Shown piece by piece: positions 1 to 62,635 of a stretch of DNA of 62,635 nt. How positions within the stretch are numbered: the stretch's first letter is position 1; the number at the start of each line of letters is the position of its first letter. The translations under genes were made by a program, and so were the position numbers. The notes beneath the pieces were generated by a model, which worked only from the letters and a program-made list of their open reading frames with translations, was not told where the DNA came from and made no database searches. The stretch is from positions 52,228 to 114,862 of the forward strand of contig CAZWVA010000001.1 in NCBI GenBank assembly GCA_964636885.1, given 5' to 3'. Source of the DNA: an uncultured Spirochaetia bacterium. GTDB lineage: Bacteria; Desulfobacterota_D; UBA1144; Nemesobacterales; CSP1-2.

Positions 1-3
1 GGG

Positions 4-1047
4 ATGGACGTCGAGCTTGTGCTTCCCTCCTATGGTAATAGCCACACGAGTATATTCGAGTACTACGGTGTCGAACCCCGTTTTAAACTGACCACCCTGC
101 CTTCCTTTAAGGGTTCTAAGGCAAGACACATCGCACACGGGGCCTTTGGTGCCATATACACTGGGTTTAATAGGGGGAAATTTGATCTGGTTATAACGAG
201 GAATATGTTCTATACGTATCTCTCCACGAACCTACTTAAGATTCCCACGATCTATGATGCGCATCATCCGCCTGTGGACGGCGTTGCCCGCTTCGTTTTT
301 AGGTCTTTTAAGGACTCAAAACATCTGGTCAGGTTCTCAACGAACTCAGAGGGATTGGGGAGTATCTATCTCTCTCTTGGGCTTCCGGTTGAGAAACTCG
401 TGGTCGCACATAACGGCGTGGACCTGGAAAGATTCGAGGAATGGGTCTCAAAAGAGGAGGCACGGCACAGGCTTGGGCTTCCGGTTCATAGAAGGATCGT
501 TTGTTACTCTGGAAATTCGTATAGCGGAAGGGGTATAGATTTGCTAATAGAGGTCGCCTTGAGGTTAAAAGACACGCTTTTTCTCATTGTGGGTGGGCTG
601 GAAAGTGATATCGAGAGGTATAGGAGTATCGCCCGAAGTAAAGGAGCCGAGAATTTTCTATTGGCCGGTTTTGTCCCTCATAAAATGGTTCCCCTTTACC
701 TCTATTCGGCCGACCTTCTCGTTATGCCTTATACATCACAGATGACGATTAGAGACGGGACGAGGGCCGTGGAATTCACATCCCCGATAAAGCTATTCGA
801 GTACATGGCGGCATCTCGTCCGATCGTGGCGACGGAGTTGCCCTCTATCAAGGAGGTTCTAAAAGACGGCAGAAACGCCCTCCTCGTGAGACCGGATAGC
901 CCGGATTCTCTTCTTGAGGGTATAAGAAGGGTTTTGGAAGACCGTACACTTGCCGAAAGGCTATCCCTACAGGCGGCCTCGGATGTGAAGAAGTACACCT
1001 GGGAGGAGAGGGTTAAGAGGATTCTAAACGGCCTATGCGATCTTTAA
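4..1047 (+). CDS. Glycosyltransferase family 4 (GT-B), probably 5'-truncated by the window edge
   Basis: HNGVD motif, C-terminal SPIKLFEYMAASRPIVATELPSIKEVL typical of Glycos_transf_1. Confidence 0.85.
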   Translation: MDVELVLPSYGNSHTSIFEYYGVEPRFKLTTLPSFKGSKARHIAHGAFGAIYTGFNRGKFDLVITRNMFYTYLSTNLLKIPTIYDAHHPPVDGVARFVFRSFKDSKHLVRFSTNSEGLGSIYLSLGLPVEKLVVAHNGVDLERFEEWVSKEEARHRLGLPVHRRIVCYSGNSYSGRGIDLLIEVALRLKDTLFLIVGGLESDIERYRSIARSKGAENFLLAGFVPHKMVPLYLYSADLLVMPYTSQMTIRDGTRAVEFTSPIKLFEYMAASRPIVATELPSIKEVLKDGRNALLVRPDSPDSLLEGIRRVLEDRTLAERLSLQAASDVKKYTWEERVKRILNGLCDL

Positions 1048-1260
1048 ATCCACTCTGTTCTAGTGTATCTTTTTTGCCTATTTTTATCTAATAGGTCAGG
1101 GTCTTATGATGACTGTATAGATAGGCGATAGGAAGGCCCTTAGAGCCGTTTTATTCTGTTTTTCCAGGCCCGTTACCTGGGTCCTTCGTTTCACTTAATG
1201 GTAGACTCCGGAAGGGTTTCGTTTTCAATGATTCACGTAGTGAGGCATCTCTAATCCGGG

Positions 1261-1285
1261 GATTTCTCACTTCACTCGAAATGAC
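1261..1285 (+). repeat. REP-like palindromic repeat remnant (GATTTCTC...CGAAATGAC type)
   Basis: GATTTCTCACTTCACTCGAAATGAC resembles the 3' arm of the element at 62091-62168. Confidence 0.4.
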
Positions 1286-1349
1286 ACGGGGTACGGCTGC
1301 TTAAAGCTGGTATGGTATAGATGGCATAGCATGAAGACAGGAGATAGAG

Positions 1350-2840
1350 GTGAACAATCGAATCGGGATCTGGATTGCTCTTGTTCTTTTTTTCCTAGTG
1401 GCTATAAGCGATGGGATTGTAAGGGCGGAGGAATTAGAGGATCGCTTAGGTCCTTTTACCCCTTCTGGTGGAATTCTCTGGGATGGTGAGGGTCGACCGG
1501 GTGACCACAAAGTGAAAGACCTTGGTGTAAAGGAATTTCTGGTAGACACGCTTCTTGGCTATTCCATATGGTGGGCGGGAAGGCTCTTCTATGTGAGGAA
1601 CAAAAGCAGCAGGATATTCGATACATCTTTTTCAGACTGGATTGACCACATTACGGAAGCCCCAGTGGTCGATGATGGGGATGGCTTTGTGACAAACTAT
1701 GTCTATCACCCTATATTTGGTGCCCTGTATTACCTCTATTATAGGAACATGGGACACAGCGTTTGGGCCTCGGCCTTGGGCTCGACTCTTATGAGCACCC
1801 TCTGGGAGTACACCGTGGAGGGACTGGTCGAGACGCCTTCTCTTCCCGACCTTGTTGCGACGCCTGGTCTTGGGATTCCTCTTGGGGTTATGATGGAGAC
1901 CCTCTCCGAATGGCTCATCGAAAGGGATAACGTCCCGGCGAAGATGGGAGGATACGTGCTAAATCCACTCAGGATGTTTATTCGAGATAGGAAGATCGGC
2001 GTACTGAATCCCCTAACGGGTAGTTTTGCGCTTCACGGCCCCTTTACCCTAACACCCAGTAAATCCAGGGCGATCGATCTCTCCTATCCGTTTTTTCTAG
2101 AATCTCCCATCTCACTTGGAAGGGTGACCGCGAGATTTGAGGTGCTTGACGTGGATAGGGAGTTAGGCGGTCAGTTTATTTTCTATTCAATCCGACTCGA
2201 TTTTAATTCCTCTGATAACCTTCTTGGCCTGTACATCAAGGTTCCATACGGAGGTGTAAATGACATAAGGGTTGATGGAGAAGAGATAAGTAACGGGTTT
2301 GAATTCTCAAACATTCTGATCGGGGGAAAGTATCTGTTGATAGATTCCAATGACTTTAGCTTTTCTGGGGGTTTTGAGGTAGTACCCCCCACTGCTTTTA
2401 AGGATAACAAGGACAGGCTAAAGACGATAGTCGGTTTTAGAAGGGACTTTCCCCTCTATCTAACGAATTCGGTGACATTGACCCCCTACGTATCGGCTGG
2501 GGTGATCAAAAAGGGCGTAAGCCTCTTAAGCAGTCTCGGCGTTGATCTCGTCTTTAATGCGGATAGGCTAGAGGGGGATGGTTTTGAAACGAGGATTAAA
2601 TACGGAACTGCGATTGGAGCCAAGATCCCAGTTAAGACCTCTCCTTCCCTTTTTGTCGAGTTTAATGGCTATACCTTTGCCTCATCGAGTCGCATAAAAA
2701 GAACGGATGCGTTTCTCACACCGGGTGTGAGGTTTGGGAAGAAGTACAGCCCGGGCTTTGGGGTGCAGATCCCTCTAGCAGGCTCCTCTACGGATATTGC
2801 CAATGCGAGTTTTATGGTTGATTTCCAGGCCAGGTTCTAG
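1350..2840 (+). CDS. DUF3943-domain protein with probable C-terminal outer-membrane beta-barrel
   Basis: Signal peptide; DGDGFVTNYVYHP..G..YY..R and WEY..E..PS..DL..TP motifs; alternating beta pattern ending in terminal Phe. Confidence 0.65.
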   Translation: MNNRIGIWIALVLFFLVAISDGIVRAEELEDRLGPFTPSGGILWDGEGRPGDHKVKDLGVKEFLVDTLLGYSIWWAGRLFYVRNKSSRIFDTSFSDWIDHITEAPVVDDGDGFVTNYVYHPIFGALYYLYYRNMGHSVWASALGSTLMSTLWEYTVEGLVETPSLPDLVATPGLGIPLGVMMETLSEWLIERDNVPAKMGGYVLNPLRMFIRDRKIGVLNPLTGSFALHGPFTLTPSKSRAIDLSYPFFLESPISLGRVTARFEVLDVDRELGGQFIFYSIRLDFNSSDNLLGLYIKVPYGGVNDIRVDGEEISNGFEFSNILIGGKYLLIDSNDFSFSGGFEVVPPTAFKDNKDRLKTIVGFRRDFPLYLTNSVTLTPYVSAGVIKKGVSLLSSLGVDLVFNADRLEGDGFETRIKYGTAIGAKIPVKTSPSLFVEFNGYTFASSSRIKRTDAFLTPGVRFGKKYSPGFGVQIPLAGSSTDIANASFMVDFQARF

Positions 2841-2868
2841 AGCCGGGCTAAAGGGTGCTATGAGCTGA

Positions 2869-3159
2869 TTATTTCTCTTCTAGCTTGCTTGTAAACTTAT
2901 CTATGGGGATCGCGGCAAGCGTCATGAGCTGAACCGTGCCACGGGAGCCTAGTTCGATTGAGACCCTTGAAATAGTCTCGTTATCCGGGGCCTCGACTAT
3001 ATTCACGAAATCGTATGGGCCGAGTACTGCGTATTGGGCGAGTACCTTGACCCCGCTTTTCTCTAACTCCTTATTTACCTCTTTAATCCGCTCTGGCCTC
3101 ATTTTTACGGTTTTTCTACCCTCGTCCGTTAGGGTGCTGAGCATTACATACGTGGCCAT
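2869..3159 (-). CDS. GYD domain-containing protein
   Basis: MATYVML..LTDEG, LGPYDFVNIVEAPD motif. Confidence 0.85.
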   Translation of the reverse strand: MATYVMLSTLTDEGRKTVKMRPERIKEVNKELEKSGVKVLAQYAVLGPYDFVNIVEAPDNETISRVSIELGSRGTVQLMTLAAIPIDKFTSKLEEK

Positions 3160-3201
3160 ACCTTAATACCTCCTTCACTTTTCTAGCCGAAGCTAAAGAT
3201 G

Positions 3202-3230
3202 ATGATATTACTTACCGTGGACTTTTGCAA
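3202..3230 (-). promoter_or_regulatory. sigma70-type promoter of the GYD gene
   Basis: TTGCAA-17nt-TATCAT on the minus strand. Confidence 0.55.
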
Positions 3231-3361
3231 GGGATTTTTTATTGGGTGTAAGTATAGTGTTTCTAGGTTATTTCTCACGGTTTTTGTTTGACTTTTTAAC
3301 ATATGAGTGTATATTCATCAGCTTCTGATGGACAAAAAACAAAGAAAAAAGGAGGGGGAGA

Positions 3362-3745
3362 TTGAGGGCCTTAGGGAGGCATCTTTTGGTCGAATACCAT
3401 AGGTGTGACCCTAAAATTTTAAACGACTTGGAGAAGATTAAGGGGTTTATGCTCGAAGCGGCTTCCAGAAGCGGAGCTACTGTGCTTGAGTGTTCGTTCC
3501 ACTACTTCACGCCTCAGGGAGTAAGCGGTGTTGTGGTTATCGCTGAGTCTCATCTTGCGATTCATACCTGGCCTGAATATGGCTATGCAGCCGTGGATAT
3601 ATTCACGTGCGGTACGAAAGTCGATCCTTGGACGGCGTTTCACCACATCAAATCGGCTCTGGATTCTAAGGAAACCAGCGTTAATGAGCTTACAAGAGGT
3701 GAGTTTCCACATCTGGGGAGTCGAGCGAGTCGTGTCTCCATATAG
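3362..3745 (+). CDS. speD: S-adenosylmethionine decarboxylase proenzyme (pyruvoyl-dependent, SpeD/SpeH class)
   Basis: [32 protein letters not shown] self-cleavage motif; TTG start with GGAGG RBS. Confidence 0.9.
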
Positions 3746-3964
3746 CTATGGATGACTGGTTATGCATAAGAAGAGTTGATAGCCTTATCCCTGAAGGGAT
3801 GCTCTTTCTAGCGGTTCAGGGCCGCGAGATGGTCTCCAAGACGGGTCTTTTAAGGCACTTAGAATGCACTAGAAGGGGTGTTTTTTGCCCAATGCACGTT
3901 ACCTTAAGAGTCCTATTTGGTCTTTGACCCTCCTTCCTTAGCATCTTCACCTTATGGTAAGAAC

Positions 3965-4294
3965 CTAGACGACTTTTTTGATTATCCTTTCTATCTCGCT
4001 CTTTGGGACGGCTCCTATTATTTGGTCCACTGCTTTTCCGTCCTTAAATAGAATAAGGGTAGGGATACTCCTTATCCTATATCTCATCGTGACTTCCTGG
4101 TTGTCGTCAACGTTTAGTTTTCCTACCTTGAGTCGCCCGTTGTAGGAGGCTGCGATCTCCTCTACCACAGGGGCTATCATCCTGCAAGGGCCACACCAGG
4201 GGGCCCAGAAGTCAACCAAAACCGGTGTATCGCTCTTTAAAACCTCGCTTTCAAAGGTTGAATCGCTTAACTCTACTATCCCTGCGCTTCCCAT
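3965..4294 (-). CDS. trxA: Thioredoxin
   Basis: WCGPC active site, SIPTL cis-Pro loop. Confidence 0.95.
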
Positions 4295-4327
4295 TATGAC
4301 GTCTCCTTAGGGGTATTTGATACCGTT

Positions 4328-4357
4328 ATTATATCTGAATCCAGAGGTACGCTTCAA
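4328..4357 (-). promoter_or_regulatory. sigma70-type promoter of trxA
   Basis: TTGAAG-18nt-TATAAT on the minus strand. Confidence 0.6.
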
Positions 4358-4413
4358 GGACAGAGGTTAGCCGGTAGACCGGTTATAGACCGTGATTCTT
4401 GATTCCGACACAC

Positions 4414-4442
4414 TTGTATTTTTCGAGTTTTCCTGTTATGAT
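4414..4442 (+). promoter_or_regulatory. sigma70-type promoter of hppA
   Basis: TTGTAT-17nt-TATGAT, ~205 nt upstream of the hppA ATG. Confidence 0.6.
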
Positions 4443-4477
4443 TCCCATCCCTAAAACCGAGATATAGCTCTCCAAAA

Positions 4478-4620
4478 GGGATTGGGCTTAGATTTGTTTC
4501 CATATAGATCTAGGACGAAGAGGAAAGCGATACCCGCTTATAGAGTCGGGTCTATGGGTTCAAAGCCAAAACTAGAGGAGGAGGGATTTCCCCTCTCCTA
4601 ACAAATATAAGCCTATCACC
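4478..4620 (+). ncRNA. Putative structured cis-regulatory leader RNA (unassigned family) upstream of hppA
   Basis: Closing stem 4485-4498/4600-4613 (13 of 14 pairs), internal hairpin with K-turn-like GA/GA motif, hairpin 4576-4599. Confidence 0.5.
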
Positions 4621-4647
4621 ATAGAAGGAGAAGGAAAGGAGGAGAAC

Positions 4648-6768
4648 ATGGAGTTTGGCCACGTGTTGCTTGTGATTGTCTTAGGCATAAGCGTGCTTTC
4701 CCTTGCTTTCGCTGGTTACCTGGCTAGGTTTGTGCTTAGCCACGATATGGGAACCTCGGCGATGCAGGAGATAAGCAACGCTATCAAAGAGGGTGCCGAG
4801 GCCTTTCTAAAAAGGCAGTACTCAACCATAATAATGCTGAGTATAGTTCTGGCCGCCCTTATCTTCGTACTCTACTGGTTTGCAAAGGGTGATCCTGACA
4901 TGGCTTGGCGTACCACGGTAGCCTTTCTCTTCGGCGCTGGGTGTTCGGCCCTTGCAGGATATATTGGAATGTGGATCTCAATAAGATCAAACATCCGTAC
5001 GGCGAGTGCGGTTAGATCGAGTCTCGATAGGGCTCTTAAGATATCGCTCCGCGGTGGGGCGGTTTCAGGGATAACGATCGTTGCTATGAGCCTTCTTGGA
5101 GTGGGAATCCTTTTCGTTCTCTACGGTGGATCTTCTAGCGATCCAGAGATCTTAAAAAGGGTTCCATTTTTAATCGTGGGATACGGGTTCGGGGCGAGCT
5201 TCGTTGCGCTTTTTGCCCAGCTTGGTGGCGGTATATATACGAAGGCGGCCGATGTAGGAGCGGACCTAGTGGGTAAGGTGGAGGCCGGGATCCCTGAAGA
5301 TGACCCCAGAAACCCTGCGGTTATAGCTGATCTTGTAGGGGATAACGTGGGCGACTGTGCGGGTCGTGGCGCGGACCTCTTTGAATCCACGGCCGCCGAG
5401 AATATAGGGGCGATGATCCTGGGGGTTGCGCTTTTCCCCCACTTTGGTATAAAGGGGATTCTGTTTCCTCTAGTCGCCCGTGCGTTTGGACTCATTGCCA
5501 GTATGGTAGGAATCGCAACCGTTGGGTTAAAGGACGACAGGGAAGACCCGATGTCGGCCTTAAACCGCGGCTACTACATAGCATGTGTTTTGGCCGCCAT
5601 AGGGTTCTATGTAGCCACCTACTTGCTGCTAAATAACAACCTCTGGCTCTTCCTAGCTGGCGTCATCGGAATCGTGACGAGTATAGTATTCGTCTATATC
5701 ACACAGTACTACACGGAGTATAGATACCGTCCTGTGAAGTTTATCGCCGAGGCGTCTCAAACGGGCCCCGCCACAAACATAATAGCCGGTCTCTCTGTCG
5801 GACTTGAGTGTACGGCCCTTCCCGTAATCGTGATATCGGCCGCCCTGGTTGGGGCGTTCTACTGTGGTGTCTATGGACTTAAGGGGTTTACAGACATTTC
5901 TACAACAGGTGCCGGGCTTTACGGAACCGCTATCGCCACCATGGGAATGCTTGGAACGGCCGCTTACATACTTGCCGAGGATACCTTCGGTCCTATAACC
6001 GATAACGCCGGTGGTATAGTTGAAATGAGCAAGCAGCCAGAGGAGATCAGGAATAAAACGGACAGGTTAGACGCCGTTGGAAACACCACGAAAGCCCTTA
6101 CAAAGGGATACGCAATCGGCTCTGCGGCCCTTGCGGCGTTTCTGCTTTTCTCGGCGTATCTCGATGAGGTGACTCATCTTACGGGTCAGGCCTTCCACTC
6201 CGTTGATATAGCCAAGGTGGAGGTGTTTGTGGGAGGCCTCCTCGGAGCGATGCTCGTTTTTCTGTTTAGTGCCCTTGCTATCCGAGCCGTTGGACGAGCG
6301 GCTTATTACGTGATAAGCGACGTTCGTGCCCAGTTTAAGGAAAATCCCGGAATACTCCAGGGGACCTCAAAACCGAATTACGCAAGGTGCGTCGATATCG
6401 TTACAAAGGGTGCACTAAAGGAGATGGTCCCTCCGGGGATACTTGCCGTCGCCATGCCCATAGTAGTTGGACTGATATTCAAGCAGTTTGGTCTCGGTGC
6501 TGAGACCGTAGCGGCGCTTCTTATGGTCGGAACAATAGGGGGTATCCTAGTTGCGACCATGATGAATAACGGTGGCGGGGCATGGGATAACGCAAAGAAG
6601 TACATTGAAACCGGTATGTACGGTGGGAAGAGGTCTGAAACCCATAAGGCCGCAGTTGTGGGAGATACGGTGGGCGATCCTTTTAAGGATACGGCTGGCC
6701 CTTCGATTCACGTCCTTATAAAGCTCCTCTCCACTATCACACTCGTTCTTGCTCCGCTCTTTATCTAG
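4648..6768 (+). CDS. hppA: Membrane-bound proton-translocating pyrophosphatase, K+-independent type
   Basis: GGGIYTKAADVGADLVGKVE, DNVGD, GGAWDNAKK, GDTVGDPFKDTAGP motifs; GNTTKA (Lys) determinant. Confidence 0.95.
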   Translation: MEFGHVLLVIVLGISVLSLAFAGYLARFVLSHDMGTSAMQEISNAIKEGAEAFLKRQYSTIIMLSIVLAALIFVLYWFAKGDPDMAWRTTVAFLFGAGCSALAGYIGMWISIRSNIRTASAVRSSLDRALKISLRGGAVSGITIVAMSLLGVGILFVLYGGSSSDPEILKRVPFLIVGYGFGASFVALFAQLGGGIYTKAADVGADLVGKVEAGIPEDDPRNPAVIADLVGDNVGDCAGRGADLFESTAAENIGAMILGVALFPHFGIKGILFPLVARAFGLIASMVGIATVGLKDDREDPMSALNRGYYIACVLAAIGFYVATYLLLNNNLWLFLAGVIGIVTSIVFVYITQYYTEYRYRPVKFIAEASQTGPATNIIAGLSVGLECTALPVIVISAALVGAFYCGVYGLKGFTDISTTGAGLYGTAIATMGMLGTAAYILAEDTFGPITDNAGGIVEMSKQPEEIRNKTDRLDAVGNTTKALTKGYAIGSAALAAFLLFSAYLDEVTHLTGQAFHSVDIAKVEVFVGGLLGAMLVFLFSALAIRAVGRAAYYVISDVRAQFKENPGILQGTSKPNYARCVDIVTKGALKEMVPPGILAVAMPIVVGLIFKQFGLGAETVAALLMVGTIGGILVATMMNNGGGAWDNAKKYIETGMYGGKRSETHKAAVVGDTVGDPFKDTAGPSIHVLIKLLSTITLVLAPLFI

Positions 6769-6784
6769 AAGCCAAGAAAAGGAT

Positions 6785-6809
6785 AGGGGTGGGTCTTATA
6801 CCCACCCCT
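6785..6809. terminator. Intrinsic terminator hairpin between convergent hppA and SDR genes
   Basis: Perfect 10-bp stem AGGGGTGGGT/ACCCACCCCT with A-rich tract upstream. Confidence 0.75.
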
Positions 6810-6870
6810 CTAATAATCCTAGTGGTGTGAAAGCCGACATCGGGTTCTTCGTGGTAATCGCGGGGCCTTC

Positions 6871-7632
6871 TTAATAGGCGGTCCAGCCGCCGTCTACAAC
6901 AAGAGTTGCCCCTGTTACGTACTTGGATTCATCGCTTGCCAGATAGAGGAGTGCGTAGGCTATATCGATAGGTTCACCCCTATAGCCCATAGGAACGATC
7001 TGGGCTGCTATCTCATCAAGCCGCTTCTGGGCATCCGGTGGGTTGCCTATGAAGTCCTCGTTCATCTTCGTCTTTATGAATCCTGGGCAGATCGTATTCA
7101 CCCGAATTCCCTCTTTTGCATGGTCTAGGGCGAGACTCCTTGTAAACTGCATTATCGCCCCTTTCGAGGTATTATAGGCAACCGTATTCTGACATCCTAT
7201 AAACCCAAGAACAGATGAGTTATTGATTATGGAAACCCCACCGTTTTTTATCATGTATGGAAGAACGTACTTGCTCATGAGGAAGGTCCCCTTTACGTTA
7301 ATGTCCATTATCTTGTCCCAGGTCTCAAGGGAGGTTGTAACTACGGTTCCAACCTCAAGGATACCCGCATTGTTAAATAGTATATCGATCCTTCCAAACC
7401 TCTTTATGAATTCCTCTACGGTTCTCCTTACATCCTCCTCCTTTGATACATCCCCCGGAAAGGCCACAATTTCGCCGTTTCCATCTGCCTCCCTTACGAC
7501 CTCTTCGATATTCTTCGCGTTTCTTCCCGTGATTCCGACCTTGGCTCCTTCCTTGCAGAAAAGAAGGGCTGTGGCTTTTCCTATACCCTCCCCACCTCCG
7601 GTGATGATCGCTGTTTTACCTTGTAATCTCAT
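6871..7632 (-). CDS. Short-chain dehydrogenase/reductase (FabG-like)
   Basis: TGGGEGIG, NNAG, YNTSK, VDGG motifs. Confidence 0.9.
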   Translation of the reverse strand: MRLQGKTAIITGGGEGIGKATALLFCKEGAKVGITGRNAKNIEEVVREADGNGEIVAFPGDVSKEEDVRRTVEEFIKRFGRIDILFNNAGILEVGTVVTTSLETWDKIMDINVKGTFLMSKYVLPYMIKNGGVSIINNSSVLGFIGCQNTVAYNTSKGAIMQFTRSLALDHAKEGIRVNTICPGFIKTKMNEDFIGNPPDAQKRLDEIAAQIVPMGYRGEPIDIAYALLYLASDESKYVTGATLVVDGGWTAY

Positions 7633-7698
7633 AACGCTTTTACCTCCTTAGTTTATTATCTGTTCTGGGTATGCAATGCCCTGTGCTTTAGTCCTTTT

Positions 7699-9216
7699 CT
7701 ATTCCTTTATCTCCACACCGCTTGCCTGTATAATCGTTCCCCTTGCGCGTTCAAGCCTGGCAAGGGCGATGTTATAAGCCGTAACCGCCCTTATCTCCTG
7801 CGTCCTTGCATCAACGAGGTCCCTTTGTGCCTCTATGACGTCTCTGGTTGTTCCGATTCCCACCTTCAGCCTTTCCTCCTGATTCCTTACCACCTCTTCT
7901 GCAAGCTCTACGGAGGTTTTCGCCGCTTCTATGCTCCTTAGGCTGTTCTGGATCTCCCTTATGGCGTTCCTTACGTCGAGCGTAATGTCGTCTGTAACCT
8001 TCTTGTATGAAATGACACTCCTATCGAGGTCGGCTGAGGCTTTTACGTAGTTCCCTTTGGCCGTCCAGTTGAATATCGGTAGACTGAATACCCCTAAGAC
8101 CTGCCAGGTTGGAAAATCGCCGTTGAATATGCTCCTAAAGGCGTCTGAGGCGCTGTCAAATCGATCTGAGATTGGCCGTTGGGGAATGCCATCTCCGAAT
8201 ATCACACGATTGGGGTTCTCACTGCCGCCAAGACCCTGAAGGTTTAGTATCCCCTGAATGGATAGACTGGGGAGCCTCTGATTTGAAAAAAAGCGCTTTT
8301 GCGTTTCCTTATTCCTTACATCGAGCTTTGCCTGCTCTATCTCCGGTCTCCTTTCAAGGGCTTCCTGAAGGACCTCGCTTTCGTTAAACGACTTAAGGAC
8401 TTCCGTCGGCTTGTCGGTTAAGACGATCCGCTCCGTGAGGGGGATCACGAGTATGTTTTTGAGGTTATCCTCCAAAGCCCTAAGGGTATTTTCGGCATTG
8501 ATCACATCTACCTCCCTTTTTGCTACCTCCGATTTCGCCTCTGTGACCGAGACCGGAGGGAGTACCCCTACCTCTACCTGAATCTCGTTTCTCCTTTGAA
8601 GGTCCTTTGCGAGTTCGAGTGCGGTTTTCTGGTTCTCAAGGTCTTGCCGTGCGGCTACGACGAGCCAGTAGGCCTCTTCGACGTTTAAAAGGGTATCGGA
8701 GATGGTTGTTTCAAGCTCCTTTATCGATATTTCACTTGATCTTTTCGCTACCGTTATGGGAGTTAGGTTTACATCGAGTCCAAAGTTCCTGAGGAGTTCC
8801 TGTCCGATACTGAAGCTAAGTGTTGTAAACCAGCTGGGGCTTAGTGCCTCAACCGGGGAGTTTGTGGTTGTTCTTGTCACGGAGAAATTGAGGAGGTTAT
8901 AAAACGTCCCTGTTGGGAGTGTCCCAGTTATGCCGCTTGAGGCGTTGAACCCCTTGCTCTCAATAGAGCCACTCGAGATAAATGTGCTTGTCGTGGGGTC
9001 TTTAGCGTCTATATAGTATGAGCTCAGGCTTAAGACCGGATCGAATATCCCTTTCTGGGTCTGTATGTCCCCACGGGATATCTCGACGTTCTTTCTTACT
9101 ATCTGTATGTCCCTGTTGTTCTCAAGGGCGATCCTCTTTGCGTCCTGAAGGGAGAGCATGAGGGTGTCTTGTGCTCCTATTAAGGAAAGAAACACCAAAA
9201 ATATCGTTCCGGTCAT
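7699..9216 (-). CDS. TolC family outer membrane efflux protein
   Basis: Signal peptide, two OEP repeats, ALENNRDI and DVIEAQRDL..A....A..AYNIALARLERA motifs. Confidence 0.85.
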   Translation of the reverse strand: MTGTIFLVFLSLIGAQDTLMLSLQDAKRIALENNRDIQIVRKNVEISRGDIQTQKGIFDPVLSLSSYYIDAKDPTTSTFISSGSIESKGFNASSGITGTLPTGTFYNLLNFSVTRTTTNSPVEALSPSWFTTLSFSIGQELLRNFGLDVNLTPITVAKRSSEISIKELETTISDTLLNVEEAYWLVVAARQDLENQKTALELAKDLQRRNEIQVEVGVLPPVSVTEAKSEVAKREVDVINAENTLRALEDNLKNILVIPLTERIVLTDKPTEVLKSFNESEVLQEALERRPEIEQAKLDVRNKETQKRFFSNQRLPSLSIQGILNLQGLGGSENPNRVIFGDGIPQRPISDRFDSASDAFRSIFNGDFPTWQVLGVFSLPIFNWTAKGNYVKASADLDRSVISYKKVTDDITLDVRNAIREIQNSLRSIEAAKTSVELAEEVVRNQEERLKVGIGTTRDVIEAQRDLVDARTQEIRAVTAYNIALARLERARGTIIQASGVEIKE

Positions 9217-9312
9217 TTTACCTTGCCTCCTGGTAGGAGCGGGTTCTTAGATCCACGCCTTTTGGATTAGCTTTGTACCTGGTTCATTACCGTTTTTCAA
9301 GCGATTTCTTCC

Positions 9313-9395
9313 TTGACATAGCAGATGGCAGATGGTAATTTGCTAAGTAAGTAATTACTTACTATATTACATAACAGAGATAGGAAGAATGTCAA
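9313..9395. promoter_or_regulatory. Face-to-face sigma70 promoters (tolC / adaptor operon) with central 18-bp palindromic operator at 9346-9363
   Basis: Plus strand TTGACA(9313)-17-TAATTT; minus strand TTGACA(9395-9390); perfect palindrome AGTAAGTAATTACTTACT between them. Confidence 0.75.
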
Positions 9396-9499
9396 CCGAA
9401 GGGGTTAAGGGATAAGACCCCTGAAAAGGCTAGGTTGGCACCGGAGAATCGGGTACCTTTTTACTATTGATAGGTTTTTAACTAGACCCTTGTGGATTT

Positions 9500-10759
9500 A
9501 TGAATAAAAAGAGACTTTACGTGGGAGTCTTGGTTTTCACACTTTTACTAACCGGATTTATCTACTTAAGAAAAGGGGATAATAGGGAAAAGTACATCAC
9601 TGCAAGGATTGAAAGGGGTAACATATCCGAGATCGTAACGGCTACCGGAACCCTAAGTGCCGTTACGACGGTTGAGGTTGGGAGTCAGATTACGGGAAAA
9701 ATCAAGGCCCTATATGCGGACTTTAACTCCCAGGTTAAGAAGGGACAGGTTGTTGCACAGATAGAGCCGGAGCCGTTTCAGGCCAAGGTAGACAGCGCAA
9801 AGGCGGATCTTGCCGCCGCAAAGGCCGCTGTAGCGATGAGCCGTGCGACCTTGGAAAAGGATAAGGTGAATTTGGAACAGGCAAGGAGAAACCTGAAACG
9901 CATAGAGGAGCTCTACAGAAAGGGAATCGTCTCTGAGAACGAGAGGGATTTGGCCCAGACGAACTACGATTCCGCGGTTGCACAGCTTAAGGCAGACGAG
10001 GCCTCCTACAGGAACGCCATTGCCCAGGTAGAACAAAGGAAGGCTAATCTAGAATCCGCCGAGCTGGACCTCAGCCACACAAAGATCGTCTCCCCTGTTG
10101 ACGGTATCGTAATATCAAGGGATGTCAATGTGGGGCAGACTGTTTCGGCAAGCCTTCAGGCTCCCACCCTCTTCGTAATTGCTGAGAACCTGACCAAGAT
10201 GCAGCTTGATGCAAGTGTTGTAGAAGCGGATATCGGAAAGGTTAGAGTTGGACAGAAGGTGAGTTTTACTGTGGATGCTTACCCGGATAGGACATTTACC
10301 GGGGAGGTTAGGCAGGTTAGAAACGCTCCCATTACACTTCAGAACGTGGTTACATACGACGTGATTATAGATGTTGAAAATACGGATTTAATACTTAAGC
10401 CTGGAATGACCGCCAATGTGTTTATTCTAACGGCGCAGAGGAATGACGTCCTAAAGATACCAAATGCGGCCTTTCGCTTCCGTCCGGATCTAGACGGGGA
10501 GAAGACGGATTCAGGCTACAGAACGGCAGCCGTCAACGAAGGATCCGGGGGTCATAGGGGAGAAAGCGGTGCCTACGTGTGGGTTCTCTCTAAGGACGGC
10601 AAACCAGTTGCCGAACCTGTAAAGACGGGTATCGCGGATTGGAATTTCACAGAGCTTATCGGTGGAAACCTGAAGGAGGGGGACTGGGTAATTACCGGCG
10701 TTTCATCAAAAGAAAGCCGTTCTTCCAGCGATAGGATACCTAGGAGAATCGGTTTTTAA
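9500..10759 (+). CDS. Periplasmic adaptor subunit (MacA-like membrane fusion protein)
   Basis: VGSQITGKI, ISPVDGIV, GQTVSASLQAPTLF, LKPGMTANV motifs. Confidence 0.9.
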   Translation: MNKKRLYVGVLVFTLLLTGFIYLRKGDNREKYITARIERGNISEIVTATGTLSAVTTVEVGSQITGKIKALYADFNSQVKKGQVVAQIEPEPFQAKVDSAKADLAAAKAAVAMSRATLEKDKVNLEQARRNLKRIEELYRKGIVSENERDLAQTNYDSAVAQLKADEASYRNAIAQVEQRKANLESAELDLSHTKIVSPVDGIVISRDVNVGQTVSASLQAPTLFVIAENLTKMQLDASVVEADIGKVRVGQKVSFTVDAYPDRTFTGEVRQVRNAPITLQNVVTYDVIIDVENTDLILKPGMTANVFILTAQRNDVLKIPNAAFRFRPDLDGEKTDSGYRTAAVNEGSGGHRGESGAYVWVLSKDGKPVAEPVKTGIADWNFTELIGGNLKEGDWVITGVSSKESRSSSDRIPRRIGF

Positions 10760-10773
10760 GGTTGGGTTGAGTC

Positions 10774-12099
10774 ATGATTACCTTAATATCCATGTCAGTT
10801 GGGCTCGCCTTTACTGAGCTTAGAAGGAACAAGATGCGCTCATTGCTCACGATGCTCGGCGTTATCATAGGGGTTGGTGCGGTGATTACTATGGTAAGCC
10901 TTGGTCAGGGGGCGAGTAGCTCCATTCAGGATGAGATATCTAGCCTCGGCACAAATATGATCCTCGTGCTTCCTGGAAGTACAACACAGGGAGGGGTGAG
11001 GGCCGGTTCTGGTACGGCTCAAACGCTTACCGTTGAAGATGCCAAGGCGATTGAGAAGCAAATCCCGGCCATTGGAGCGGTGACCTACTCGATACGCGAC
11101 GTCTCACAGGTGATATACGGAAACCAGAACTGGAGTACGGCCATATACGGGGTTACTCCCGAATACTTGATAATTCGTAATTGGGCTCTCGATGCGGGTT
11201 CTTTTTTTACGAAGCGCGATCTAGACAGGGCGGCCAATGTGGCAGTTCTCGGAAGGACGGTCGTTAAGAACCTATTCTTTCCCGGTGACTATCCGGTAGG
11301 CAAGATAATCCGCATAAAGAATTCGCCCTTTAGGGTTATCGGGGTGTTAAGACCGAAGGGCCAGAGCGCCTTCGGGACCGATCAGGACGACGTGGTACTC
11401 ATCCCATTTACAACGGCGGAGAGAAGGGTCTTTGGGGCGTTCCTTCCCGGAAGGATGGTGGGCACTGTAGGGCAATCCGGGGTTCAATTGGGGGGCCAAT
11501 CCGAATCCCAGTCGTTGAATCAATCGATGAAACTTCCGGGAAGGGTAGGAAGCATACAGGTTTCCACCGTGAGCGAGGAGGCGATCCAGGTTGTCATGGA
11601 GCAGATAAGGGATATCCTCCGAACCCGTCACAAACTCCAGCCGGGACAGGAGGACGACTTCACAATCAGGTCCTTGGAGGACATTGCCACGGCTGCAGAG
11701 GCTACAACAAGAACGCTCACTATACTCCTCCTCAGTATCGCCTCCATCTCCCTCATCGTGGGCGGTGTCGGGATTATGAACATAATGCTCGTTTCTGTTA
11801 CGGAGAGAACAAAGGAGATCGGAATCAGGATGGCGGTCGGTGCAAAGAGAAAGGACATACTCCTTCAGTTCTTGATTGAAACCCTGACCCTGAGTCTGAT
11901 AGGAGGGGTTATCGGTATTTTTATCGGGATCCTCAGCTCCGAGATTCTATCATTATCCGCGGGCTGGCCCACCTTGATTTCTGTAGAAGCCATTTTTCTT
12001 TCCTTTATCTTTGCGGCTATTGTGGGAGTGTTTTTTGGGTTTTATCCGGCAAACAAGGCGTCCAACCTTGACCCGATTGAGGCCCTGAGGCATGAGTGA
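10774..12099 (+). CDS. ABC transporter permease (MacB/FtsX-like), without nucleotide-binding domain
   Basis: RSLLTMLGVIIG, GIMNIMLVSVTERTKEIGIRMAVGA, LDPIEALRHE. Confidence 0.9.
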   Translation: MITLISMSVGLAFTELRRNKMRSLLTMLGVIIGVGAVITMVSLGQGASSSIQDEISSLGTNMILVLPGSTTQGGVRAGSGTAQTLTVEDAKAIEKQIPAIGAVTYSIRDVSQVIYGNQNWSTAIYGVTPEYLIIRNWALDAGSFFTKRDLDRAANVAVLGRTVVKNLFFPGDYPVGKIIRIKNSPFRVIGVLRPKGQSAFGTDQDDVVLIPFTTAERRVFGAFLPGRMVGTVGQSGVQLGGQSESQSLNQSMKLPGRVGSIQVSTVSEEAIQVVMEQIRDILRTRHKLQPGQEDDFTIRSLEDIATAAEATTRTLTILLLSIASISLIVGGVGIMNIMLVSVTERTKEIGIRMAVGAKRKDILLQFLIETLTLSLIGGVIGIFIGILSSEILSLSAGWPTLISVEAIFLSFIFAAIVGVFFGFYPANKASNLDPIEALRHE

Positions 12100-12138
12100 G
12101 TTCGGCATAATGGGGTTAATCTCAACCAGTTCCATTCA

Positions 12139-13428
12139 ATGCGACTAAACCTGATACTCCGTGCACTGTGTTATAGGAACTACCGTCTGTTCTTTGTCGG
12201 CCAGAGCGTCTCGCTTATCGGTACCTGGATAACGCAAATAGCAATGGGCTGGCTGGTGTATAGGTTAACCGACTCTGCACTGCTACTAGGAGTGGTTGGG
12301 TTTACGGGTCAAATCCCTATATTCCTTTTAACCCCCTTTGCCGGTGTCTTGGTTGATAGATGGAACCACCGTCGTATCCTGGTTATCACTCAAACGCTTT
12401 CAATGGTGCAGTCCCTGACTTTGGCGGTTCTTACTCTGGGCGGTGTTATTACCGTTTGGCATATAGTCCTATTGAGCCTATTTCAGGGTTTAATCGATGC
12501 CTTTGATATGCCCGTGCGCCAATCCTTCATAGTGGAGATGGTGGAGAATAGAGGCGATCTCGGAAACGCCATAGCTTTAAACTCATCTATGGTAAACGGT
12601 GCCCGTCTCCTCGGGCCTTCCGTAGCCGGGGTTTTGATAGCCACCGTGGGTGAAGGGATGTGTTTTCTCATTGACGGCATTAGTTATCTCGCTGTAATCG
12701 CGGCCTTATTGTCTATGAGGATCACGGTAAAGGAAGCAAAAACCGAGAATACACATGTCCTACGTGGTTTAAGGGAGGGATTCTCCTATGCCTTTGGCTT
12801 TGCACCCATAAGGTCCATCCTGCTCCTCGTTGGTTTGGCGAGTCTCGCTGGAAGGCCGTATCTGGTTCTAATGCCGGCCTTTGCCTCAGCCGTGCTCCAC
12901 GGGGGGCCTCACACCTTTGGTTTCCTTACCGGGGCTTTGTGGGGGGCGATCTATCTTGCATCGCGTAGAAGCGTTCGTGGGTTGGAAAGGGTGATAGCAA
13001 TTGCTACGGGTATATTTGGTGTTGGGCTCATTACTTTCTCTTTATCACGTGTTTTTTGGCTTTCTTTTCTACTGATGCTACTTACCGGTTTTGGTATGAT
13101 GTTACAGATGGCATCGAGTAACACGGTCTTACAGACCATAGTGGACGATGATAAACGCGGGCGAGTAATGAGCCTTTACTCGATGGCCTTTAGGGGTATG
13201 GAACCCTTTGGCAATCTGTTGGCCGGGGGACTAGCCAGTAGGATAGGCGTGTCGGACACCCTACTTATAGGGGGGATCCTCTGTATCGTGGGCTCTATAT
13301 TGTTTGCGAGAAGGCTCTCAGTGCTTAGAGAGATGGTTCGTCCGATCTACGTGAGAAAGGGTATCATTCCGGAGGTGACAAGTGGGATCCGGACGGCAAC
13401 TGGATTAAACGCTCGACCCGAGGGTTAA
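12139..13428 (+). CDS. MFS transporter (DHA3/transmembrane secretion effector-like)
   Basis: 12-TM pattern, GVLVDRWNHRRIL motif A, DDDKRGRVMS. Confidence 0.85.
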   Translation: MRLNLILRALCYRNYRLFFVGQSVSLIGTWITQIAMGWLVYRLTDSALLLGVVGFTGQIPIFLLTPFAGVLVDRWNHRRILVITQTLSMVQSLTLAVLTLGGVITVWHIVLLSLFQGLIDAFDMPVRQSFIVEMVENRGDLGNAIALNSSMVNGARLLGPSVAGVLIATVGEGMCFLIDGISYLAVIAALLSMRITVKEAKTENTHVLRGLREGFSYAFGFAPIRSILLLVGLASLAGRPYLVLMPAFASAVLHGGPHTFGFLTGALWGAIYLASRRSVRGLERVIAIATGIFGVGLITFSLSRVFWLSFLLMLLTGFGMMLQMASSNTVLQTIVDDDKRGRVMSLYSMAFRGMEPFGNLLAGGLASRIGVSDTLLIGGILCIVGSILFARRLSVLREMVRPIYVRKGIIPEVTSGIRTATGLNARPEG

Positions 13429-13474
13429 GGTATGAACGTCTGTATGGATACTTTGTCCCTCATTGTGGTCTTCT

Positions 13475-13528
13475 TTGACATCACGTTCAAAGTAGAGTAG
13501 TATAAAAGTAAGTAAGTGGTTACTTAAT
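13475..13528 (+). promoter_or_regulatory. sigma70 promoter and operator (13511-13528) of the tetR-RND operon
   Basis: TTGACA-17-TAGTAT followed by AGTAAGTGGTTACTTAAT (15/18 identical to the 9346 palindrome). Confidence 0.7.
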
Positions 13529-14152
13529 ATGGTGAAGATGTCGACTGAGAAGATAAAGGTAAACGCACGGGATAGGATACTAGAGACCGCTATCAGGCTC
13601 TTTTCTGAAAGGGGGTTTAACGGTACGACCACAAAGGAGATAGCGGAGGAGGCAGGCGTAAACGAGGCCCTCATATTCCGTTATTTCTCTACTAAGAGGG
13701 AACTCTACGGCGCGATTATAGAAAGAAAGATAGAGGAGGAACCGGGGATCGAGGTTCCGATTGAAACCTATAAGGAGACAAAAGACGACTGGCTCATTTT
13801 TAAATCCATAGCCCTCAGGATGTTCGATTGTGTGGAGAAGGATCCGACTTTCATGAGGCTCCTTTATTTTAGCGCCCTAGAGGGGCACGAGCTATCCGAT
13901 ATGTTTTTTGATACATATGTGGAGTACATAAACATGCTCCTTTCCGACTACATAGAGGGGCGTATATCCGAAGGGGCATTTAAGGGATTAAACCCACTTC
14001 TTGCGGCGCGCGCATTTATAGGGATGGTCGTAAATTACATAATAGTGCAAGAGCTCTTCGGTGAGAAGAAAAAGAAACGGGTTAATAAGGAAGAGGTAAC
14101 AGATACCTTTGTAGAGATCTTCCTTAATGGAATAAAAGAAAAGCAGCAGTAA
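13529..14152 (+). CDS. TetR/AcrR family transcriptional regulator
   Basis: N-terminal HTH: ILETAIRLFSERGFNGTTTKEIAEEAGVNEALIFRYF. Confidence 0.92.
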   Translation: MVKMSTEKIKVNARDRILETAIRLFSERGFNGTTTKEIAEEAGVNEALIFRYFSTKRELYGAIIERKIEEEPGIEVPIETYKETKDDWLIFKSIALRMFDCVEKDPTFMRLLYFSALEGHELSDMFFDTYVEYINMLLSDYIEGRISEGAFKGLNPLLAARAFIGMVVNYIIVQELFGEKKKKRVNKEEVTDTFVEIFLNGIKEKQQ

Positions 14153-14192
14153 TTCTAACACACTGCATATTACATGGGTTTCAGGAAAAACA

Positions 14193-15365
14193 ATGGATCT
14201 ATACTCCCCAATTAATCGGAAAACCCGGTATATCTCCTTACGCATCGGATGTTCGATTGGCCTAGTATCTCTAATCCTGTTTTTGGCGTGCTCTAGTGGA
14301 CACCCACAGCAATCGATACAACCCTCTGTACCCGTAAAGGTCACAACCGTTAGGGAGAGGGATGTGCCGGTTCAGATACATGCCATAGGGAACGTAGAGG
14401 CATACTCCACTGTATCTGTTAAAACCCAGGTCGCTGGTGAGCTCATAGGGGTCTATTTCAAGGAGGGTCAGGAGGTAAAAAAAGGAGACCTCCTATTCTT
14501 GATTGACCCGCGTCCTTTTGAGGCCGCACTCAAACAGGCCGAGGCCAATCTGGCAAAAGACGTGGCTCAGATGAAGAAGGCAGAGGTAGATGCCCGCCGT
14601 TACACTGACCTATTTAAAAAGGGTGTCGTCTCGAGTCAGGACTATGACCAGGTTCGCACCAACTACGAGACCCTTAAGGCTATTGTCAAGGCAGATGAGG
14701 CAGCGGTAAGGAACGCTAAGCTTGAGCTTGAATACTGCTATATACGCTCTCCCATAGACGGGCGAATCGGAAGGCTTATGGTTAACCAGGGTAATATCGT
14801 CAAGGAGAAGGAGACGGTACTTGTGGATATCAACCAGACTAAACCTATATACGTGGGTTTCTCTGTCCCGGAGCAGGAACTGCCTAGAATAAAGAGATAC
14901 ATGGCTCTAGAAGAATTGAGGGTGCAGGCGATTATCCCCAGTGACAAAGACCATCCCGTCACAGGGAAACTGAGCTTTATAAACAACGAGGTGGACACAA
15001 AGACTGGAACGATACTCCTTAAGGCGGTCTTTCCTAACCAAGATGAAACGCTCTGGCCTGGGCAGTTTGTAAATGCCGTTTTGACACTCACAACGCAAAA
15101 AAACGCTCTGGTGATCCCGTCTTCGGCGGTTCAAATGGGGCAGGAGGGGCAGTACGTTTTTGTAGTTAAGCCTGACCTTACAGTCGAATCACGTCCAGTG
15201 GTTGTAGGGGATAGCCTAGAGCAGTGGGTTGTGGTCTCAAAAGGACTCCGGCCTGGAGAGAGGGTTGTGACCGAGGGTCAGCTTTCTCTTGCCCCCGGTG
15301 CCAAGGTGGAGATTAAGAACGGGCCAGAGGGTGCATCCAAAGAGGCTCGAAACGGTACGGGTTAG
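14193..15365 (+). CDS. RND periplasmic adaptor subunit (MdtA-like)
   Basis: VKTQVAGEL, IRSPIDGRIG, LWPGQFVNA, L.PGERVVTEGQ motifs. Confidence 0.9.
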   Translation: MDLYSPINRKTRYISLRIGCSIGLVSLILFLACSSGHPQQSIQPSVPVKVTTVRERDVPVQIHAIGNVEAYSTVSVKTQVAGELIGVYFKEGQEVKKGDLLFLIDPRPFEAALKQAEANLAKDVAQMKKAEVDARRYTDLFKKGVVSSQDYDQVRTNYETLKAIVKADEAAVRNAKLELEYCYIRSPIDGRIGRLMVNQGNIVKEKETVLVDINQTKPIYVGFSVPEQELPRIKRYMALEELRVQAIIPSDKDHPVTGKLSFINNEVDTKTGTILLKAVFPNQDETLWPGQFVNAVLTLTTQKNALVIPSSAVQMGQEGQYVFVVKPDLTVESRPVVVGDSLEQWVVVSKGLRPGERVVTEGQLSLAPGAKVEIKNGPEGASKEARNGTG

Positions 15366-15390
15366 ATATGTAAGGGAGAAGATATGTCCC

Positions 15391-18300
15391 ATGAATATCT
15401 CAGAACTCTTTATCCGCCGCTTCGTTTCAACTACCCTGATTATGTTTGGCATCCTCCTTTTCGGTGTTATGGGATACAGGCTTCTACCTGTAAGCGACCT
15501 TCCGAATGTTGACTTTCCTACCCTTCTAGTAACCGCCAGCCTCCCAGGGGCGAGTCCCGAAACCATGGCTTCATCCGTTGCCACTCCCCTGGAACGGCAG
15601 TTCTCCACCATAGAGGGGCTAAGCTCCATGACCTCTGTTAGCTCCCTGGGCTCCACCCAGATTACGCTCCAGTTTGACCTCGACCGTGATCTCGATGCCG
15701 CTGCTCAGGACGTTCAAACGGCCATCGTTCAAGCCACACCTTTTCTCCCCCAGGATATGCCACAGCCTCCTACATACAAGAAGGTAAACCCTGCCGACCA
15801 GCCGATTCTATACATCGGTGTTACATCCCGGACGCTTCCCCTTTGGGAGCTCAACGAGTATGCGGATACGGTGATAGGCCAGCGCATCTCTATGGTGAAG
15901 AACGTTGCCCAGGTTCAGATCTTCGGTCCACAGAAGTATGCGGTTCGCGTACAACTCGATCCCCACGCCCTTGCCAGCCGAGGGATCGGGATTAACGATG
16001 TGGAAAGTGCTCTAAGGAGCGCCAACGTAAATCTACCAACGGGTACCCTCTACGGTTCCAACAAGGCGTTTACCGTCTTAGCAACCGGACAGCTCTATAA
16101 GGCCGATGCATATCGACCCATTATCGTGGCCTACCGTGACGGTTCTCCTGTGCGTCTTGAAGAGCTAGGGCGGGTAATAGACAGCGTTGAGACCGATAAG
16201 GCCGCAGCCTGGTATGTGGATCGGGAAGGGAGCCAGCGTGCCATAGTGCTCGCCGTACAGCGCCAACCGGGGACAAATACGGTTGAGGTAGCGGATTCCG
16301 TAAAAGGGCTACTCACTAAACTAAAACCCTATATCCCGCCTTCGGTTGAACTGCACATACTCTATGACCGCTCTAAATTCATACGCGAGTCGATTCGAGA
16401 CGTCCAGTTCACTATGGTTTTAACCCTCGTCCTTGTTGTCATGGTGATATTTCTATTCCTGCGGAATACATCTGCTACGGTGATCCCTAGCCTGGCTCTG
16501 CCTTTATCCATCATAGGCACCTTTTCGGTCATGTATATACTCGACTACAGTATGGACAACCTCTCGCTCATGGCTCTAATACTGGCGATTGGGTTCGTGG
16601 TGGATGACGCCATTGTAATGCTCGAAAACATAGTCCGTCATATGGAGATGGGGAAAAAGCCCTTTCAATCGGCGCTTGATGGATCCAGGGAGATAAGTTT
16701 TACCATTCTCTCCATGACCCTTTCCTTGGCTGCGGTGTTTATTCCTGTGCTCTTTATGGGAGGTGTTATTGGAAGACTCTTTCGTGAGTTCTCAGTTACG
16801 ATCTGTGTTGCGATCCTAATCTCCGGCTTTGTCTCTCTAACCCTTACTCCTATGCTCTGCAGTCGATTCCTGCGCCCTCCTTCTGAGGAAAGACACGGTC
16901 GCTTCTATGCTGTCACTGAGCGTTTCTTCGACCGTATGCTCAAGACCTATGAGTGGAGCCTGAGATGGGTTCTAAACCATCGTCTGGCTACTATGGTTGT
17001 TTCCGGGGTCATACTTGTGGTTACCGGATACCTTTATGTTAGGATTCCCAAGGGGTTTATCCCGAATGAGGATAGGAGCATAATCTTTGCCATTACCGAG
17101 GCACAGCAGGGAACCTCCTTTGACAAGATGGTCGAACTTCAAAAGGCCTTGGCCGATATCGCTCGCAAGGACCCGAACATAGTGGAATTCTATTCGAGCG
17201 TTGGCACCTCGAGTATCGCTACGAGTTCCAACCAGGGTGTCATGTTCTTCCATTTGAAACCCCCCTCGGAGCGTAGTTTAAGCGTGGAGGAGGTAATAGA
17301 GGAACTGCGTCCCAAGCTAGCTACGGTTCCTGGTATACGTGTCTTCATGCAAAACCCTCCCACGATCCGTATCGGAGGGCAATTGACAAAGAGCCTGTAC
17401 CAGTTCACCTTGCAGGCGCCAGACACAAAGGAGCTCTATCATTACGCTCCGATATTAGAGGCCAAGATGCGTGCACTTCCCGAGCTCCAGGACGTGACAA
17501 GTGACTTACAGATCAAGAACCCGCAGGTAAATGTCGTGATTCATAGGGACAAGGCGTCTACATACGGGGTCACGGCAGAGCAGATCGAAAACGCTCTCTA
17601 TGGTGCCTACGGCGACCGATGGGTCTCGACTATATACGCGCCAAATAACCAGTATAAGGTCATTATGGAGCTAGAGCCGCAATACCAAATGGACCCTGAT
17701 GCCATGTCCAAACTGTATATAAACTCATCCAATCAGCACCTGGTTCCATTAGATGCCGTAGCAACGCTTACCGAGAGTCTTGGGCCACAGACGATTAACC
17801 ACCTTGGACAGTTTCCCGCAGTTACTATTTCATTTAACCTCAAACAGGGGATCTCTCTCGGTGAGGCCGTGACGAAGGTTAACAAACTTGCGCGTGAAAC
17901 CCTGCCCACAACCATAAGTACCAGCTTTCAGGGTGCGGCCCAGGAGTTTCAATCGTCACTAAAGGGTATGGGACTCCTCCTCCTCTTTGCCATTCTGGTT
18001 ATCTATATGGTGCTTGGAATCCTCTATGAGAGCTTTATCCATCCTCTAACCATTCTATCTGGACTCCCTTCTGCGGGATTCGGGGCTCTCATCACACTTC
18101 TTCTCTTTCGCGCCGAGCTTAACATATACGGCTTTGTGGGTTTAATCATGCTTATAGGAATCGTAAAGAAGAACGCCATAATGCAGATCGACTTCGCACT
18201 GGAGGCCCAGAGAAATGAGGGTAAGAGCCCACTCGATGCGATCTACCAGGGCTGTATCATCCGGTTTCGTCCCATAATGATGACGACCATGGCGGCCCTA

Positions 18301-18576
18301 TTCGGGGCCTTGCCAATCGCGATCGGCTTTGGAGCCGGAGGGGAAGGGCGCCGTCCACTCGGCCTTGCCGTGGTAGGTGGACTACTCTTTTCGCAACTAA
18401 TCACCCTTTATCTTACCCCGGTTGTCTATACGTATATGGATACTTTCCAAGAAAGGATCCAAAAACTCTTCTCTTCAAGGAGAAGAGCGGCAAGAAAGGT
18501 TACCTCCATCTCATTTGACGGGGCCTCCGAGGAACGTCCTCCGGGTGTATCGCCTCCCAGGGGAAGATCGAAGTGA
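15391..18576 (+). CDS. RND efflux permease (MdtB/MdtC-like, AcrB family); likely start ATG at 15391
   Basis: MNISELFIRR, GASPETMASSVATPLERQF, GFVVDDAIVMLENI, GIVKKNAIMQIDF, RFRPIMMTT. Confidence 0.92.
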   Translation: MNISELFIRRFVSTTLIMFGILLFGVMGYRLLPVSDLPNVDFPTLLVTASLPGASPETMASSVATPLERQFSTIEGLSSMTSVSSLGSTQITLQFDLDRDLDAAAQDVQTAIVQATPFLPQDMPQPPTYKKVNPADQPILYIGVTSRTLPLWELNEYADTVIGQRISMVKNVAQVQIFGPQKYAVRVQLDPHALASRGIGINDVESALRSANVNLPTGTLYGSNKAFTVLATGQLYKADAYRPIIVAYRDGSPVRLEELGRVIDSVETDKAAAWYVDREGSQRAIVLAVQRQPGTNTVEVADSVKGLLTKLKPYIPPSVELHILYDRSKFIRESIRDVQFTMVLTLVLVVMVIFLFLRNTSATVIPSLALPLSIIGTFSVMYILDYSMDNLSLMALILAIGFVVDDAIVMLENIVRHMEMGKKPFQSALDGSREISFTILSMTLSLAAVFIPVLFMGGVIGRLFREFSVTICVAILISGFVSLTLTPMLCSRFLRPPSEERHGRFYAVTERFFDRMLKTYEWSLRWVLNHRLATMVVSGVILVVTGYLYVRIPKGFIPNEDRSIIFAITEAQQGTSFDKMVELQKALADIARKDPNIVEFYSSVGTSSIATSSNQGVMFFHLKPPSERSLSVEEVIEELRPKLATVPGIRVFMQNPPTIRIGGQLTKSLYQFTLQAPDTKELYHYAPILEAKMRALPELQDVTSDLQIKNPQVNVVIHRDKASTYGVTAEQIENALYGAYGDRWVSTIYAPNNQYKVIMELEPQYQMDPDAMSKLYINSSNQHLVPLDAVATLTESLGPQTINHLGQFPAVTISFNLKQGISLGEAVTKVNKLARETLPTTISTSFQGAAQEFQSSLKGMGLLLLFAILVIYMVLGILYESFIHPLTILSGLPSAGFGALITLLLFRAELNIYGFVGLIMLIGIVKKNAIMQIDFALEAQRNEGKSPLDAIYQGCIIRFRPIMMTTMAALFGALPIAIGFGAGGEGRRPLGLAVVGGLLFSQLITLYLTPVVYTYMDTFQERIQKLFSSRRRAARKVTSISFDGASEERPPGVSPPRGRSK

Positions 18577-18627
18577 ATGCTTTCATGAAAATCCCACACT
18601 CTTCAGTAAAAGGACATATGATCTAAG

Positions 18628-19485
18628 ATGGAATCGAGAGGATACAGAGAAGCCGGATTTGGAATCGCCAGGGATGGTTTTATAGAGGTTAACGGTTTAA
18701 AACTCCATTATATCGACTGGGGGGATCACGGGAAACCCACCATCCTCCTTCTACACGGGGCGTGCGCCCATGCGCACTGGTGGGATTTCTTTGCCCTTTC
18801 CCTTTATGAGGACTATCGCGTAATAGCCCTCGATCAGCGCGGGCACGGCGACAGTGAGTGGGCAAGTCCACCCGCTTACCGGACCCTCGACTACGTAGGT
18901 GATATAGGTGGGGTTATAGAAGGACTTGGACTAAGAGATGTCTTCCTCATAGGCCACTCGATGGGCGGACATAACAGCATGGTCTATGGGGGTATAAGCG
19001 GGTCAAGGAGACTCAGGGGCTTAGTCGTGGTGGATTCGCTTGCCTACGTGAACCTTGAGGAAGAGGATTTCTATAAGAGGCTAAAGGAGAGACCGCTTCC
19101 AATATACAATACGCTGGAGGAGGCGATAGAGAGGTTCAGGCTCGTTCCGGAAGAGACCCTTGCATCCGAGGATACGCTTAGGCATATCGCCTATCATTCG
19201 GTTAAGAGGTTGCCCGGCGGCAAGTGGGCGCTTAAGTTCGATAAGAACGCATTCCTCCTCTGGTCTCCACTGGATGCAAGGGACTATGTCGGCAATATAA
19301 GGTGCCCCGTGCTCTTTATAAGGGGAGAAAAGAGCCCCGTGGTCTCAAGGGAGCACGTCGAGGAGATAGTAGGGCTGTGTCGAAGTGGTAGCCTTAGGGA
19401 GATAAGTATGGCCTATCATCACGTTTTCCTCGATAACGAGGCAGAGTTTAAGTTTGTGGTAGAAGACTTCCTCCGTAGCCTTTAG
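18628..19485 (+). CDS. Alpha/beta fold hydrolase
   Basis: LLHG, DQRGHGDS, GHSMGG nucleophile elbow, C-terminal HH. Confidence 0.88.
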   Translation: MESRGYREAGFGIARDGFIEVNGLKLHYIDWGDHGKPTILLLHGACAHAHWWDFFALSLYEDYRVIALDQRGHGDSEWASPPAYRTLDYVGDIGGVIEGLGLRDVFLIGHSMGGHNSMVYGGISGSRRLRGLVVVDSLAYVNLEEEDFYKRLKERPLPIYNTLEEAIERFRLVPEETLASEDTLRHIAYHSVKRLPGGKWALKFDKNAFLLWSPLDARDYVGNIRCPVLFIRGEKSPVVSREHVEEIVGLCRSGSLREISMAYHHVFLDNEAEFKFVVEDFLRSL

Positions 19486-19537
19486 GTCGTGAGTAATGTT
19501 ATATGGAGTTTAAAACAATTCAACAACTATCAAAAAT

Positions 19538-19700
19538 TTAGATTCGGTCTTTGATTGTACTCCAGGTAATTGAAGGTCTCATTTTTTCCCGGCACAGTCT
19601 CTTAAGAATAGATCAATTAACTCTTTGATAAGGAATGTCCATTTCTGCAGCAAGCCTCTTAAAGTAATCAATCGTCTCGTAATTTGCTTTTTTGAGTTTT
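19538..19700 (-). pseudogene. Frameshifted BrnA/CopG-like antitoxin remnant
   Basis: Minus strand reads ETIDYFKRLAAEMDIPYQR then, after a frameshift, LIDLFLRDCAGKKMRPSITW. Confidence 0.55.
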
Positions 19701-19718
19701 TTAGTATAGGGGTTTTAT

Positions 19719-19740
19719 GGCGGTTCGTGAACCGCCCTAC
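19719..19740. repeat. GTAG-family REP palindrome (partial)
   Basis: GGCGGTTCGTGAACCGCCCTAC. Confidence 0.65.
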
Positions 19741-19847
19741 GATTTATTGATTTGACTTGTGCAAGGAGTCGGATAGATTCTATTCCCTGTGATTCATTCC
19801 ATGATTTAAAGGGTCTTAAAAGGGCTCTATAAAGGAGGGATTTAGAG

Positions 19848-21269
19848 ATGCAGAAAGAAGGGTTCAGAATCGAAACCGATTCTATGGGGGAGATGGAGGT
19901 TCCCGCTTCCGCTTACTACGGTGCCCAGACGGCAAGGGCGATAGAGAACTTCCCTATAAGCGGAATCCGTTTCCCAAGGCAGTTTATAAGGGCGATGGGG
20001 ATGATAAAATTCGCCGCGGCAGAGGTAAACATGGAGCTTGGGCTCCTTACTAAAAAGGTGGGCAGGGCTATAACCAAAGCGGCAAAAGAGGTGATAGAGG
20101 GAAGATTAGATGACCACTTCGTCCTCGACATATTCCAGACGGGTTCCGGAACCTCGACAAACATGAACACAAACGAGGTCATTGCGAACCGTGCGAATGA
20201 GATCCTTGGAGGGAAGATAGGGGATAGGAGACCGGTTCATCCGAACGACCATGTGAACATGGGGCAATCCAGTAACGACGTGATCCCTACGGCGATCCAC
20301 GTATCCGCACTCGAATTGATTGAGAAGGGGCTTTTACCGGCGCTTAAGAGGCTTCAGGCGGCACTCGCCAAAAAGGCAAGGGAGTTTGACAGGATCGTGA
20401 AGATAGGACGCACCCACCTTCAAGATGCGACCCCTATCAGGCTCGGACAGGAATTCAGCGGATACGCAAGCCAGATCGAGCACGGGATAAGAAGGATAGA
20501 GAATGTGAAGAAACACCTCTCTGAGCTTGCCATTGGTGGGACTGCCGTAGGAACCGGGGTGAACTCCCATCCTGAGTTTGGAAGACGCATGGCGAAGAAG
20601 CTGAGTCAGATGACGGGGGTCAGTTTCAAGGAGGCGGAGAATCACTTTGAGGCACAGGCGGCAAAGGACGCCGTGGTTGAGGCAAGCGGTGCGCTAAAAA
20701 CGGTCGCGGTAAGCCTCATGAAAATAGCAAACGACATAAGGTGGCTTGGAAGTGGACCCCGTTGCGGTATAGGGGAGATTATGCTTCCCCCGGTTCAGCC
20801 TGGCTCATCCATAATGCCTGGTAAGGTAAACCCTGTTATAGCCGAGTCGGTCTGCCAGGTAGCGGCACAGGTCATAGGAAACGACGTGGCTATCACAGTG
20901 GGGGGGCAATCCGGGAACTTTGAACTAAACGTGATGATGCCCCTTATGGCCCATAACCTCCTCCAGTCCATAGTCCTCCTGACAAACGTCTCTAATGTCT
21001 TTACAGACAAGTGTATAGTCGGTATCAAGGCCGATAGGAAGAGATGTGAGAATATGATCGAGCAGAGCCTTGCCATGTGTACGGTACTTGCCCCTATAAT
21101 CGGTTATGATGCCGCCGCAAAGCTCGCCAAGGAGGCGTATGAGACGGGGAAGACGGTAAGACAGGTCGCCCTTGAGAAGAAGGTTCTTCCCGAAGACGAA
21201 CTCAATAGGGTTCTTGACCCCTGGTCTATGACAGTACCGGGAGTTACGAGTTGGAGCGCAGGTGGATAG
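19848..21269 (+). CDS. fumC: Class II fumarate hydratase
   Basis: RIETDSMG, QTGSGTSTNMN, GRTHLQDATP, GSSIMPGKVNP. Confidence 0.93.
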   Translation: MQKEGFRIETDSMGEMEVPASAYYGAQTARAIENFPISGIRFPRQFIRAMGMIKFAAAEVNMELGLLTKKVGRAITKAAKEVIEGRLDDHFVLDIFQTGSGTSTNMNTNEVIANRANEILGGKIGDRRPVHPNDHVNMGQSSNDVIPTAIHVSALELIEKGLLPALKRLQAALAKKAREFDRIVKIGRTHLQDATPIRLGQEFSGYASQIEHGIRRIENVKKHLSELAIGGTAVGTGVNSHPEFGRRMAKKLSQMTGVSFKEAENHFEAQAAKDAVVEASGALKTVAVSLMKIANDIRWLGSGPRCGIGEIMLPPVQPGSSIMPGKVNPVIAESVCQVAAQVIGNDVAITVGGQSGNFELNVMMPLMAHNLLQSIVLLTNVSNVFTDKCIVGIKADRKRCENMIEQSLAMCTVLAPIIGYDAAAKLAKEAYETGKTVRQVALEKKVLPEDELNRVLDPWSMTVPGVTSWSAGG

Positions 21270-21299
21270 ATAGAACGGTTGGTTATCTGAGATTCCGGA

Positions 21300-21327
21300 G
21301 TAGGGGCGATTCATAAATCGTCCCTAC
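21300..21327. repeat. GTAG-family REP palindrome
   Basis: GTAGGGGCGATTCATAAATCGTCCCTAC hairpin with GTAG/CTAC ends. Confidence 0.75.
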
Positions 21328-21355
21328 CATAGAGTCCCGAGGAGGATAAAAAGGG

Positions 21356-22141
21356 ATGAACGTAAAGAGGCTTTTTGACCTTACAGGCCAAGTGGCCATA
21401 GTTACGGGCGGGTACACCGGGATAGGGAGGCAGATGGCAGAAGGGCTTGCAGAAGCCGGAGCAGATCTCGTTATATGTGCAAGGAATCTTGAGGGATGCC
21501 ATCAGGCAGCAGAGGAGATCAGTAAAAGTACGGGGGTTAAAACCCTTCCTCTTAGATGCGATGTTGGAAGTCCTACCGATGTGGAGGCCGCAGTAAAGGA
21601 AACACTAAATATATTCGGGAAGATAGACATACTCGTTAATAACGCCGGGATAGCGATGGGCGGACTCCCCGAGGATACGGAGCTCAAGGATTGGGAAAGC
21701 GTGCTAAGGGTGAACCTAACGGGGACATTTCTTTGCTGCAGGGAGGTGGGGAGGTTTATGATTAAGGCAAGAAGGGGGAAGATCATTAACGTAGCCTCGA
21801 TAATGGGATTTCAGACCACGGGGCTTGTAAGCGCTCCTGCCTACGTAACGACCAAAGGAGGAATTATCGCCCTTACAAGGGACCTCGCCGTGAGGTGGAT
21901 TTGCCATAACATAAACGTAAACGCCATAGCCCCGGGCTGGTTTCCGACTAATATGACAGACCCCGTTCTTAGCCAGGATAAGATGGGAAAGGGAGACGAA
22001 CTCCTTCGCTCTATTCCAGCAGGGAGGTTTGGCGGGGAAGACGACCTCAAGGGGGTTACGGTTCTCCTCGCCTCCACGGCATCGGATTACATAGTGGGGC
22101 AGGTAATAGTCGTAGACGGTGGTACACTGGCCAGGTATTAG
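21356..22141 (+). CDS. Short-chain dehydrogenase/reductase (gluconate 5-dehydrogenase-like)
   Basis: TGGYTGIG, NNAG, YVTTKGG, PGWFPT. Confidence 0.88.
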   Translation: MNVKRLFDLTGQVAIVTGGYTGIGRQMAEGLAEAGADLVICARNLEGCHQAAEEISKSTGVKTLPLRCDVGSPTDVEAAVKETLNIFGKIDILVNNAGIAMGGLPEDTELKDWESVLRVNLTGTFLCCREVGRFMIKARRGKIINVASIMGFQTTGLVSAPAYVTTKGGIIALTRDLAVRWICHNINVNAIAPGWFPTNMTDPVLSQDKMGKGDELLRSIPAGRFGGEDDLKGVTVLLASTASDYIVGQVIVVDGGTLARY

Positions 22142-22155
22142 AATCCCAACGGTTA

Positions 22156-22569
22156 CTAATCTACTATGGGTGTGGCTCCCAAGATCTCTATCCGGCTCGG
22201 ATTCATAAACTGGGATGCAACGCCAAGGGGTGTACCCCCCTTTAGATAGGTTTCCTTGCTATGAGGAGGCAGGGTGATTGGCAGTATCCCGGTCTCTTGG
22301 CTTATCGTTATACCCTCCTGGGAGGGCGATGTAGAGGTGTAGTATACCCTTATCCTAATGTTTCTATAGGCTACATCACCCGTATTCTCGATTGTGACGT
22401 GATGGATGATAGCTACCGCACTCCATGTCGCATAGATGTACCAGTCGGTAATCCTTATATACCACTCCGGGTGCTGAATCATAGGGTTTTTGCTTCCAGT
22501 TTCATTGGCTTTTACGACTGTAGTTAAAAGACAGAGTGCTATCAAAGCCTTTCTCCCTATCTGTTTCAT
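22156..22569 (-). CDS. Hypothetical secreted beta-sandwich protein (FxLYD-like)
   Basis: Signal peptide; VTIENTGDVAYRNIRIRVYY, LPPHSKET pattern. Confidence 0.5.
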   Translation of the reverse strand: MKQIGRKALIALCLLTTVVKANETGSKNPMIQHPEWYIRITDWYIYATWSAVAIIHHVTIENTGDVAYRNIRIRVYYTSTSPSQEGITISQETGILPITLPPHSKETYLKGGTPLGVASQFMNPSRIEILGATPIVD

Positions 22570-22752
22570 TGCCGTTTATTCGAGTTTATGCCCTTAATGG
22601 CATTTCGATTCTTTAATCGGTGATAAGAAACTACTGCGCTGGGGTTTATTCCTAAATCGAATCTTCAAAAACCATAAAAGCCTGTGTTTGTTCTATCACA
22701 TTATACAATAAAAGGTGTTATTCTAGAATGACGCCTCTTCATGGAGTGAACT

Positions 22753-23274
22753 ATGAGGAATCTCCTATGGGGACTATTGGCGGGCTTTACGGCGACTTTG
22801 GTAATGACCGTCGCTATGTCTTTAGGGCGCTTCTATTTGGGAACCCCCTTTATTCCCGAACTCATCGCTCAGGGGCTGTTTTTAAATGACTCAACCGATT
22901 CGTTCGGTTTCTCATCCTCTGTTCTTGGAGATTACCCAACATACAAAGCCCTTGCCTTGGCATTTGCGGTTTACTTATTGACTGGATCCGTTCTTGGATC
23001 GGTTTTCTTCTGTATTTGGAAGGCGATAGAATTTAAGGTTCCGATTTTACTTGCGCTTCTCTATTCCTCTCTCCTCTGGTTTCTCTTGTCGTCTCTATTC
23101 CTTCCACTTCTCGGTTTTGGATTTTTCGGAAGGTTCTTTGCAGGAGTTCCGGTAATCCTGGAGGCGGCACTCCTTGTTTCTTATTTTGTCTACGGCCTTA
23201 TTCTGTATCTATTTTCTCTCGGAGTGGAGAAAAAAAGTAGGACGAGAAGGGCATTAGAGGCAAAGACGGAATAA
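22753..23274 (+). CDS. Hypothetical membrane protein (4-5 TM)
   Basis: Hydrophobic segments; N-terminal GLLAGFTATLVMTVAM..PFIPELIA. Confidence 0.5.
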   Translation: MRNLLWGLLAGFTATLVMTVAMSLGRFYLGTPFIPELIAQGLFLNDSTDSFGFSSSVLGDYPTYKALALAFAVYLLTGSVLGSVFFCIWKAIEFKVPILLALLYSSLLWFLLSSLFLPLLGFGFFGRFFAGVPVILEAALLVSYFVYGLILYLFSLGVEKKSRTRRALEAKTE

Positions 23275-23278
23275 CGAT

Positions 23279-23609
23279 GGAGGTTTTTAGGTTTGGGATG
23301 GGGCCTCTTCTTATGATTCAACCCGTGGTTCCGTGTCTACGTGGATAGTAAACATAACTAGAAGCAGGGCGATTGATGGATTGCGAATCCTGAGTTTCAG
23401 AAAGTTCGATAACGAGATAAACGAGGAAAGGATAAGCCACAAACTGGACTTTATAAGAATAATATGAAGAGAGGGATGAAAGAAAGACCGTAATTCAAAA
23501 AGCACTGGATGCCCTGCCCAAAGAGCAGGGGATTGCCATAGAGATGGTTTACTTTGAAGGATTCACCCATATTGAGATCGCAAAGAAGCGGGTTTTCCCT
23601 CTTTCTTAA
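23279..23609 (+). pseudogene. ECF sigma factor remnant (SigK-like)
   Basis: Broken frames give VWDGASSYDSTRGSVSTWIVNITRSRAIDGLR (region 2) and ALDALPKEQGIAIEMVYFEGFTHIEIAK (region 4). Confidence 0.7.
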
Positions 23610-23903
23610 GTCACCTAGGCCGTGGGTAGGCCTTACGGACAGGTGTGCGGCTTAAAAAAATCCGAAATCGGATTTTCAGCGTATATCCCAACACGAGGGA
23701 ATCATTCTGGGGAATTGGAATCACGGATATAGAATAATATGGACTATTTTCAAGTACCTATATAATAGCGAATTATGAATTCACTCAGCGACCGCCACCA
23801 GCGAGGGGACAATTGGTACCTGAATACCATTTGCTTTATATCTCCCCTGTGTTTTATATTTAAGGTATGAGAGAGAAGAAGGAAGAAAAACGGGGGAAAG
23901 AAA

Positions 23904-24254
23904 ATGACAGGAAAGACTCCAAGGAAACCCTCTAAGGGTCTTAAAGAGGGCGGTATTAAGAAGGAATACCTAAAGTCCAAGCCCGTGTGCAAGGTTACTT
24001 TCAAACTACCAAAGGAGGCGGCACCAGAGGCTAAAGGCGTAACAATCGTCGGGGATTTTAATAACTGGAATAGAGAGGCAACACCGATGAGGAGGCTTAA
24101 AAACGGTGATTTCACGGTAACTCTGAACTTGGAAACCGGAAGGGAGTACAGGTTCAAATATCTCATTGATGGCAAACGCTGGGAAAACGACTGGCACGCG
24201 GATAGGTATGAGCCGAATATCTACGGAACGGATGATTCTGTAGTGGTTATTTGA
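23904..24254 (+). CDS. Stand-alone isoamylase early-set / CBM48 glycogen-binding domain protein
   Basis: CKVTFKLP, IVGDFNNWN, EYRFKYLIDG..WENDW.AD motifs. Confidence 0.8.
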   Translation: MTGKTPRKPSKGLKEGGIKKEYLKSKPVCKVTFKLPKEAAPEAKGVTIVGDFNNWNREATPMRRLKNGDFTVTLNLETGREYRFKYLIDGKRWENDWHADRYEPNIYGTDDSVVVI

Positions 24255-24364
24255 TCATGAGTCTCTTTTTATATCTCCTCTCTTATTCTTAAGAGTGGAT
24301 TCCATGGGCTGTATTATTTCTTCACCTAAATGGAAATACCGATAAATTGCCTCATGTCTCTTAA

Positions 24365-24796
24365 ATGGAAGGAGGGATTTAAACGAGGGAAGAGTGGCCT
24401 TTATCGTCCCTTCTAGCTTCGACTATGTTGCCCCAGAGTGGGGCGTATGACGTGCCGGAGGGATAGCGGTTCCTCTCTGCGTTACCCATCCCGATAGGGA
24501 GTTGGAATACGTACTCGATTGACAGTCAAGCGGTACTCCGCACCCATCTCAATATACTGGAGTGCGCCGTTGTTGGGATAAGGGATCCGGAATGGGGGAG
24601 CGCGTCTCCGCCTGCTTGTACTCAAGGATGGATGTACATTAACCCTTGAGTCGCTTAGGCGGTGGGCAAGGGAAAGGCTTGCCGTATATAAGATACAACT
24701 CAGATGTTGGTGCTTGACAAACTCCCCCGTAATGCGATGGACAAGGTCACAAAGCCAGAGGTGGTTCGTCTATTTGAGGTCTCGGGTTCCCCTTAA
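24365..24796 (+). pseudogene. Internally deleted acyl-CoA synthetase (MatB/ACSF3-like) remnant
   Basis: RVAFIVPSSFDYV..WGV*RAGGIAVPLCVTHPDRELEYVLD joined to RLAVYKI..LVLDKLPRNAMDKV.K. Confidence 0.7.
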
Positions 24797-27700
24797 TGGG
24801 ACCGTCTCTCCTTCATTCTAATCAGGTATTTCCTTCCCTCCTCGGCAAGGAAGATAAGCGGGGTGAATAGGAATAGAAAAGCCCAATCCACGGGATTCAG
24901 AGAAGAGGTATGAAATACCTTTTGAAGAGGAGGGAGATAGACGATCATGCCTATTAGAAGAATCTCAACCACAATTCCAAGGAGAACCAGACGGTTACTT
25001 AGAAGACCCGTTTTAAATACAGACTCCCTTTCCGTACGGCAGGCAAAGACGTTTCCAATCTGAGTTGCTATTATCCCTGCAAGACACATGGTCGTGGCCT
25101 TTAGGTATATCGGGCCGAGTGGTGTTAATTCCGTTCCGGGACGCCATCCAGAGGAGTAATAGGCAAATAGGTAACCCGACATGCAGGCCACGGCTTCAAT
25201 GATTCCCAGAAAACAATAGGCCCTAAGGAGTAGCGGCAGGTCTAAGAGCCTTTTCTTTAAGGATCTGGGGGGTTGATTCATAATACCCGGTTCGGGATGT
25301 TCGGCTCCTAGTCCAAGAGCGGGGATGAGGTCGGTACCGAGGTCAACGGCCAATATCTGCATTATAGTAAGGGGCAAGGGGATCTTAAGGAGGACAAAGA
25401 GGATAAAGGGGACTATTTCGGGAACATTGGAGGCAAATATGTAGGTCACGAATTTCTTTATATTTGAGTATATGGCTCTTCCCTCCTCGATCCCGGAGAC
25501 TATGCTCGCAAAGTTGTCATCTGTAAGGATTATGGTTGCGGCCTCCCTTGCGACGTCTGTGCCGCGAAGACCCATTGCGATGCCAACGTGCGCCTTTTTA
25601 AGGGCCGGGGCGTCATTAACACCGTCTCCCGTGACTGCAACTACCTCTCCCATCTCCTTGAGTGTATCCACTATCCTCATCTTGTGCCCTGGGGAAACCC
25701 TCGCAAATATGACCTCTTTTCCCCTGAGGGCCTCTCTTAACTCTTCGTCCTTCATTTCGTTAATATCCGTCCCCGTGATTATACGCACATCTCCGTCCTT
25801 TACCAAACCGATTTCCCTTGCGATGGATAGTGCAGTAAGACCGTAGTCGCCTGTAATCATAATGATTCTGATCCCGGCGCTCCGACAAAGGCTTACGGCC
25901 CCAGGAACCTCGGGGCGGGGAGGATCCATCATGCCCGTAAGCCCTACGAATGTGAGTCCGCCTTCAACCTCACTTACGGAATAAGTACGCTTTTTCTCCA
26001 CCTCTTTATAGGCCAGGCCGAGGACCCTTAGCCCCTCCCTGGCGAAGTCATCGAGATGCCGTAGGATGGTGCTTCGGATCTCGTCCGTTAAGGGATGTCT
26101 TTTACCGTCCAGGTAAACAGAGTCGCAAAGGGAGAGGACCTCGCGAGGTGCCCCTTTTACGTTGGCCGAGGCTCTATCACCACCTAAATCGTTTATGGTT
26201 GACATGCGCTTCCTTACCGAATCGAAGGAGAGTTGAAAGATCCTGGGATTCCTATTCCTTATCTCCCTGTAGTCGAGGCCCGCCTTCTTGGCAAGCACAA
26301 GAAGCGCTCCCTCCGTTGGGTCGCCCGCGATGCCCCAGAGTGGTTTTTCCTCTGTGGGTGGGAGGAGCTCTGCGTTATTGGAAAGGATACCTATACTGAG
26401 AGGTACCTTTATTCCCAGGGATACTATATCTTTCTCTGATAGGGGGGAGCCGTTATATAGTATCTCTCCGGTTGGCTCATAGCCAGCTCCCTTTATCTCA
26501 AATAGCCTGTTATTAAACCAGAGCTTTACTACGCTTACCTGATTCTTGGTAAGTGTGCCGGTCTTATCCGTGCAGATAACCGTTGTGCACCCAAGTGTTT
26601 CTACGGAGGAGAGGCGTTTTACTATTACATGTCTATTTGCCATTCTCTGTACGGCCATGGCGAGCGCCAGGCTCACCGTGGGCAGAAGCCCCTCTGGGAC
26701 GTTAGCAACGATGATCCCTATTGCGAATATAAAGCTCTCAAAGGCTGTAAGATGGGCGATGTGATTGCCGAGGAAGAAGAATAAGATCCCCATACTCAGG
26801 GCCAAGACACTTACCACCTTGGTTACCCTTACCATCTCCTTCTGAAGTGGGCTTAGCTCCTCCTTTATAACCTGGGTGAGCCTTGCGATCTTTCCTATCT
26901 CTGAGTGCATCCCAGTGGCAATAACTATGGCCTTCCCATATCCGGAGAGGATGCTCGTTCCTCCAAAAACGAGATTCGGCATCTCGGTCCAAAGGAAATT
27001 CCTACCATCAAAAACCGGCTCGGCTATCTTGTATATAGGCCGTGATTCCCCTGTAAGGGCGGAGTTATCGACACGCATATCATAGGCCTCAAAGAGTCTC
27101 CCATCCGCTGGCACCCTATCTCCCTCTTCAAGGAGTATTACGTCTCCAGGAACTATTTGGGAGGTTGGTATCTTCTTTTCCTCCCCTCCCCTTAAGACGA
27201 GGCTGTAGGATGGGATGAGTTCCCTAAGGGCCTCGACGGCCTTTTCAGCCTTGTATTCCTGCAGGAAGGAAAATGCCCCGTTAACTAAGATGACGGCGAG
27301 AATCGCCCAACCGAGCTGTGGCATTTTGGCTATAAAGGCTAGGATCCCAGCTACCCAAAGGAGTACCGCAAAAAAATTTGTGAGGTTTGCCATGAAGCGG
27401 AGAAAAAGGGGTTTCCCCTGGATTCTCTCAAGCGCATTTAGTCCGTACTTATGGAGCCTCCTTTTTGCCTCTTCTTCGGTGAGCCCTTCTTTGGTTGTTC
27501 CGAGTTCAAGCAAGATCTCCTCTATAGAGAGGTTTATGTATACGTCTAGTCCCATTCTTTCCGCATTGAGGATCTCATACATCAACTCCTCCCTGCTGTT
27601 TGCGGAGAGAAGGGCGTCGCGTATTCTCTTATTCTGGAAGAGCCCCTCCGCTTTTGAGAGGATCTGAAGGTAGGCTTCGCTCTCCTCTAGTGGGGACAAA

Positions 27701-28005
27701 AAGAGGAATAGGATTCGTATGGTTCTTTTCCCTTTGGGCTCGAACTCCACACCAGACCTCGATACGGCCAAACAGGCAACCGCTTTCTCTATCCCTTCAA
27801 CCATGGCGTGTAGTAGCGCCACCCCGTCCAGTAGGGTAATGGATATGCCCTTTTCCTTACCCAGGAGTGTAATCATCCCTTCTGGATTCTCGATCCTTCC
27901 GGCCTTGTATAGTGTGTTTACGAGTTCCCTAATCGCTTCTTCTTTTCCACTTGCCTTGAGGTTGGGTTCGATTGTGTTTTTATCCAATATGTCTGAGATC
28001 TTCAT
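24793..28005 (-). CDS. Cation-transporting P-type ATPase (type II, Na/K-like) with N-terminal PTS EIIA-like domain
   Basis: DKTGTLT, TGES, GDGVND; TM motifs VANVPEGL, SNVPE, DLGTD; first ~150 aa resemble PTS_EIIA_2 with GVALLH. Confidence 0.88.
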   Translation of the reverse strand: MKISDILDKNTIEPNLKASGKEEAIRELVNTLYKAGRIENPEGMITLLGKEKGISITLLDGVALLHAMVEGIEKAVACLAVSRSGVEFEPKGKRTIRILFLFLSPLEESEAYLQILSKAEGLFQNKRIRDALLSANSREELMYEILNAERMGLDVYINLSIEEILLELGTTKEGLTEEEAKRRLHKYGLNALERIQGKPLFLRFMANLTNFFAVLLWVAGILAFIAKMPQLGWAILAVILVNGAFSFLQEYKAEKAVEALRELIPSYSLVLRGGEEKKIPTSQIVPGDVILLEEGDRVPADGRLFEAYDMRVDNSALTGESRPIYKIAEPVFDGRNFLWTEMPNLVFGGTSILSGYGKAIVIATGMHSEIGKIARLTQVIKEELSPLQKEMVRVTKVVSVLALSMGILFFFLGNHIAHLTAFESFIFAIGIIVANVPEGLLPTVSLALAMAVQRMANRHVIVKRLSSVETLGCTTVICTDKTGTLTKNQVSVVKLWFNNRLFEIKGAGYEPTGEILYNGSPLSEKDIVSLGIKVPLSIGILSNNAELLPPTEEKPLWGIAGDPTEGALLVLAKKAGLDYREIRNRNPRIFQLSFDSVRKRMSTINDLGGDRASANVKGAPREVLSLCDSVYLDGKRHPLTDEIRSTILRHLDDFAREGLRVLGLAYKEVEKKRTYSVSEVEGGLTFVGLTGMMDPPRPEVPGAVSLCRSAGIRIIMITGDYGLTALSIAREIGLVKDGDVRIITGTDINEMKDEELREALRGKEVIFARVSPGHKMRIVDTLKEMGEVVAVTGDGVNDAPALKKAHVGIAMGLRGTDVAREAATIILTDDNFASIVSGIEEGRAIYSNIKKFVTYIFASNVPEIVPFILFVLLKIPLPLTIMQILAVDLGTDLIPALGLGAEHPEPGIMNQPPRSLKKRLLDLPLLLRAYCFLGIIEAVACMSGYLFAYYSSGWRPGTELTPLGPIYLKATTMCLAGIIATQIGNVFACRTERESVFKTGLLSNRLVLLGIVVEILLIGMIVYLPPLQKVFHTSSLNPVDWAFLFLFTPLIFLAEEGRKYLIRMKERRSH

Positions 28006-28055
28006 CTCTTAGTGGCCTCTTGGATCTCGGTCTTGGGTTTTTTCATTCCCATGGA

Positions 28056-28071
28056 TGCAAAAAGGAGACCA
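28056..28071 (-). promoter_or_regulatory. sigma54 (-24/-12) promoter of the P-type ATPase
   Basis: TGGTCT-CCTTT-TTGCA, exact GG-N10-GC spacing. Confidence 0.6.
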
Positions 28072-28178
28072 AAGGTCGTGTTATTAAGGTTTATACCCTC
28101 TTTTCTACTATAATCTCCCTTTTTCCGGTTTCCTTTGGGATTATAATCTCCATAAAGCCCGGTAGAAGAGAGGTCTTC

Positions 28179-28202
28179 TGTAAGATTTTCTGACACCTGA
28201 CA
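28179..28202. promoter_or_regulatory. Upstream activator-like palindrome, site 1
   Basis: TGTAAGATTTTCTGACA followed by CCTGACA. Confidence 0.75.
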
Positions 28203-28244
28203 CCTTCTTAAGCCTTAATCCCAACAAAATAGTACAGATTCCAT

Positions 28245-28260
28245 TGGCATTCTTCTTGCA
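28245..28260 (+). promoter_or_regulatory. sigma54 promoter of the CBS-cco-cba operon
   Basis: TGGCAT-TCTTC-TTGCA. Confidence 0.8.
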
Positions 28261-28297
28261 AATTTTGAAGAAACGACTAGGTTGAGAGGCCTACAAA

Positions 28298-28678
28298 ATG
28301 ATCGTAAAGAAATACATGACCCCAAATCCCGTTACCGTGACCCCTGAAGATGACGTTAGGGCCACATTCAATCTGCTATTTGAACACGGTTTTCGTCAGG
28401 CTCCGGTGGTTAAGGATGGAAAGCTTGTAGGCATAGTTACGGACAGGGATCTGCGAACGGCCATTGCACACATAACCCCCGAGTCCCATATTACCGTAGG
28501 AGATGTTATGACATCTGACCCTATTACCGTTACTGAGTATACGAGTATAGAAAAGGCCGCTCGAATGATCTGCCATCACAAGTTCAACGCCCTACCGGTT
28601 ACCTCCGATATGGGTGAATTGGTGGGGATTATAACTACGATCGATATACTCGAAGGTTTACTTGATGTCTATGTGTAG
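28298..28678 (+). CDS. CBS domain-containing protein (AcuB-like)
   Basis: Two CBS repeats: MTPNPVTV, PVVKDGKLVGIVTDRDLR, LVGIITTIDIL. Confidence 0.9.
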   Translation: MIVKKYMTPNPVTVTPEDDVRATFNLLFEHGFRQAPVVKDGKLVGIVTDRDLRTAIAHITPESHITVGDVMTSDPITVTEYTSIEKAARMICHHKFNALPVTSDMGELVGIITTIDILEGLLDVYV

Positions 28679-28779
28679 GAAGAAACCGTCGAATAGAAGG
28701 GATGAGATCCACGTAATAAGACGGAGAGAAAGGGACCGGCTGCCAGTGCTGGGTGTTTATGAAGGGAGAGTACGGTTAG

Positions 28780-31245
28780 GTGAAAGAGATACGAGAAACT
28801 CTGTGTCCTCCTAGCGCGGGTTACACTCTCAACCAACCCTTAGAACAAACCCACTGCTTTCACTGCGGCGATGAGCTTGTTCCCTCGAGAGTAGTGGAAT
28901 CGAATGGTAGGCTTTTCTGTTGCACGGGCTGCCGCTCCGTTTATGAACTCCTGCATCAACTAGGTCTTGACGACTTCTATAGGCTAAAGGAAGCGCTGTA
29001 TAAAGAGGAAGTAAGACCGCCGATCGATCCGGATTCCTCAGAGAGCTATGAGTATCTCAATCAGGATAACTTTATAAAACTCTATACGACCGAGGAATCC
29101 CCGCTCACGATGGATTTCTATATCGAGGGGATTCACTGTGCCGCCTGCCTTTGGCTCATAGAGAAGATCCCCGATACCGTGCCAGACGTTGAATCTGTTT
29201 CCCTTAACATGTCCACGAACGTGGCCGAGGTGACCTTTAAGAAGGGGGGGATGTTTTCAGCCTTTCCCGAAACGGTAAAGAGGTTTGGCTATAGGGCCCA
29301 TCCCATAAGGGTCGGTGAAGAGGCTAAAGGGCTTAGGAAAAGGGAGAACAGAAGGTCTCTTATTCGCTTAGGGGTTGCAGCGGCTTGCGCCGGGAATATA
29401 ATGTTACTCTCTGCGGCCATATACTCGGGTGCCACGGGTGTATTTGCCGAGCAGTTTGCGCTACTAAACCTTATACTGGCCATTCCTGTAGTTACGTATA
29501 GCGCCTTTCCGTTTTATAGAAGCGTGCTTTCTTCCTTGAGGGCAAGGCGTGCAACCGTTGATATACCTATCGTATTTGTCATCGTATCGGGCTTTGTCCT
29601 AAGCGCTTATAATTACCTGAGAGGTAGCGACCGGATTTACTTCGACTCAATAACTACCTTTATATTCCTTCTCCTTTCGAGTAGGTATTTCTTAAGAAGC
29701 GTTCAGGAGAGGATATCGGAGAGAGAGTCTTTTAATAGGGGTCTCTTCTCTTTGAACCGGGTTCTCGTATGGGATCATAAGACCCAGCAGTACTTCTTTC
29801 AACCAATAGGAGATCTTAAACCCGGGGACAGGATAAAACTGACAAAGGGAGACCGTATTCCAGCCGATGGCAAGCTCCTGTCTTTTAGTGTCCAGTTAAA
29901 CCTCTCCGTTCTTACCGGAGAGAATATACCTCAAACGGTTTTGAAGGATGGTGATGTGTTTGCGGGCTCGATAATCGAGTCTGAGGAGGCCATTATAGAG
30001 GTAATAAAGACGGGTAGACAAACGCGCATAGGTGGAATACTGAATGAGGTCGAGAGAAACTATAAGAGCAGATTCGGTTTTTCCACATACAGTGATAGGT
30101 ATGCAACTGTATTTACCTCACTTGTCGGAATAATCGCCACCGCCTCGTTTCTCACCCTCTCTTCGATCTACGGTTCCTCGGAGGGCTTAAATAGGGTAAT
30201 CGCCTTTATCCTGATTGCCTGTCCTTGCGCCTTTGTCTTTGCACTTCCCCTCTCGCTCGGTTTATCCCTCAAGTCGGCGATTGAAAGCGGGTTTCTCGTT
30301 AAGGACATAGGGGTCTTTGAGAAGCTCCAGCGCCTAAGAAACGTGTTCTTTGACAAGACGGGTACCCTAACAAAAGGGGTATTCAGGATACTACACTGGG
30401 ACGTTGCGGGGTTATCCCAGGAGGACGTTGCGGCTATACTCGCTATAGAAAGGCAGTCCAACCATCCAATAGCCCGTGCCATAGTGAGTTATCTTTCGGA
30501 TAGGATGCTGATCCTACCAGATGTAAGGGACTTTAAACATATCTATTCAAAGGGAATAGAGGCAAAGGTAAACGGCCATATTTATAGATTCGAATCCGAG
30601 AGGGACATGAACCATAAGGGTGATATAAACAAGGTCATAACGACGAGGGTACTCATATATAGGGACGAAGAGCCGATCTCGGAGGTTTTGTTGGGGGATT
30701 CCTTAAAGGAAGATGCCAAATACGTTATAGGTGAGCTTAAGGCTAGAGGTCTCAACGTCTATATACTCTCAGGTGATAAGGAAGAGAGCGTAAAAGGGGT
30801 TGCGGAGAGGCTTTCTATTCCTCAAGAAAACGTTTTCTGGGAGAAGACCCCTGAAGAGAAGTCTGGGATCATTAAAAGCAACGGGAACTCGATGATGGTG
30901 GGGGATGGGTTAAACGACGCCGGGGCACTATCGTCGGCGTATATAGGCGTTGCCATACAGGGAAGCGTAGAGGAGAGTCTCAAGGTATCGGACGTTTACG
31001 TATTAAACAACGATCTATTTACTATTTTGGATTTTCTGGATCACGGAAGTGCCACCGTACAAACGATAAAGCGAAACAGGGTTTTCTCAATCGTCTATAA
31101 CATGACGGCTGGGACCCTCGCCCTACTGGGTTACATAAATCCCCTCATTGCGGCTGTACTTATGCCCTTAAGCTCACTTCTACTCATAAGCTCGACCCTA
31201 TACGGAAAAAGCAGGTCCAGGGTGAGAGAGAGGGTTTATTCATGA
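28780..31245 (+). CDS. ccoI: Copper-translocating P1B-type ATPase of the cbb3 cluster (CcoI/FixI)
   Basis: N-terminal CFHCG and CCTGC, HCAAC HMA, ACPCA, DKTGTLT; adjacent to ccoS/ccoN. Confidence 0.85.
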   Translation: MKEIRETLCPPSAGYTLNQPLEQTHCFHCGDELVPSRVVESNGRLFCCTGCRSVYELLHQLGLDDFYRLKEALYKEEVRPPIDPDSSESYEYLNQDNFIKLYTTEESPLTMDFYIEGIHCAACLWLIEKIPDTVPDVESVSLNMSTNVAEVTFKKGGMFSAFPETVKRFGYRAHPIRVGEEAKGLRKRENRRSLIRLGVAAACAGNIMLLSAAIYSGATGVFAEQFALLNLILAIPVVTYSAFPFYRSVLSSLRARRATVDIPIVFVIVSGFVLSAYNYLRGSDRIYFDSITTFIFLLLSSRYFLRSVQERISERESFNRGLFSLNRVLVWDHKTQQYFFQPIGDLKPGDRIKLTKGDRIPADGKLLSFSVQLNLSVLTGENIPQTVLKDGDVFAGSIIESEEAIIEVIKTGRQTRIGGILNEVERNYKSRFGFSTYSDRYATVFTSLVGIIATASFLTLSSIYGSSEGLNRVIAFILIACPCAFVFALPLSLGLSLKSAIESGFLVKDIGVFEKLQRLRNVFFDKTGTLTKGVFRILHWDVAGLSQEDVAAILAIERQSNHPIARAIVSYLSDRMLILPDVRDFKHIYSKGIEAKVNGHIYRFESERDMNHKGDINKVITTRVLIYRDEEPISEVLLGDSLKEDAKYVIGELKARGLNVYILSGDKEESVKGVAERLSIPQENVFWEKTPEEKSGIIKSNGNSMMVGDGLNDAGALSSAYIGVAIQGSVEESLKVSDVYVLNNDLFTILDFLDHGSATVQTIKRNRVFSIVYNMTAGTLALLGYINPLIAAVLMPLSSLLLISSTLYGKSRSRVRERVYS

Positions 31246-31427
31246 ACATACTCTTTTTAACGCTTGCGATCTCAATGGCGATAGCCCTCGTCTTTTTAGT
31301 GGCCTTTATATGGGCGACCAAAAAGGGGCAGTACGATGATCTAATAACCCCTAGCCATAGGATACTGATAGATGATTTTGAGACAAAAAAGAACCGGAAA
31401 GAGAAGGAGGATAAAGTAAATGGTTGA
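31242..31427 (+). CDS. ccoS: cbb3-type oxidase assembly protein
   Basis: AFIWATKKGQYDDL..P..RILIDD. Confidence 0.9.
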   Translation: MNILFLTLAISMAIALVFLVAFIWATKKGQYDDLITPSHRILIDDFETKKNRKEKEDKVNG

Positions 31428-33582
31428 CAGGAGTGAAGTCAACGGCAAATCGATAGAGAGGGTCATCTATGACGATGATATCGTAAAGAGTTTCCTCTTT
31501 GCGACGATCCTCTGGGGAGCGGCGGCTTTTCTTGTGGGTTTGCTGGTGGCACTTGAACTCGCCTTTTGGAAGGCCAATCTCGATCTTCCGTGGCTGACAT
31601 TTGGAAGGATTCGACCACTTCACACGAATGCGGCGATTTTCGCCTTTGGTGGGAATATCATTTTTGCGGGGACTTACCATTCGATTCAAAGACTGCTTAA
31701 GACGCGCTTATATTCGGATATTCTGAGTAGGATCCACTTCTGGGGCTGGCAGCTTATCATCGTGGCGGCCCTAATCACCCTGCCCCTTGGGTATTCTCAA
31801 GGCAAAGAGTATGCGGAGCTTGAGTGGCCGATCGATATCGCAATCGCCTTGGTTTGGGTAATCTTTGGTGTTAACTTCTTTGGAACCATAGCCATAAGGA
31901 GGGTGAAACACCTATATGTGGCTATATGGTTCTATATCGCTACGATAATAACGGTAGCGGTACTACATATAGTAAATTCCATCGAGATCCCCGTAGGTTT
32001 TCTGAAGAGCTATCCCGTCTATGCTGGGGTACAGGACGCCCTTGTTCAATGGTGGTATGGACACAATGCTGTGGCCTTCTTCCTTACCACCCCCTTTCTG
32101 GGACTCATGTATTATTACGTTCCAAAGGCCGCCAATCGACCGATATACAGTTACAAATTGTCTATAGTCCATTTCTGGTCCCTGGTTTTCATATACATAT
32201 GGGCCGGGCCTCACCATCTGCTGAATTCGGCACTCCCGGACTGGGCACAGACCCTTGGAATGATCTTCAGTCTCATGCTGTGGGCGCCAAGCTGGGGAGG
32301 GATGATAAACGGGCTCCTCACGCTTAGAGGGGCATGGGAAAGGCTTCGCACGGATCCGATAATAAAGTTTCTGGCCGTAGCCGTAACGTTCTATGGAATG
32401 TCGACGTTTGAAGGGCCTCTTATGTCCATTAAGTCGGTAAATTCGCTTGCTCATTATACGGACTGGATCATCGCCCATGTCCATGGGGGTACGCTCGGAT
32501 GGAACGGTTTTCTTACGTTTGGGATTATCTACTATCTTGTGCCTAAGCTCTGGAATAACAATATGTATAGCCAAAGACTCATGAACGCCCACTTCTGGAT
32601 AGGTTTCTTGGGGATTCTTCTCTACTATATCTCGATGTGGGCAAGCGGTATCACACAGGGGCTAATGTGGAGAGCAGTTGATGGGAACGGTCAACTCGTT
32701 TACCCAGACTTTGTTGAGACCGTTATGAGAATCATCCCGCTCTACTACGTAAGGTTTCTTGGTGGAACGCTTTATATCGTTGGTTTCTTCCTTCTGATCT
32801 ACAACGTTTGGGTGACCATTAAAACCGCTCCTCGGGAAGGAAGGGTTGCAACCGTTATTGAGGTTACTCCGTCCAAGGCCGAAGCACTAGGTACAGGCCA
32901 TAGAAAACTCGAGGCACTAGGAGCCGTGTTTTCGGTTCTACTCTTTATATCCATTGCGGTCGGATCCATTATTGAGATAATTCCGACCCTTTCTATCCAC
33001 AAATACCTTCCTGCCACATCCAAAACAAGGCCTTATACCCCGCTTGAGCTTGCCGGTAGGGATATCTATATCAAGGAGGGTTGCTATGTATGCCATTCGC
33101 AGATGGTAAGAAAACTGTCGTTTGATGTTCTCAGATTCGGACCAAACTCTACGATAGAGGAATCCATGTACGACAGGCCATTTCAGTGGGGGTCAAAAAG
33201 AACAGGTCCTGATCTGGCAAGGGTTGGGGTGAAATATCCGGATATGTGGCATTATCGCCATATGATGAATCCAAGGGATATTACTCCAAACTCGATTATG
33301 CCTTCGTACCCATGGCTTGCCGAGAGAAAAATAGACTATATCTCCCTAAGAAAAAAGCTGAGCGTCATGAAGCGACTCGGCGTCCCCTATAAGGATGACG
33401 AGGTAGCAAATGCCGATATCGATGCCGAGAAGGAGGCCGAAAGGATATATGAGGGTCTTATCACTCAGGATCCGTCGCTTAAGGGGATAAAAGACAAGGA
33501 GATCATCGCCCTTATTTCGTACTTGCAATCCCTGGGCAAGAGAACCACCCAACAACAGGAGGTGTCAAGATCAACCAGATAG
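31420..33582 (+). CDS. ccoN: Fused cbb3-type cytochrome c oxidase subunits I/II (CcoN-CcoO)
   Basis: FGRIRPLHTN, WWYGHNAVAFFLT, WAGPHHL, AHVH; CcoO part with CYVCHSQMVR and WGSKRTGPDLAR. Confidence 0.95.
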   Translation: MVDRSEVNGKSIERVIYDDDIVKSFLFATILWGAAAFLVGLLVALELAFWKANLDLPWLTFGRIRPLHTNAAIFAFGGNIIFAGTYHSIQRLLKTRLYSDILSRIHFWGWQLIIVAALITLPLGYSQGKEYAELEWPIDIAIALVWVIFGVNFFGTIAIRRVKHLYVAIWFYIATIITVAVLHIVNSIEIPVGFLKSYPVYAGVQDALVQWWYGHNAVAFFLTTPFLGLMYYYVPKAANRPIYSYKLSIVHFWSLVFIYIWAGPHHLLNSALPDWAQTLGMIFSLMLWAPSWGGMINGLLTLRGAWERLRTDPIIKFLAVAVTFYGMSTFEGPLMSIKSVNSLAHYTDWIIAHVHGGTLGWNGFLTFGIIYYLVPKLWNNNMYSQRLMNAHFWIGFLGILLYYISMWASGITQGLMWRAVDGNGQLVYPDFVETVMRIIPLYYVRFLGGTLYIVGFFLLIYNVWVTIKTAPREGRVATVIEVTPSKAEALGTGHRKLEALGAVFSVLLFISIAVGSIIEIIPTLSIHKYLPATSKTRPYTPLELAGRDIYIKEGCYVCHSQMVRKLSFDVLRFGPNSTIEESMYDRPFQWGSKRTGPDLARVGVKYPDMWHYRHMMNPRDITPNSIMPSYPWLAERKIDYISLRKKLSVMKRLGVPYKDDEVANADIDAEKEAERIYEGLITQDPSLKGIKDKEIIALISYLQSLGKRTTQQQEVSRSTR

Positions 33583-33743
33583 CCTTATCGTACTACGGGA
33601 ATAAAGAGATAGTTGTCGTCGCTCTCATAATATTCTTTGTGGTGTTTATAGGTTTGGTTATTTGGGTACACCTAAAACCGAATCAGAAGATCTATGAAGA
33701 GCTAGAACGATTACCATTAGAAAGCGAGGAGGACAAGAGATGA
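33570..33743 (+). CDS. ccoQ: cbb3-type oxidase subunit 3; no canonical start codon, probable ATC start
   Basis: Frame reads (I)NQIALSYYGNKEIVVVALIIFFVVFIGLVIWVHLKPNQKIYEELERLPLESEEDKR*; single TM plus LPL motif, between ccoO and ccoP; AGGAGG at 33557-33562. Confidence 0.8.
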   Translation: MNQIALSYYGNKEIVVVALIIFFVVFIGLVIWVHLKPNQKIYEELERLPLESEEDKR

Positions 33744-34321
33744 GTGATACAAGGCAGGAGGAAGGCAAATTAATAGAGGGTCATGAATACGACGGTATTA
33801 GAGAACTAAACAATCCGCTTCCTGGCTGGTGGTTAATGACCTTTTACATCACCATAATCTTTGCCGTCGTCTACTTCACATATTATCATCTTCTTGGAGG
33901 CCCCACGCTCGACCAAGAGCTCGCTCAAAAGATGGGTGAGATTAAGGCCGCAAGAACCGAGGCGGAGAAGACTAAAGGGGTAAAATCCGAAGAGGAACTC
34001 AGGGCCCTTCTTAATAATCGGGAGGTTCTGGCACAGGGTAAAGCCGAGTTTACCGCAAAGTGTACCCCGTGTCATGGAAACAACGGACAGGGTGTTATCG
34101 GGCCGAACCTAACAGATGACTACTGGATACACGGCGACGGAAGGATTTCCTCAATACTGGGAATCATTAATGAGGGGGTGCCTGACAAGGGAATGCCTCC
34201 CTGGAAGGGGGTCATTTCCCCTGATCTTATGGAAAAGGTGGCGGTATACGTCTACAGCCTTCATGGTACAAACCCTGAAGGGGCAAAACCGCCACAGGGG
34301 GTGAAGGTAGAGTACAGATGA
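33740..34321 (+). CDS. ccoP: cbb3-type oxidase subunit III (monoheme)
   Basis: GHEYDGIRELNNPLPGWW, CTPCH, GPNLTDDYWIHG, GMPPW. Confidence 0.92.
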   Translation: MSDTRQEEGKLIEGHEYDGIRELNNPLPGWWLMTFYITIIFAVVYFTYYHLLGGPTLDQELAQKMGEIKAARTEAEKTKGVKSEEELRALLNNREVLAQGKAEFTAKCTPCHGNNGQGVIGPNLTDDYWIHGDGRISSILGIINEGVPDKGMPPWKGVISPDLMEKVAVYVYSLHGTNPEGAKPPQGVKVEYR

Positions 34322-35781
34322 AGGTACTGGATCAAAGGAATCTACCCGAAGAGAGATTGGCCACCCTGGATGAGTCTGGAAAAAGGGTTTATATATTCCC
34401 GGCTCAGGTAAAAGGTCTATACAGACGCTGGAGGACGATAGTCCAGGTTATCCTCGTTCTTCTTTTTCTCTTTCTCCCATGGGTTAAGATCGGTGGCCAC
34501 CAGGCGGTGCTTCTGGATATATCCCAGAGAAGGTTCGCGATCTTTGGTCTGACATTCTGGGCTCACGACGGTCCCCTTATCTTCTTCATACTGGCGGCAC
34601 TTGCAATAGGGCTTGCCTTTGTAACCGCCATATGGGGAAGAATCTGGTGTGGTTGGGCCTGTCCACAAACGGTGTTTATAGACGGTATCTTCAGGCGTAT
34701 CGAGTACTGGGTCATTGGAAGCCACATAAAGCAGATAAACCTGGCAAGGTCTCCCTGGAACGGAGAAAAAATCGTCAAGTACTCCATAGTATGGTTTCTC
34801 TTTACGGTTGTAAGCCTCGTCATTGCCCACAGCTTCCTCGCCTATTTTGTAGAGGTCGAGAGACTCGTAGAGATGACTCAACACAGTCCCTACGAGAACT
34901 GGACTGTGTTCCTTATAATGGCTTTCATAACGGCGGTTCTTCTCTTTGACTTCGGGTGGTTCAGGGAACAGTTCTGTATCATCATGTGTCCTTATGGAAG
35001 GTTTCAATCCGTGTTAATGGACGACGATTCGCTTACCGTTTCTTACGATCCCCGTAGGGGAGAGCCCCGCAGGGGAACGGCAAAGCCGGGGGAGGCTGAA
35101 GGAGATTGTATAGACTGTTACAGGTGTGTGATGGTATGCCCCACCGGAATAGACATAAGAAGGGGCTTACAGATGGAATGTATCGGCTGTACGGCGTGCA
35201 TTGACGCATGCGACGAGGTTATGGAGAAAATCGGTAAGCCAAAGAGGCTTATAAGATACGCCACGGGAAACAGCCTAAAGGGGATAAGATCCAGGGTGCT
35301 AAGGCCAAGAGTGGTGATCTATTCCGTGATTCTTGTTATCGTACTATCTCTATTGGCGATTAACGTTTCAAGGCGTGAGGATATTGTGGTAACCATCTTG
35401 AGAGCTCAGGACACGCCATACCAGATCATAATGGATGAAGAGGAGGAGGCCGATGAAGGGGATGAAGATGAGAAAAACGGTGATCTAGAGGTCATAAATC
35501 ACTTTAAAGTCCACCTGAAGAATCAGACCTTTGATGATGCCGACCTGGAAATCGTGGTTCCTGAGGTGTGGAGAGAAAAGCACGTTGAGGTCATCTCTCA
35601 AACCGATTCTATAGATCTTGAGGCCGGAAGGGACCTCACTGTTCATTTCTTCATAAAATTCCCAAGCGGAATAACGTCTAAGACTGGAAAACAACCCATA
35701 AAGCTCATCTTTATGGATTCCAAAAGGAACCAAATAAAATCGGTAAAGGAAATAAATCTTGTCGGACCTAGCTCATTTTAA
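34318..35781 (+). CDS. ccoG: Cytochrome c oxidase accessory 4Fe-4S protein (FixG)
   Basis: GRIWCGWACPQTVF, CPYGRFQS, CIDCYRCVMVCPTGIDIRRG.Q.ECIGCTACIDAC. Confidence 0.92.
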   Translation: MKVLDQRNLPEERLATLDESGKRVYIFPAQVKGLYRRWRTIVQVILVLLFLFLPWVKIGGHQAVLLDISQRRFAIFGLTFWAHDGPLIFFILAALAIGLAFVTAIWGRIWCGWACPQTVFIDGIFRRIEYWVIGSHIKQINLARSPWNGEKIVKYSIVWFLFTVVSLVIAHSFLAYFVEVERLVEMTQHSPYENWTVFLIMAFITAVLLFDFGWFREQFCIIMCPYGRFQSVLMDDDSLTVSYDPRRGEPRRGTAKPGEAEGDCIDCYRCVMVCPTGIDIRRGLQMECIGCTACIDACDEVMEKIGKPKRLIRYATGNSLKGIRSRVLRPRVVIYSVILVIVLSLLAINVSRREDIVVTILRAQDTPYQIIMDEEEEADEGDEDEKNGDLEVINHFKVHLKNQTFDDADLEIVVPEVWREKHVEVISQTDSIDLEAGRDLTVHFFIKFPSGITSKTGKQPIKLIFMDSKRNQIKSVKEINLVGPSSF

Positions 35782-36478
35782 CCGTTTAGTAAGCGAATGG
35801 TCCTTTCTCTCTATTTCGGTTGGCGTATTTATAGCCAGCGTCCTGGGGAGTTCACATTGCGTGTCTATGTGCGGTCCTATTGCCATCACTGTGAATAACG
35901 AGAGCGGATATCTGGGATTCTACCATCTGGGGCGTTTACTGAGCTATCTCATACTAGGGGCGTTAGCCGGTTCTTTTGGAGGGGCATTGCTTTCAAGTAA
36001 ATACCAAATTGTCTCAATCTCTTCTGCCGTTCTAATATCGGTTTTCTTTATTTTCACGGGCTACAGGCTCATAAGGCAGAAACCCTTGGATCTATTCTTT
36101 TTTAAGAAACTGAGTCCCCTTTTATTCACCCCAGCAAGATGGGCTAGGGCACAGAAACCGGCACTGAAATCACTCACAATCGGTGCTATAAACGGTTTTC
36201 TTCCCTGCGGATGGCTTTATGTATTTGTGCTAGGCTCCATAGCCACGAAAGAACCGCTATATAGCGCCGTACTGCTTGCGGTTTTCTGGTTGGGAACGGT
36301 TCCCGCTCTAACCATATTCCCGATCTTTTACAAAAGGATATTGGGTAGGCTCCCTAGGAGACTAAATCAGATAGCCGGGGTAATCCTCGTAGTCGTTGGA
36401 TTAGTGAACGTTTTACTCATCGTTCTAACTCGTGTAATGCCGGTCACCCATTCCATCCACAATATACATCACCATTGA
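35759..36478 (+). CDS. Sulfite exporter TauE/SafE (DsbD_2) family membrane protein of cbb3 clusters
   Basis: HCVSMCGP, YHLGRLLSY, GFLPCGWLY, FWLGTVP. Confidence 0.85.
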   Translation: MSDLAHFNRLVSEWSFLSISVGVFIASVLGSSHCVSMCGPIAITVNNESGYLGFYHLGRLLSYLILGALAGSFGGALLSSKYQIVSISSAVLISVFFIFTGYRLIRQKPLDLFFFKKLSPLLFTPARWARAQKPALKSLTIGAINGFLPCGWLYVFVLGSIATKEPLYSAVLLAVFWLGTVPALTIFPIFYKRILGRLPRRLNQIAGVILVVVGLVNVLLIVLTRVMPVTHSIHNIHHH

Positions 36479-36567
36479 TCAGAGACATTTATGGTGATTC
36501 TACGTTGAAATTCGATAACATCGGATTTAAAATAGACTAGCCAAAACCTTTTTCAAGGGGAGGAGAT

Positions 36568-36690
36568 ATGGAAAGGGAGAAAAGGGAATTTAAGCCTGTA
36601 GGGGCCATGGTCTTTTTCATCTTTATTATAATCCTTTTTGCCCTTATGTGGTTCTCTGTCTATCTGGTAAATCTCGCCGAGGGGAGGTAG
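36568..36690 (+). CDS. cbaD: ba3-type oxidase subunit IIa (40 aa, missed by the ORF track)
   Basis: MEREKREFKPVGAMVFFIFIIILFALMWFSVYLVNLAEGR; KPxGA...W..VY pattern, RBS GGAGGAG, directly before subunit II. Confidence 0.8.
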   Translation: MEREKREFKPVGAMVFFIFIIILFALMWFSVYLVNLAEGR

Positions 36691-36693
36691 GAG

Positions 36694-37170
36694 ATGAAGG
36701 TAGACCCTTTTGAAAAGATCGCTATTTTTGTTGGTGGCGTGCTTCTGGTCGCCTTTCTCATAGCGATAGTCTATGCCAACTTTGGTTGGGGTATAAAGAT
36801 CCCCTCATGTGAAGCGGATACGAAGCCCTTTACAAAGGGGGCCTTCATTGAGAGCGGTCCACGGTCCTACGAGGTGCACATATTGACCAAGATGTGGTAT
36901 TTCGATATGGGGGATAACAGGAATGAAATCACCATTCCCGTTGGCTCAAGGGTAACCTTCTTTGTTACGAGCGGTGATGTCATACACGGTGTTAAGATTC
37001 CAAGCAAGAACATAAACATGATGGCCATCCCTGGAGTGGTCGGTAGACTGGAAACCACATTCGATAAGCCCGGGGAGTACATGGTTATCTGCCATGAGTA
37101 CTGTGGAATAGGACACCAGGGTATGTATGGGAAGGTAAGGGTCACCGAAGAGGTGGCCACAGGTAGGTGA
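36694..37170 (+). CDS. cbaB: ba3-type (family B) cytochrome c oxidase subunit II
   Basis: DVIHG and CHEYCGIGHQGM CuA ligands, one N-terminal TM. Confidence 0.9.
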   Translation: MKVDPFEKIAIFVGGVLLVAFLIAIVYANFGWGIKIPSCEADTKPFTKGAFIESGPRSYEVHILTKMWYFDMGDNRNEITIPVGSRVTFFVTSGDVIHGVKIPSKNINMMAIPGVVGRLETTFDKPGEYMVICHEYCGIGHQGMYGKVRVTEEVATGR

Positions 37171-37196
37171 TGGTATGGTCTTCAAGGAGGGAAGCC

Positions 37197-38831
37197 ATGG
37201 ACAGAATAAGGTCTTTGACTCTCTGGCATTGGTATATAGGATTTGCGGCTTTATTCCTCGGCCTGTTTTTTGGCTTGAGACAGTCTCTAGCCAGAGCTGG
37301 TATCCTGTCTAACTATGATTACTATCAGGGGCTAACCCTCCACGGCGTGCTAAATGCCCTGGTTTTTACGATCTTCTTCATAGTTGGGTTCCTCTATCTA
37401 ACGACTGAGAAATCCCTGAAAAGACCCCTTAAGACCTACGGGCTTGCCTGGTTAGGCTTCTGGGTCATTCTCATAGGCACCGTTTTGGCGGCGGTGCCGA
37501 TACTGACAAAGAGGGCAAGCGTCCTTTATACCTTCTACCCACCTCTTATGGCCCATCCGAGCTTCTATATAGGGCTTGCATTGGTGGTTGTAGGCTCTTG
37601 GATCTCTGCCCTTGTGGTTTTACTTACCTACTTGGATTGGAGAAAAGAGAACCCAGGTATGAGAATCCCGCTTATGTTTGTGGCAACCGCTACCACCTAC
37701 ATCCTCTGGTTTATCGCGACAATAGGTGTGGCAATCGAGGTTCTTTTTCTCCTTATACCGTGGTCTTTAGGATGGGTGAAGGAAACGAATCCCCTCCTTG
37801 CGAGGACCCTCTTTTGGTACTTCGGCCATCCTCTGGTTTACTTCTGGCTTATGCCCGCCTACCTGACCTGGTATACCATAATGCCTAGGGTAGCGGGCGG
37901 TAAGCTCTACAGCGACCCCATGGCTAGGCTTGCCTTTGTACTCTTTATAGTGTTTTCCATGCCTGTAGGAACCCATCATCAGTTTGCCGACCCAGGTATA
38001 AGTACGGATTGGAAAGCCCTCCATACCTTCTTCACCTTCCTTGTAACCTTTCCGAGTTTATTGACGGCTTTTAATCTAGCAGCCTCTCTCGAGTATGCGG
38101 GAAAAAGCAACGGTGGAAGCGGTCTCTTCGGCTGGTGGACAAGGTTACCATACGGTGATCCGGTCTTTGCCTGTTTCATCTCGGCCATGGTCCTTTTTAT
38201 ATTCGGTGGGATAAGTGGCATAGTAAACGCCTCTTATAACGTGAATATGGTCGTCCACAACACCTCTTTCGTATTCGGCCATTTCCACCTTACAATAGGT
38301 TCGGCGGTCTCCCTTACGTTCTTTGGACTCGTCTACCTTATCCTTCCTCAGCTATCTAGGAGGGAGCTCTTGAGCAAGAGACTCGCTTTGTTCCAGGCCT
38401 ATACCTGGCTTTTAGGCATGCTCATATTTTCCTTTGCAAATATGGCCGCTGGAAGGATGGGGGTTCCTAGGAGAACCGATCTTGGGATCGCCACGTACCA
38501 TTTCCCACCTATTGTGGATCACCTTGAAAAGGTATCGGCCGTAGGTGGTGTTATACTCTATATGAGTTCCCTGATCTTCTATGTGGTGTTTGTTGGAACC
38601 CTTTTCTTTGCGAAGAAAAAAGAGGAGGACTCTATTACCCTACCCATAACAGAGGCCTATCAAACGGAGGCGGAGGCCCCTAGGATATTCGATAGGTGGA
38701 GGGTGTGGATAGGAATTGCGGTCGTTCTCATACTTATAGCATACGCACCTGTGTTACAACAGGTCCTCGGCGTCTCGCCGTTTGCTTCCCCAGGATACGA
38801 TCCAAAATTACCGGTGCCTATACCGAGATAG
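37197..38831 (+). CDS. cbaA: ba3-type (family B) cytochrome c oxidase subunit I; likely start ATG at 37197
   Basis: YYQGLTLHGVLN, FWYFGHPLVYFW, HHQFADPG, VHNT..V.GHFHLT, GVPRR. Confidence 0.92.
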   Translation: MDRIRSLTLWHWYIGFAALFLGLFFGLRQSLARAGILSNYDYYQGLTLHGVLNALVFTIFFIVGFLYLTTEKSLKRPLKTYGLAWLGFWVILIGTVLAAVPILTKRASVLYTFYPPLMAHPSFYIGLALVVVGSWISALVVLLTYLDWRKENPGMRIPLMFVATATTYILWFIATIGVAIEVLFLLIPWSLGWVKETNPLLARTLFWYFGHPLVYFWLMPAYLTWYTIMPRVAGGKLYSDPMARLAFVLFIVFSMPVGTHHQFADPGISTDWKALHTFFTFLVTFPSLLTAFNLAASLEYAGKSNGGSGLFGWWTRLPYGDPVFACFISAMVLFIFGGISGIVNASYNVNMVVHNTSFVFGHFHLTIGSAVSLTFFGLVYLILPQLSRRELLSKRLALFQAYTWLLGMLIFSFANMAAGRMGVPRRTDLGIATYHFPPIVDHLEKVSAVGGVILYMSSLIFYVVFVGTLFFAKKKEEDSITLPITEAYQTEAEAPRIFDRWRVWIGIAVVLILIAYAPVLQQVLGVSPFASPGYDPKLPVPIPR

Positions 38832-38840
38832 GGGGAGAGA

Positions 38841-39413
38841 ATGAAGGGGTTTATAGTTCTACTGTGTATAGTCCTTTGGGCATGTGATTCCGGGCTGCCT
38901 ATAAAAGGAGAGTTTCCCGATATACCTCTAAGGGATCAGGATGGGAGGGAATTCACCTTTTCCCAGCTTAGAGGGAAGGTCTTGGTGGTAAGCTACATAT
39001 ACACCAACTGCCCTGATGTGTGCCACATTATAGGCGCCAGGATGAACGCGTTTAAGAAGAGATTAGACGAGAGTGGTATAGAGGATAGGGTTTATTTTGT
39101 GTCAATAACCCTTGATCCTAAAAGGGATACGCCGGAGGTACTTAAGGCTCATGCCAAGATGATGAAATTGGATCTTAGCAACTGGGTCTTTGTGACCGGG
39201 GATGAGAACGCCATTAATTCAACGATACGGGTGGCGGGGATGGAGGCTATAAAAGGTCCCATTGAGTACTCCGCAAGCGGCCAGGTTTCCTACTCGATAA
39301 CCCATATGGACAGAATAAGCCTGGTGGATGAAAGGGGAAGGATAAGGAAGCACTATAAGGGCAGTGCGTTTGATATGGACGGGCTTTTAAAGGATATAAA
39401 GGGTCTCCTATGA
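38841..39413 (+). CDS. SCO family copper chaperone (lipoprotein)
   Basis: LWAC lipobox-like, YTNCPDVC, ITHMD. Confidence 0.88.
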   Translation: MKGFIVLLCIVLWACDSGLPIKGEFPDIPLRDQDGREFTFSQLRGKVLVVSYIYTNCPDVCHIIGARMNAFKKRLDESGIEDRVYFVSITLDPKRDTPEVLKAHAKMMKLDLSNWVFVTGDENAINSTIRVAGMEAIKGPIEYSASGQVSYSITHMDRISLVDERGRIRKHYKGSAFDMDGLLKDIKGLL

Positions 39414-39479
39414 CATCCCATGCCGGTTCTTCTATCCGTCTTAAATTAAGACGACTTCCGTCAGATTGATCTTATATTT

Positions 39480-40440
39480 TTTATACACGGCTCTACCCAT
39501 AGCGTAACGTCTCGGAATCTCCTTTCGATTCAACGGATATAATTTTACGACACCTGGCTTTTTCCCCAACCCCTGGAAAAGGAGCGTTGACTTCATAACG
39601 ACCGGTGAAAGACACGGGGTTATCGAGGTCTTTTATCCCGAGGAGAAGGGGTTGGAGCTTGAGGTCATCTTTTAGTGGAAGAGGTAAGCCTTATCAACTC
39701 TCTATCGGAGATGGTCTCTTCCTTCCTCGATCGCAGGGTTATGGAGGATGTCCTTAAAGAGAACCTCGTTAGACTAACAAAAAGGAGGCCGTTACGAATC
39801 TATAATCAGCACGGTTACTCGTAGCGTCCATCAGTCTCTGGATCTTCAAGAGGTGCTTGAAAACGCCGTTAAAGCGATTAGCGAGAACGTGGATGGAGTG
39901 GAGAAGTCTCAATCTACCTGGTTGTTGAGAGAGAAGAGGGGGAAGCCGAGGTACGTTTATTGGCCCCGCCGGAAGGGAAGAGGGGTGGCAATAGGGAACA
40001 CCCAGGCACTGGAAGCGCTGAGAAGAAGCGAAGGGAGGTATAGCGACCTCGTTAACGAGGTAAACGGCGGCCTCTTTACGATTGACGATCTCCCAGTTGG
40101 ACGGGGAGGGCTTATACTCGTAATCGACGACGAGATCTCGGTTAGGGAGATTACGAGGGTAACGTTGGAAACATACGGGTATAGGGTAGTTACTGCAAGC
40201 GACGGGGCAGAGACAATAACGTTATATGCGAAAATAAAATAAGGGGAAGGTAAGGGCTGTCATACTCGATATATGGTGCCTATTATGGTGGACGGCTCCG
40301 TTTGCACCAAAGCGCTTAAGAGGATCGACCCTGGGGTAAATATCATAGCGGTAAGCGGGTTTAAGGAGAACGTTGGGTACGCACTGGTTACCGCTACAGA
40401 AGCGGACGCCTTTTTACAGACATACGATCGGCCGTTGTAA
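39480..40440 (+). pseudogene. Collapsed hybrid sensor kinase/response regulator remnant (GAF plus receiver fragments)
   Basis: Frameshifted pieces: TVTRSVHQSLDLQEVLENAV (GAF), LILVIDDEISVREITRVTLETYGYRVVTASDG and MVP..DG....ALKRIDPGVNIIAVSG (REC); no kinase core. Confidence 0.7.
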
Positions 40441-40459
40441 GATTTTCTTACATCTGACA
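40436..40459. promoter_or_regulatory. Upstream activator-like palindrome, site 2
   Basis: TGTAAGATTTTCTTACA followed by TCTGACA. Confidence 0.75.
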
Positions 40460-40501
40460 TCCCTCTCTTATACAACCACATAGAATGTAAAAGGATTTCA
40501 T

Positions 40502-40517
40502 CGGCACCTTTCTTGCA
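40502..40517 (+). promoter_or_regulatory. sigma54 promoter of the second CBS gene
   Basis: CGGCAC-CTTTC-TTGCA. Confidence 0.75.
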
Positions 40518-40570
40518 CCTTCCCCTTGCGGAAAGGGCGGGGTTTAGGCTATGAAGGGAGGTGAAAGGAC

Positions 40571-41179
40571 ATGCTTGTAAAGAACTGTATGACTCCGGAC
40601 CCTATCACCGTAAGGCCGGAGGACGGTGTTAATCGTACCCTCGATTTACTGAGGAAGAACCGTATCCGCCAGGCTCCTGTGGTTAAAGATGGTAAACTGG
40701 TTGGTATCGTTACAGATGGGGATCTGCGCGCCGCCGTTTTGCGCCAAGGCATTACCACAATAGGCGACGCCATGAGCTCCCCTCCCATTACCATATCCGA
40801 GGATGCGACCCTAGAGGGAGCAGCTAAGATGATCCGCGATTTTAAGTTTAATGCGCTTCCCGTTCTTTCCAGGAGGGGCGAACTCGTAGGGATTATAACC
40901 GTTACGGATGTTCTCGATGGGTTGCTAAAGCTTTTGGGGTTTCACGAGGAGCCCGTTCGGGTCATGGTTAAGATACCGGAGGGTGTGGATGTATATGAGA
41001 TACTAAAGGTGCTTAAGGTATGCTCTGACAGGATCGTGTCATTCAGTTCCTCTACAGAGTGCTATGATACCTTCTACTTCTGGCTTATCGGATGTGACTT
41101 CGATAGGCTGGATAGAAAGCTCAGGGAAAAGAGATTAAACGTTACCGTTAACTACCCTAGAACCCACGACGATAATTGA
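40571..41179 (+). CDS. CBS domain protein with C-terminal ACT-like extension (AcuB-like)
   Basis: MTPDPITV, RQAPVVKDGKLVGIVTDGDLR, LVGIITVTDVL. Confidence 0.85.
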   Translation: MLVKNCMTPDPITVRPEDGVNRTLDLLRKNRIRQAPVVKDGKLVGIVTDGDLRAAVLRQGITTIGDAMSSPPITISEDATLEGAAKMIRDFKFNALPVLSRRGELVGIITVTDVLDGLLKLLGFHEEPVRVMVKIPEGVDVYEILKVLKVCSDRIVSFSSSTECYDTFYFWLIGCDFDRLDRKLREKRLNVTVNYPRTHDDN

Positions 41180-41211
41180 CGCTTACCGGGTTCGACCTCG
41201 AATCCTACTTA

Positions 41212-42021
41212 TCAAATATCCTTTCTCTCGAAGATAAGGATAGCCATAAAGAGTGGGATAAAAAGCCAAGCGAGAAGAACCACCAGAGAAATTACCATGC
41301 CCATGGGGCTTCCAAATGTCCTACCCAACACCGCTCCCGCAGGCCCTACGAGTGCCGCGCTTCCAAGCGACATGATAAAAGTCGTTCTTACCAAATCGGC
41401 GGGGTTTAGAAAGAGAAGGGCTATGATTATACCTCCAAAGGCGAGGGTTAGGCCTACCAGGATAAAATCGTATATGATTACAAACCAGAACCAGAGCATG
41501 AAACTTATCCCAATAGACCTTGCCTTCTCTCCTAAGGCTATTGAGACGAGGGAGGCGATTGAGAGGAAGATGAGGGAGAGTAAAACGGAGAGAAGAACAA
41601 GGAACAGGAAGTGTGAGCTCTCCTCGTAGCCTATGTTTAAACCGAGGATAAAACCTGCCGAGATAAAACCAAGAAGAAGGGTCGCCGTAACGGCCGTTCC
41701 GAGGCCGAGATACTTTCCCAACACAGCCTCTTTTCGACTAATGGGTTGAATTAAGAGCAGCTCCCACGACTCCCTTGCCCCGGTGAAGCTATTTGCCCCC
41801 ATTATAAGCGCCATAAGGGGAACGAGGATTAGGACTAGGTTTAGCAGGCTTACGGCGGGTTTCAAGAACGTGTTACCCCCGCCTCCTATGATTCCAGAAT
41901 AGGACACGGTTGAGTCGAGAAGGATAAAAAGAAGGGCAAAAAAGAAAAACCACCTGTTTCTTATGGCGTCCAGAAACTCCCTTTTGGCGATTACGTAAAC
42001 GATTCTAATATCGGTATCCAT
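41212..42021 (-). CDS. nosY: NosY ABC permease
   Basis: IAKREFLDAIRNRW, WELLLIQPISR....GKYLG, LNPADLVR; in nos cluster. Confidence 0.9.
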   Translation of the reverse strand: MDTDIRIVYVIAKREFLDAIRNRWFFFFALLFILLDSTVSYSGIIGGGGNTFLKPAVSLLNLVLILVPLMALIMGANSFTGARESWELLLIQPISRKEAVLGKYLGLGTAVTATLLLGFISAGFILGLNIGYEESSHFLFLVLLSVLLSLIFLSIASLVSIALGEKARSIGISFMLWFWFVIIYDFILVGLTLAFGGIIIALLFLNPADLVRTTFIMSLGSAALVGPAGAVLGRTFGSPMGMVISLVVLLAWLFIPLFMAILIFERKDI

Positions 42022-42460
42022 GCCTTTCCTTCCAGTCCATCTTAAGAAGGGATTCGAGACGCATGGCCTTGCCTCCGGTTTTATCCGCCGTTTCTTTTGC
42101 CTTGATCGGGTCCTTAAACGCTATGATCCCGTATCCCATGGGCGTGTGGATCTCAGGGGAGATAACGAAGTGGGCTTCCTCTCCCTTTATCCACGTTGCG
42201 CCACCAAAATCCATTACCCAGAAGCGGGTTTTCTCGGGGCTAAGATTATTGGCTTGGGCGTAGGCAAACATGCACCCTATGTCATCGAATTTATGGGCTT
42301 TTCCCTTATCTATGATCTCCGCGGAATAACGAAAGTCACTTATAATCATTCGACAGTTTTCACACATGTCTATTCCCCTATTTATGGGAACGGGGGAGTC
42401 ATTTGATCGACAACCCGCTATAAGTAACAGGGAAAAAAGAGGGATCGCTATCCTATAAAT
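42005..42460 (-). CDS. nosL: NosL copper-chaperone lipoprotein; probable ATT start at 42460
   Basis: C..C.M.I, FDDIGC, HTPMGYG motifs; the frame extends upstream to (I)YRIAIPLFSLLLIAG-C lipobox with no ATG/GTG/TTG. Confidence 0.88.
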   Translation of the reverse strand: MYRIAIPLFSLLLIAGCRSNDSPVPINRGIDMCENCRMIISDFRYSAEIIDKGKAHKFDDIGCMFAYAQANNLSPEKTRFWVMDFGGATWIKGEEAHFVISPEIHTPMGYGIIAFKDPIKAKETADKTGGKAMRLESLLKMDWKERHGYRY

Positions 42461-43361
42461 CGGAATCTCCCTCCGTGTATTTGATGAATATCTCTTCGAG
42501 TGAAGGGTCTTCTGTCCAGAAATCCAATATGTTGAACCCGTTTTCCAACAGGGCTTTAATCACCCTTGTCTTATCCCTAGGTGATATAAGACACCTTAGG
42601 TTCCTTCCTCTAATCTCCGCGTCCTTTGCTCCGAGATCCTCGACGAGTTTAATCCCCATTGGGCTCGGATTCTCGAGTACCACCTCTAGAATCGAGCCCA
42701 TCTTAAGCCTGGTCCTTAGTCCTTCCAGTGTATCGAGTGCAACGATCCTTCCCCGAACCAGTATGGCTATCCTCTCGGCGAGCTCCTCTATGTAGCTCAG
42801 TATATGGGATGAGAGGAGGATGGTTTTCCCCCTTCTCTTTTCTTCCCTTATGAGCCTTTTAAAGGCGATCCTCCCCTCCGGGTCCAGGCTGATCGTGGGC
42901 TCGTCCAGTATGAGAATAGGAGGGTCGGAGATAATCGCCTGTGCAAGGGCCAGCCTCTGGATCATTCCACCCGAGAGCGCTCCCACCTTCTTATTCCTCT
43001 GTTCCAGGATCCCCACGGCTCTAAGTACGTCTTCCGGTCTTTTGTTATTCGTGCCCCTTAGCTCGCTATAGAATTCTATGACCTCAAACACGCTGAGGTT
43101 TTCATGAAAGGAGATCCTCTGAGGAACGTATCCTATCCTCTTTTTTATCTCCTTCTGGTTCTTGCTTACCTCTATATTATCAACGAGTATCCTCCCTTCG
43201 GTAGGATGTATAAGGCCTAGAACGGCATTTAGAAGCGTGGTCTTCCCCGCCCCGTTTGGACCGACTATGGCAAAGGTTTCGCCTCTTTGCACCTCAAGAG
43301 AGACCCCTTGGAGCGCCCTTGTGTTTCTATAATCCTTTACGAGGTTCTCAATCCTTATCAT
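42453..43361 (-). CDS. nosF: NosF ABC ATPase
   Basis: GPNGAGKT, LSGGMIQRL, LILDEP; between nosD and nosL. Confidence 0.9.
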   Translation of the reverse strand: MIRIENLVKDYRNTRALQGVSLEVQRGETFAIVGPNGAGKTTLLNAVLGLIHPTEGRILVDNIEVSKNQKEIKKRIGYVPQRISFHENLSVFEVIEFYSELRGTNNKRPEDVLRAVGILEQRNKKVGALSGGMIQRLALAQAIISDPPILILDEPTISLDPEGRIAFKRLIREEKRRGKTILLSSHILSYIEELAERIAILVRGRIVALDTLEGLRTRLKMGSILEVVLENPSPMGIKLVEDLGAKDAEIRGRNLRCLISPRDKTRVIKALLENGFNILDFWTEDPSLEEIFIKYTEGDSDL

Positions 43362-44658
43362 TTTTCGTCCCTTCGTTAGTCCAAACGGGGTTCATTAGAG
43401 GATAAGGGTCTTCGATTTCAACGGGGTTTAGTACGGGAATAATCCTCTCTGCAAACTCAAGTGCCTTCATGCCGGGGCTTTCCATAAAGACCGTGAGGTC
43501 GGGGTAGCGCTTCATCAGATATGAAAGGAGCTTCACCGGTTTGTAGGGGATGTCTCCGATTCCGTCTCCATCTAGATCGTATCCGTTATACCCCTTGTAG
43601 TCGCTCCAGTAGTTTCCGGTTGAGTCCTTAAAAAACCGGTTTGTCGTGCGGTCTGTATCGGTCATCACCTGATACGTGTTGTCTAGAAAGTCGTTCCCAT
43701 ATATCGTATTATCGTTGGAGCTGGAAAACAGGTCAATTGCCCAACCGTTTTGTAAAAACACGTTTCCGGTAAAAACGTTCCTATTGGCATCGTCCATAAA
43801 GACCCCCACCGTATTATTGGATATTATGTTTCCTCTGGCAAGTGTGTCGTTTAGGGATTTAAGAAGCATACCGAACCCGTTTGGACCGAGGTTGTTTTTA
43901 AAGGCGTTTTTTCTAAGAACGATGTTTTTAGAATACATAATCGCGCTTCCGGTTCCGTTTCTCTCAAATGTGTTTTCCTCGAATGTGTTGTCATCCGAGT
44001 ACATATAGTGTAGACCGTATCTCACGTTTCTCTCACAGTGATTCCCTCTTATGGAGTTGCCGGGTGAGAACTCTACGTATATCCCATCCCTGTGCTTTAC
44101 TATGTGGTTTCCCTCGATCGTGTTATTTGGCGACTTCCAGAGGTGAATCCCGTTTCCGTTTTCCTCTTCTGTCGTATAATCCGCTCTTCCATAAGACGTG
44201 TTATTCCTGATCGTGTTGCCGGAAGATGAGTAGAGGTATACGCCTATTATAACGTCCTCGAGTTTGTTCTCTTCGATTATGACCCCTCTTGAATTTGCTA
44301 TCTTTATTCCGCTTTCGTCTTTTAGAAGATCGCCCCCACTTCTTCTTATAGTAAAGCCTTTAATCAAAACCCCGTCAGCCTCTATTCTTATGACGTCGCC
44401 CTTATATCCGCCGTCGATTACGGGTTGATTTTCCCCGATGAGAAACACCTTTTTATCTAGGACTATATTCTCCCTGTACACTCCTTCCTTAACGACTATC
44501 GTGTCGCCTTCGGCTGAGTTCCGGAGTGCTTCTGTGATTGAGGAATAGGCCGATCCTTTTCCTACGGTGATCTCCCCGGCAATTGATTCTGCCCGGAGAG
44601 CGATAAGGGAGATTAAGCCCGTAATTACTATAATCGCTTCTGCCTTGATTCGAGCCAT
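43348..44658 (-). CDS. nosD: Nitrous oxide reductase maturation protein
   Basis: Beta-helix repeats, GNGIHLW, RYGLHYMYSDDN, GNYWSDY.GYDLDGDGIGDIPY.P. Confidence 0.93.
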   Translation of the reverse strand: MARIKAEAIIVITGLISLIALRAESIAGEITVGKGSAYSSITEALRNSAEGDTIVVKEGVYRENIVLDKKVFLIGENQPVIDGGYKGDVIRIEADGVLIKGFTIRRSGGDLLKDESGIKIANSRGVIIEENKLEDVIIGVYLYSSSGNTIRNNTSYGRADYTTEEENGNGIHLWKSPNNTIEGNHIVKHRDGIYVEFSPGNSIRGNHCERNVRYGLHYMYSDDNTFEENTFERNGTGSAIMYSKNIVLRKNAFKNNLGPNGFGMLLKSLNDTLARGNIISNNTVGVFMDDANRNVFTGNVFLQNGWAIDLFSSSNDNTIYGNDFLDNTYQVMTDTDRTTNRFFKDSTGNYWSDYKGYNGYDLDGDGIGDIPYKPVKLLSYLMKRYPDLTVFMESPGMKALEFAERIIPVLNPVEIEDPYPLMNPVWTNEGTKNDKD

Positions 44659-45242
44659 ACTATTATCGGTCCGAGTATAGCCGCAAAACCCATGAGTATT
44701 GCACCGGAGCCCGGAAGGCTTATAACCTTAAAGTTTGCGATCTGTTTTACCCCGATGATGTTCGGTGTAAAAGGATCCATTTTTATCGCGGCTTGTGGGT
44801 TGAGGTTGTGGCCATACTCATAGAGCCATCTGTAGAAGTCCCCTAGCATGAAGACCCCAAACAGGATAAATAGGATCCATCCTATAGTGGCGAAATGCCA
44901 TCTTCCTACGATTGCAGAGAGGAGAGCAAGTACACTAAAGGCGATGATCGTAAAGGGAAGCCACTTAAACTCCTTGAATTCGTCGGGTCTTATCTCGTGC
45001 ATCCCTATATAGTGGTTAAGGGCGTTAATTATCTTGGGGGTATCGTTTGTTAGGTCGAGTTCCGGGTTATACTCCGTCAATTTGTTTGCGTATATGTACA
45101 TCCTTACACCTTTCGGATACTGTGGGGCTACAAGCGTTACCGTCCATATTGGAAGGACTATGGCGGGTATAATAGAAAGAGCCGCAATAACTATAAGAAT
45201 CCGAGCCTGCTTTGATAAGCGACCTGAAAGGACGTTGACCAT
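44628..45242 (-). CDS. nosB: NosB-like membrane protein of clade II nos clusters
   Basis: APQYPKG..M.I, INALNHYIGM, WLYEYGHNL...A.IK. Confidence 0.8.
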   Translation of the reverse strand: MVNVLSGRLSKQARILIVIAALSIIPAIVLPIWTVTLVAPQYPKGVRMYIYANKLTEYNPELDLTNDTPKIINALNHYIGMHEIRPDEFKEFKWLPFTIIAFSVLALLSAIVGRWHFATIGWILFILFGVFMLGDFYRWLYEYGHNLNPQAAIKMDPFTPNIIGVKQIANFKVISLPGSGAILMGFAAILGPIIVWLESRQKRL

Positions 45243-45264
45243 TTTCTTATGATACCTCCCTCAA

Positions 45265-45314
45265 TAAAAAATTGAAGAGGGGAAGGGCGAAAAGAAAAAG
45301 GCCTCCCCTCCTCT
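45265..45314 (-). terminator. Terminator-like hairpin between nosZ and nosB
   Basis: Minus strand GAGGAGGGGAGGC...GCCCTTCCCCTCTT followed by a T-run. Confidence 0.55.
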
Positions 45315-45320
45315 ATTGGT

Positions 45321-47153
45321 TTACTTGGAGCCTTTAGAGGCTACTTCGATATAGCCCTGCATCTCTTGGTGGAGGGCCGAACAGAAGTTTGTGCAGTAAA
45401 AGGGATAGATACCCGGCTTCTCTGCGATCCACTTAACCGTTTTCGTTTCCCCTGGATCTACCTGCATATCTATATTTGAGAAGTTGATCCCAAATCCATG
45501 CGTTATGTCGTTATCCTGTTCGATGTTTGTAACGTGGAAGTACACGGTGTCTCCCTCTTCAACCTTGATGATATCGGGTGTGAAGTGGCTTCTTATGGCG
45601 ATCATGTAAACATCCACCTTATTCCCGTTTCTTTCAATGCGTGCCTGCTCTGGGCTCTTTATCATATTTGGGTCCTTGTTCTCCTCCAGCGGGTATATCT
45701 TCTGGGGGTTTACGAGTCTTGCGTTGATTATCTGACCGTAGTGTGGCTCAACCTGGGTAGGAAAGTCAAGAAGCATTTCCATCTTCTTGCCCGTTATATC
45801 GATGAGCTGTGCGCTCTCCGGGTAGGAGGGGCCAACAGGAAGGTATCTGTCCTTTGCCAGTTTATTCAAGGCGAGCATGTACTTACCCTCTGGGTGCACC
45901 GTATCTCCATGGGCGACGGCGAGGTGCCCTATGGCATAGTAGACCGGGATCTTATCCACGACTTCCCATGTCCCAAGCTTCCACTTGGCAATCGCAGAAT
46001 CTACAAAAAGGGATGTGTATGCGTATCCTTTGTCGTCAAACTGTGTATGAAGTGGACCAAGTCCTACAGGAACCTCGGCGACCCTAACGGATTCGTATTT
46101 GATTATCGGTATCCCCATGGCATCTCCGTCGAAGTCACCTTTCTTTATGGCCTCCTGCATCTTCTCAAAGCTGTGTACGACTGCTACAGCGGCGAGTTTC
46201 CCTCCACCGACTATATACTTCCCGTCAGGGGAGACATCTGCGCCGTGCGGGCTTTTCGGGGTGGGAAGAAGATACACTATACCCTTTACCTCTTGCGGGT
46301 CAATGACCTTGACTCCGTTAATCTCCTTGTATTTCCCCTCTTTAATCGCCTCTTCCGCGGCCTTCCAGTTTACGGCGGCAATAAAGTCTCTGTCTTTCTG
46401 GGAGGCCCCGACCTCTAGTTCCTTATACGCCATCTCGGTGTTGTAAGAGCTAAAGAACGCCCAGCCGTAGCTTACCTGCTTCCCGGCATCGGCCAGGTCG
46501 TAATCGAAGGGCGGCATCAGGATCTGAAAGGCGTTTTCCATGTGCCCTGTATTCTTATCCACACTTACAAAGGCGATTACACCCTTAAAGTTCTCCTTGT
46601 AGCTTTCTATTGAAACATCGCGGTTCGGTACGGGAACCGAAAACCTGGTTGCACCGACCACGTATTCCGTGTTTGGTGTGACAAATGGGCTTGCGTGGTT
46701 TCCAGACACATTGGGAACTTGTATTATCTCCTCTGTGGTGAATGTCTTAAGATTTATGCGGGCTATTCGTGCGCTGTTATTGTCGTTTATAAAAAGCCAT
46801 CTCCCGTCGTAATCTCCGTTTGTCTCCGAGAGGGCGGGGTGATGGGCGTCGCCCCAGGTGTAGCCACCCAGTATGCTTTTACTCTCTTCATCGATGCCCC
46901 ATCCTATGGCTGGATCGGGTGTAAAAACTGGTATCACCCTTAGTAGCCTTCCAGACGGAAGTCCATAGACCGCTATCTGACCGGAATGGCCACCTGAGAG
47001 AAAGGCATAGTAGCTATCGTACTTTCCCGGAGGGACATAGACCTTTTCCGCCGGGCTCTCCTTTCCTTTACAGGCAAAGAGAAGCCCGATAAAGACAAAA
47101 AGGACGGAGAGACATAAAAAGCTCGCTCTGTTTCTAAGACTCATAGATCTCAT
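45321..47153 (-). CDS. nosZ: Sec-dependent (clade II) nitrous oxide reductase with lipoprotein-type signal
   Basis: WGDAHH, GNH, KSPHG, GLGPLH, EPH CuZ ligands; CTNFCSALHQEM CuA; no twin-Arg, LFA-C lipobox. Confidence 0.95.
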   Translation of the reverse strand: MRSMSLRNRASFLCLSVLFVFIGLLFACKGKESPAEKVYVPPGKYDSYYAFLSGGHSGQIAVYGLPSGRLLRVIPVFTPDPAIGWGIDEESKSILGGYTWGDAHHPALSETNGDYDGRWLFINDNNSARIARINLKTFTTEEIIQVPNVSGNHASPFVTPNTEYVVGATRFSVPVPNRDVSIESYKENFKGVIAFVSVDKNTGHMENAFQILMPPFDYDLADAGKQVSYGWAFFSSYNTEMAYKELEVGASQKDRDFIAAVNWKAAEEAIKEGKYKEINGVKVIDPQEVKGIVYLLPTPKSPHGADVSPDGKYIVGGGKLAAVAVVHSFEKMQEAIKKGDFDGDAMGIPIIKYESVRVAEVPVGLGPLHTQFDDKGYAYTSLFVDSAIAKWKLGTWEVVDKIPVYYAIGHLAVAHGDTVHPEGKYMLALNKLAKDRYLPVGPSYPESAQLIDITGKKMEMLLDFPTQVEPHYGQIINARLVNPQKIYPLEENKDPNMIKSPEQARIERNGNKVDVYMIAIRSHFTPDIIKVEEGDTVYFHVTNIEQDNDITHGFGINFSNIDMQVDPGETKTVKWIAEKPGIYPFYCTNFCSALHQEMQGYIEVASKGSK

Positions 47154-47181
47154 CTTATTTACCTCCTTTTTATGCAGTTAA

Positions 47182-47655
47182 CTAGTCTTTTTCTTTATGT
47201 TGTTCGGTTTCCCCTTTTGCTTGGGAATCCTTCATCCTAAAATACATGATGATTGCCTGGGCTTCTTCAGGAGTGACGTTCTGATTGGGCATCCTTACCA
47301 TATATGTTGCGAGTAGCTCTCTGGCTATAGGATCCTTTTCGAGCATGACCTCTGGGTGAAGGATCTGATTTGCAATCCAATCGAGATTCCGTCTCTCCGT
47401 AACGCCGGCAAGATCAGGGCCTGTGCGTTTTCCCTGCCCGATTGTATGACATGCCGAACAGCCCTTGGTCTGAAATAGCTCTTCCCCTTTCTCTGCGAGT
47501 TCATGGTCGATTGGAGGGGGTGCCTTCGCCTCTTCCTCATGGGTTATCTCTTGCTTTGCCTCACCGACTTCTGTTCCCTCTTCTTCCTTGCCCTTACAGG
47601 ATATCAGAATTACTAGGAGAACCGCAACGGCTAACGTTAGGCCCTTTCTTCTCAA
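47182..47655 (-). CDS. Monoheme cytochrome c lipoprotein upstream of nosZ
   Basis: LIS-C lipobox, CSACH, GPDLAGVT, MPNQN. Confidence 0.88.
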   Translation of the reverse strand: MRRKGLTLAVAVLLVILISCKGKEEEGTEVGEAKQEITHEEEAKAPPPIDHELAEKGEELFQTKGCSACHTIGQGKRTGPDLAGVTERRNLDWIANQILHPEVMLEKDPIARELLATYMVRMPNQNVTPEEAQAIIMYFRMKDSQAKGETEQHKEKD

Positions 47656-47697
47656 TTGTCTTACCTCCTTTTTTCGACCGCTTTTCTAGGGAATATG

Positions 47698-47713
47698 TGC
47701 AATCCTTATGCCA
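47698..47713 (-). promoter_or_regulatory. sigma54 promoter of the nos operon
   Basis: TGGCAT-AAGGA-TTGCA. Confidence 0.8.
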
Positions 47714-47757
47714 GATAGAAGACCCTGTAATCGTTGTATTTTAAAAAGTCCGAAGGG

Positions 47758-47781
47758 TGTAAGGTGTCGGATAATCTGACA
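47758..47781. promoter_or_regulatory. Upstream activator-like palindrome, site 3
   Basis: TGTAAGG then TGTCGGATAATCTGACA. Confidence 0.75.
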
Positions 47782-47788
47782 CTTATAT

Positions 47789-47802
47789 AGTGAGCGCTCA
47801 CT
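47789..47802. promoter_or_regulatory. TetR-type operator next to the nos enhancer
   Basis: Perfect palindrome AGTGAGCGCTCACT; related copy at 48395-48414. Confidence 0.65.
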
Positions 47803-47808
47803 CATCGG

Positions 47809-48414
47809 TTATGCCTCTAAAACCCTAATCGCTGAGTTTGCAACTTCGGCTATGGTTCTACCATAGTCAAGGCCAATGAGACCGCTATTAAAGAAGAGAA
47901 TCGTTCTTGTTATCATTCCTATTACCATCGCCGCTCCCAGGTTCTCATCTATCTTTCTGAAATCTCCTTTTTCGATTCCAAGGCGTATTACTTCCACAAA
48001 GATATCTTTGGGTTTCGGCTTCTCTTCTGGAATCCTTCCCAGCTCTGTAAGGTGTGCTTCCATTATGTATGAGTATGCCTTAGGCTGGTTCTTTGCAAAA
48101 TCAAAAAAGTTTTGAATTAGAACCCTTAGCTTCTCCTTTGGATCGGTGTAGTTGCTTGTGTTTTCTACTAGTTTTTCTCTAAACGTGTCCATATTGCTGA
48201 TAAAAAGCTTAAGGGCAAGGTCATCTTTGCTTTTAAAGTGTTTGTATATGGTTCCCTCTGCTATACCGGCTTTTCTTGCTATCTCCCTCGTTGTAGTGCC
48301 TTTTATCCCCTTCTTTATGAACAGGCTAAGGGCGATATTAAGTATCCTATTCTTTGAATCCAAGAGGCTTCTCTTCTTTCTAATGGCTCTTCTGGCAAGT
48401 GAGTGATTACCCAT
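47809..48414 (-). CDS. TetR/AcrR family regulator (alternative TTG start at 48363)
   Basis: ILNIALSLFIKKGIKGTTTREIARKAGIAEGTIYKHFKSKDDL HTH. Confidence 0.9.
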   Translation of the reverse strand: MGNHSLARRAIRKKRSLLDSKNRILNIALSLFIKKGIKGTTTREIARKAGIAEGTIYKHFKSKDDLALKLFISNMDTFREKLVENTSNYTDPKEKLRVLIQNFFDFAKNQPKAYSYIMEAHLTELGRIPEEKPKPKDIFVEVIRLGIEKGDFRKIDENLGAAMVIGMITRTILFFNSGLIGLDYGRTIAEVANSAIRVLEA

Positions 48415-48432
48415 TCTTAATCGTTGACGAAT

Positions 48433-48448
48433 CGCAACCAGTGTGCCA
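48433..48448 (-). promoter_or_regulatory. sigma54 promoter of the TetR gene
   Basis: TGGCAC-ACTGG-TTGCG. Confidence 0.75.
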
Positions 48449-48491
48449 GTTGGAAGGCTCGGCGATTATTGGATTTTGATATTAAGTGTGA

Positions 48492-48515
48492 TGTAAGATG
48501 TCAGGGAATCAGACG
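48492..48515. promoter_or_regulatory. Upstream activator-like palindrome, site 4 (degenerate)
   Basis: TGTAAGA then TGTCAGGGAATCAGACG. Confidence 0.6.
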
Positions 48516-48605
48516 GAATAATATTAAGTGTTTGCAACGACTGCCCTCTTGGGGGTACTGTTTTTTTGATAGAATTGGGGTTAATACCATTAGGAGGGTA
48601 TAGCT

Positions 48606-48888
48606 ATGAAAAAGGGCGTTATAGAGATCTCATTCATTCTAATATTGTCCGTTGTGTTTCTCGGAGTCTTCTAGGTTGCTAAACCCGGAAATCCAGAGAC
48701 CCCTAGGGATGAAAAAAGCCCTGCTGCTCCCGTTGCAAATGTCACCATTGTCCTATACGGACCGGTATTGCTGAGGGACGCCTCGTATTTATCGGTGAGG
48801 GGGGAGGCATTGATGGAAAGGTAAATCCGGATTTAAAGGTAAAGCTCGGGGATGTGGTTCAAGTGATCCTCATCAATGGTGAGGGATG
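48606..48888 (+). pseudogene. nirK: 5' remnant of a copper nitrite reductase with N-terminal cupredoxin domain
   Basis: RBS and ATG at 48606, signal peptide, TAG at 48672, 2-nt frameshift near 48755, then RTGIAEGRLVFIGEGGGIDGKVNPDLKVKLGDVVQVILINGEG, cut off at ~48888. Confidence 0.7.
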
Positions 48889-49982
48889 TTTGGGTTTTTT
48901 ATTGGCTTAGCCTCTCTCCTGCTCAAATATACGGTATTTCCGAGAAAGAGAAGAATGGCAATGGCGTTAAGTAGACCTCCCCACTTGCGTCCTAATGGCC
49001 ACTCTAGTAGATCCCCCGTTATCCGAAGGATCAAAGAGATGTGGAGTAGAGCGAGGTGTGCATAAAAGGGTAGATGAAGGGTTAAAAATCTCGGTAAACC
49101 CAGAACTGCCGGAAATATAACGGGTGCGTGTGCGAATATCATCGAAAATACAAACCCGATAAAGATCGAATGTAATATGGCATCGTAGTAAAACCCCGAT
49201 GTCATGCCTCCAAGGAAAACCTCCAACAGCCCACCTAATCCGAGCCACACGTAACCTATGATTAGGCTCAGGGCTATAAATCGGCTTAACCCTTCTTGGT
49301 TCACGGTACGTCGCGCGATATCAAAGCGTAAGAGCCATAGGGCCAAGGCGACCATTCCTATACCCGTAACCTGCACTCCAGCGCTAAAGGCTCTAGTTAC
49401 CAGGATGACACCGAGTATAAAGAGAGAGGCGGCAAGGATAAAAGCCGCTTTACCCCTATTGGATATTTGAAGCATACGGCTGATCTCCAGTCTCTCTCCG
49501 GAGATGGTTAATACCAAGAATCCGATCCACCATATAGCGACCTTATAGAAAGGGAACCCCAAGAGCCAAAGCCCGTTTCCTATGAGCCAGAAGGAGGCCC
49601 CGATCGTGATGACAACCGAGTAAAGGGTAAGGTGGTTATAAAAGATAACCGCTAGAAGGAATACCAAGCCGGCGCTACTTAGGGTCATAAGGGTTATTCC
49701 AAATGGGTCGGGTGTACCCGCTACTAATGCCAGAGCGCCCACTCCACTTAGAAGGGGAACCGCATACGCCCATCTGAGGTTTGAGGCCACCGCCCGCTCA
49801 AGACCTATAAGGGTTCCTAAGAAGCCAGAGACCATAAGGGGGCCGTGGAAAGAAGGTAAGCTTAGCCTGAATAAAGGCAACTCCAATCCGAGGCGAAAAA
49901 GCCCCATCCAGAGCCCGATGAGAAGGGCAAAGCCTCCGAGGACCATTATGAGTAGGCGAAACCCTATTTTCTTCTCCTCCAT
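48873..49982 (-). CDS. NnrS-like polytopic membrane protein
   Basis: HGPLMVSGFLGTLIGLERA, LTISGERLE, YDAILHSIFIGFVFSMIFAHAP. Confidence 0.65.
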   Translation of the reverse strand: MEEKKIGFRLLIMVLGGFALLIGLWMGLFRLGLELPLFRLSLPSFHGPLMVSGFLGTLIGLERAVASNLRWAYAVPLLSGVGALALVAGTPDPFGITLMTLSSAGLVFLLAVIFYNHLTLYSVVITIGASFWLIGNGLWLLGFPFYKVAIWWIGFLVLTISGERLEISRMLQISNRGKAAFILAASLFILGVILVTRAFSAGVQVTGIGMVALALWLLRFDIARRTVNQEGLSRFIALSLIIGYVWLGLGGLLEVFLGGMTSGFYYDAILHSIFIGFVFSMIFAHAPVIFPAVLGLPRFLTLHLPFYAHLALLHISLILRITGDLLEWPLGRKWGGLLNAIAILLFLGNTVYLSRREAKPIKNPNIPHH

Positions 49983-50329
49983 ACGGGTCTTGTGTCGTTG
50001 GGTTCTCTCGATTTAATGAGAAGAAGAAGCATTAGGAGAGGGGTCTTGGCCTGTACGGCGTGTCTAAGTCCGGGAGACATGTTCACCCATGCCCCGGCCT
50101 GGGCCTCTATGGAATCCTCTCCCAGTTTAAGCCGTGCTTCCCCTTTGATTATATGGATGGTGGCCGGCATTAAGGAGGTGTGCTCTGAGAGTTCCTGTCC
50201 CTCATCAAAACCGAAGAGTATGGCCTTTAGATACTCATCGTTATGAAGGGTACGGCTTATAATGCCGTTTTTAGGGATCTCTCCAATCTCTTTGGATAGA
50301 TCTCCAATATAGTTATAGTCATTACCCAT
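49964..50329 (-). CDS. Cupin domain protein
   Basis: FGFDEGQELSEHT...A..HIIKGEA, LRHAVQAK. Confidence 0.85.
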   Translation of the reverse strand: MGNDYNYIGDLSKEIGEIPKNGIISRTLHNDEYLKAILFGFDEGQELSEHTSLMPATIHIIKGEARLKLGEDSIEAQAGAWVNMSPGLRHAVQAKTPLLMLLLLIKSREPNDTRPVWRRRK

Positions 50330-50348
50330 AGTCTACCTCCATAGATCT

Positions 50349-50852
50349 TTAACTAAGCATTACGGCGCAGATGAGTACCATGATCCCTAAGAGGGCGTTT
50401 ATCCTTGCAAGCCATGATACGTATCTTCGGTTCCTCTCTATTCTCAAATTGGAATCGGGGTTTGATGTGCCACTACCATGAAGGGCGATTAACCTGGGAC
50501 CCAGGACGAAATCGTGGATAGCGCTTAAGACAAGCATAATGGAGACGAGGATCGCCTTTACTGTAAGCGTCCTTCCAAAATAGGAAGAGAAGAGCGATCC
50601 ACTTGAGATCATCTCCACGGTGACCCCGCGGTTTAGTGCGTTAAGCACACCGGTTACGAGCAATATGGGTACGGCTATCCAACTCACAGTCCGGAATCTC
50701 CTTGCGATGTTGGAGAGGATCTCTATGCGCTGATGGGGCTCCAGGTTTCTCAAAACCGGGACGATAACGAGAGCTATAAAGAACATTCCCCCCAGCCATA
50801 TGATAGCAGAAAGGATGTGTATGAGGACAATCGAGTTATGAAAAAGGTTCAT
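50349..50852 (-). CDS. CopD/DUF4149-like membrane protein (alternative start 50897)
   Basis: HILSAIIWLGGMFF..V.P, HDFVLGP. Confidence 0.75.
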   Translation of the reverse strand: MNLFHNSIVLIHILSAIIWLGGMFFIALVIVPVLRNLEPHQRIEILSNIARRFRTVSWIAVPILLVTGVLNALNRGVTVEMISSGSLFSSYFGRTLTVKAILVSIMLVLSAIHDFVLGPRLIALHGSGTSNPDSNLRIERNRRYVSWLARINALLGIMVLICAVMLS

Positions 50853-50884
50853 GGTGATTCTCGCTCTTAGGTTCTTTCGGCTTT

Positions 50885-51250
50885 TTAAGAAGACCATCTA
50901 TAAGTAACTACGGTAGCGTTATTGTGCTTCTCATCTCTTGCGCTGTAAACCAGTGTGAGATTTCCTCTTTTAGCCATATCAACGAGATTCAAAAGAGCGT
51001 TTCTTTTCCCTTCTTTTCTAAGCTCCTCTATGTACCTCTTTTGGAACTCCTCCCATCGAGAGGGGTCGTGAGAAAACCACCTTCTAAGCTCTCTACTAGG
51101 GGCGACCTCCTTCAACCAAAGGTCGATCTTAACCTCCTCCTTCTTTAAACCCCTCGGCCACAACCCATCGATAAGGACACGTATCCTGTCCTCTTTCTCC
51201 GCTTTATCGTAAACCCTCTTTGTTTTAACCATTTGCGGTTTCTCCCTCAA
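50885..51250 (-). CDS. DUF488 (YeaO-like) protein
   Basis: KRVY, RVLIDGLWPRG..KE, WLKEVAPS.ELRRWF.HDP, LTLVYSARDEKHNNA. Confidence 0.88.
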   Translation of the reverse strand: MREKPQMVKTKRVYDKAEKEDRIRVLIDGLWPRGLKKEEVKIDLWLKEVAPSRELRRWFSHDPSRWEEFQKRYIEELRKEGKRNALLNLVDMAKRGNLTLVYSARDEKHNNATVVTYRWSS

Positions 51251-51265
51251 TCGAGTAGGGTTCGG

Positions 51266-51631
51266 TTACCGTCCTCTCTTCTCCTTTATATAAAGCCTTA
51301 GATTCAGAACATCCGTTAGGACGGATAAGGTCACCGCTATGGTGGTGACTATTACATGTGTCTTAGTATCCCCGCCTTTTCCTTCTATGTTCATAAGGCC
51401 ACTCCAAAAGGCACCGACTAGGAATAGAACCGAGACGAAGTTCATTTGAGATGCCGATGCGTTTAATACATGGCATAAAACCGAAACGGCAATGGCAGTG
51501 ATTCCAACCCCTATGTGTGAATCGCTAGGGAGTAATCCTAGGTAGACCGTGGCTCCAGAAAAGAGACCGCCCAAGAGAGTTATAATCGATATTAAACTCA
51601 AGACCGATAACCACAATCCTTTGTTGCCCAT
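51266..51631 (-). CDS. Hypothetical membrane protein
   Basis: Four short hydrophobic segments with His residues; no family recognised. Confidence 0.5.
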   Translation of the reverse strand: MGNKGLWLSVLSLISIITLLGGLFSGATVYLGLLPSDSHIGVGITAIAVSVLCHVLNASASQMNFVSVLFLVGAFWSGLMNIEGKGGDTKTHVIVTTIAVTLSVLTDVLNLRLYIKEKRGR

Positions 51632-51670
51632 CGTTAATGGCTTTTTGGAGTACCCGATTTTGTACTTTTC

Positions 51671-52099
51671 CTACGTTTGTTTTCCCACGGGTCGCACCCG
51701 TGACCACATATTATACACAAAGAGAAACCCCGCTACTGCCTGCGACAGGGCACCTAAGACGACCAACAAATCAAATACCCTTGAATCGGTGTAAGAAGTG
51801 ATAACCTCACAGATAAAGCGGGTTGTTGTTCCTAATGTGAGAAACCAATAGATCCCTTCCGCCAGTCTGGGGCTGTAATCGGTTTCTTCCCTTGGGCGGG
51901 GGAACATCCAGATAGATACACCCATTATGAGGGACATCAAAAAACCAAAGAGCAGTATATGGACATGTGCGGTGATAAACTGGGGATGGGGCCAGCTACC
52001 CAGGATGTGTTTTCTCACGATCATATATAGGCCAAGGAGCAGGCCAACCATGAAGAAGATGAAACCCGTCTTTATGTACCGCCTTGCTAGTTCGGGCAT
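51671..52099 (-). CDS. Small heme-copper-oxidase-subunit-I-like / NnrS-related membrane protein
   Basis: AHVHILLFGF....IMGV..WMFPR, four TMs. Confidence 0.65.
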   Translation of the reverse strand: MPELARRYIKTGFIFFMVGLLLGLYMIVRKHILGSWPHPQFITAHVHILLFGFLMSLIMGVSIWMFPRPREETDYSPRLAEGIYWFLTLGTTTRFICEVITSYTDSRVFDLLVVLGALSQAVAGFLFVYNMWSRVRPVGKQT

Positions 52100-52156
52100 T
52101 TATGGCCTTATGTGTTCTCGGTCTATTGGATTCCTTCAATTATACCCAATATTAAA

Positions 52157-52186
52157 ATGGGCATGACCCATGGTGGCCATGCCCAT
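52157..52186 (-). terminator. Intrinsic terminator downstream of the beta-barrel gene
   Basis: ATGGGCATG/CATGCCCAT stem followed by TTTT on the minus strand. Confidence 0.65.
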
Positions 52187-52225
52187 CATTACTGATACAA
52201 GAGAGGAAAGGTTTTATAGGCTGGT

Positions 52226-52888
52226 CTAGAACCTGAATCCGAGCCTTCCGCCAAAGGTGCCATAGGCACCATTATCCCTGTTAACCCAGTTGAAACGGCC
52301 TTCGGCTCCGACAAAGATCCTTTCGGTGATGTTAAAGTCTACTCCTCCACCCACATGCAACCCTAGTTCTACATTTCCCTGCCCGGATGGGAAACCTCTA
52401 TCCTTGAGTGGATCGGGTTGAGGGGCTATACCACCCGGAAGATCCCCTGGGTCTGTGTCGTTTAGGAATATGTCGATTCCAGGGCCAGCTAGTACAAATG
52501 GTTGGACTATGTGTGAGGCAAGGAGTTTGTATTTTAATCCGAGGAGTATCGTAACCGTGGTTAGATCGACACTTGTCTGTACGGGAAGTGCTCCGGGTAC
52601 CAGGGCATTAACGGTTGGCTCAACCGTAAAGTTATCATCCGTTTTTGCCAGTCCGATGTTTACGAGTCCGAGAAGCCTCCCCGGACCTAATTCGAGAAGC
52701 GGAAGCCCAATCTCACCAGCTAAATACCAACCCAAATCCGTTTTAAAAGGCCCCGCCTGTGCACCAATGGTTAAGGCAAACTCCCCTCCCATAGGTTCCT
52801 TCTCCTCGGCATGCGTGACCCAGGTTGTGAGATAAAGGGTTAGGCAGATAACGACAGCGGTCATACTACCCAGGTATGTCCTTCTCAT
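52226..52888 (-). CDS. Small outer-membrane beta-barrel protein (OmpA/OmpW-like)
   Basis: Signal peptide, alternating beta strands, GLHVGGGVDF, terminal GFRF. Confidence 0.75.
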   Translation of the reverse strand: MRRTYLGSMTAVVICLTLYLTTWVTHAEEKEPMGGEFALTIGAQAGPFKTDLGWYLAGEIGLPLLELGPGRLLGLVNIGLAKTDDNFTVEPTVNALVPGALPVQTSVDLTTVTILLGLKYKLLASHIVQPFVLAGPGIDIFLNDTDPGDLPGGIAPQPDPLKDRGFPSGQGNVELGLHVGGGVDFNITERIFVGAEGRFNWVNRDNGAYGTFGGRLGFRF

Positions 52889-52930
52889 ATCGATGATCCC
52901 TCCTTTGAGATTATTTTGGGTAGAACGGAT

Positions 52931-52946
52931 TACAATTCGTATGCCA
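52931..52946 (-). promoter_or_regulatory. sigma54-like promoter of the beta-barrel gene (variant -12)
   Basis: TGGCAT-ACGAA-TTGTA. Confidence 0.55.
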
Positions 52947-52999
52947 TGTAAGAAATCAAGTAATCATAAATAGTTGTGAGAAACTATAAGATCGAAAAC

Positions 53000-53023
53000 C
53001 GTCTTATACTCTGACATCTGACA
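53000..53023. promoter_or_regulatory. Upstream activator-like palindrome, site 5
   Basis: CGTCTTATACTCTGACA followed by TCTGACA. Confidence 0.6.
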
Positions 53024-53295
53024 GAGGGTCATGATGGGTCCCACCCCCCTCTTGTATTTTTACGGGTTCTTAAATTCCGTTCGGTTTTTTATCAGGACAC
53101 AAACCTCAAAAAGCGGCCCCAGTTCTTAGGGTCTTCTGGTTATATTTGAAACACGTTGCTTACATTTGAAACAGAATAGTTTCTATAAAAGATCTGCTCT
53201 ATGAGGAGTGGTGGGTTGAGAAAAAGTGAATAGTCTGCTATTCTTTCTTGTTCTTTCCACAATTTCTAAGGGAATTCGGGAAGATACCGTGATTT

Positions 53296-53311
53296 TGGCA
53301 TAAACCTTGCA
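53296..53311 (+). promoter_or_regulatory. sigma54 promoter of the siroheme reductase
   Basis: TGGCAT-AAACC-TTGCA. Confidence 0.8.
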
Positions 53312-53339
53312 AACTCTGAAGATACAAGGAGGGGTGGCT

Positions 53340-55565
53340 ATGAGTGTAAATGAGGTAAAGATATGGGAGCAAATAGACATAAACAAGGGCTCCGATGTGA
53401 CGAGCGAACTCAACGAGTACGAGGAGATCATAAATAAACTCTACAGGGGTGAGATACATCCTGAAAGGTTTAAATCATACCGTCTTCTTTTTGGAACATA
53501 TGGGGTAAGACACCAGGGCGAGGGGATTCATATGCAGAGGATAAAGGTGCCGAGTGGGTTTATAACCTCTGAGCAACTCCGCACGATAGCGGATGTCGTT
53601 GAGAAATACGCCGGGTCAGGGCATGGGCATCTCACAACGAGGCAGGATATTCAGCTTCACTTTGTGAGACTCGAAAACGTGCCCTCCCTTTTAAGGGAGC
53701 TTGCAAGGGTTGGGATAACGACTCGAGAGGCATGCGGAAACACCGTGAGGAATGTGACTTCATCTTACCTATCAGGGATCTGTCCCGACGAGGTTTTTGA
53801 TACCTTGCCCTACGCCTTATACACAACGAGGTATTTCCTGAGACATACCCTAACATCGACCCTTCCAAGAAAATTCAAGATAGCGTTTTCGGAATGTGAA
53901 AACGACCATGCAATGGTGAGGATCCACGATATAGGGTGTGTTGCTCAAAAGAGACAGAACGGAAAAGATATATACGGTTTTAAGGTCTATGTCGGTGGTG
54001 GTCTGGGTGCTATTCCTTTTTACGCAAAACCTATAGTCGATTTTGTGTCTGTTGATGAGTTCTATCCGCTTGCAGAGGCGATAATCAGGATATTTCACGA
54101 ACACGGAACGGAGGAGAGGAAAAACAAAAACAAGGCGAGAATCAAATTCCTTATAGCGAGAATCGGTTTTGATAGATTCAGGGAGCTCGTTATGGCGGAG
54201 TTTGAACGGGTCAAAAGACTAAAACCCGTAAAGGAGGACCTCGAAAGATACGTGGAGGGTTTCCCGAAACCAGCTCCCGGTAGGAACGGCAGGGAGGACG
54301 GCGGGGAGAATACGAGGCGACTCAAGAATCCGGTTCATAAACCGGACCCCAAGGACGATCTCTACAGGCTGTTCCTTCAAAAATACACTTTCAGGCAGAA
54401 GCAAGAGGGATACTTTGGGGTTTATGTAAAGCCGCCCATAGGAAACCTAAAACCCAAGGAGTTTAGGTTTGTTGCAGATCTCTCTGAGCTCTACGGGGCG
54501 GGTTACGTTAGGATAACACCCCATCAGAAGATCCTTTTGCCATGGGTTGGGGAGGAGTTCCTTTATGATGTTCATACAGAACTGAGAGAACGGGGGTTTA
54601 TAGGTGGCATAAATGAGGCCATGCGGGAGATCGTATCCTGTCCGGGTGCCTTTTCATGCAAACTCGCCGTGACCCATCCATACAACCTGGCGGAGTACAT
54701 AGGCGAGAGGGTCAAGGACCTGGGAGGGGTACGTATCAACATATCCGGTTGTCCAAATAGCTGCGGACAGCACCATGTGGGCGATATAGGGTTTTATGGA
54801 GCGTCGACAAAGGTTGGAGGTAGACTCGCGCCCCATTATGTTGTTATGGTAGGTGGTAATCCATTCAAGCAGATGGAGAGATACGGTCAGGTTATAGGCA
54901 AAGTTCCCGCAAAGAACGCACATCTTTTCGTTAAGGCCGTTGTCGATTTCTGGAAGGAGAACAAAAAGGATGGAGAGGAGTTTTTCGAGTTTACCGACAG
55001 GGTCGGTCTTGACTCCTTTAGACGCGTCCTTGCCCCATTTGCGAAGGCCGATCCCAATGACCCTGAGATCTATGCGGAGCCCGGTATAGGCGAGGACTTT
55101 AAGATGGAGGCCGAGGCTAGGGGAGAATGTATGGGAAGCCTTCTCGACATCATGGCGGTAAACCTGTTTGACTCCATAAGGAACGTATATGAGGCCGAAG
55201 ACGATATGAAGGAAGGAAACTGGAAAGAGGTGAAGAGGAAGTGCCTGGATTCGATACCGAAGTGTGCAAGGATGTATATCTACCTTGACGGCATTGAACT
55301 CCAGGAGGAAGAAGAGATACTAAGTGAGTTTGTCACAAAGATAGTGCCCAGGGGCTGGCTTTGCCACGACTGGTCTGATATAAAGGAGAAATACATGGAA
55401 TGGAGGGACGCCGAGGTTTCAAAAGCCCTCGCTGAGGAGATATACAACTACACAAGGGATCTCGTTAAGGATTGTGACAAGGCGTTTGTAAGATTACAGC
55501 CCGACCTTAAGATTCAAGCGTGCATAAAAGGGAGAGGGGAAGAATCGCATATCCCAGGAGAATAG
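53340..55565 (+). CDS. Siroheme/4Fe-4S nitrite/sulfite reductase (NirA/CysI family) with C-terminal helical extension; start ATG at 53340
   Basis: HLTTRQDIQLH, TTREACGNTVRNV, LPRKFKIA, SCPG..SC and NISGCPNSCGQH ligands. Confidence 0.88.
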   Translation: MSVNEVKIWEQIDINKGSDVTSELNEYEEIINKLYRGEIHPERFKSYRLLFGTYGVRHQGEGIHMQRIKVPSGFITSEQLRTIADVVEKYAGSGHGHLTTRQDIQLHFVRLENVPSLLRELARVGITTREACGNTVRNVTSSYLSGICPDEVFDTLPYALYTTRYFLRHTLTSTLPRKFKIAFSECENDHAMVRIHDIGCVAQKRQNGKDIYGFKVYVGGGLGAIPFYAKPIVDFVSVDEFYPLAEAIIRIFHEHGTEERKNKNKARIKFLIARIGFDRFRELVMAEFERVKRLKPVKEDLERYVEGFPKPAPGRNGREDGGENTRRLKNPVHKPDPKDDLYRLFLQKYTFRQKQEGYFGVYVKPPIGNLKPKEFRFVADLSELYGAGYVRITPHQKILLPWVGEEFLYDVHTELRERGFIGGINEAMREIVSCPGAFSCKLAVTHPYNLAEYIGERVKDLGGVRINISGCPNSCGQHHVGDIGFYGASTKVGGRLAPHYVVMVGGNPFKQMERYGQVIGKVPAKNAHLFVKAVVDFWKENKKDGEEFFEFTDRVGLDSFRRVLAPFAKADPNDPEIYAEPGIGEDFKMEAEARGECMGSLLDIMAVNLFDSIRNVYEAEDDMKEGNWKEVKRKCLDSIPKCARMYIYLDGIELQEEEEILSEFVTKIVPRGWLCHDWSDIKEKYMEWRDAEVSKALAEEIYNYTRDLVKDCDKAFVRLQPDLKIQACIKGRGEESHIPGE

Positions 55566-55625
55566 TCGGGTTCTTCTCTACGCTTATGAGATGACCTCTA
55601 GTAGGAATCTCTAGGCCAGGCTCTT

Positions 55626-55859
55626 TTAGGTTTCATCTATCTTCCTTTGCCTTAGAAGGGATCTTAGAGAAAGCCTTAGAAGGAGTAATAGAATTGGAGG
55701 GCGAAGAAACATCTTGATAAGGCGCCAAAGGTCGCTTGAGCCCAGGTAGATGACAGACTCCCATACCCCTATCTGCGCCTTTAAGGTAACGGAGTCCCCT
55801 TCTACACTCGCATCCTTTACCATCACCTCAAAGTCACCGGAGGGACTAGAAACCTTCAA
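55626..55859 (-). CDS. Hypothetical protein
   Basis: Short ORF downstream of the ferredoxin; no family recognised. Confidence 0.5.
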   Translation of the reverse strand: MKVSSPSGDFEVMVKDASVEGDSVTLKAQIGVWESVIYLGSSDLWRLIKMFLRPPILLLLLRLSLRSLLRQRKIDET

Positions 55860-55878
55860 TGTAGTGTCCTCAAACCGT

Positions 55879-56100
55879 TCACACTAAGATGGTTCGCCAT
55901 TTCCCCACCTTCTCGTCCCCACTCGCTTCTATCCATTGCATACGAATGCATCCTACAGGACAGGGTTCAATACAATGCTCTTTGCTTCCACATCTATCCG
56001 GTTGGATTAGGACTGCCACACCATTAACCATCTCAAGGCATTTGGGACCACAGGCCTCCACGCATATACACAGTAATCCGTATCCACGACAGGTATCCAT
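55879..56100 (-). CDS. 4Fe-4S ferredoxin-like protein with atypical Cys motifs
   Basis: CRGYGLLCICVEACGP and CGSKEHCIEPCP. Confidence 0.65.
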   Translation of the reverse strand: MDTCRGYGLLCICVEACGPKCLEMVNGVAVLIQPDRCGSKEHCIEPCPVGCIRMQWIEASGDEKVGKWRTILV

Positions 56101-56136
56101 TTTTTAGCGAAACCCTTTTCATCTTTAAGAAGGCTA

Positions 56137-56152
56137 AGCAATTTGCGTACCA
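56137..56152 (-). promoter_or_regulatory. sigma54 promoter of the ferredoxin gene
   Basis: TGGTAC-GCAAA-TTGCT. Confidence 0.75.
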
Positions 56153-56202
56153 GGGATTTCACAGGATTTCGCTAGTATTTTGGGATTGATCCGTTGTAGA
56201 GA

Positions 56203-56226
56203 TGTCAGATGTCTTATTTTCTTACA
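56203..56226. promoter_or_regulatory. Upstream activator-like palindrome, site 6
   Basis: TGTCAGA then TGTCTTATTTTCTTACA. Confidence 0.7.
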
Positions 56227-56293
56227 GATTTAGGTGGGTACCCACATTTAAGATTCAAATGGTTTTCTATGGCCTTTCAAACGACCGAATCAC

Positions 56294-56309
56294 TGGCATA
56301 TAGTTTGCT
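56294..56309 (+). promoter_or_regulatory. sigma54 promoter of bioB
   Basis: TGGCAT-ATAGT-TTGCT. Confidence 0.8.
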
Positions 56310-56363
56310 TATCTAGGTTCCACCACATAAAACAAATAGCGATGTATAGAGAGGGAGAATAAG

Positions 56364-57353
56364 ATGACCGAAGACCTGATTAGACGCCTAAAGAAGAAAC
56401 TCCTTAAAGATGAGGAGCCTCTTACCTTCGATGAGGCTTACAATCTCGCCCTTCTTCAAGGGGAATACCTCTTCGATCTTATCGGTCTTTCATACAGGGT
56501 AAAGGAGAAATACAATAAAAGAGGTGTATACCTCTGTAGCATTATAAGTGCCAAAACGGGTGCCTGTTCTGAGAACTGTGCCTTCTGCGCGCAATCCGCC
56601 CACAGTGAATCGCCAGTTTCTGCTCACCCGATGATGGATCCTCCGGAGATACTCAAGGTGGCAAGGGAGGCCGAAGGGTCCGGAGCCTCCGAGTTCTGTA
56701 TCGTAACAAGCGGAAGGGGACCCGATAAAAGGACTTTTAAAAGGGTTCTAGACGCCGTTTATCTGATACGTAGCCATACGGGTCTCAGCGTTGGGTGTTC
56801 CCTCGGTATCCTGACAGAAGAGCAGGCTAGGCTTCTTTTCAAGGCGGGGGTGAATCGCTATAACCATAACCTTGAAGCCTCGCGGAGCTTCTTTCCCAGT
56901 ATCTGCTCAACCCACACGTATGAGGAGCGTCTTAGAACCGCATATCTGGTTAAGGAGAACGGAATGGAGCTCTGTTGTGGCGGGATCTTCGGTATGGGAG
57001 AATCCCTAGAGCAAAGGATCGAACTGGCTTTTGAACTTCGGGAACTCAATCCGACCCTGGTTCCCATAAACTTTCTTAATCCGCGTCCCGGCACCGCCCT
57101 GGCTACGAGGCCTTTACTCACGCCTTTTGATGCCATAAGTATAGTCGCTCTCTTTAGGCTTATCCTTCCTAGGAGTATCCTCATATGCGCCGGAGGGAGA
57201 GAGGTGGTGCTTGGAAACCTCCAGCCCTTGGCCCTCCTTGCAGGAGCCAATGCCCTTATAGCGGGAAACTATCTCACAACCCCCGGACGCTTGCCAAAGG
57301 AGGATATTCAAATGATCGGGGATTTGGAATTGCCCGTTCTAAAGCACGGATAG
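56364..57353 (+). CDS. bioB: Biotin synthase
   Basis: SAKTGACSENCAFCAQS, YNHNLE, LCCGGIFGMGE, VPINFL, GNYLTTPG. Confidence 0.92.
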   Translation: MTEDLIRRLKKKLLKDEEPLTFDEAYNLALLQGEYLFDLIGLSYRVKEKYNKRGVYLCSIISAKTGACSENCAFCAQSAHSESPVSAHPMMDPPEILKVAREAEGSGASEFCIVTSGRGPDKRTFKRVLDAVYLIRSHTGLSVGCSLGILTEEQARLLFKAGVNRYNHNLEASRSFFPSICSTHTYEERLRTAYLVKENGMELCCGGIFGMGESLEQRIELAFELRELNPTLVPINFLNPRPGTALATRPLLTPFDAISIVALFRLILPRSILICAGGREVVLGNLQPLALLAGANALIAGNYLTTPGRLPKEDIQMIGDLELPVLKHG

Positions 57354-57394
57354 CTAACCAAGCGTGGGTCCGGGTTCTTTTGGAAAGAGTAGGT

Positions 57395-57880
57395 CTATAG
57401 CCGAATCTCCACCTTATACCCAAAGGCTACCCCGTTATCGATCAACCTGATCGTCTCTGGGATGACCTTAAAGAATCGAACATCTTCTATCCTCGACGAG
57501 AAACCGCTGTCTCCAAAGAAGAGCTTTACAAATGGATGTTTCTCCGAGTAGGCCTTTATCGCCTTGGGTAATTCCTCCTCAGGGACCCTGTATGCCTTTC
57601 CCTTTATCTGCAGTCCCTTAATCGTCCTCCATTCCGAGTGGTCTTTATTAATCGTAATGGCCACATTGGGGTTTCGAGATAGGTTTATAGAGTGGTCGGA
57701 TTTTGGGCTTGAGATGAAGTATATGGTAAGCCCGTCATTTGCGTAGAAAAGAGAGGCCGCAAAAGGGGTATCGTCCCTCGATGTTGCAAGGGTGATTGTG
57801 TTGTGTCTATTGAGGAGTTCCAAAATGGTTTCTCTTACGCATTCATGTGTGTTTTTATTCATCTCTTGCATGATGAGCAA
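57395..57880 (-). CDS. Pyridoxamine 5'-phosphate oxidase-like (split barrel) protein
   Basis: TITLAT, PFAASLFYA, SSPKSDH..NL..NP.VA.TI, IKGLQIKG. Confidence 0.8.
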   Translation of the reverse strand: MLIMQEMNKNTHECVRETILELLNRHNTITLATSRDDTPFAASLFYANDGLTIYFISSPKSDHSINLSRNPNVAITINKDHSEWRTIKGLQIKGKAYRVPEEELPKAIKAYSEKHPFVKLFFGDSGFSSRIEDVRFFKVIPETIRLIDNGVAFGYKVEIRL

Positions 57881-58302
57881 TAGCCGTAGAGTTCGACCTT
57901 ATGATTGGTAATCTCAAAGTCGTTAAGCCTTGCTACCTCTTTTGAATAACGCTCAATCCTCTCATCTTCAAACTCCGTTATCCTTCCACACCCAATGCAG
58001 ATAAGATGGTCGTGATGCTCTCCCTCGAACTTGACGGGTTCGTATCTGGTTCGTCCCTCGCCGAAATCCCTCTCAAAGGCCAGACCGCACTCCTTAAAGA
58101 GCTTTAGCGTCCTATAGATAGTGGTATATCCGATTTTGGGAGAGAGCCTTCTTACCCTTTCATAGAGCTCTTCTACCGTCATGTGGAGGCCGGGATAACT
58201 GAAGAACTCGTTAAAGATAATGCTCCTCTGCCTCGTGGATTTAAGGCGTTTTTTGGCTATGTATTCGTCGAATACCTTTTTCCTCTTATCTGTGGGCTTC
58301 AA
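57859..58302 (-). CDS. fur: Fur family transcriptional regulator
   Basis: LKSTRQR, TIYRTLKLF, HHDHLICIGCG, LYGYCSSC. Confidence 0.9.
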   Translation of the reverse strand: MKPTDKRKKVFDEYIAKKRLKSTRQRSIIFNEFFSYPGLHMTVEELYERVRRLSPKIGYTTIYRTLKLFKECGLAFERDFGEGRTRYEPVKFEGEHHDHLICIGCGRITEFEDERIERYSKEVARLNDFEITNHKVELYGYCSSCKR

Positions 58303-58318
58303 TGGTATTCTCTTTTAA

Positions 58319-58334
58319 AGCAAAGTTTGTGCCA
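58319..58334 (-). promoter_or_regulatory. sigma54 promoter of the Fur gene
   Basis: TGGCAC-AAACT-TTGCT. Confidence 0.75.
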
Positions 58335-58386
58335 TACGCGGCTCTTTATTCCCCCTAGGGTTCTCTTTTAGATCGAATACCGTGGG

Positions 58387-58411
58387 TGTCAGATTGTAAG
58401 ATTATCTGACA
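58387..58411. promoter_or_regulatory. Upstream activator-like palindrome, site 7
   Basis: TGTCAGAT then TGTAAGATTATCTGACA. Confidence 0.8.
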
Positions 58412-58523
58412 GAATTATGCTCATATAGAAGATGGGCATATTGGCTTCTCGAGTACAAAAGGGGCGATTCCTTTTCAGTTGTTTACTGGGATCTCCACTG
58501 CCGAATCGAAGGACAACCGTTAG

Positions 58524-58539
58524 TGGCACACAAATTGCT
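58524..58539 (+). promoter_or_regulatory. sigma54 promoter of the radical SAM gene
   Basis: TGGCAC-ACAAA-TTGCT. Confidence 0.8.
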
Positions 58540-58566
58540 GTTTTGAATGGCGAGGATTAGCCAAAA

Positions 58567-59679
58567 GTGACAAAGAGAGACAACCAGTTTGATTTCTCTC
58601 TCACTCCATTCATCGTGATCTGGGAGGTAACCCAGGCGTGTGATCTTGCCTGTATTCACTGTAGGGCAAAGGCAAGACCATGGCGGGACCCGCGTGAGCT
58701 TACAACGGAGGAGGGACGCCGCCTAATAGACGAGATAAAAGGGTTCGGGTCGCCCCTTTTTGTACTCACCGGGGGCGATCCTGTAAAGAGGGAAGACCTG
58801 TATGATCTAATCGACTATAGCGTTGGCAGAGGGCTTAGAACCACTGTTTCTCCAAGCGTAACCCCCCTCCTTACAAGGGAGGCGATTAGGAGATTCAAGG
58901 AATCCGGGGTATCAAGGGTTGCTATAAGCCTCGATGGTTCCCGTCCAGAGATCCACGATTCCTTTAGAGGTGTAATGGGGAGCTTCAGTTGGACTTTAAA
59001 GGCGATAGGGGACTGCGTTGAGGAGAGGATCCCTCTTCAGATAAACACAACCGTAACGAGGTATAACTTTAGGGATCTAGAGGATATTGCTTCACTTATT
59101 AAGGACTTCGACAATGTGGTTCTATGGAGCGTGTTTTTCCTCGTTCCCACTGGTAGAGGAAAGAAGGAGGATGAGATCTCCCCGGATGAATACGAGGCCG
59201 CCTTCCATAAGATGTACGAGTTATCAAAAACCATGCCTTACGACATAAAGTCCACAGAGGCCCCCCATTATAGAAGGCTATTCATACAGAGAACGCTTGC
59301 CGATTCGAGAAGCGCTACTCAACCCACTCCCGTGGACAAGGTGAAGGTTAAATGGACAGATCCCATAGGGAGGGCATCGAGAGGGATAAACGATGGAAAC
59401 GGATTCGTGTTTGTGTCACATACGGGGGAGGTCTTTCCGAGTGGTTTCCTTCCCATTTCTGCGGGTAATGTAAAGAAAAGGAGCATCGTGGATATATATA
59501 GGAACTCTCCACTCTTTAGGGAATTAAGGGATTATACGAGATTCAAGGGGAAGTGCGGGGTCTGCGAGTTTAAGCGTATCTGCGGGGGTTCGAGGGCAAG
59601 GGCGTTTGCCGTAACGGGCGACTATATGGAATCCGAACCGTATTGTGTTTACATACCCAGGAACTACAAAACGGAATAA
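58567..59679 (+). CDS. Radical SAM/SPASM protein (NirJ/AhbD-like, TIGR04053-type)
   Basis: IWEVTQACDLACIHCRA, TGGDP, SPASM KGKCGVCEFKRICGGSRARAFA..GD...SEPYC. Confidence 0.85.
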   Translation: MTKRDNQFDFSLTPFIVIWEVTQACDLACIHCRAKARPWRDPRELTTEEGRRLIDEIKGFGSPLFVLTGGDPVKREDLYDLIDYSVGRGLRTTVSPSVTPLLTREAIRRFKESGVSRVAISLDGSRPEIHDSFRGVMGSFSWTLKAIGDCVEERIPLQINTTVTRYNFRDLEDIASLIKDFDNVVLWSVFFLVPTGRGKKEDEISPDEYEAAFHKMYELSKTMPYDIKSTEAPHYRRLFIQRTLADSRSATQPTPVDKVKVKWTDPIGRASRGINDGNGFVFVSHTGEVFPSGFLPISAGNVKKRSIVDIYRNSPLFRELRDYTRFKGKCGVCEFKRICGGSRARAFAVTGDYMESEPYCVYIPRNYKTE

Positions 59680-59868
59680 TCTTAAGTACGGTGAGTTAAA
59701 CTAAGAAGTGAACTTATCTAACAATACTACACAATAGTACAATCGACTTAGTGGGTACGATTCCTAAAAGTCTAGCAACGGTTATAAACTGTCCTTAATT
59801 TGTTGTGAGGAAAAATTCGTTCAAGAAAGAAATCCATTGTCACTTGTTTTTTTCCCACGATTAGATAT

Positions 59869-59917
59869 TTGACATCCAGGAAATTAGTTCTAAAATATTA
59901 TAGAATTTTCTATAATA
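59869..59917 (+). promoter_or_regulatory. sigma70 promoter with ArsR-type inverted-repeat operator (59896-59917)
   Basis: TTGACA-16-TAAAAT; perfect 10-2-10 TATTATAGAA-TT-TTCTATAATA. Confidence 0.7.
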
Positions 59918-59929
59918 CTATATGACGGA

Positions 59930-60307
59930 TTGTTAATAAATGTGAAGGAGAAGAAAGTGGAAAATATAGAAAAGCGGATTTATGAATTACATGCCTCAAT
60001 GTGTAAGGTTTTTTCCAATCCAAAGAGATTGGAGATAATAAATATCCTTCGTGAGGGAGAGATGAACGTTGGCGAGCTTTCAAAGAAATTGGGCGTTTCT
60101 ATAGGAAATCTATCTCAGCATCTCAATATGATGAAGGAGCGTGGCATCTTGAACAGTAGGAAGGAAGGAAATGTCGTTTATTATAGGCTTGCCAACTCAA
60201 AGATGCTTAAAGCCTTTGATATCCTTCGGGAGATTCTTTTTGAGCGGATATCGAGGGAGGGAGCTTTAATTCGTGAGGCTAAAAATAATCTTGGAAGGAG
60301 GTTTTAG
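59930..60307 (+). CDS. ArsR/SmtB family regulator
   Basis: CKVFSNPKRLEIINIL, LSQHL..M...GIL..RKEG..VYYRL. Confidence 0.9.
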   Translation: MLINVKEKKVENIEKRIYELHASMCKVFSNPKRLEIINILREGEMNVGELSKKLGVSIGNLSQHLNMMKERGILNSRKEGNVVYYRLANSKMLKAFDILREILFERISREGALIREAKNNLGRRF

Positions 60308-60658
60308 ATGGGAACGGTGACTATAGTGCTAAACGATGCACCTTATGGAATTGAGAAAGCTTGGAATGCCTTAAGATTAGCCGCTGCCCTTCTGGTTTCT
60401 GAAGAAAAGGTCAACATCTTCCTTCTAGGTGATGCTGTCATTGCAGCTAAAGCGGGCCAGGAAACACCAAAGGGATATTACAACTTAGGAGAGATGATAA
60501 AGGATATTTTGTCAAAAGGTGGTATAGTTAAGGCTTGTGGGACATGCATAAAATCGAGGGGAATAAAAGCTGAAGAGCTGGTAGAAGGGGTTAATGTGGG
60601 AAGAATGTTAGAGCTGGCTAATTGGGTTAAGGAAAGCGACAAGGTTTTAACTTTTTAA
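60308..60658 (+). CDS. DsrE/YchN family sulfur-relay protein
   Basis: NDAPYG.E...NALRLA, FLLGDAV, ACGTC..SRG. Confidence 0.88.
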   Translation: MGTVTIVLNDAPYGIEKAWNALRLAAALLVSEEKVNIFLLGDAVIAAKAGQETPKGYYNLGEMIKDILSKGGIVKACGTCIKSRGIKAEELVEGVNVGRMLELANWVKESDKVLTF

Positions 60659-60775
60659 ATAGGTTTAAGGGCTTCCAAGGAGGTGCTGAATAGAGATACT
60701 CGTTAGCGTCATTGGGTTTCTCCGCTTTATGGCAACTCCATTATATATTGGTACTAAAAAATAAGGAGTGGAATC

Positions 60776-61921
60776 GTGGGTAAAAGGATCGTCGTCTTAG
60801 GTGGTGGAACAGGTGGGTTGGTTGTTGCAAATCGGTTGCGTAAGGCATTGACTAAGGATAATGATGTTATCCTTATAGATAAAGAGAAAAATCATCTTTT
60901 CTCTCCATCCTTGCTCTGGTTGATGGTTGGGTGGCGTGGGGAGGAGAAGATCCAAAAGCCTCTTTCCCTTTTGCAAAAGAAAGGAATCAGGTTTATCAAC
61001 GCCTTAGTACAAAAAATAGACTTCGAAAACAGAATAGTATTTACCTCTCAGGGAGATGTATCTTTTGACTATCTCGTTATTACTCTTGGAGCAAGCACTT
61101 TTCCAGAAAAAATTCCCAGTTTTTTAGAATCTGCTTACAACCTCTATGATTTAGAGGGTACCAAGAAAATACGAGAAAAAATAGCGAACTTTGATAAGGG
61201 TCGGCTCGTCGTCCTTATTACGTCCACACCGTTTAAGTGCCCCGCAGCACCTTACGAGGCAGCTTTAATTCTATCTGCATATTTTACCAAAAGGCGAAGA
61301 GATGTAGAAATAGAAGTATTTACTCCTGAACCATTACCAATGCCTGTTGCAGGTCCAGAGATTGGCAATATGGTGGTGTCTTTGCTTCAAAGCAGAGAGA
61401 TTCGCTTTACACCTCAGTATCAAGTGGTTAAGATAGACCCGGCTAAAAAAGAAGCTATTTTTCAAGACGAGAAAACACTCTCCTACGACCTTCTCATTGG
61501 TATTCCTCCCCATGGTTTACCTTCGGTTTTAAAAGATTCTCCCATATTAGGTGAAAGTGGGTGGGTAAAGGTAAATCCAAGAACACTTGAGACTGTGTTT
61601 GAAAACGTTTATGCGCTTGGTGATGTAACAGCGATTCCGCTTCCTGTCGGAAGACTACTTCCCAAGGCAGGGGTTTTTGCTCATTTCCAAGCCGAAGTGG
61701 TGGCACATAATATCGCGGCAAAAATAAATGGGATGTCTTCTAAGAAGGAATTTAATGGTAGAGGATACTGTTTTATCGAATTGGGAGATGGCAGAGCCGC
61801 GTATGCCAGCGGGAACTTTTATGCCGAGCCAAGACCCGTGGTGGATGTGAAAAAACCATCAGTGCTATGGCACTGGGGAAAGGTTCTATTTGAAAAGTGG
61901 TGGCTCTGGAGATGGTTTTAA
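60776..61921 (+). CDS. Sulfide:quinone oxidoreductase-like flavoprotein
   Basis: LGGGTGG Rossmann fold, FKCPAAPYE, ALGDV, PKAG, GYCFIELG. Confidence 0.75.
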   Translation: MGKRIVVLGGGTGGLVVANRLRKALTKDNDVILIDKEKNHLFSPSLLWLMVGWRGEEKIQKPLSLLQKKGIRFINALVQKIDFENRIVFTSQGDVSFDYLVITLGASTFPEKIPSFLESAYNLYDLEGTKKIREKIANFDKGRLVVLITSTPFKCPAAPYEAALILSAYFTKRRRDVEIEVFTPEPLPMPVAGPEIGNMVVSLLQSREIRFTPQYQVVKIDPAKKEAIFQDEKTLSYDLLIGIPPHGLPSVLKDSPILGESGWVKVNPRTLETVFENVYALGDVTAIPLPVGRLLPKAGVFAHFQAEVVAHNIAAKINGMSSKKEFNGRGYCFIELGDGRAAYASGNFYAEPRPVVDVKKPSVLWHWGKVLFEKWWLWRWF

Positions 61922-61963
61922 AATATGATAATTGGATGAAAATATCCAAATCTTTTACAGGGA

Positions 61964-62080
61964 TTGCAAGTGGCAAAGAGGGTTCTTAGACCGTATGGGT
62001 ACATGATTATTGGAATGATTGATAGAGAAAGTCCTCCGGGCAAGGTTTATGAATCCAGAAAGAATACCAGCAGATTGATT
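61964..62080 (+). pseudogene. C-terminal fragment of a class I SAM-dependent methyltransferase
   Basis: AKRVLRPYGYMIIGMIDRES..GK.YE; N-terminal motif I absent. Confidence 0.45.
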
Positions 62081-62090
62081 CTACAAACCT

Positions 62091-62168
62091 GTCACCCTGA
62101 ACCCTTCGTCTCACTCAAAGGTAAATTCCGCAAAGGGTCTCTTTATGAGATTCTTCACTTCGAATGAC
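62091..62168. repeat. REP-like palindromic element (GTCA.CCTGA...GAGATTCTTC...GAATGAC type)
   Basis: GTCA/TGAC ends and internal GAGATTCTTC arm. Confidence 0.5.
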
Positions 62169-62248
62169 ATGAGAAGGGTGTCTATGTTAGTAAACGTAAT
62201 TGTAGGCCGCTCTATTATATCGCGAGGCTTAGCAAGTACTTAGTCTTC

Positions 62249-62635
62249 CTAACTCATGTGTCTTATAGCTCTCTTCTTATACTCATAGTAAAGAACGGGC
62301 ACCATCGTTCTTGAGAGAAGAGTAGCGGCTACCTCTCCAGCCATGAGAGATATAGCCATACCCTGAAATATCGGGTCGAAAAGGATAACCGATGAGCCTA
62401 CGACCACTGCAGAAGCCGTAAGTAGCATGGGTCTAAACCTTATCACCCCAGCATCGATAACGGCTTCTTTTAGGGGTCTTCCTTCTGAGAGTTTTAGTTC
62501 TATAAAGTCTACAAGTATAATTGAGTTCCTTACCACTATTCCCGCTCCGGCGATGAATCCGATCATTGAAGTTGCCGTGAAAAAGGCTCCGAGGAGGGCG
62601 TGTCCGGGAAGGATCCCTATAAGGGATAGCGGAAT
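62249..62635 (-). CDS. 3' end of an AcrB/CzcA-family RND permease (continues beyond the window)
   Basis: [34 protein letters not shown]. Confidence 0.85.

Follow-up and report, generated by a model that had tools for sequence, protein, structure and literature searches.

A lineage-restricted, structured mRNA leader upstream of a membrane pyrophosphatase gene in Dadabacteria-like bacteria

The pyrophosphatase locus, its promoter and the predicted fold of its leader

The window analysed here, a 62.6-kb stretch of DNA, carries a gene for a membrane-bound ion-translocating pyrophosphatase that starts at the same methionine as those of its relatives in the protein alignment. An earlier reading of this DNA, made from the letters alone (hereafter the sequence-only reading), named the product an H+-pyrophosphatase; whilst the profile match bears out a membrane pyrophosphatase, the proton specificity is not established, with the matching NCBIfam entry labelled sodium-translocating. 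The other border of the 353-nt intergenic region is formed by a divergent thioredoxin gene, and a promoter-like site on the minus strand at 4357–4328 (TTGAAG, 18 nt, TATAAT; 10 of 12 matches) lies in a position that suits this gene. The genes and the features between them are as follows.

3965–4294, − strand: thioredoxin gene, divergent and outside the element (Pfam PF00085, E = 1e-34)
4414–4419, + strand: −35 hexamer TTGTAT of the predicted pyrophosphatase promoter, read from the sequence, in a block aligned in 16 of 16 relatives
4434–4442, + strand: extended −10 element, TG (4434–4435), one base, then TATGAT (4437–4442), read from the sequence and conserved in the alignments
4449–4480, + strand: H1, predicted hairpin at the transcript 5′ end, CCCU 4449–4452 with AGGG 4477–4480, in the best fold and centroid
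4483–4498, + strand: P1 5′ arm (UGGGCUUAGAUUUGUU), inside the most conserved block of the leader, ~4476–4520
4503–4556, + strand: P2, predicted long irregular hairpin, window-specific, stem 4503–4516/4545–4556 and tip 4525–4529/4535–4539
4512–4526, + strand: R1, first purine-rich tract, partner of the pyrimidine tract in relatives (RNAalifold consensus, 10 leaders)
4557–4567, + strand: small 4-bp hairpin GGUU/AGCC, in the best fold and centroid, absent from the sequence-only reading
4576–4599, + strand: P3, predicted hairpin AGGAG.AGGG/CCCU.CUCCU, pairs 4576–4585/4591–4599
4600–4615, + strand: P1 3′ arm (AACAAAUAUAAGCCUA), pairing with 4483–4498 in the best fold and centroid
4621–4647, + strand: A/G-rich ribosome-binding region, GGAGG core 4638–4642, 5 nt before the ATG, outside the folded domain
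4648–6768, + strand: membrane-bound ion-translocating pyrophosphatase gene, 706 aa (Pfam PF03030, E = 3e-262; NCBIfam NF001953, 1078 bits)

Related loci were found with the N-terminal alignment as protein query, giving upstream DNA from ~20 distinct relatives, cited by locus handle (L081, L092 and so on) where they must be told apart. The pyrophosphatases of the relatives are 80–92% identical and are named Thermodesulfobacteriota or Candidatus Dadabacteria in protein searches; a query with the full-length pyrophosphatase gave relatives of at most 72% identity among the matches listed. Six of the loci (L095, L096, L175, L377, L384, and L383) are treated together as group B.

The sigma70 promoter proposed at 4414–4442 has its elements at these positions, with a spacer of 17 nt between the −35 and −10 hexamers, and agrees with a sigma-70-type promoter in its hexamers, its spacing (16–18 nt expected), and its conserved position. 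A simple scan missed this promoter, as the −35 hexamer matches at three of six positions where the rule demands four. In the alignments, the predicted promoter lies 180–232 nt 5′ of the ATG in 17 of 17 leaders (the window and 16 relatives), in the form TTGTAA with TATGAT or TATCTT in window-type leaders, and TTGACA with TACTGT in group B. The long 5′ leader that had been proposed, lying behind this conserved promoter, is supported, with 4444–4647 expected to form the 5′ untranslated leader of the pyrophosphatase mRNA, transcribed from the promoter at 4414–4442, and we infer from the promoter sequence a transcript start at ~4447–4450.

The 17-nt promoter spacer itself (4420–4436, TTTCCGAGTTTTCCAGT) is near-invariant against L081, L091, L169, L170, and L172 despite saturated silent sites, which is unusual and may reflect an operator overlapping the promoter. 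Just 5′ of the promoter lies a weak terminator-like hairpin on the + strand (4380–4392, CGGTTATAGACCG followed by a T-rich tail), which could insulate the promoter from + strand transcription arriving from upstream.

Folding of 4449–4625 yields a minimum-energy structure that is identical to the centroid and to the model of the sequence-only reading, plus one extra hairpin. The predicted energy is −52.2 kcal/mol (z = −1.96; 8 of 200 shuffles equally stable), with a separate shuffle set giving z = −2.5, and on addition of the ribosome-binding region (4444–4660) the best structure differs and z is only −1.29. The first observation of a folded leader thus stands with moderate statistical strength. 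P1 as originally drawn (4485–4498/4600–4613) is paired at 13 of 14 positions, and dinucleotide shuffling of 4444–4647 produces a 14-nt stem this good (13 or more Watson-Crick pairs) in 3 of 300 cases (~1%); the helix may be extended by pairing of 4616–4620 with 4478–4482. The alternative pairing suggested for the 5′ end is likewise present, with 8 of 9 positions paired between 4444–4452 and 4477–4485. The elements of the proposed three-way junction are found at their coordinates, but the junction itself is four-way once the hairpin at 4557–4567 is counted, and it is not conserved as drawn.

H1, considered as a 5′-terminal stabiliser, starts at the inferred transcript start, and its stem, only 4 bp long, is kept in relatives. 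Judged by eye, the alignments mostly show C-G as its outer pair, with U-G taking that place in the L081 type and U-A in L249, and its inner stem (4459–4462/4469–4472) is variable and is deleted in L249.

Two further observations concern the letters of the leader. On the minus strand, 4595–4578 reads as a terminator-like hairpin with a T-run; it is simply P3 and the + strand AAAAC after it seen in complement, and the site does not coincide with the end of any minus-strand gene. Additionally, 4553–4570 is complementary at 17 of 18 positions to 12793–12810 (minus strand; BLAST E = 0.067), with the leader side falling in the non-conserved middle, and this match is probably due to chance.

Distribution of the leader and selection on its sequence

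The sequence-only reading could not match the leader to any of the RNA consensuses that it considered, and covariance-model searches agree. Rfam 15, whose families include SAM, lysine, TPP, FMN, c-di-GMP, c-di-AMP, T-box, 6S, M-box, DUF1646 Na+, and nhaA-I Li+, gave no hits in the whole window at the gathering threshold, only two viral chance matches far below threshold on 4250–4720 at E up to 10, and no hits in eight related loci at E up to 1. Neither a riboswitch nor a leader for a membrane pyrophosphatase is reported in the open literature searched. We conclude that 4444–4647 is a real, previously undescribed, lineage-restricted structured mRNA leader.

A terminal inverted repeat had raised the idea of a repeat or mobile element (MITE or REP-like), which was rejected, with no second copy present in the 62.6-kb window by BLAST, by pattern search with three mismatches, or by covariance model; the model built from 10 leaders has a single hit in the window. 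Among 185,579 species-representative genomes, a 23-nt pattern of the 5′ box (the conserved block at ~4476–4520) occurs in five, once in each and always 5′ of the pyrophosphatase gene. Four of these genomes are labelled Dadabacteria, and the fifth is a metagenome-assembled genome labelled Spirochaetia, a label regarded as mistaken, that holds the same pyrophosphatase locus. A degenerate 17-nt version of the pattern was too unspecific to use, its matches being mostly chance. These searches show the leader to be restricted to one gene in one lineage, that of Dadabacteria-like bacteria. The gene 5′ of the pyrophosphatase varies between loci, being a rhomboid gene in L249, and since the upstream neighbour differs in some loci, the conserved element travels with the pyrophosphatase gene.

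At four-fold silent sites, the window gene and its relatives are 0.32–0.44 identical, which amounts to saturation, and the lineages compared over the conserved block of the leader are saturated at 0.35–0.45. The region 4410–4527 nevertheless aligns with nine relatives (ten loci) at 73–78% identity (E 1e-11 to 1e-22), and the first ~85 nt of the leader are ~75% identical among relatives, whilst the DNA 5′ of the promoter gives no alignment between the window and the relatives. Given this high identity against saturated silent sites, and the lack of alignment upstream, the comparison of sequences shows the leader, and its 5′ part in particular, to be under purifying selection. Conservation is unevenly spread, with identities between lineages of 0.68–0.84 over the stretch that begins with the H1 3′ strand and includes the first purine tract, 0.12–0.49 in the middle of the leader, and 0.46–0.67 in the pyrimidine tract and P1 3′ arm; the leaders compared comprise only ~5–6 independent lineages. 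The fold z-scores of 20 related leaders average −1.46 and are negative in 17, with the leaders of L081, L091, and L172 no more stable than their shuffles.

P1 is found in 10 leaders (the window, L081, L091, L172, L169, L170, L249, L089, L171, and L173), pairing at 13–15 of 16 positions with a conserved two-base internal loop. Across these leaders, 97.9% of P1 cells are paired, compared with 20–64% when the partner is slid by 1–3 columns. The sequence-only reading had made conserved or covarying structure in homologous leaders one of its tests; complementarity of P1 is conserved in the 10 leaders, but none of them carries a compensatory double substitution, so strict covariation is absent. By hand count, ~9 substitution events keep pairing through G-U wobble, with changes of C to U on the 3′ arm and A to G on the 5′ arm, and 3 events break it, where random substitution would keep pairing in 25–50% of cases (binomial p roughly 0.002–0.07). 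Furthermore, the sub-lineages have different sequences in the outer extension of P1, each of them complementary: GGAUUG/CAAUCC in L171, AGG/CCU in L169, GUCU/AGAC in the L081 type, and GGGAU/AUC-CC in the window. RNAalifold recovers P1 when limited to the 10 P1-bearing leaders; with L092 and L254 added (12 leaders), in which the 3′ arm is respectively absent and diverged, almost no consensus remains (−1.5 kcal/mol). As a comparative result, the conserved complementarity supports P1 as a real long-range helix, and the 5′ hairpin is likewise supported.

The same substitutions bear on whether the constraint acts on RNA or on DNA. An operator or second promoter formed by the 5′ box together with the promoter spacer, with the complementarity of the 3′ box either incidental or a sign of two inverted operator sites, would account for the unusual conservation of the spacer, for a 5′ box conserved base by base with no covariation, and for the A/T-rich palindromic pieces within that box (CCAT-N8-ATGG and TTTAAA). 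The bias towards wobble is, however, meaningless for DNA binding: G-U pairs exist only in the + strand transcript, so that ~9 kept against 3 broken pairs favour a constraint at the RNA level, and the outer extension of P1, which changes between sub-lineages and still pairs, likewise speaks against a DNA element. We regard such an element as unlikely.

A short upstream open reading frame is a far weaker explanation, and one that we consider very improbable. It would begin at a TTG (4482 or 4494), and its translation, rather than the peptide, would remodel the leader; the frame GLGLNLFP(F/Y)(K/R)L is indeed open for 16–64 codons in all 10 P1-bearing leaders, with the window frame from the first TTG running from 4482 to 4601 on the + strand (39 codons). 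Neither start has a well-spaced Shine-Dalgarno sequence (spacings of 0 nt at TTG 4482 and 12 nt at TTG 4494), C-termini and lengths are unrelated between relatives, and the conserved part shows the same degree of conservation at all three codon positions, where silent sites elsewhere are saturated. A functional leader peptide at 4482–4601 was accordingly rejected, given the codon-position pattern and the unrelated C-termini.

The junction interior, the ribosome-binding site and the sister lineages

The interior of the domain is far less constant than P1. P2 and P3 are predicted in the window as first described, but they are not conserved, with 63% and 55% of their respective pairs kept across 12 leaders and the P2 tip deleted in 6 of the 10 P1-bearing leaders (L081, L091, L172, L169, L170, and L249). 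This deletion also removes the 3′ arm of the K-turn pattern (GAC-GAA-GA ... GA-GUC) noted in P2. The letters of the window (4514–4521 and 4543–4547) do fit a simple K-turn motif, having a 3-bp GAC/GUC stem, a GAA bulge of 3 nt, and tandem G-A and A-G pairs; unlike a conserved K-turn, it has lost its opposing strand and tip in 6 of 10 relatives, with the other three not retaining the GA/AG arrangement. A K-turn at 4514–4547 was thus rejected as a window-specific pattern of letters in a region that is deleted or different in relatives.

The 3′ strand of P3 (4588–4599) coincides with a pyrimidine-rich tract that is present at this position in all relatives. In the window, this tract prefers the adjacent, window-specific purine run (P3), whereas relatives use the first purine tract instead, with RNAalifold on the 10 leaders continuing P1 by a helix between 4513–4524 and 4588–4599. 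In this helix, 84.4% of cells are paired, compared with 70.1% for shuffled and 47–71% for slid partners, and nine pairs change on both sides. It is weakened by having been picked by RNAalifold on the very alignment that then served to test it, and by the ability of the purine tracts to pair with the pyrimidine tracts in many registers, and in the window three of nine pairs are A-C mismatches; pairing of the pyrimidine tract with the first purine tract is better than shuffled only in L089 and L171. When the 5′ half of each leader is compared with its 3′ half, complementarity is significant against shuffles in group B and some relatives, whilst z is 0 in the window and positive in L081, L091, and L172, because purine and pyrimidine tracts pair in any order.

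The sequence-only reading also saw complementarity between the P3 3′ strand and the purine-rich region before the ATG, and suggested a translational switch. The complementarity is there, at 10 of 12 positions, but nothing specific speaks for masking of the ribosome-binding site: across 14 leaders its predicted accessibility is the same as in controls with shuffled leaders, and shuffled tracts of equal composition pair with the Shine-Dalgarno region just as well as the pyrimidine tract does. On both of these null results, the masking idea rests on base composition only. In 5 of the 14 leaders the ribosome-binding region is predicted to be more open than in 85–95% of the shuffled controls, and P1 in the window ends 27 nt before the Shine-Dalgarno core, leaving it uncovered. 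The scan for intrinsic terminators found none on the + strand of the leader 3′ of the promoter, the only + strand site being that at 4380–4392, upstream of the promoter. Neither form of riboswitch expression platform, a terminator or a masked ribosome-binding site, was therefore found.

Several sister lineages have arrived at other structures. L092, with a pyrophosphatase ~92% identical to that of the window, nevertheless lacks the P1 3′ arm and has a strong local hairpin instead, and strong local hairpins also take the place of P1 in L254 (pyrophosphatase ~87% identical) and in L093/L094. The leaders of group B have a closing helix of their own, GGAUAG/CUAUCC, which shows 95.8% pairing and one compensatory change; within these leaders, the complementarity of the 5′ half to the 3′ half reaches z = −3.7 to −4.7 against shuffles. 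The covariance model built from the 10 P1-bearing leaders finds those ten and a weak partial hit in L092 (E = 0.48), with no hits in group B or in more distant pyrophosphatase loci. What the lineages have in common is a stable, closed 5′ domain that ends ~25–30 nt before the start codon, and no particular junction architecture.

A separate observation in L092 (~1040–1065 and 1175–1200) is that its 5′ box (UUAAAUCU and CCUGUCU) is complementary over 15 bp to the Shine-Dalgarno region (AGAUAGGAGGAUUUAA). If formed, this pairing would be a different, directly masking arrangement.

These comparisons weigh heavily on the small-molecule or ion riboswitch that the sequence-only reading had in mind, in which the junction closed by P1 would bind PPi, an ion, or a nucleotide and toggle access to the ribosome-binding site. 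Such a switch would be in keeping with a conserved, structured leader whose junction is closed by P1, with a pyrimidine tract complementary to the ribosome-binding region, and with a weak local hairpin, in competition with P1, that the 5′ box can form and that is strong in lineages without P1; with no known family matching, it would constitute a new class. One would expect the architecture of an aptamer to be retained, however, so that its loss in the equally close L092, L254, L093/L094, and group B counts against a riboswitch, as does a junction interior that varies in both length and sequence, with its 12-nt deletion and its unconserved P2 and P3. The leader additionally lacks a terminator and any detectable evolved masking of the ribosome-binding site, it precedes one gene in one narrow lineage, and no riboswitch of membrane pyrophosphatases is described in the open literature searched. 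Given the loss of architecture, the lack of a detectable expression platform, and the confinement to a single gene in a narrow lineage, a riboswitch appears improbable, slightly more so than a DNA element, and nothing links the leader to the sensing of PPi, ions, or energy status that had been proposed.

Proposed function and comparison with known systems

The reading that we favour, at a probability of about 0.45, is that the leader acts in cis at the RNA level to affect translation or the stability of the mRNA, and that some partner recognises the 5′ box. In this proposal, P1 (4483–4498/4600–4615) would close an RNA domain with a small hairpin at its 5′ end, the pyrimidine-rich tract would be held within the domain, and the ribosome-binding region (4621–4647) would lie outside it, with the leader influencing translation initiation, mRNA lifetime, or both. 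The near-invariant 5′ box (~4476–4520) would be recognised or switched by a macromolecule acting in trans, either a protein or a small RNA, rather than by a small-molecule ligand. The RNA-level function, the trans-acting partner, and the regulatory output are all inferred.

The main rival to recognition at the RNA level is a passive structural role, which we hold to be distinctly less probable, although well ahead of the other alternatives. A passive leader would protect the transcript from 5′-end-dependent decay and keep pyrimidine-rich segments off the ribosome-binding site, giving constant high expression with neither switching nor a partner. This is consistent with H1 beginning at the inferred 5′ end, with a ribosome-binding region that lies outside the domain and is predicted to be more open than most controls in 5 of 14 leaders, and with lineages reaching a closed or stable 5′ structure through different sequences, whether P1, the local hairpins of L092, L254, and L093, or the group B helix. 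The structures of the sister lineages fit a generic need for structure as well as they fit a specific regulator. A passive role leaves unexplained, however, why the 5′ box retains 70–84% identity at saturated neutral divergence, why it is more conserved than its pairing partner (46–67%), and why P1 shows no compensatory changes despite ample time.

A further reading makes the 5′ box a switching sequence that exchanges P1 for the local hairpin, or for the ribosome-binding site as in L092, and back upon a signal. We consider this reading unlikely, to much the same degree as a DNA element. If true, it would represent a new Dadabacteria-restricted class of sensor for a ligand, ion, small RNA, or protein, tuning an ion-pumping pyrophosphatase to energy or ion status.

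Well-characterised leaders offer partial parallels to both active and passive readings. The 5′ leader of E. coli ompA, which encodes a highly expressed membrane protein, is stabilising, and combines a hairpin at the extreme 5′ end with a structured body and an open ribosome-binding site. The pyrophosphatase leader is similarly long, with a predicted 5′-end hairpin at the inferred start and a structured body before an open ribosome-binding site; in contrast to this likeness in layout, there is no sequence or structural homology, and a stabilising effect of the pyrophosphatase leader is putative. The rpoS leader contains a long inhibitory stem that is opened by small RNAs. As in rpoS, sequence close to the ribosome-binding site pairs over a long range with an upstream arm, and that arm is better conserved than the strand opposite it, in keeping with a segment that has two alternative partners; unlike the rpoS stem, P1 in the window does not cover the Shine-Dalgarno core, with only the 5′ box of L092 pairing with the Shine-Dalgarno region.

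Membrane pyrophosphatases couple the hydrolysis of PPi to ion pumping, and nothing in the literature searched describes how bacteria might control the genes for them at the RNA level. The leader is therefore best seen as a concrete candidate for such control in an uncultivated lineage, and as a candidate RNA family absent from Rfam, of a value limited for now by the narrow lineage, the few independent sequences, and the lack of strict covariation.

The closest counterparts by type are the orphan leader motifs described by Weinberg et al. 2017 (PMC5737381), which share with the present leader a conserved structured 5′ region upstream of one gene family, a closing helix, conserved unpaired or boxed nucleotides, and the lack of a known ligand. 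The pyrophosphatase leader differs from these motifs in being absent from Rfam 15, in comprising ~10 distinct sequences from one candidate lineage, and in having a main helix with no strict covariation; the main text of Weinberg et al. does not touch on pyrophosphatase. The Na+ riboswitch (DUF1646 motif) and the Li+ riboswitches (nhaA-I/II) are leader RNAs that control cation-transport genes (PMC9337991, PMC9646797), a functional analogy for the ion sensing that the sequence-only reading suggested for a leader of an ion-pumping pyrophosphatase. The resemblance, a leader preceding an ion-pumping gene, is one of analogy only, and in contrast to members of those classes the pyrophosphatase leader has no match to a covariance model (E up to 10 for the window leader and up to 1 for eight related loci); the Na+ riboswitch paper makes no mention of pyrophosphatase.

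Minor observations were also made in the flanks and leaders of the related loci. Gene order around the pyrophosphatase is fluid: in bacterium HR37 (L083), an IS605 TnpB-like fragment lies directly 5′ of the pyrophosphatase and a serine recombinase gene 3′ of it (1334–1858 and 4408–6136), and in L081 (4588–6121) and L082, genes for an EcoRV-like restriction enzyme and a D12-class methyltransferase lie 3′ of it. A three-codon mini-ORF (ATG AAG AAA TAA and variants), of which the window leader has no equivalent, occurs in group B leaders ~53–56 nt before the ATG, with sites in L093 (1145–1156), L094 (301–312), L383 (498–509), and L097 (151–162), and also in L095, L096, L175, L377, and L384. In L384, both the start and the stop are changed and still read as a start and a stop (GTG ... 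TGA), both changes being A to G and preserving wobble pairs in a hairpin.

Follow-up and report, generated by a model that had tools for sequence, protein, structure and literature searches.

The locus described here, from an uncultivated bacterium of Dadabacteria type, raises the question whether a high-affinity oxidase, an N2O reductase and several iron-sulfur- and heme-related genes, all found behind -24/-12 promoter elements, are controlled as one unit and, if so, by which regulator. A sequence-only reading of the window (the whole stretch of DNA analysed, 62,635 nt) had listed eleven such sigma-54 promoters and united the genes behind them in one RpoN regulon, taking the place of the Crp/Fnr control familiar from proteobacterial denitrifiers. 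Based on the analysis reported here, these genes probably do form a single regulon, and its switch is most likely a two-component system that senses oxygen through heme.

Sigma-54 promoters and the genes behind them

All eleven -24/-12 elements are present in the window at the positions and on the strands listed, each in the correct orientation. Matches to TGGCAC-N5-TTGCW with at most one mismatch amount to 11, compared to 0.84 ± 0.83 expected from 100 dinucleotide shuffles of the window, none of which reached 11. Nine of these 11 matches correspond to sites listed earlier; the remaining two, 7542(+) and 56538(-), lie antisense within coding sequence, have no upstream element and fit the chance expectation. 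The matrix scan with background statistics that the sequence-only reading had proposed was carried out using an independent 24-bp matrix, trained on 122 sites from relatives with the window sites left out. It gave 10 matches of at least 12 bits (0.76 expected), all ten being listed sites, 9 of at least 14 bits (0.28 expected) and 8 of at least 16 bits (0.10 expected), and none of at least 12 bits in the left 28 kb, where no promoter had been noticed before. Ten sigma-54 promoters in the right-hand 35 kb are thereby regarded as credible, a set with at most one mismatch in nine sites and two in one that is enriched 13-fold. All of them are intergenic and correctly oriented, with predicted leaders of 6-44 nt to the start codon (taking ATG 53340 as the sulfite/nitrite reductase start), inside the 6-60 nt previously predicted. 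The right-hand part of the window also occurs in two independent assemblies.

The eleventh site, TGGTCTCCTTTTTGCA (28056..28071, minus strand), lies before an EIIA-fused P-type ATPase gene and has 3 mismatches and less than 10 bits. The site lies in an intergenic region, in the correct orientation and 107 bp away from an upstream element, but by sequence it is indistinguishable from chance, with position and orientation alone in its favour, and the earlier inclusion of this ion pump in the regulon is statistically unsupported. Matches of this quality occur at chance level (178 with 3 mismatches in the window vs 171.6 expected), and the bare GG-N10-GC, the loose criterion applied in the first place, is not enriched either (443 vs 425 expected in the window). 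Both observations would suit the view that the motifs arise by chance or from the composition of AT-rich intergenic DNA, with the genes using ordinary sigma-70 promoters. This view is already effectively refuted by statistics and conservation: stringent matches are enriched at least 13-fold, sites are kept at orthologous genes although the proteins are only 50-80% identical between genomes, the promoters are tied to a second motif at fixed, phased spacing, and the combined promoter-plus-element module is limited to a lineage having a matching GAFTGA activator.

The leftmost credible promoter, TGGCATTCTTCTTGCA (28245..28260, plus strand; 1 mismatch, 21.3 bits), has its upstream element at 42 bp and serves the operon 28298..36478 (plus strand), which encodes, according to Pfam matches, a CBS protein followed by CcoI, a fused CcoNO, CcoP, CcoG and a DsbD-like protein of the DsbD_2 family. 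The ba3-like COX2, COX1 and SCO1 genes behind it (36694..39413, plus strand) are without own sigma-54 site or element, and the gap 36478-36694 contains no matrix match of at least 10 bits. Hence, of the oxidases assigned to the regulon before, cbb3 has both promoter and element, but the ba3-type genes could only belong to it by read-through; a COX2 orthologue in L099 has a promoter-plus-element module of its own. The segment 39853-40242 was considered as a regulator gene and rejected, as it holds a decayed, frame-shifted receiver domain without Pfam match. Further along, CGGCACCTTTCTTGCA (40502..40517, plus strand; 1 mismatch, 17.1 bits, element 42 bp upstream) precedes a CBS-domain protein gene at 40571-41179.

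The nos operon is read from TGGCATAAGGATTGCA (47698..47713, minus strand; 22.9 bits, element 44 bp upstream) and comprises, from 47655 down to 41212, genes for a cytochrome c, NosZ and a 204-aa membrane protein as well as nosDFLY. With 951.5 bits, NosZ exceeds the TIGR04246 cut-off of 625 and is thus a clade II (Sec-dependent) N2O reductase. The neighbouring TGGCACACTGGTTGCG (48433..48448, minus strand; 18.2 bits, element 43 bp upstream) lies before a TetR-family gene (47809-48414), and the GT variant TGGCATACGAATTGTA (52931..52946, minus strand), with a moderate 12.4 bits and an element 54 bp upstream, serves an outer-membrane-protein operon (52888 down to 48873). A siroheme sulfite/nitrite reductase gene (53340 to 55565) is preceded by TGGCATAAACCTTGCA (53296..53311, plus strand; 20.0 bits), for which the nearest element is found 272 bp away. 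Two divergent promoters follow: TGGTACGCAAATTGCT (56137..56152, minus strand; 15.1 bits, element 50 bp upstream) in front of genes for a small ferredoxin and a 77-aa protein (56100 down to 55626), and TGGCATATAGTTTGCT (56294..56309, plus strand; 22.8 bits) in front of bioB (56364-57353; TIGR00433, 374 bits), with the element 68 bp upstream on its palindrome side. The last pair, both without mismatches, consists of TGGCACAAACTTTGCT (58319..58334, minus strand; 18.5 bits, element 52 bp upstream), preceding a Fur-family and a PNPOx-like gene (58302 down to 57395), and TGGCACACAAATTGCT (58524..58539, plus strand; 20.9 bits, element at 113 bp), preceding a radical-SAM/SPASM gene (58567-59679; TIGR04053, 488 bits) whose product is related to AhbD.

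A shared upstream element and its conservation

As any number of activators can use sigma-54, the shared sigma factor is not in itself a reason to assume one regulon. What makes the promoters look like one regulon is a common upstream element, a 17-bp 7-N3-7 dyad TGTMAGA-N3-TCTKACA followed, after 1 bp, by a third half-site CTKACA. Seven half-site clusters occur in the window, all of them upstream of sigma-54 sites and none elsewhere, and six of the seven fit the fixed-spacing pattern, compared to 0.06 expected. On the plus strand these are 28179..28202 (TGTAAGATTTTCTGACA + C + CTGACA), 40436..40459 (TGTAAGATTTTCTTACA + T + CTGACA) and 53000..53023 (CGTCTTATACTCTGACA + T + CTGACA). The minus-strand copies comprise 47758..47781 (reading TGTAAG G TGTCGGATAATCTGACA on the plus strand), which has near-identical counterparts in L027 and L002-L005, 48492..48515, a half-site cluster of the fixed-spacing pattern, 56203..56226, common to 56137(-) and 56294(+), and 58387..58411, common to 58319(-) and 58524(+), with one extra base before its third half-site. 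Ten promoters would thus be served by seven copies of one enhancer, to which an activator is predicted to bind. Of the earlier claim of one RpoN regulon, the single regulon is upheld by the seven shared elements and by conservation across the lineage, but its unit is the regulon of an activator (bEBP) instead of that of RpoN.

Apart from the three atypical promoters 56294, 58524 and 53296, the near end of the element lies 42-54 bp from the -24 element. Among 130 unique elements of the lineage, the distances to -24 fall into three classes of 41-45, 50-56 and 61-67 bp, and this phasing of roughly 10.5 bp is not a search artefact, since the search pattern accepted all distances of roughly 30-60 bp alike. 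The same 7-N3-7, 17-bp geometry is found in the NtrC consensus TGCACCAnnnTGGTGCA (PMC8743547). A third half-site at just 7-8 bp from the second is not a usual feature of NtrC-type sites. The promoter regions of the window have no other conserved motif in common. Palindromes at 47789-47802 and 56234-56245 were rejected as further shared motifs, each occurring only once, and the consensuses of Fur, NifA (TGT-N10-ACA), CRP (TGTGA-N6-TCACA) and NorR (GT-N7-AC) boxes have spacings that do not fit the 17-bp dyad.

Scanning a species-representative collection for promoter plus element yielded 79 loci, nearly all of them in MAGs of Candidatus Dadabacteria/Thermodesulfobacteriota, with about 8 chance matches by the author's rough estimate. 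In these relatives, the module precedes orthologues of the ccoI, nos-leader cytochrome c, TetR, outer-membrane-protein, CBS and TIGR04053 radical-SAM genes. Promoter and element are both found at 8/8 ccoI orthologues, at 12 orthologous nos-leader cytochrome c genes, at 3/3 TetR orthologues and at 19/27 TIGR04053 radical-SAM orthologues. In all three outer-membrane-protein orthologues, the start is preceded at 41-43 nt by a sigma-54 site, and the siroheme-reductase orthologue of L154 (83% identity) has one at the same position as in the window. L002-L005 and L027 carry the same element between divergent sigma-54 promoters adjoining the radical-SAM orthologue. In L002-L004, bioB, PNPOx-like and ferredoxin genes follow downstream of the sigma-54-driven radical-SAM genes, apparently in one operon, whereas the window has them on separate sigma-54 promoters. 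Radical-SAM homologues from Bacillaceae (about 52% identity, L006-L080) have no linked sigma-54 module, and the window's own genome is absent from the matches of both the promoter-plus-element scan and the radical-SAM search of the collection. An Rrf2-family regulator is seen among the regulon genes of L151.

A candidate activator and its kinase

The window itself contains no activator, RpoN or Crp/Fnr gene. In relatives, an operon encoding, in this order, an acetyltransferase, a multi-PAS histidine kinase and an NtrC-type activator is headed by a sigma-54 promoter of its own in almost all of the 17 relatives examined and by a recognisable enhancer in about two thirds of them. As enhancer and promoter ahead of this operon are the same, positive autoregulation is implied. 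In L251 it adjoins the cbb3 operon, and in L176 it lies next to the nos cluster. Activator orthologues (64-100% identity) were found in 20 genomes, at least 17 of which also carry the enhancer, and below them the next homologues drop to at most 44% identity. The closest relative with the activator, MAG185, has a radical-SAM protein 79% identical to that of the window; the homologues traced from the MAG185 activator, including six contigs and one cluster, all lie outside samples SRR11728137 and GCA_035574755.1. Judging from these relatives, the kinase/activator operon is presumably present in the window's own genome as well. A second activator type (L135, L097), with a different HTH and no consistent link to the element, was set aside.

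Pfam domains of the activator in relatives are a receiver (PF00072), the Sigma54_activat AAA+ domain (PF00158) and a C-terminal HTH_8 (PF02954), and its loop reads GAFTGA or GSFTGA. RpoN is implied by activators of this type in relatives, and no open reading frame with an RpoN box was found in the window or in the loci of relatives retrieved. Aquifex NtrC4 and NtrC1 are the best solved-structure matches. Scores stay below the NCBIfam cut-offs for AtoC (394 of 714), NtrC (381 of 559), GlrR (362 of 763), NtrX (330 of 600) and NorR (288 of 476), which suggests an unnamed subfamily of NtrC-type regulators.

Palindromes of about 15-17 bp are the typical targets of TetR-family dimers. The dyad, with 17 bp, is of this size, and the TetR gene of the window (47809-48414) and its three orthologues all carry element and sigma-54 promoter. 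Given that the window is without activator gene, the dyad might be the operator of another factor, with this TetR-family protein as best candidate, in front of real sigma-54 promoters whose true enhancer-binding proteins, possibly several, bind elsewhere. Such an arrangement is considered quite unlikely. Spacing phased at about 42, 53 and 64 bp over 130 elements is expected of an activator touching the holoenzyme, not of an operator, the 7-N3-7 geometry is that of NtrC, and the promoter regions offer no other conserved motif. Moreover, many genomes have the element in front of the kinase/activator operon, and its occurrence across genomes tracks that of the activator; the nos promoter of OZ244197 (L176) has the element and an adjoining activator operon but no adjoining TetR gene.

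The signal perceived can be approached through the first PAS domain of the kinase. Its top 14 solved-structure matches are all heme-PAS domains, with values from 1.8e-17 (DosP) to 4e-13 and about 1e-15 for FixL, compared to just 4e-4 for the best non-heme PAS. The proximal histidine (F-helix motif) is invariant in 20/20 kinase orthologues, and the FixL-type arginine (G-x-G-R), which contacts bound O2, is kept in 19/20; the DosP-type distal methionine is not conserved. The domain thus appears to be a FixL/DosP-type heme PAS that presumably binds heme. Since NO, CO or redox state can also act as signals for heme-PAS and related heme sensors (DosS/DosT, NtrY), the same single-activator regulon could instead serve a nitrosative or redox stress response, for which the NO-vulnerable iron-sulfur and heme enzymes, the Fur-family regulator and the N2O reductase in the regulon as well as the Rrf2-family regulator of L151 might be quoted. 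This is judged unlikely in view of the best PAS matches being the O2 sensors DosP and FixL, together with the O2-contacting arginine, and of a regulon core resembling the NmpR hypoxia regulon (cbb3, CBS and universal stress proteins, O2-independent radical-SAM enzyme); genes for NO reductase, flavohemoglobin or hybrid cluster protein were not seen among the downstream genes.

Oxygen remains the favoured signal, and there is a good case for a single-activator, sigma-54-dependent low-oxygen regulon including clade II nosZ. Sequence features and their conservation are the direct observations behind it, from which binding, signalling and activation are deduced. One NtrC-type response regulator, composed of receiver, AAA+ domain with GAFTGA/GSFTGA loop and Fis-type HTH, would bind the enhancer and be phosphorylated by the cytoplasmic multi-PAS histidine kinase with its first PAS of FixL/DosP heme type. 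It would then assemble on the correct helix face and open sigma-54 closed complexes using ATP. The likely signal is falling O2, with the deoxy-heme kinase being active as in FixL. Predicted to be co-induced are the high-affinity cbb3 oxidase and its copper pump, the clade II N2O reductase, the CBS-domain proteins, the TetR-family and Fur-family regulators, the siroheme reductase, the small ferredoxin and the radical-SAM enzymes BioB and TIGR04053. More tentatively, Dadabacteria might run their whole low-oxygen and N2O-respiring programme via one FixL-like kinase, one NtrC-type activator and direct sigma-54 control through an undescribed three-half-site enhancer.

Relation to known low-oxygen systems

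The closest parallel is provided by NmpR of Myxococcus xanthus, an NtrC-like regulator under a heme kinase that activates sigma-54 promoters, autoregulates and targets a CBS gene, a universal stress protein gene, ccoI-cbb3 and hemN (PMC11841059). NtrC-like regulator, heme-dependent kinase, sigma-54 promoters and autoregulation would all be shared, the counterparts here being predicted from sequence, and so would a CBS gene, a universal stress protein gene, cbb3 with its P-type ATPase of the CcoI type and a radical-SAM heme enzyme independent of O2. In NmpRSTU, the sensor is a globin-coupled kinase, NmpU, feeding a phosphorelay via the hybrid kinase NmpS (PMC11841059), whereas a single multi-PAS kinase with a FixL/DosP-type PAS, encoded behind an acetyltransferase gene, is found here. 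The NmpR site GCGCA-N5-TGCGC, in two copies 14-15 bp apart, differs from TGTMAGA-N3-TCTKACA plus half-site. Beyond the NmpR regulon, clade II nosZ, bioB, the siroheme reductase and the Fur- and TetR-family regulators are added here. Enterobacterial NtrC/glnAp2 has the receiver-AAA+-HTH order, the 17-bp 7-N3-7 dyad and sigma-54 dependence in common with the present system but differs in half-site sequence, signal (nitrogen status through NtrB) and regulon; the activator scores 381 bits against the NtrC cut-off of 559.

Rhizobial FixL-FixJ-FixK likewise uses a heme-PAS O2-sensing kinase, and its output includes cbb3 (fixNOQP), fixGHIS and nos genes. There, FixJ is a LuxR-type regulator and sigma-70 promoters are reached via the Crp/Fnr protein FixK, whereas a direct sigma-54 activator is proposed here; the kinase scores 197 bits against the FixL model with its cut-off of 850. 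The earlier statement that RpoN acts instead of Crp/Fnr control was too strong, as 62 kb are insufficient to support it, and L003 carries a Crp/Fnr-family gene inside its sigma-54-driven radical-SAM operon. Clade II nos clusters normally lack NosR.

NtrY has been reported as heme-binding in Brucella, and NtrX is generally considered sigma-54-independent, without GAFTGA. NtrY-NtrX of Brucella, Neisseria and Paracoccus (PMC9409073) also combines a PAS kinase and a regulator of the NtrC family, with effects on denitrification genes and high-affinity oxidases. The differences lie in NtrY being membrane-bound and in the activator considered here, which keeps GAFTGA or GSFTGA and reaches 330 bits compared to the NtrX cut-off of 600. 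The DosR regulon of Mycobacterium contains universal stress proteins, a CBS-domain protein, a ferredoxin and a P-type ATPase. As proposed here, a heme sensor kinase controls a hypoxia regulon in DosS/DosT-DosR, which unlike the present system employs GAF-heme sensors, a LuxR-type regulator and sigma-70 promoters.

A literature search found no paper linking nosZ to direct sigma-54/activator control and nothing on Dadabacteria together with sigma-54. If true, the present proposal would describe, for the first time, a clade II nosZ operon controlled directly by sigma-54 and an enhancer-binding protein, replacing the FixK/FNR/DNR tier of model denitrifiers, and, after Myxococcus NmpR, a second, independent example of sigma-54 activators in the role of the proteobacterial FixK/FNR tier. 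Non-denitrifiers that carry clade II nosZ may act as sinks for the greenhouse gas N2O, and most of them, Dadabacteria included, are uncultivated. For these, nosZ, the cbb3 oxidase and O2-sensitive or O2-independent cofactor enzymes are predicted to be co-induced at low O2, and the enhancer would be a sequence marker predicting regulon membership in uncultivated N2O consumers, since, together with the -24/-12 promoter, it could be read straight from metagenomes.

Sigma-54 promoters of the window

In the sequence-only reading, eleven sigma-54 (-24/-12) sites at 28056-58539 had been taken as promoters of one RpoN regulon acting in place of Crp/Fnr control. All eleven elements were found where they had been placed, each intergenic and pointing the right way, with short predicted leaders (6-44 nt) as claimed, and the left 28 kb indeed holds no credible site. 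The bare GG-N10-GC pattern is a loose and uninformative criterion (443 matches in the window, 425 ± 18 expected), whereas the full consensus is informative: TGGCAC-N5-TTGCW occurs 11 times with at most one mismatch, versus 0.84 ± 0.83 in shuffles, none of which reached 11. Nine of these matches are previously proposed sites. The other two, 7542-7557(+) and 56538-56553(-), each with one mismatch, lie antisense within a short-chain dehydrogenase gene and bioB, respectively; neither has an enhancer, and their number fits chance expectation.

The matrix scan against background suggested by that reading was performed with a 24-bp matrix trained on 122 unique sites from other genomes only, in order to avoid circularity. 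It gave 10 matches at ≥12 bits (0.76 expected), 9 at ≥14 bits (0.28) and 8 at ≥16 bits (0.10), all ten being proposed sites, including the GT variant 52931(-) with 12.4 bits. Ten of the eleven sites are confirmed. The remaining one, 28056(-) (TGGTCTCCTTTTTGCA), scores below 10 bits and falls into a 3-mismatch class occurring 178 times in the window; being that frequent, it is unsupported by sequence alone. The TetR-family (start 48414) and Fur-family (start 58302) genes would be nearly leaderless (~8 and ~6 nt), and TetR orthologues display equally short promoter-to-start spacing. A weak sigma-54-like match, GGGAACTCCTCTTGCA, recurrent in the kinase genes of relatives (L162-L179), falls on codons of a conserved G-T-P-L-A motif and is a coincidence of coding, not a promoter.

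The shared upstream element

Direct reading revealed one repeated element upstream of the promoters, a 17-bp dyad TGTMAGA-N3-TCTKACA with a third half-site, CTKACA, one base further on. When the whole window was scanned blindly for half-site clusters, seven were found, all upstream of sigma-54 sites (28179-28202, 40436-40459, 47758-47781, 48492-48515, 53000-53023, 56203-56226 and 58387-58411), and the fixed-spacing pattern has six window matches versus 0.06 expected. Four of the elements each serve a divergent promoter pair, the other three a single promoter. For at least one promoter per element, 42-54 bp separate the near end from the -24 element, while three promoters are at atypical distances. 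Hence, the genes can be regarded as one regulon, as had been claimed, on the ground of this common element and not of the common sigma factor.

A less probable alternative is that the dyad is the operator of the TetR-family protein. Its distances from the -24 element, however, fall into classes among 130 unique elements, namely 41-45 bp (68), 50-56 bp (29) and 61-67 bp (9) on the third-half-site side and 52-57, 74-78 and 130-134 bp on the opposite side. This is helical phasing, as would be needed if an activator has to make contact with the holoenzyme, and the 7-N3-7 geometry is that of the NtrC consensus (PMC8743547). Other candidate operators, e.g. for the TetR protein, are two perfect palindromes, each single-copy in the window: AGTGAGCGCTCACT (47789-47802), between the TetR stop codon and the nos enhancer, and GTGGGTACCCAC (56234-56245), between the ferredoxin and bioB promoters. 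Since the reductase promoter 53296(+) has no copy of the shared enhancer nearby, a direct repeat upstream of it (ATTTGAAACA, twice at ~53166-53200) may be the site of a second regulator.

Content of the probable regulon and conservation in the lineage

The gene assignments made earlier hold. A type II cation P-type ATPase (24793-28005(-)) carries an N-terminal PTS EIIA (PtsN-like) domain (residues 6-146), so that a regulatory PTS domain is, unusually, joined to an ion pump. The cbb3 oxidase operon encodes a CBS protein, then CcoI, CcoNO, CcoP, CcoG and a DsbD-like protein; CcoN and CcoO form one 720-aa open reading frame (31420-33582), a fusion also seen in relatives (727 aa in locus L251). 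Genes for ba3-like COX2 and COX1, with SCO1, lack their own sigma-54 site. A second CBS-domain protein is also encoded, and the nos genes specify cytochrome c, then NosZ of the Sec-dependent type (clade II) and NosDFLY. The remaining products are a TetR-family regulator, an outer-membrane protein with small membrane proteins after it, a siroheme sulfite/nitrite reductase, a small ferredoxin, BioB, a Fur-family regulator together with a PNPOx-like protein, and a TIGR04053 radical-SAM/SPASM protein (58567-59679), which among named proteins is closest to heme b synthase AhbD. In relatives (L002-L005, L027, L086, L094, L142) the TIGR04053 gene, often as two paralogues, shares the enhancer with a HemY-like FAD oxidase gene transcribed in the opposite direction, while its divergent partner in the window is the Fur-family gene. 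AhbD likeness and HemY-like partner suggest a putative O2-independent heme synthesis step.

The window is absent from the species-representative genome collection; its right-hand part recurs in Logan assembly SRR11728137 and MAG GCA_035574755.1. Radical-SAM orthologues (65-79% identity) in six MAGs all keep the upstream sigma-54 site, five of them within a divergent promoter pair ~210 bp apart with a near-identical element, GGTGTAAGGTGTCAGAAAGTCTTAC, in between. Scanning 185,579 species genomes for promoter plus element gave 79 loci versus ~8 by chance (our rough estimate), nearly all labelled Candidatus Dadabacteria (in NCBI a class of Thermodesulfobacteriota), Thermodesulfobacteriota or 'Deltaproteobacteria'; 17 belong to MAG185, labelled 'Ignavibacteriales', which is the window's closest relative. 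Downstream genes match the window's set: the radical-SAM gene in 18 loci, often divergent from the HemY-like gene, the nos-leader cytochrome c in 12, and CBS-domain protein genes likewise. The module is found at 8/8 ccoI and 3/3 TetR-family orthologues, a sigma-54 site at 3/3 orthologues of the outer-membrane-protein gene and, in unchanged position, at the one reductase orthologue, while operon-internal genes have none. Additional downstream genes in relatives encode universal stress proteins, a Zn-dependent alcohol dehydrogenase, ferredoxins, an Rrf2-family regulator and a sigma-70-family factor. In L002-L004, bioB, PNPOx-like and ferredoxin genes lie 3' of sigma-54-driven radical-SAM genes, apparently in one operon, whereas separate sigma-54 promoters precede them in the window; regulon membership has thus outlived operon rearrangement. 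In the closest relative (L001, ~1150-1180), the pre-radical-SAM element reads as three direct repeats, TCCGACA T TCTGACA TCAGACA, instead of dyad plus half-site, and lies 133 bp from the promoter.

Candidate activator, sensor kinase and known systems

No enhancer-binding protein gene is present in the window. Directly upstream of enhancer 40436-40459, a decayed sensor/response-regulator gene (39413-40430) without Pfam match has its receiver domain broken by a stop codon and a frameshift (LILVIDDEISVREITRVTLETYGYRVVTASDGAETITLYAKIK up to the stop, resuming in another frame). In relatives, a GAFTGA search identified one conserved NtrC-type response regulator (446-455 aa) adjoining enhancer-bearing promoters, encoded last in a conserved operon with an acetyltransferase (~200 aa) and a multi-PAS histidine kinase (484-964 aa). 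Among 17 relatives' genomes, nearly all have a sigma-54 promoter in front of this operon and about two-thirds a recognisable enhancer (a degenerate form in MAG185), implying that the operon would be positively autoregulated. It lies directly upstream of ccoI-ccoS-ccoNO-ccoP in L251; in the complete genome OZ244197, its neighbours are the promoters of nos and of the outer-membrane-protein gene. Orthologues of the regulator (64-100% identity) were detected in 20 species genomes, and at least 17 of these have the enhancer module too; beyond them, NtrC-family proteins show at most 44% identity. The regulator stays below the curated equivalog cut-offs for AtoC, NtrC, GlrR, ZraR, NtrX and NorR, and structurally it comes closest to Aquifex NtrC4 and NtrC1. 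This protein, known here from relatives' genomes, is the likely activator of the window's regulon.

Compared with solved structures, the kinase's first PAS domain finds its matches exclusively among oxygen sensors of the heme-PAS type (E. coli DosP, 1.8e-17; FixL, ~1e-15; best non-heme PAS domain, 4e-4). The aligned proximal histidine (LVPDRFRSKHSEY versus LIPRDLRPAHPEY) is invariant in 20/20 orthologues, and a FixL-type arginine is present in 19/20. By analogy with FixL, the deoxy form would be the active kinase and low O2 would induce the regulon, which fits its content; heme binding, ligand identity and switch direction we infer. Taken together, these data support a lineage-specific, single-activator sigma-54 hypoxia regulon that would include N2O reductase, and its enhancer motif is new.

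The closest described system is NmpRSTU of Myxococcus xanthus. Its NtrC-like regulator NmpR is governed by a heme-dependent kinase cascade and, under hypoxia, switches on ccoI-cbb3, hemN, its own operons and genes for a CBS protein and a universal stress protein, all from sigma-54 promoters (PMC11841059). The window's predicted system shares the logic and regulon core of NmpRSTU, but differs in the sensor (a single heme-PAS kinase versus globin and phosphorelay), in the DNA site (TGTMAGA-N3-TCTKACA plus half-site versus GCGCA-N5-TGCGC) and in its additional members, i.e. clade II nosZ, bioB, the siroheme reductase and the Fur- and TetR-family regulators. FixLJ-FixK, NtrYX and DosRST are analogous in function but use other output machinery. 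In the literature, no report of nosZ under direct sigma-54/activator control and no paper naming both Dadabacteria and sigma-54 was found. That this control replaces Crp/Fnr is not established: a Crp/Fnr-family regulator gene lies within a sigma-54-driven radical-SAM operon of one relative (L003, 11109-11822), and Crp/Fnr-type control may therefore operate below the sigma-54 tier in some lineage members.

Follow-up and report, generated by a model that had tools for sequence, protein, structure and literature searches.

A composite three-heptamer motif at sigma-54 promoters and its candidate role in low-oxygen gene control in a Candidatus Dadabacteria-like organism

A short palindromic motif recurs seven times between positions 28179 and 58411 of a 62.6 kb stretch of DNA (the window), which raises the question of which protein reads it and which genes it controls. 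In our assessment the seven sites are probably enhancers of one sigma-54 regulon in an uncultivated organism akin to Candidatus Dadabacteria, bound by an activator of the NtrC family that is linked to a haem-PAS kinase.

Three heptamers in a fixed unit

Each of the seven 17-mers listed in the original prediction is present at its position (7/7) and belongs to a composite 24 bp unit in which heptamer A (TGTMAGA) is followed by a 3-nt A/T spacer and then by two more heptamers, B (TCTKACA) and C (YCTKACA). Heptamer C occurs at 7/7 sites and abuts B, offset from it by 7 nt, or by 8 nt at 58387-58393. Three positions in the window match the strict pattern TGTMAGA-N3-TCTKACA, versus 0.00 expected from 100 shuffles; the remaining four of the seven sites are degenerate with respect to this pattern. 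Using a 24-nt matrix trained on 28 sites, all from other genomes, we recovered exactly the seven sites from the 62.6 kb with scores of 27.0-38.7 bits (34.7 bits for the 58395 site, with 1 nt permitted between B and C). The top score in 200 shuffled control windows was 19.1 bits, and the scan of the whole window gave nothing above 16 bits outside the seven sites. Since no further window position exceeds this value, there are no matches inside genes, and the concern that the motif might be equally frequent in coding DNA does not apply.

Information content amounts to 10.2 bits for B, 10.0 bits for C and 8.2 bits for A. The best-conserved core is the direct repeat B-C and not the palindromic partner A, and for this reason the original emphasis on the palindrome was partly misplaced, although the dyad A-B is indeed present. 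A and B are inverted at 10 bp centre to centre, an arrangement that suits a dimer of Fis-type HTH domains. A direct heptamer such as C is an atypical addition to a sigma-54 enhancer dyad.

Promoters and predicted targets in the window

All seven sites fall between real genes, as had been proposed. Site 28179 is overlapped by a gene-caller ORF of 64 aa with no known family, and the start of site 40436 coincides with the stop codon of a receiver-domain remnant that carries a frameshift. Ten -24/-12 promoters (GG-N10-GC) flank the seven sites, one or two per site, and a search of the whole window found no convincing -24/-12 match away from them. Measured from the centre of the palindrome, the GG of the -24 element lies 59, 59, 61, 60, 63, 67/77 and 70/122 bp away at sites 1-7. 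The claimed proximity to promoters therefore stands, but the nearest distances (59-70 bp) are slightly larger than the ~50-60 bp first given. Heptamer C points toward the nearest promoter at 6/7 sites, as first stated; only at 53000 does the near promoter lie on the A side, and there GT replaces GC at -12.

UAS 1 (TGTAAGA-TTT-TCTGACA-CCTGACA, 28179..28202, + strand, 37.8 bits with the external matrix) precedes the promoter TGGCATTCTTCTTGCA (28245..28260, +), whose GG is 59 bp away from the centre of the palindrome. The genes predicted to depend on it are CBS(126 aa)-ccoI-ccoS-ccoNO-ccoP-ccoG-DsbD_2-COX2-COX1-SCO1 (28298-39413). UAS 2 (TGTAAGA-TTT-TCTTACA-TCTGACA, 40436..40459, +, 38.7 bits) lies 59 bp from CGGCACCTTTCTTGCA (40502..40517, +), with a CBS-domain protein of 202 aa as the predicted target (40571-41179). 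On the - strand, UAS 3 (TGTCAGA-TTA-TCCGACA-CCTTACA, 47758..47781, 31.3 bits) is 61 bp from TGGCATAAGGATTGCA (47698..47713, -), which would serve cytochrome c, clade II-type nosZ, a 204-aa protein, nosD, nosF, nosL and nosY (47655 down to 41212). This nosZ site is adjoined by a separate 14-bp palindrome. UAS 4, also read on the - strand (CGTCTGA-TTC-CCTGACA-TCTTACA, 48492..48515, 27.0 bits), lies 60 bp from TGGCACACTGGTTGCG (48433..48448, -) and the predicted target is a TetR-family regulator (48414-47809); this arrangement is conserved in L018.

The near promoter of UAS 5 (CGTCTTA-TAC-TCTGACA-TCTGACA, 53000..53023, +, 29.8 bits) is the variant TGGCATACGAATTGTA with GT at -12 (52931..52946, -; 63 bp, A side). 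Its predicted operon encodes an OMP, a COX1-like fragment, a 121-aa protein, DUF488, CopD, a cupin and a 369-aa protein (52888 down to 48873). A further promoter, TGGCATAAACCTTGCA (53296..53311, +), stands upstream of a NirA/sulfite-reductase-like gene (to 55565), and its link to UAS 5 is uncertain because 289 bp separate the two. UAS 6 (TGTAAGA-AAA-TAAGACA-TCTGACA, 56203..56226, -, 29.3 bits) has divergent promoters on either side: TGGTACGCAAATTGCT (56137..56152, -; 67 bp, C side), with a ferredoxin-like ORF of 73 aa (56100-55879) and a 77-aa ORF (55859-55626) as predicted targets, and TGGCATATAGTTTGCT (56294..56309, +; 77 bp, A side), with a BioB-like radical-SAM gene (56364-57353). UAS 7 (TGTCAGA-TAA-TCTTACA-a-TCTGACA, 58387..58411, -) is a 25-nt variant with an extra nucleotide between B and C (34.7 bits). 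On its C side, 70 bp away, TGGCACAAACTTTGCT (58319..58334, -) is predicted to serve a Fur-family regulator and a PNPOx-like protein (58302-57395); on its A side, 122 bp away, TGGCACACAAATTGCT (58524..58539, +) would serve a TIGR04053 (AhbD-like) radical-SAM/SPASM gene (58567-59679), the orthologues of which also adjoin the motif in L012, L013 and L016.

Conservation and relation to known enhancers

The exact 24-mer has 15 matches among the 185,579 species scanned, most of them in MAGs labelled Dadabacteria or Thermodesulfobacteriota, and all except the Kiritimatiellae match (L008) have a sigma-54 promoter nearby. The motif is thereby nearly confined to MAGs of Candidatus Dadabacteria, an uncultivated lineage in which it is conserved. 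An adjacent -24/-12 promoter accompanies ~38 of 44 non-redundant sites in other genomes. Upstream of 42 non-redundant promoters the top enriched 7-mer is TCTGACA (27 versus 0.77 expected), and we found no second conserved element there. Distances on the C side group at 58-61, 67-72, 79-82, 94-95 and 116 bp with a periodicity of ~11 bp (R = 0.78 versus a null maximum of 0.59), and by an approximate tally a promoter lies on the C side only at ~25 sites and on the A side only at ~6; these phasing and orientation statistics overstate independence because many of the compared sites are orthologous. Related genomes keep the motif before orthologous and non-orthologous targets alike, as befits an enhancer. 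The phased promoter distances in the window and at ~40 non-redundant sites elsewhere support the proposal that the motif is an enhancer (UAS) of sigma-54 promoters.

Sigma-54 enhancers are already known as a kind of element; the motif itself appears to be undescribed, as originally claimed. A full-text literature search found no description of it, and its spacing is unlike that of NorR, NifA, GlrR and NmpR sites. NorR enhancers (E. coli norVW, Ralstonia norAB) stand upstream of sigma-54 promoters of nitrogen-oxide metabolism genes and comprise three palindromes with the core GT-N7-AC (PMC1274295). The motif shares with them the promoter context, the nitrogen-oxide genes and three closely spaced contacts, which in the NorR case are all read by the activator, but it consists of one GT-N11-AC palindrome with an extra half-site (1.5 palindromes) instead of three separate GT-N7-AC palindromes. 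Tucker et al. 2010 reportedly found that the DNA sites of NorR help to assemble the activator oligomer. NorR senses NO directly through a GAF domain, unlike the candidate regulator described below, which would be a kinase-driven receiver-domain protein; the NorR model gives this candidate 282 bits, below the cut-off of 476.

GlrR/QseF binds TGTC-N10-GACA at three sites per glmY/glmZ promoter (PMC3045617). The half-site tetramers TGTC/GACA, the REC-AAA+-HTH architecture and three contacts per promoter are shared; however, all sites here have N9 instead of N10, and GlrR uses three full palindromes over >100 bp, needs IHF and controls an unrelated regulon (small RNAs). The candidate reaches 352 bits against the GlrR cut-off of 763, and the motif lacks the TGTC-N10-GACA form. 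TGT...ACA dyads also occur in the NifA UAS (TGT-N10-ACA) and the TyrR boxes (TGTAAA-N6-TTTACA), where Fis-type HTH domains from this protein superfamily read them. Their spacing is off by one base each from the TGT-N11-ACA found here and their regulators carry different sensory domains (GAF in NifA); the candidate scores 289 bits as NifA (cut-off 529) and 239 bits as TyrR (cut-off 576).

In terms of pathway, the closest parallels are haem-based. Myxococcus xanthus NmpRSTU is a haem-dependent kinase pathway to an NtrC-like activator of a sigma-54 oxygen-utilisation regulon that includes a cbb3 oxidase; the activator NmpR autoregulates and binds GCGCA-N5-TGCGC, as two palindromes 14-15 bp apart (PMC11841059). 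A haem kinase, an NtrC-like activator, cbb3 oxidase genes with sigma-54 promoters and autoregulation would all recur here, judging from the genes, but NmpRSTU is a multi-step phosphorelay of another lineage, and the GCGCA-N5-TGCGC pairs bear no sequence resemblance to our motif. Rhizobia sense oxygen with FixL, a haem-PAS kinase that has these pocket residues too, and the FixLJ-FixK2 cascade (PMC6710368) brings cbb3 oxidase and denitrification genes under control when O2 is low. There, FixJ is a LuxR-type protein that acts on sigma-70 promoters via FixK, unlike the putative partner here, which would activate sigma-54 promoters directly.

The candidate regulator and competing readings

No Sigma54_activat domain was found in the window ORFs scanned, in agreement with the original prediction that the activator is encoded elsewhere; the lone activator-signature match in the window is a false positive that sits within a fumarase-class lyase. 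Relatives carry the motif ahead of an operon whose genes encode a GNAT protein, a histidine kinase with a FixL/DosP-like haem-PAS domain and an NtrC-family activator (REC, AAA+, Fis-type HTH). CSP1-2, PMV_6.24 and nzgw197 have a full-consensus site and promoter before the GNAT, PAS-kinase and REC-AAA+-HTH_8 genes, and in the CSP1-2 MAG this site is the only exact match. On a 2.46-Mb contig a site precedes the kinase-activator pair, which neighbours motif-bearing OMP and CBS genes and a cbb3 cluster. The motif and an activator orthologue also co-occur in MAG185 (P0021) and AH_259_B03_O07 (P0111). Around 10 activator orthologues we counted 18 sites in 142 kb, compared to 0 sites in 829 kb around 70 non-orthologous activators, an association confounded by lineage because both motif and activator are Dadabacteria-specific.

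The candidate activator (~450 aa) combines a receiver domain and a sigma-54 AAA+ domain with a Fis-type HTH. The loop of its AAA+ domain reads GSFTGA or GAFTGA, and the recognition helix of its HTH, GISRDTLYRKLK, is invariant. Among solved structures, Aquifex aeolicus NtrC1 (4l4u, 1e-101) is the closest to the activator. Named NtrC-family equivalogs do not fit: AtoC is best with 383 bits against a cut-off of 714, and NtrC, PEP-CTERM PrsR, GlrR, NtrX, ZraR and LuxO are also below theirs. The kinase is predicted to be a cytoplasmic, multi-PAS histidine kinase that is co-transcribed with the activator in relatives. One PAS domain aligns with DosP (1e-17) and FixL (1e-15), and the alignment includes the proximal His and the distal G-x-x-R of the haem pocket, which six orthologous kinases retain; with these pocket residues it would qualify as a FixL/DosP-type haem-PAS domain. 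It is FixL-like in this sensor domain only, since the kinase scores 197 bits as a FixL orthologue (NCBIfam NF041777, cut-off 850). The relatives' genomic context makes this lineage-specific NtrC-family response regulator the most likely protein to bind the motif.

Some observations count against this assignment. Genomes of the motif-bearing lineage hold at least one other activator (L014, 516 aa; Dadabacteria encode more than one), and some promoters of the lineage (L020 15581, L021 18904) have another repeat upstream. In the clade nearest the window (L020, L021, L023) the site before the activator operon is degenerate, with one or two good heptamers (TGTCAGA-N11-TCTGACA in L020), so that the autoregulatory site is weak there, and in L019 and L026 the site points away from the kinase operon. 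Together with the confounding by lineage, the additional activators and the weak site leave some room for the motif being the enhancer of another Dadabacteria activator, responding for example to NO, N2O, copper or energy state. We consider this rather unlikely: the L014 activator has no HTH_8 match, the candidate's own operon carries the full-consensus site in three genomes, the candidate adjoins cbb3, CBS and OMP targets in L019, and among ~40 loci inspected no different activator gene lies beside any site.

Heptamer C suits two identical Fis-type domains awkwardly, because HTH domains on 7-bp direct repeats would occupy different helix faces. An activator dimer on A-B could be joined by a second factor on B-C that sets direction or adds a signal; possible second factors are a response regulator, a bending protein, or one of the TetR- or Fur-type proteins of the regulon. 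The stronger conservation of B-C relative to A, the TetR and Fur genes in the regulon and the palindrome abutting the nosZ site are in line with such an element, which we nevertheless judge improbable: no candidate for such a factor accompanies the motif consistently, three contacts by one protein family account more simply for a fixed 24-bp unit, and the multiple sites of the NorR and GlrR systems are all read by the activator itself. It is most improbable that the motif is not an activator site at all, but a repressor or CRP/FNR-type operator or a dispersed repeat near promoters by chance. Its TGT...ACA ends recall CRP-type and PpsR-type boxes; yet sigma-54 promoters depend on an activator, and a search upstream of them revealed no further conserved element. 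CRP/FNR-type boxes sit at sigma-70 promoters, with their centres near -41.5 or -61.5. The motif differs from TGTGA-N6-TCACA and TTGAT-N4-ATCAA in sequence and spacing, is tied to sigma-54 promoters, and its TGT-N11-ACA spacing at 58-82 bp upstream of -24 is unlike class I/II sites. Helical phasing couples it to the promoter, and since conservation is confined to the 24 bp while the flanks differ, it is not a mobile repeat.

For the haem-PAS kinase and its NtrC-family partner we propose the following mechanism. Falling O2 would convert the kinase to the deoxy-haem form, which phosphorylates the receiver domain; the activator may then bind with an HTH dimer on A-B and one more subunit on C. Ring assembly would take place on one helix face, about 60, 70 or 81 bp upstream of the -24 element, and allow the activator to remodel sigma-54 RNA polymerase. 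The respiratory outputs would be cbb3 and ba3-type oxidases, their copper/haem maturation genes and clade II nosZ, in addition to CBS-domain proteins, oxygen-independent radical-SAM enzymes, TetR and Fur secondary regulators, USP, Hsp20 and the activator's own operon. Predicted targets such as cbb3/ba3-type oxidases, clade II nosZ, CBS, radical-SAM, USP and Hsp20 suggest a hypoxia regulon. The idea of an O2/redox switch receives indirect support, from the haem-PAS kinase and activator operon in relatives and from high-affinity oxidases, nosZ and stress proteins as targets. If this reading is correct, an oxygen-sensing two-component activator would switch on low-oxygen respiration and N2O reduction by way of this motif.

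A conserved 24-nt element beside the sigma-54 promoters

All seven 17-mers of the original prediction are present in the window, in sites beginning at 28179, 40436, 47758, 48492, 53000, 56203 and 58387. Read in one orientation, these sites share a common layout of heptamer A (TGTMAGA), a 3-nt spacer, heptamer B (TCTKACA) and heptamer C (YCTKACA). C, which had been proposed as a third heptamer, indeed abuts B, with one additional base in the site at 58387–58411. The strict consensus TGTMAGA-N3-TCTKACA matches the window three times (0.00 expected). The loose frame TGT-N11-ACA, with 13 matches against 7.5 expected, is not significant alone, and the evidence for the motif therefore rests on the inner bases and the third heptamer. 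With a scoring matrix trained solely on 28 sites of other genomes, the window sites reach 27.0–38.7 bits (34.7 bits for the seventh site with its 1-nt insertion), compared to a best score of 19.1 among 200 shuffled windows. The rest of the 62.6 kb stays at or below 16 bits throughout, so that no match lies inside a gene. The information content of 26 sites that were not chosen by the strict pattern amounts to 8.2 bits for A, 3.1 for the spacer, 10.2 for B and 10.0 for C. Hence, the palindrome that had been emphasized does exist, but the best-conserved part is the direct repeat B-C. Since sharing is confined to 24 bp, and degenerate sites lose the dyad without compensating changes, we can exclude a mobile repeat or a hairpin. 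The motif is genuine, specific and conserved, and its original interpretation is largely right.

Scanning the window with a simple GG-N10-GC pattern for −24/−12 elements, we found that strong promoters are confined to 28–58.6 kb and that every one lies beside a motif site. At the four sites with a single promoter the GG is 59, 59, 61 and 60 bp from the palindrome centre, at site 53000 it is 63 bp away, and at the two divergent promoter pairs the distances are 67/77 and 70/122 bp.

Predicted target genes were assigned with Pfam and NCBIfam. The promoter at 28245 (+) precedes a predicted operon for a CBS protein, ccoI, ccoS, a fused ccoNO, ccoP, ccoG, DsbD_2, a small COX2, COX1 and SCO1; judging from subunit sizes, we read the COX2 and COX1 pair as ba3-like. 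The fusion of CcoN and CcoO into a single 720-aa protein (31420–33582) recurs in locus L019 of another genome. On the opposite side of the first site (28179–28202, +), a P-type cation ATPase gene (24793–28005, −) encodes an unusual fusion with an N-terminal PTS EIIA(Ntr)-type domain. A weak −24/−12-like site, TGGTCTCCTTTTTGCA at 28056–28071 (−), 117 bp from this element on its A side, suggests that the ATPase gene may also belong to the regulon.

A second CBS protein follows the promoter at 40502 (+). Just upstream of its site (40436–40459, +), a receiver-domain gene is frameshifted into two ORFs (39853–40242 and 40273–40440) and preceded by ~440 bp without a good ORF; the region 39413–40440 looks like a decaying signalling gene. 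The promoter at 47698 (−) serves cytochrome c and nosZ, then nosD, nosF, nosL and nosY, and the promoter at 48433 (−) a TetR regulator. This lipoprotein-type NosZ lacks a Tat motif and is of the clade II type. Between the tetR stop codon and the nosZ element (47758–47781, −), positions 47790–47803 form a perfect 14-bp palindrome, AGTGAGCGCTCACT, and a similar palindrome occurs at the equivalent position in locus L018 of another assembly. The window's palindrome may serve the TetR regulator as its operator, in a position to interfere with the enhancer.

A variant promoter with GT at −12 (52931–52946, −) precedes an operon for an outer-membrane protein, DUF488, CopD and a cupin, and the promoter at 53296 (+) a NirA/sulfite-reductase-like protein. 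Further targets are a small ferredoxin-like ORF (promoter 56137, −), a BioB-like radical-SAM enzyme (56294, +), Fur with a PNPOx-like protein (58319, −) and a TIGR04053 (AhbD-like) radical-SAM/SPASM protein (58524, +). The region 55626–56100 (−) behind promoter 56137 encodes a 73-aa Cys-rich ferredoxin-like protein and a 77-aa protein with a relative in locus L012; both ORFs are easily overlooked by annotation. Just downstream of the island, 59930–61921 encodes an ArsR-family regulator, a DsrE-like protein and a sulfide:quinone-oxidoreductase-like flavoprotein, and neither the motif nor a sigma-54 promoter is associated with these genes.

Distribution and a candidate sensor-activator pair

The window's proteins were found solely in metagenome assemblies. 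An exact scan for TGTMAGANNNTCTKACAYCTKACA across 185,579 species, each represented by one genome, returned 15 loci, where ~4 chance matches are expected as estimated from the collection size. Nearly all 15 belong to Candidatus Dadabacteria or to MAGs labelled Thermodesulfobacteriota, Desulfobacterota or Deltaproteobacteria; in the NCBI taxonomy, Dadabacteria are a class of Thermodesulfobacteriota. One of them, Dadabacteria ERB_12_1, encodes COX2, COX1 and SCO1 with 68–82% amino-acid identity to the window, and L018 repeats the window's order of TetR, motif, cytochrome c and nosZ. A sigma-54 promoter is nearby at every scan locus except that from Kiritimatiellae, mostly at 58–116 bp on the C side. 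The Kiritimatiellae locus, with no promoter nearby and a CTGACAC-like tandem run, was therefore treated as a chance match. MAG185 (L014 and L018), labelled Ignavibacteriales, carries the Dadabacteria motif, a nos locus in the window's gene order with a TetR that is 73% identical, and a Dadabacteria-type activator (P0021) that is 81% identical to that of the CSP1-2 MAG. Given this combination, the taxonomic label or the contig binning is probably wrong.

The prediction that the activator is not encoded in the window agrees with the lack of a Sigma54_activat domain among the scanned ORFs; the sole activator-signature match (~20325) is a false positive inside a fumarase-class lyase. In the genomes CSP1-2, PMV_6.24 and nzgw197, a full-consensus site and a promoter stand ahead of three genes encoding a GNAT acetyltransferase, a cytoplasmic PAS-PAS histidine kinase and a ~450-aa activator (Response_reg, Sigma54_activat, AAA_lid_14 and HTH_8 domains). 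This site is the only exact 24-mer of the CSP1-2 MAG. L019, a 2.46-Mb contig, has a site and a promoter before its kinase-activator pair, followed immediately 3′ by genes for an OMP and a CBS protein, each with a motif-bearing promoter, and then by a cbb3 cluster. In metagenome locus L020, GNAT, kinase and activator genes lie behind TGTCAGA-N11-TCTGACA and a promoter, and a motif-driven Hsp20 gene and USP genes are also present. L020 comes from JGI sample Ga0373638, an identifier adjacent to the window's Ga0373637, and has no overlap with the window; contigs bearing the window's NosZ are short.

The 120 best database matches to the activator are 68–100% identical and mostly 444–456 aa long. 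An identical recognition helix, GISRDTLYRKLK, occurs in 118 of these 120, and the loop contacting sigma-54 has the sequence GSFTGA or GAFTGA. As a control, we used the activator as query to retrieve 80 metagenome loci and counted sites of at least 18 bits: 10 orthologue loci (64–87% identity, 142 kb) contain 18 sites, compared to none at the 70 non-orthologous activator loci (37–44% identity, 829 kb). This result shows that the motif is specific to the lineage and its regulator family, and it is compatible with another Dadabacteria activator. We infer with moderate confidence that the candidate activator is the regulator of the motif. Its nearest solved structure is Aquifex aeolicus NtrC1, and its score does not reach the curated cut-off for any named NCBIfam equivalog. 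At L020 (15581) and at a further locus, L021 (18904), sigma-54 promoters before a glycogen phosphorylase gene have a different upstream repeat (TTGACA-T6-GTC...), which points to an additional activator in these genomes that would recognize a site of its own. The coding region of the kinase contains a conserved sequence, TGGCATGGTAATTGCA, that perfectly resembles a sigma-54 promoter (L004, the CSP1-2 locus, at 4125; L022 at 9057; L025 at 1915); this sequence may serve the activator gene as an internal promoter or merely reflect coding constraint.

The kinase has a sensor PAS domain similar to the haem-PAS domains of DosP from E. coli (1e-17) and of FixL (1e-15); its proximal histidine and distal G-x-x-R align with theirs, and six orthologous kinases keep the signature [LIV]P..FR..H..Y...MG.GR. 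The signal would thus be oxygen. The target set, which comprises high-affinity oxidases with copper/haem assembly factors, N2O reductase, oxygen-independent radical-SAM enzymes, USP, Hsp20 and CBS proteins, points to activation at low oxygen, as with FixL.

Enhancer geometry and comparison with known systems

When 42 non-redundant strong promoters were examined without any prior motif, no 7-mer was more enriched in the preceding 130 bp than TCTGACA, which occurs 27 times (0.77 expected), in 18 of the 42. Among ~44 non-redundant sites, many of which are orthologous, so that the figures for distance, phasing and orientation overstate independence, C-side distances cluster at 58–61 bp (14 sites), 67–72 bp (7), 79–82 bp (6), 94–95 bp (2) and 116 bp (1); they show a periodicity of ~11 bp (R = 0.78 against a null maximum of 0.59, circular statistics, 2000 trials), and by our tally the promoter lies on the C side only at ~25 sites, on the A side only at ~6 and on both at 4. 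A-side promoters are at 63–65, 77–86 and 139–143 bp.

TGT...ACA dyads are frequent targets of Fis-type HTH proteins, among them NifA (TGT-N10-ACA) and TyrR (TGTAAA-N6-TTTACA), and classical sigma-54 enhancers consist of two or three full palindromes that are active in either orientation. The TGTM-N9-KACA spacing of the window motif was not found in a full-text literature search. Queries for the heptamers, TGT-N11-ACA and Dadabacteria regulation gave nothing relevant, the sole match being a LysR-type regulator, and for the DNA site of Aquifex NtrC4 we found no usable consensus. TGTC-N10-GACA is the site of PpsR and, with three copies per promoter, of GlrR/QseF (PMC3045617). NorR, which recognizes three GT-N7-AC palindromes (PMC1274295), is excluded by spacing and domain architecture. 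The closest functional analogue is NmpR from Myxococcus, an NtrC-like activator in a haem-dependent kinase pathway with a cbb3-containing oxygen regulon; its site, GCGCA-N5-TGCGC (PMC11841059), is unrelated to the window motif and can be ruled out. This comparison argues for a new motif and a new regulon under an unnamed NtrC-family subgroup. Relative to known two-component sigma-54 enhancers the element would work alike, and what is unusual is its layout of one and a half palindromes.

The best-supported reading is an oxygen-responsive two-component system, the output of which would be a sigma-54 activator binding the 24-bp element. Short, phased distances imply that the activator ring must occupy one helix face relative to the closed complex, and the orientation bias together with the strong conservation of C suggests that the heptamer nearest the promoter is genuinely contacted. 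Identical HTH domains on two repeats spaced by 7 bp would face different sides of the helix, and B-C could therefore be bound by a second protein. A more speculative extension, to which we give only a minor chance, describes a minimal directional enhancer: a palindrome plus an extra half-site, with B-C as core, would seed the ring on a fixed face ~35–60 bp upstream of −24 in a preferred orientation, and a FixL-type sensor would have been rewired directly onto sigma-54 in Dadabacteria. If true, terminal oxidases and clade II N2O reductase would be governed mainly by sigma-54 in these bacteria.

Implications for Dadabacteria

The uncultivated Candidatus Dadabacteria are widespread in groundwater, soils, hot springs and oceans, and we know of no information on their gene regulation. 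The question of how clade II (non-denitrifier) N2O reductases are controlled, which has climate relevance, is to our knowledge likewise unanswered. The analysis defines a motif precisely to 24 bp, names a candidate sensor-activator pair and predicts a regulon that spans high-affinity oxidases, nosZ, copper/haem maturation genes and stress proteins; recombinant proteins and synthetic DNA would suffice to test all three without a culture. The asymmetric three-heptamer layout with its strict phasing would offer a compact natural case of enhancer geometry directing the ring assembly of an activator. The main value lies in the question of clade II nosZ control and in annotation, as the motif allows the hypoxia regulon to be annotated in any Dadabacteria MAG.

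Follow-up and report, generated by a model that had tools for sequence, protein, structure and literature searches.

A clade II nos operon with predicted lipoprotein NosZ and cytochrome c in a Dadabacteria-like bacterium that probably consumes N2O without producing it

Gene content and surroundings of the nos cluster

The window, that is, the whole stretch of DNA analysed here, spans 62,635 nucleotides of one contig of a metagenome-assembled genome. The assembly has 115 contigs and is 97.4% complete, and absences from it are hence not absolute. A nos cluster occupies positions 41212-47655 on the minus strand, in the order nosC-like cytochrome c-nosZ-nosB-nosD-nosF-nosL-nosY. An earlier reading, made from the sequence only, had listed these seven genes, and all of them were recovered in place and on the minus strand. 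It had also noted that nosR, nosX, nosG, nosH, Rieske and cytochrome b genes are missing, and none was present within the cluster or adjoining it. With nosB directly 3' of nosZ, and with nosR and nosX missing, the locus has the layout by which clade II clusters are recognized.

A TetR regulator and a CBS-domain protein flank the cluster. The gene of the TetR-family regulator (47809..48414, minus strand; PF00440, 62 bits) lies directly upstream of the operon. Between the two, ~40 nt upstream of the cytochrome c start, a sigma-54 type promoter (TGGCAT-N5-TTGCA; 47698..47713, minus strand) was located, as an exact match to TGGCAYNNNNNTTGCW. The pattern matched 12 times in the window, compared with 1.8 expected matches. 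Scans for sigma-70 promoters and terminators gave nothing above chance. The sole ApbE gene of the genome is found on contig 9, unlinked to nos.

For comparison, 80 related loci were collected from Bacteroidota, Ignavibacteriota, Gemmatimonadota, Calditrichota, Eisenbacteria and Dadabacteria. Throughout this set the genes stand in the same order and nosGH is lacking. The cluster had been taken for a special, minimal form; instead, its layout is the standard one of the clade II branch of FCB, Gemmatimonadota and Eisenbacteria. There was no sign of horizontal acquisition, as the cluster and its flanks have the same GC content and 12 of the 14 other genomes of the host's family carry nosZ.

NosZ and the upstream cytochrome c

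The nosZ gene (45321..47153, minus strand) encodes a Sec-type (clade II) enzyme, predicted to be a lipoprotein with Cys28 as its anchor residue. It scored 951.5 bits with the Sec-type profile TIGR04246 (cut-off 625) and just 483.7 bits with the Tat-type profile TIGR04244, which is under the cut-off of 625. The seven histidines of CuZ and the ligands of CuA (His, two Cys, His, Met) are all present, in the motifs DAHHP, NHAS, PHG, LHT, GH and EPH, followed by THGF and C-x3-C-x3-H-x2-M. They align with those of solved N2OR structures (384 bits to 9f8x and 1qni). NosZ has 610 aa, stops just past the CuA domain and contains no CxxCH, confirming that it is without a C-terminal haem domain. Inspection of the N-terminus revealed R-N-R, but no twin-arginine motif of the RR-x-F-L-K type.

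The nosC-like gene (47182..47655, minus strand; PF00034, 46.9 bits) has a TTG start and encodes a monohaem cytochrome c, also a predicted lipoprotein (Cys20). Its single haem motif, CSACH, belongs to a domain preceded by a Glu/Lys-rich linker of ~30 residues.

Lipoproteins were called by a positive n-region, an uncharged h-region and a lipobox of the form [LVI..][..][AGS]-C whose Cys falls within positions 15-35. Both proteins have the positive n-region followed by the uncharged h-region, and the lipoboxes previously suggested for them were found as LLFA-C28 in NosZ (L-F-A-C) and ILIS-C20 in the cytochrome (L-I-S-C). The signal peptidase II, LspA, is encoded in the genome. The two proteins share the mature N-terminus Cys-Lys-Gly-Lys-Glu, which no other of the genome's 57 candidate lipoproteins has, and which recurs in the relative L009. 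In nearly all of the 80 related loci, the NosZ signal peptide ends in Cys. A cytochrome c homologue was found upstream of nosZ in 68 of these loci, and 56 of the 68 homologues have a lipobox-type Cys. A limited literature search returned no statement about lipoprotein NosZ in Gram-negative clade II organisms.

NosB and the maturation proteins

The product of nosB (44628..45242, minus strand) is a four-helix membrane protein with a periplasmic beta-sheet. It had no match in a Pfam profile search, and was recognized by LNHYIGM and YGHN, which are published NosB motifs (PMC9697520). Its AlphaFold2 model (pLDDT 94.8) has four helices and, by structure comparison, a claudin/TARP-like topology (Z 11.1). 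The His, Met and acidic residues conserved in NosB all lie on the periplasmic side. An ESM Atlas search with NosB matched unnamed NosB clusters only. In some relatives NosB is fused to NosL, a fusion that has been described (PMC9697520).

Next to it are the genes for NosD, a periplasmic beta-helix maturation protein (43348..44658, minus strand; TIGR04247, 450.2 bits with a cut-off of 300; PF05048), and for NosF, an ABC ATPase (42453..43361, minus strand; PF00005, 130 bits), whose position is conserved in 73 related loci. The ABC-2 permease NosY (41212..42021, minus strand; PF12679, 84 bits) is likewise conserved in position.

The copper chaperone gene nosL, on the minus strand, extends over 42005..42460 when its upstream lipoprotein signal is included, and its ATG-started ORF over 42005-42367. 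The PF05573 match (52.4 bits) begins at residue 1 of this ORF. Read from canonical starts, NosL is without a signal peptide. The first ATG is preceded by a lipobox, LLIAGC, which can be reached solely from an ATT, ATA or ATC codon; no ATG, GTG or TTG occurs from the stop at 42560 to the ATG at 42367. The export of NosL is uncertain because no canonical start codon precedes the signal peptide. The best start candidate is the ATT at 42460, with a GGAGG 9 nt before it.

A nirK relic and the fate of N2O

On the plus strand, 48606..48889 holds the relic of a three-domain (cupredoxin-fused) NirK, covering codons 2-99, frameshifted near 48755 and truncated at 48889. It was delimited by tblastn with the intact 469-aa NirK of the relative L009 (TIGR02376, 365 bits). 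The matches fell in two frames, one for residues 2-55 and the other for residues 55-99, at 80% identity; there was no match beyond. The nearest relative has an intact nirK at the same site. The sequence-only reading was correct in calling nirK broken, what is left being a frameshifted stub of 99 codons.

That reading had further proposed a possible net N2O sink, a proposal to be abandoned if intact nirK/nirS and nor, or else nosGH, turned up elsewhere. Searches of the whole genome gave no TIGR02376 match above the cut-off, and no nirS, nrfA or haem-copper NO reductase. In a complete denitrifier, intact nirK or nirS would be accompanied by a NO reductase; neither was found in this genome.

Several candidates were considered and rejected. 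The three haem-copper oxidases of the genome keep the active-site tyrosine, by which oxidases are told from NO reductases (PMC11214002), and their best matches are ba3 or cbb3 oxygen reductases. One of them, the CuA oxidase adjoining nos (36694-38831), is not an eNOR, sNOR or gNOR, since both the tyrosine of His-Pro-Leu-Val-Tyr and the CuA motif are kept; it scored 430-465 bits to ba3 oxidases. The haem-copper enzyme on contig 80 is not a cNOR, with 216 bits to the cbb3 subunit CcoN and 33 bits to NorB. It has kept the tyrosine of helix VII and is followed by CcoO-like and CcoP-like partners. There was no support for reading a 142-aa COX1-like ORF (51671-52099) as a broken NOR; it had no PDB match and is kept as a small gene in L009. 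A cytochrome d1 match on contig 100 had just 38 bits and an internal stop, and was not accepted as NirS. On contig 82, a multicopper oxidase with a Tat signal and the motifs HxH, HCH, HxH and HAH is a two-domain laccase-like enzyme and not a divergent NirK.

Contig 42 encodes a type II DMSO-reductase-family enzyme (Nar/Nxr-like), beside an Rrf2/NsrR-like regulator. This enzyme could be a nitrate reductase.

With its nitrite reductase lost, the organism probably consumes N2O without making it, and the proposal of an N2O sink holds. It would not be a net sink if N2O-forming enzymes were encoded in genome parts missing from the assembly, or if it had NO- or N2O-forming enzymes of an unrecognized kind. 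The fragmentation and 97.4% completeness of the assembly leave some room for this, and the multicopper oxidase of contig 82 and the Nar/Nxr-like enzyme of contig 42 are putative candidates. We consider it quite unlikely: the nirK stub is a positive sign of loss at the ancestral site, the contig 82 enzyme is laccase-like (HCH, HxH) and reached 115 bits where the NirK cut-off is 296, and 37 of the 42 nosZ carriers in the phylum are likewise without nirK. Decay could also have spread to the nos operon itself, leaving a NosL that is not exportable for want of a start codon and a NosZ that is then poorly matured. The dead nirK next door and the missing ATG, GTG or TTG upstream of the NosL lipobox are in line with such decay. 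However, the signal-peptide frame of nosL is open and conserved, the candidate GGAGG-ATT start retains its ATT in the relatives L009 and L010, the other nos genes are intact and the ligands of NosZ are complete, all of which make decay highly improbable. We favor, with a probability of about 75%, the view that this Dadabacteria-like host carries an intact and functional nos operon, inherited vertically and of the common clade II type of FCB/Eisenbacteria.

Electron supply to NosZ

A whole-genome Fer4_5 (PF12801) search for NosH/NapH/NosR-type proteins matched CcoG only. The NosGH module (a NapH-like Fer4_5 protein and a NapG-like protein), which the sequence-only reading had allowed might turn up elsewhere, was found neither in the cluster nor in the genome. 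No PF00033 match indicative of a bc-complex cytochrome b was obtained in the 97.4%-complete genome, and the four Rieske matches are all small proteins (110-144 aa).

A complete alternative complex III, ActABCDEF, is encoded on contig 18 (L090 7902-691, minus strand). The act genes were identified by a pentahaem ActA, a fused molybdopterin-like/FeS ActB, an NrfD-like ActC, ActD and a monohaem ActE. Their products are a QrcA-like five-haem protein, a 988-aa QrcB+QrcC-like fusion, an NrfD-like protein of 444 aa, ActD (PF11821, 148 bits), a monohaem protein of 174 aa and, from the sixth gene, a protein of 418 aa. ActD was present in 116 of 120 genomes of the phylum. The proposed lack of a quinol-oxidising module is accordingly true of the cluster, but not of the genome. 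The quinol-oxidising step is most likely performed by alternative complex III. Its link to the nos cytochrome was reached by elimination, the act genes being located elsewhere with no linkage to nos.

Alternative complex III would oxidise menaquinol and pass the electrons to the nos-encoded cytochrome c, which may swing from its lipid anchor on the flexible, acidic linker of ~30 residues. The cytochrome would then reduce the CuA site of NosZ, kept near the membrane by a tether of ~8 residues. NosDFY and NosL would load the copper, and NosB may act as a claudin-like tetraspan in copper delivery or scaffolding. The host would thereby respire or scavenge external N2O, producing none.

Two other routes were weighed. 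The sequence-only reading had NosZ share its membrane-tethered cytochrome c with the oxidases, which would make the protein a general carrier for NosZ and the neighbouring cbb3 and ba3 oxidases. All three require a c-type donor, and a ccoNO-ccoP-ccoG cluster and a ba3-type oxidase lie within the same 30-kb region as the nos operon. Sharing is nevertheless unlikely, since the cytochrome keeps its place directly upstream of nosZ in 68 of the 80 loci surveyed, across many phyla and regardless of neighbours, and would be transcribed together with nosZ from the nos promoter. The oxidases could be served by the other small c-type cytochromes of the genome, a soluble one of 129 aa and two membrane-anchored monohaem ones. 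From the conserved position, the sigma-54 promoter joint with nosZ and these other cytochromes, the protein looks dedicated to nos. Alternatively, NosB might be the missing quinol dehydrogenase, forming with the cytochrome and NosZ a self-contained quinol:N2O oxidoreductase that works without alternative complex III. Nearly every clade II cluster has NosB, the operon encodes no other membrane redox protein, and NosB is indispensable for the respiration of N2O in Wolinella succinogenes (Hein et al. 2017, as cited in PMC9697520). Against this, all 24 invariant residues of NosB are in periplasmic loops and none is in a membrane helix, and the confident claudin/TARP-like model has no known cofactor site, so that a quinol-oxidising NosB is very unlikely. 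Its role is most likely copper delivery or scaffolding.

Implications

Both this type of nos cluster and a lifestyle of consuming N2O without producing it are already well known. Biologically, this potent greenhouse gas is consumed mainly by clade II N2O reducers that do not denitrify. The Dadabacteria-like candidate lineage is a useful addition to inventories of N2O reducers, and changes no concept.

In methods papers, clade II NosZ is handled as a Sec/SPI protein. In our survey, lipoprotein signals on NosZ and the cytochrome were near-universal across the branch of FCB, Gemmatimonadota and Eisenbacteria, which matters for the purification, localisation and modelling of NosZ. The results also point to alternative complex III as an unstudied electron entry in most environmental N2O reducers. 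A more far-reaching and rather doubtful possibility is that, in the whole branch, the co-tethered NosZ and cytochrome c form with the claudin-like NosB a membrane N2O-reducing assembly docked on alternative complex III, with co-sorting by Cys-Lys-Gly-Lys-Glu in Dadabacteria. If true, clade II NosZ would have been wrongly pictured, in its largest environmental branch, as a soluble periplasmic enzyme of the Sec/SPI type.

Comparison with known nos systems

The Wolinella succinogenes cluster is said to have been described by Hein, Witt and Simon in 2017 as nosZ-B-D-G-C1-C2-H-F-Y-L. It shares with the present one a Sec-type NosZ, nosB adjoining nosZ and the maturation genes nosDFYL. In contrast, its NosGH menaquinol dehydrogenase, NosC1/NosC2 and the haem c domain of NosZ are absent here, as is the Rieske/cytochrome bc complex on which W. 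succinogenes depends.

Similar clusters are found in Flavobacterium azooxidireducens and F. denitrificans (PMC9697520) and in Gemmatimonas aurantiaca, with a cytochrome c, a Sec-type NosZ and nosB/L/D/F/Y. The Flavobacterium cluster has the order nosZ-nosB-nosL-nosD-nosF-nosY (PMC9697520). As here, the Bacteroidota and Gemmatimonadota clusters are without nosR, nosX, nosG and nosH, many of their carriers are non-denitrifying N2O reducers, and in the related loci the signal peptides of both NosZ and the cytochrome likewise end in Cys. They differ in having nosL after nosB, whereas here and in the Eisenbacteria/Dadabacteria sister clade it lies between nosF and nosY. The sigma-54 promoter and the TetR neighbour also set the present cluster apart from them.

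In Bacillota, membrane-associated denitrification involves nosC-nosZ-nosB-nosDYF (Heylen and Keltjens 2012, as cited in bioRxiv 10.1101/2024.05.17.594689). According to that citation, nosZ comes after a cytochrome c gene and before nosB, and nosGH is lacking, as here; the Bacillota enzymes are membrane-tethered, while here tethering is predicted. For the monoderm Bacillota, a lipid anchor is the sole way to retain an exported enzyme, whereas in the presumably diderm host it would be a choice. A membrane-bound N2O reductase is also on record for Flexibacter canadensis (Jones, Hollocher and Knowles 1992, as cited in PMC13685413). By that citation, the enzyme of this member of the Bacteroidota was in the membrane fraction, where a lipobox on NosZ would be expected to place it.

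Gene content and promoter of the nos operon

Seven closely packed genes run in one direction on the minus strand (41212-47655), in the order cytochrome c, nosZ, nosB, nosD, nosF, nosL and nosY. The cytochrome c is a monohaem protein of 157 aa (PF00034, single CSACH motif). NosZ (610 aa) scored 951.5 bits against the Sec-type model TIGR04246 (cut-off 625 bits) and just 483.7 bits against the Tat-type model. Alignment to N2O reductases of known structure (9f8x and 1qni, 384 bits) revealed all CuZ histidines and all CuA ligands. The protein ends a few residues past the CuA domain, and its sequence lacks a CxxCH motif. NosB (204 aa, 44628-45242) has no Pfam family and carries the published NosB motifs LNHYIGM and YGHN (PMC9697520). 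The remaining minus-strand genes encode NosD (TIGR04247, 450 bits), the ABC ATPase NosF, NosL (PF05573) and the ABC-2 permease NosY. Profile scores, NosB motifs and gene order agreed with the gene content and layout proposed in a sequence-only reading.

A TetR gene precedes the operon and a CBS-domain gene follows it. The sequence at 47713-47698, directly 5' of the cytochrome gene, matches the sigma-54 promoter exactly. Such matches numbered 12 in the window, with 1.8 expected by chance. They span 28245-58539, and the genes downstream of them include a P-type ATPase (5' of the cbb3 oxidase cluster), CBS, nos, TetR and a nitrite/sulfite reductase.

Predicted lipoprotein signals

The lipoboxes read earlier on both NosZ and the cytochrome were recovered. 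The NosZ N-terminus has a positive n-region and an uncharged stretch followed by L-F-A-C (predicted lipidation at Cys28), and that of the cytochrome has R-R-K and an uncharged stretch followed by L-I-S-C (Cys20). Signal peptidase II is encoded in the genome. In the cytochrome, some 30 residues rich in Glu and Lys link the predicted anchor to the haem domain; in NosZ, just about 8 residues lie between the predicted anchor and the propeller domain. After predicted cleavage, both mature proteins would start with Cys-Lys-Gly-Lys-Glu (47596-47582 in the cytochrome, 47069-47055 in NosZ). Among the 57 lipoproteins predicted by regular expression in the genome, only these two have this start, which is also found in both proteins of L009, one of the two nearest relatives. 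It may be a common sorting or retention signal.

The NosL lipobox (LLIAGC) is located 5' of the first ATG (42367), and no ATG, GTG or TTG occurs between that codon and the stop at 42560. Translation of nosL probably starts at the ATT at 42460, which a GGAGG precedes by 9 nt and which is kept in both nearest relatives (L009, L010). These relatives also have a TTG within nosF, a possible alternative nosL start, where the window has TCG through a synonymous nosF change.

Probable electron route to NosZ

In the 97.4%-complete genome, CcoG was the sole Fer4_5 protein, so NosH, NapH and NosR are missing, and no bc-complex cytochrome b was found. The absence of nosGH, nosR and a bc complex thus extends genome-wide. 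However, a quinol-oxidising module, which the cluster itself lacks, is encoded on contig 18 as a canonical alternative complex III gene set: five-haem ActA, fused ActB (988 aa), NrfD-like ActC, ActD (PF11821, 148 bits), monohaem ActE and a sixth, membrane subunit. ActD occurs in 116 of the 120 genomes of the phylum, and quinol:cytochrome c oxidoreduction by this complex is therefore a housekeeping function of the lineage.

By elimination, electrons would most likely pass from menaquinol through alternative complex III and the nos cytochrome to the CuA of NosZ. The cytochrome had been regarded as a carrier shared with the oxidases. Besides it, the genome encodes two monohaem cytochromes with membrane anchors and a soluble cytochrome c of 129 aa. 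This, and the conserved linkage of the lipoprotein cytochrome to nos, argue that it is instead a dedicated donor to NosZ.

NosB

In an alignment of 42 NosB sequences, all 24 invariant positions fell in periplasmic segments, among them His77, Met81, Glu91, Asp135, His145 and the YGH motif. The AlphaFold2 model (pLDDT 94.8) has four membrane helices bearing a periplasmic beta-sheet. Its best structural matches were claudins, TARP subunits and DUOXA1 (Foldseek E about 1e-3, TM 0.45-0.5), and structural comparison with VIA gave Z 11.1 over 157 residues; judged from the model, this likeness is one of topology only. Nothing pointed to a haem, flavin or quinone site. Given this and the existence of NosB-NosL fusions, copper handling or scaffolding is a more likely role than quinol oxidation.

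The nirK relic and probable N2O consumption

L009 has an intact, cupredoxin-fused NirK (469 aa, TIGR02376 365 bits), encoded two genes 5' of its cytochrome-nosZ pair. This protein matched the window at 48606-48889 alone, with residues 2-55 and 55-99 in different frames (80% identity); nothing beyond residue 99 was matched in the window, and nirK reached the cut-off nowhere in the genome. The gene is therefore broken, as noted earlier. The relic, on the plus strand, is cut short where the gene of a polytopic membrane protein (48873-49982, 369 aa, no family match) ends.

A contig 82 protein (L008, 4270-5280) was rejected as NirK: it is a two-domain multicopper oxidase that carries HCH motifs and is exported by Tat. 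The NirK model hits it weakly (115 bits), and it is easily mis-annotated as nirK. For NirS, the best cytochrome d1 match had 38 bits and an internal stop, and NrfA was not found in the genome. All three haem-copper enzymes retain the active-site tyrosine that is missing from NO reductases (PMC11214002) and best match ba3 or cbb3 oxygen reductases, so none was accepted as an NO reductase. The nitrate and nitrite enzymes detected were assimilatory, a NasC-NirB fusion (contig 65) and a NirA-type enzyme (53307-55565). Contig 42 (L092, 2648-8708) encodes a type II DMSO-reductase-family alpha subunit (1168 aa) with beta and haem b gamma subunits, next to an Rrf2/NsrR-like regulator; these subunits may form a periplasmic enzyme of the Nar/Nxr kind.

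In the phylum, nirK was present in just 8 of 120 genomes and absent from 37 of 42 nosZ carriers. Since N2O-forming enzymes were not found and most nosZ carriers of the phylum lack nirK, the organism is a probable N2O sink, a habit typical among clade II carriers (PMC11409646).

Two oxidase-like loci deserve mention. Contig 80 (L007, 2475-5175) encodes a second, divergent cbb3-type oxidase (CcoN 267 bits, far under the cut-off), whose other subunits resemble CcoO and CcoP. Of the COX1 family, a 142-aa four-helix ORF (51671-52099) matches only the initial third (48 bits). Given its conservation in L009 (1408-1826, 69% nucleotide identity), this ORF is probably a small gene in its own right, not a broken oxidase.

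Phylogeny and inheritance

NosZ was closest to the proteins of a Spirochaetia-labelled MAG (87% identity) and of a MAG assigned to Candidatus Dadabacteria (82%), followed by those of Eisenbacteria (60-66%). In the NosZ tree, the window grouped with those two MAGs (support 1.0), and this trio was nested in a 16-member clade of mostly Eisenbacteria (support 1.0). NosZ-bearing Dadabacteria MAGs were reported previously (PMC5877337). NosZ of this kind occurred in 42 of 120 species genomes of the phylum and in 12 of the 14 other genomes of the family, and was absent from small-genome lineages. The GC content of the cluster equals that of its flanks, and the cluster therefore looks vertically inherited. 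Two record labels conflict with NosZ tree and synteny: "Spirochaetia" for L009, which is closely related to the window, and "Oscillatoriaceae cyanobacterium" for L022. Both MAGs are probably mislabelled or misbinned.

Comparison with known nos clusters

In 80 related loci from Bacteroidota, Ignavibacteriota, Gemmatimonadota, Calditrichota, Eisenbacteria and others, the usual order was cytochrome c, nosZ, nosB, (nosL), nosD, nosF, nosY, with no nosG/nosH insertions. The layout is thus not special, though it had been called minimal; the sole local oddity is nosL after nosF, in the Dadabacteria/Eisenbacteria clade. Of the sequence-only interpretation, the missing nosGH, nosR and bc complex, the dead nirK and the probable sink stood, whereas minimality, the lack of a quinol-oxidising module and the shared cytochrome did not.

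A cysteine closes the hydrophobic stretch in nearly all NosZ N-termini of these loci. A monohaem cytochrome c lies 5' of nosZ in 68 of the 80, with a lipobox-type cysteine in 56 of the 68. The lipobox is thus a trait of a large known group, not peculiar to this locus. Clade II NosZ is viewed as Sec/SPI in the papers searched, and our literature search found no paper calling this branch lipoprotein-type, so the generality of the lipobox may be under-appreciated. The reference list of one paper includes a 1992 report of a membrane-bound N2O reductase in Flexibacter canadensis, a member of Bacteroidota (PMC13685413). NosB-NosL fusions (336-364 aa) without a separate nosL were found at eight loci (L027, L031, L032, L054, L055, L065, L072, L083). 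Flavobacteria have the same nos cluster type, including such fusions (PMC9697520), and the window's cluster belongs to this well-known kind of system.
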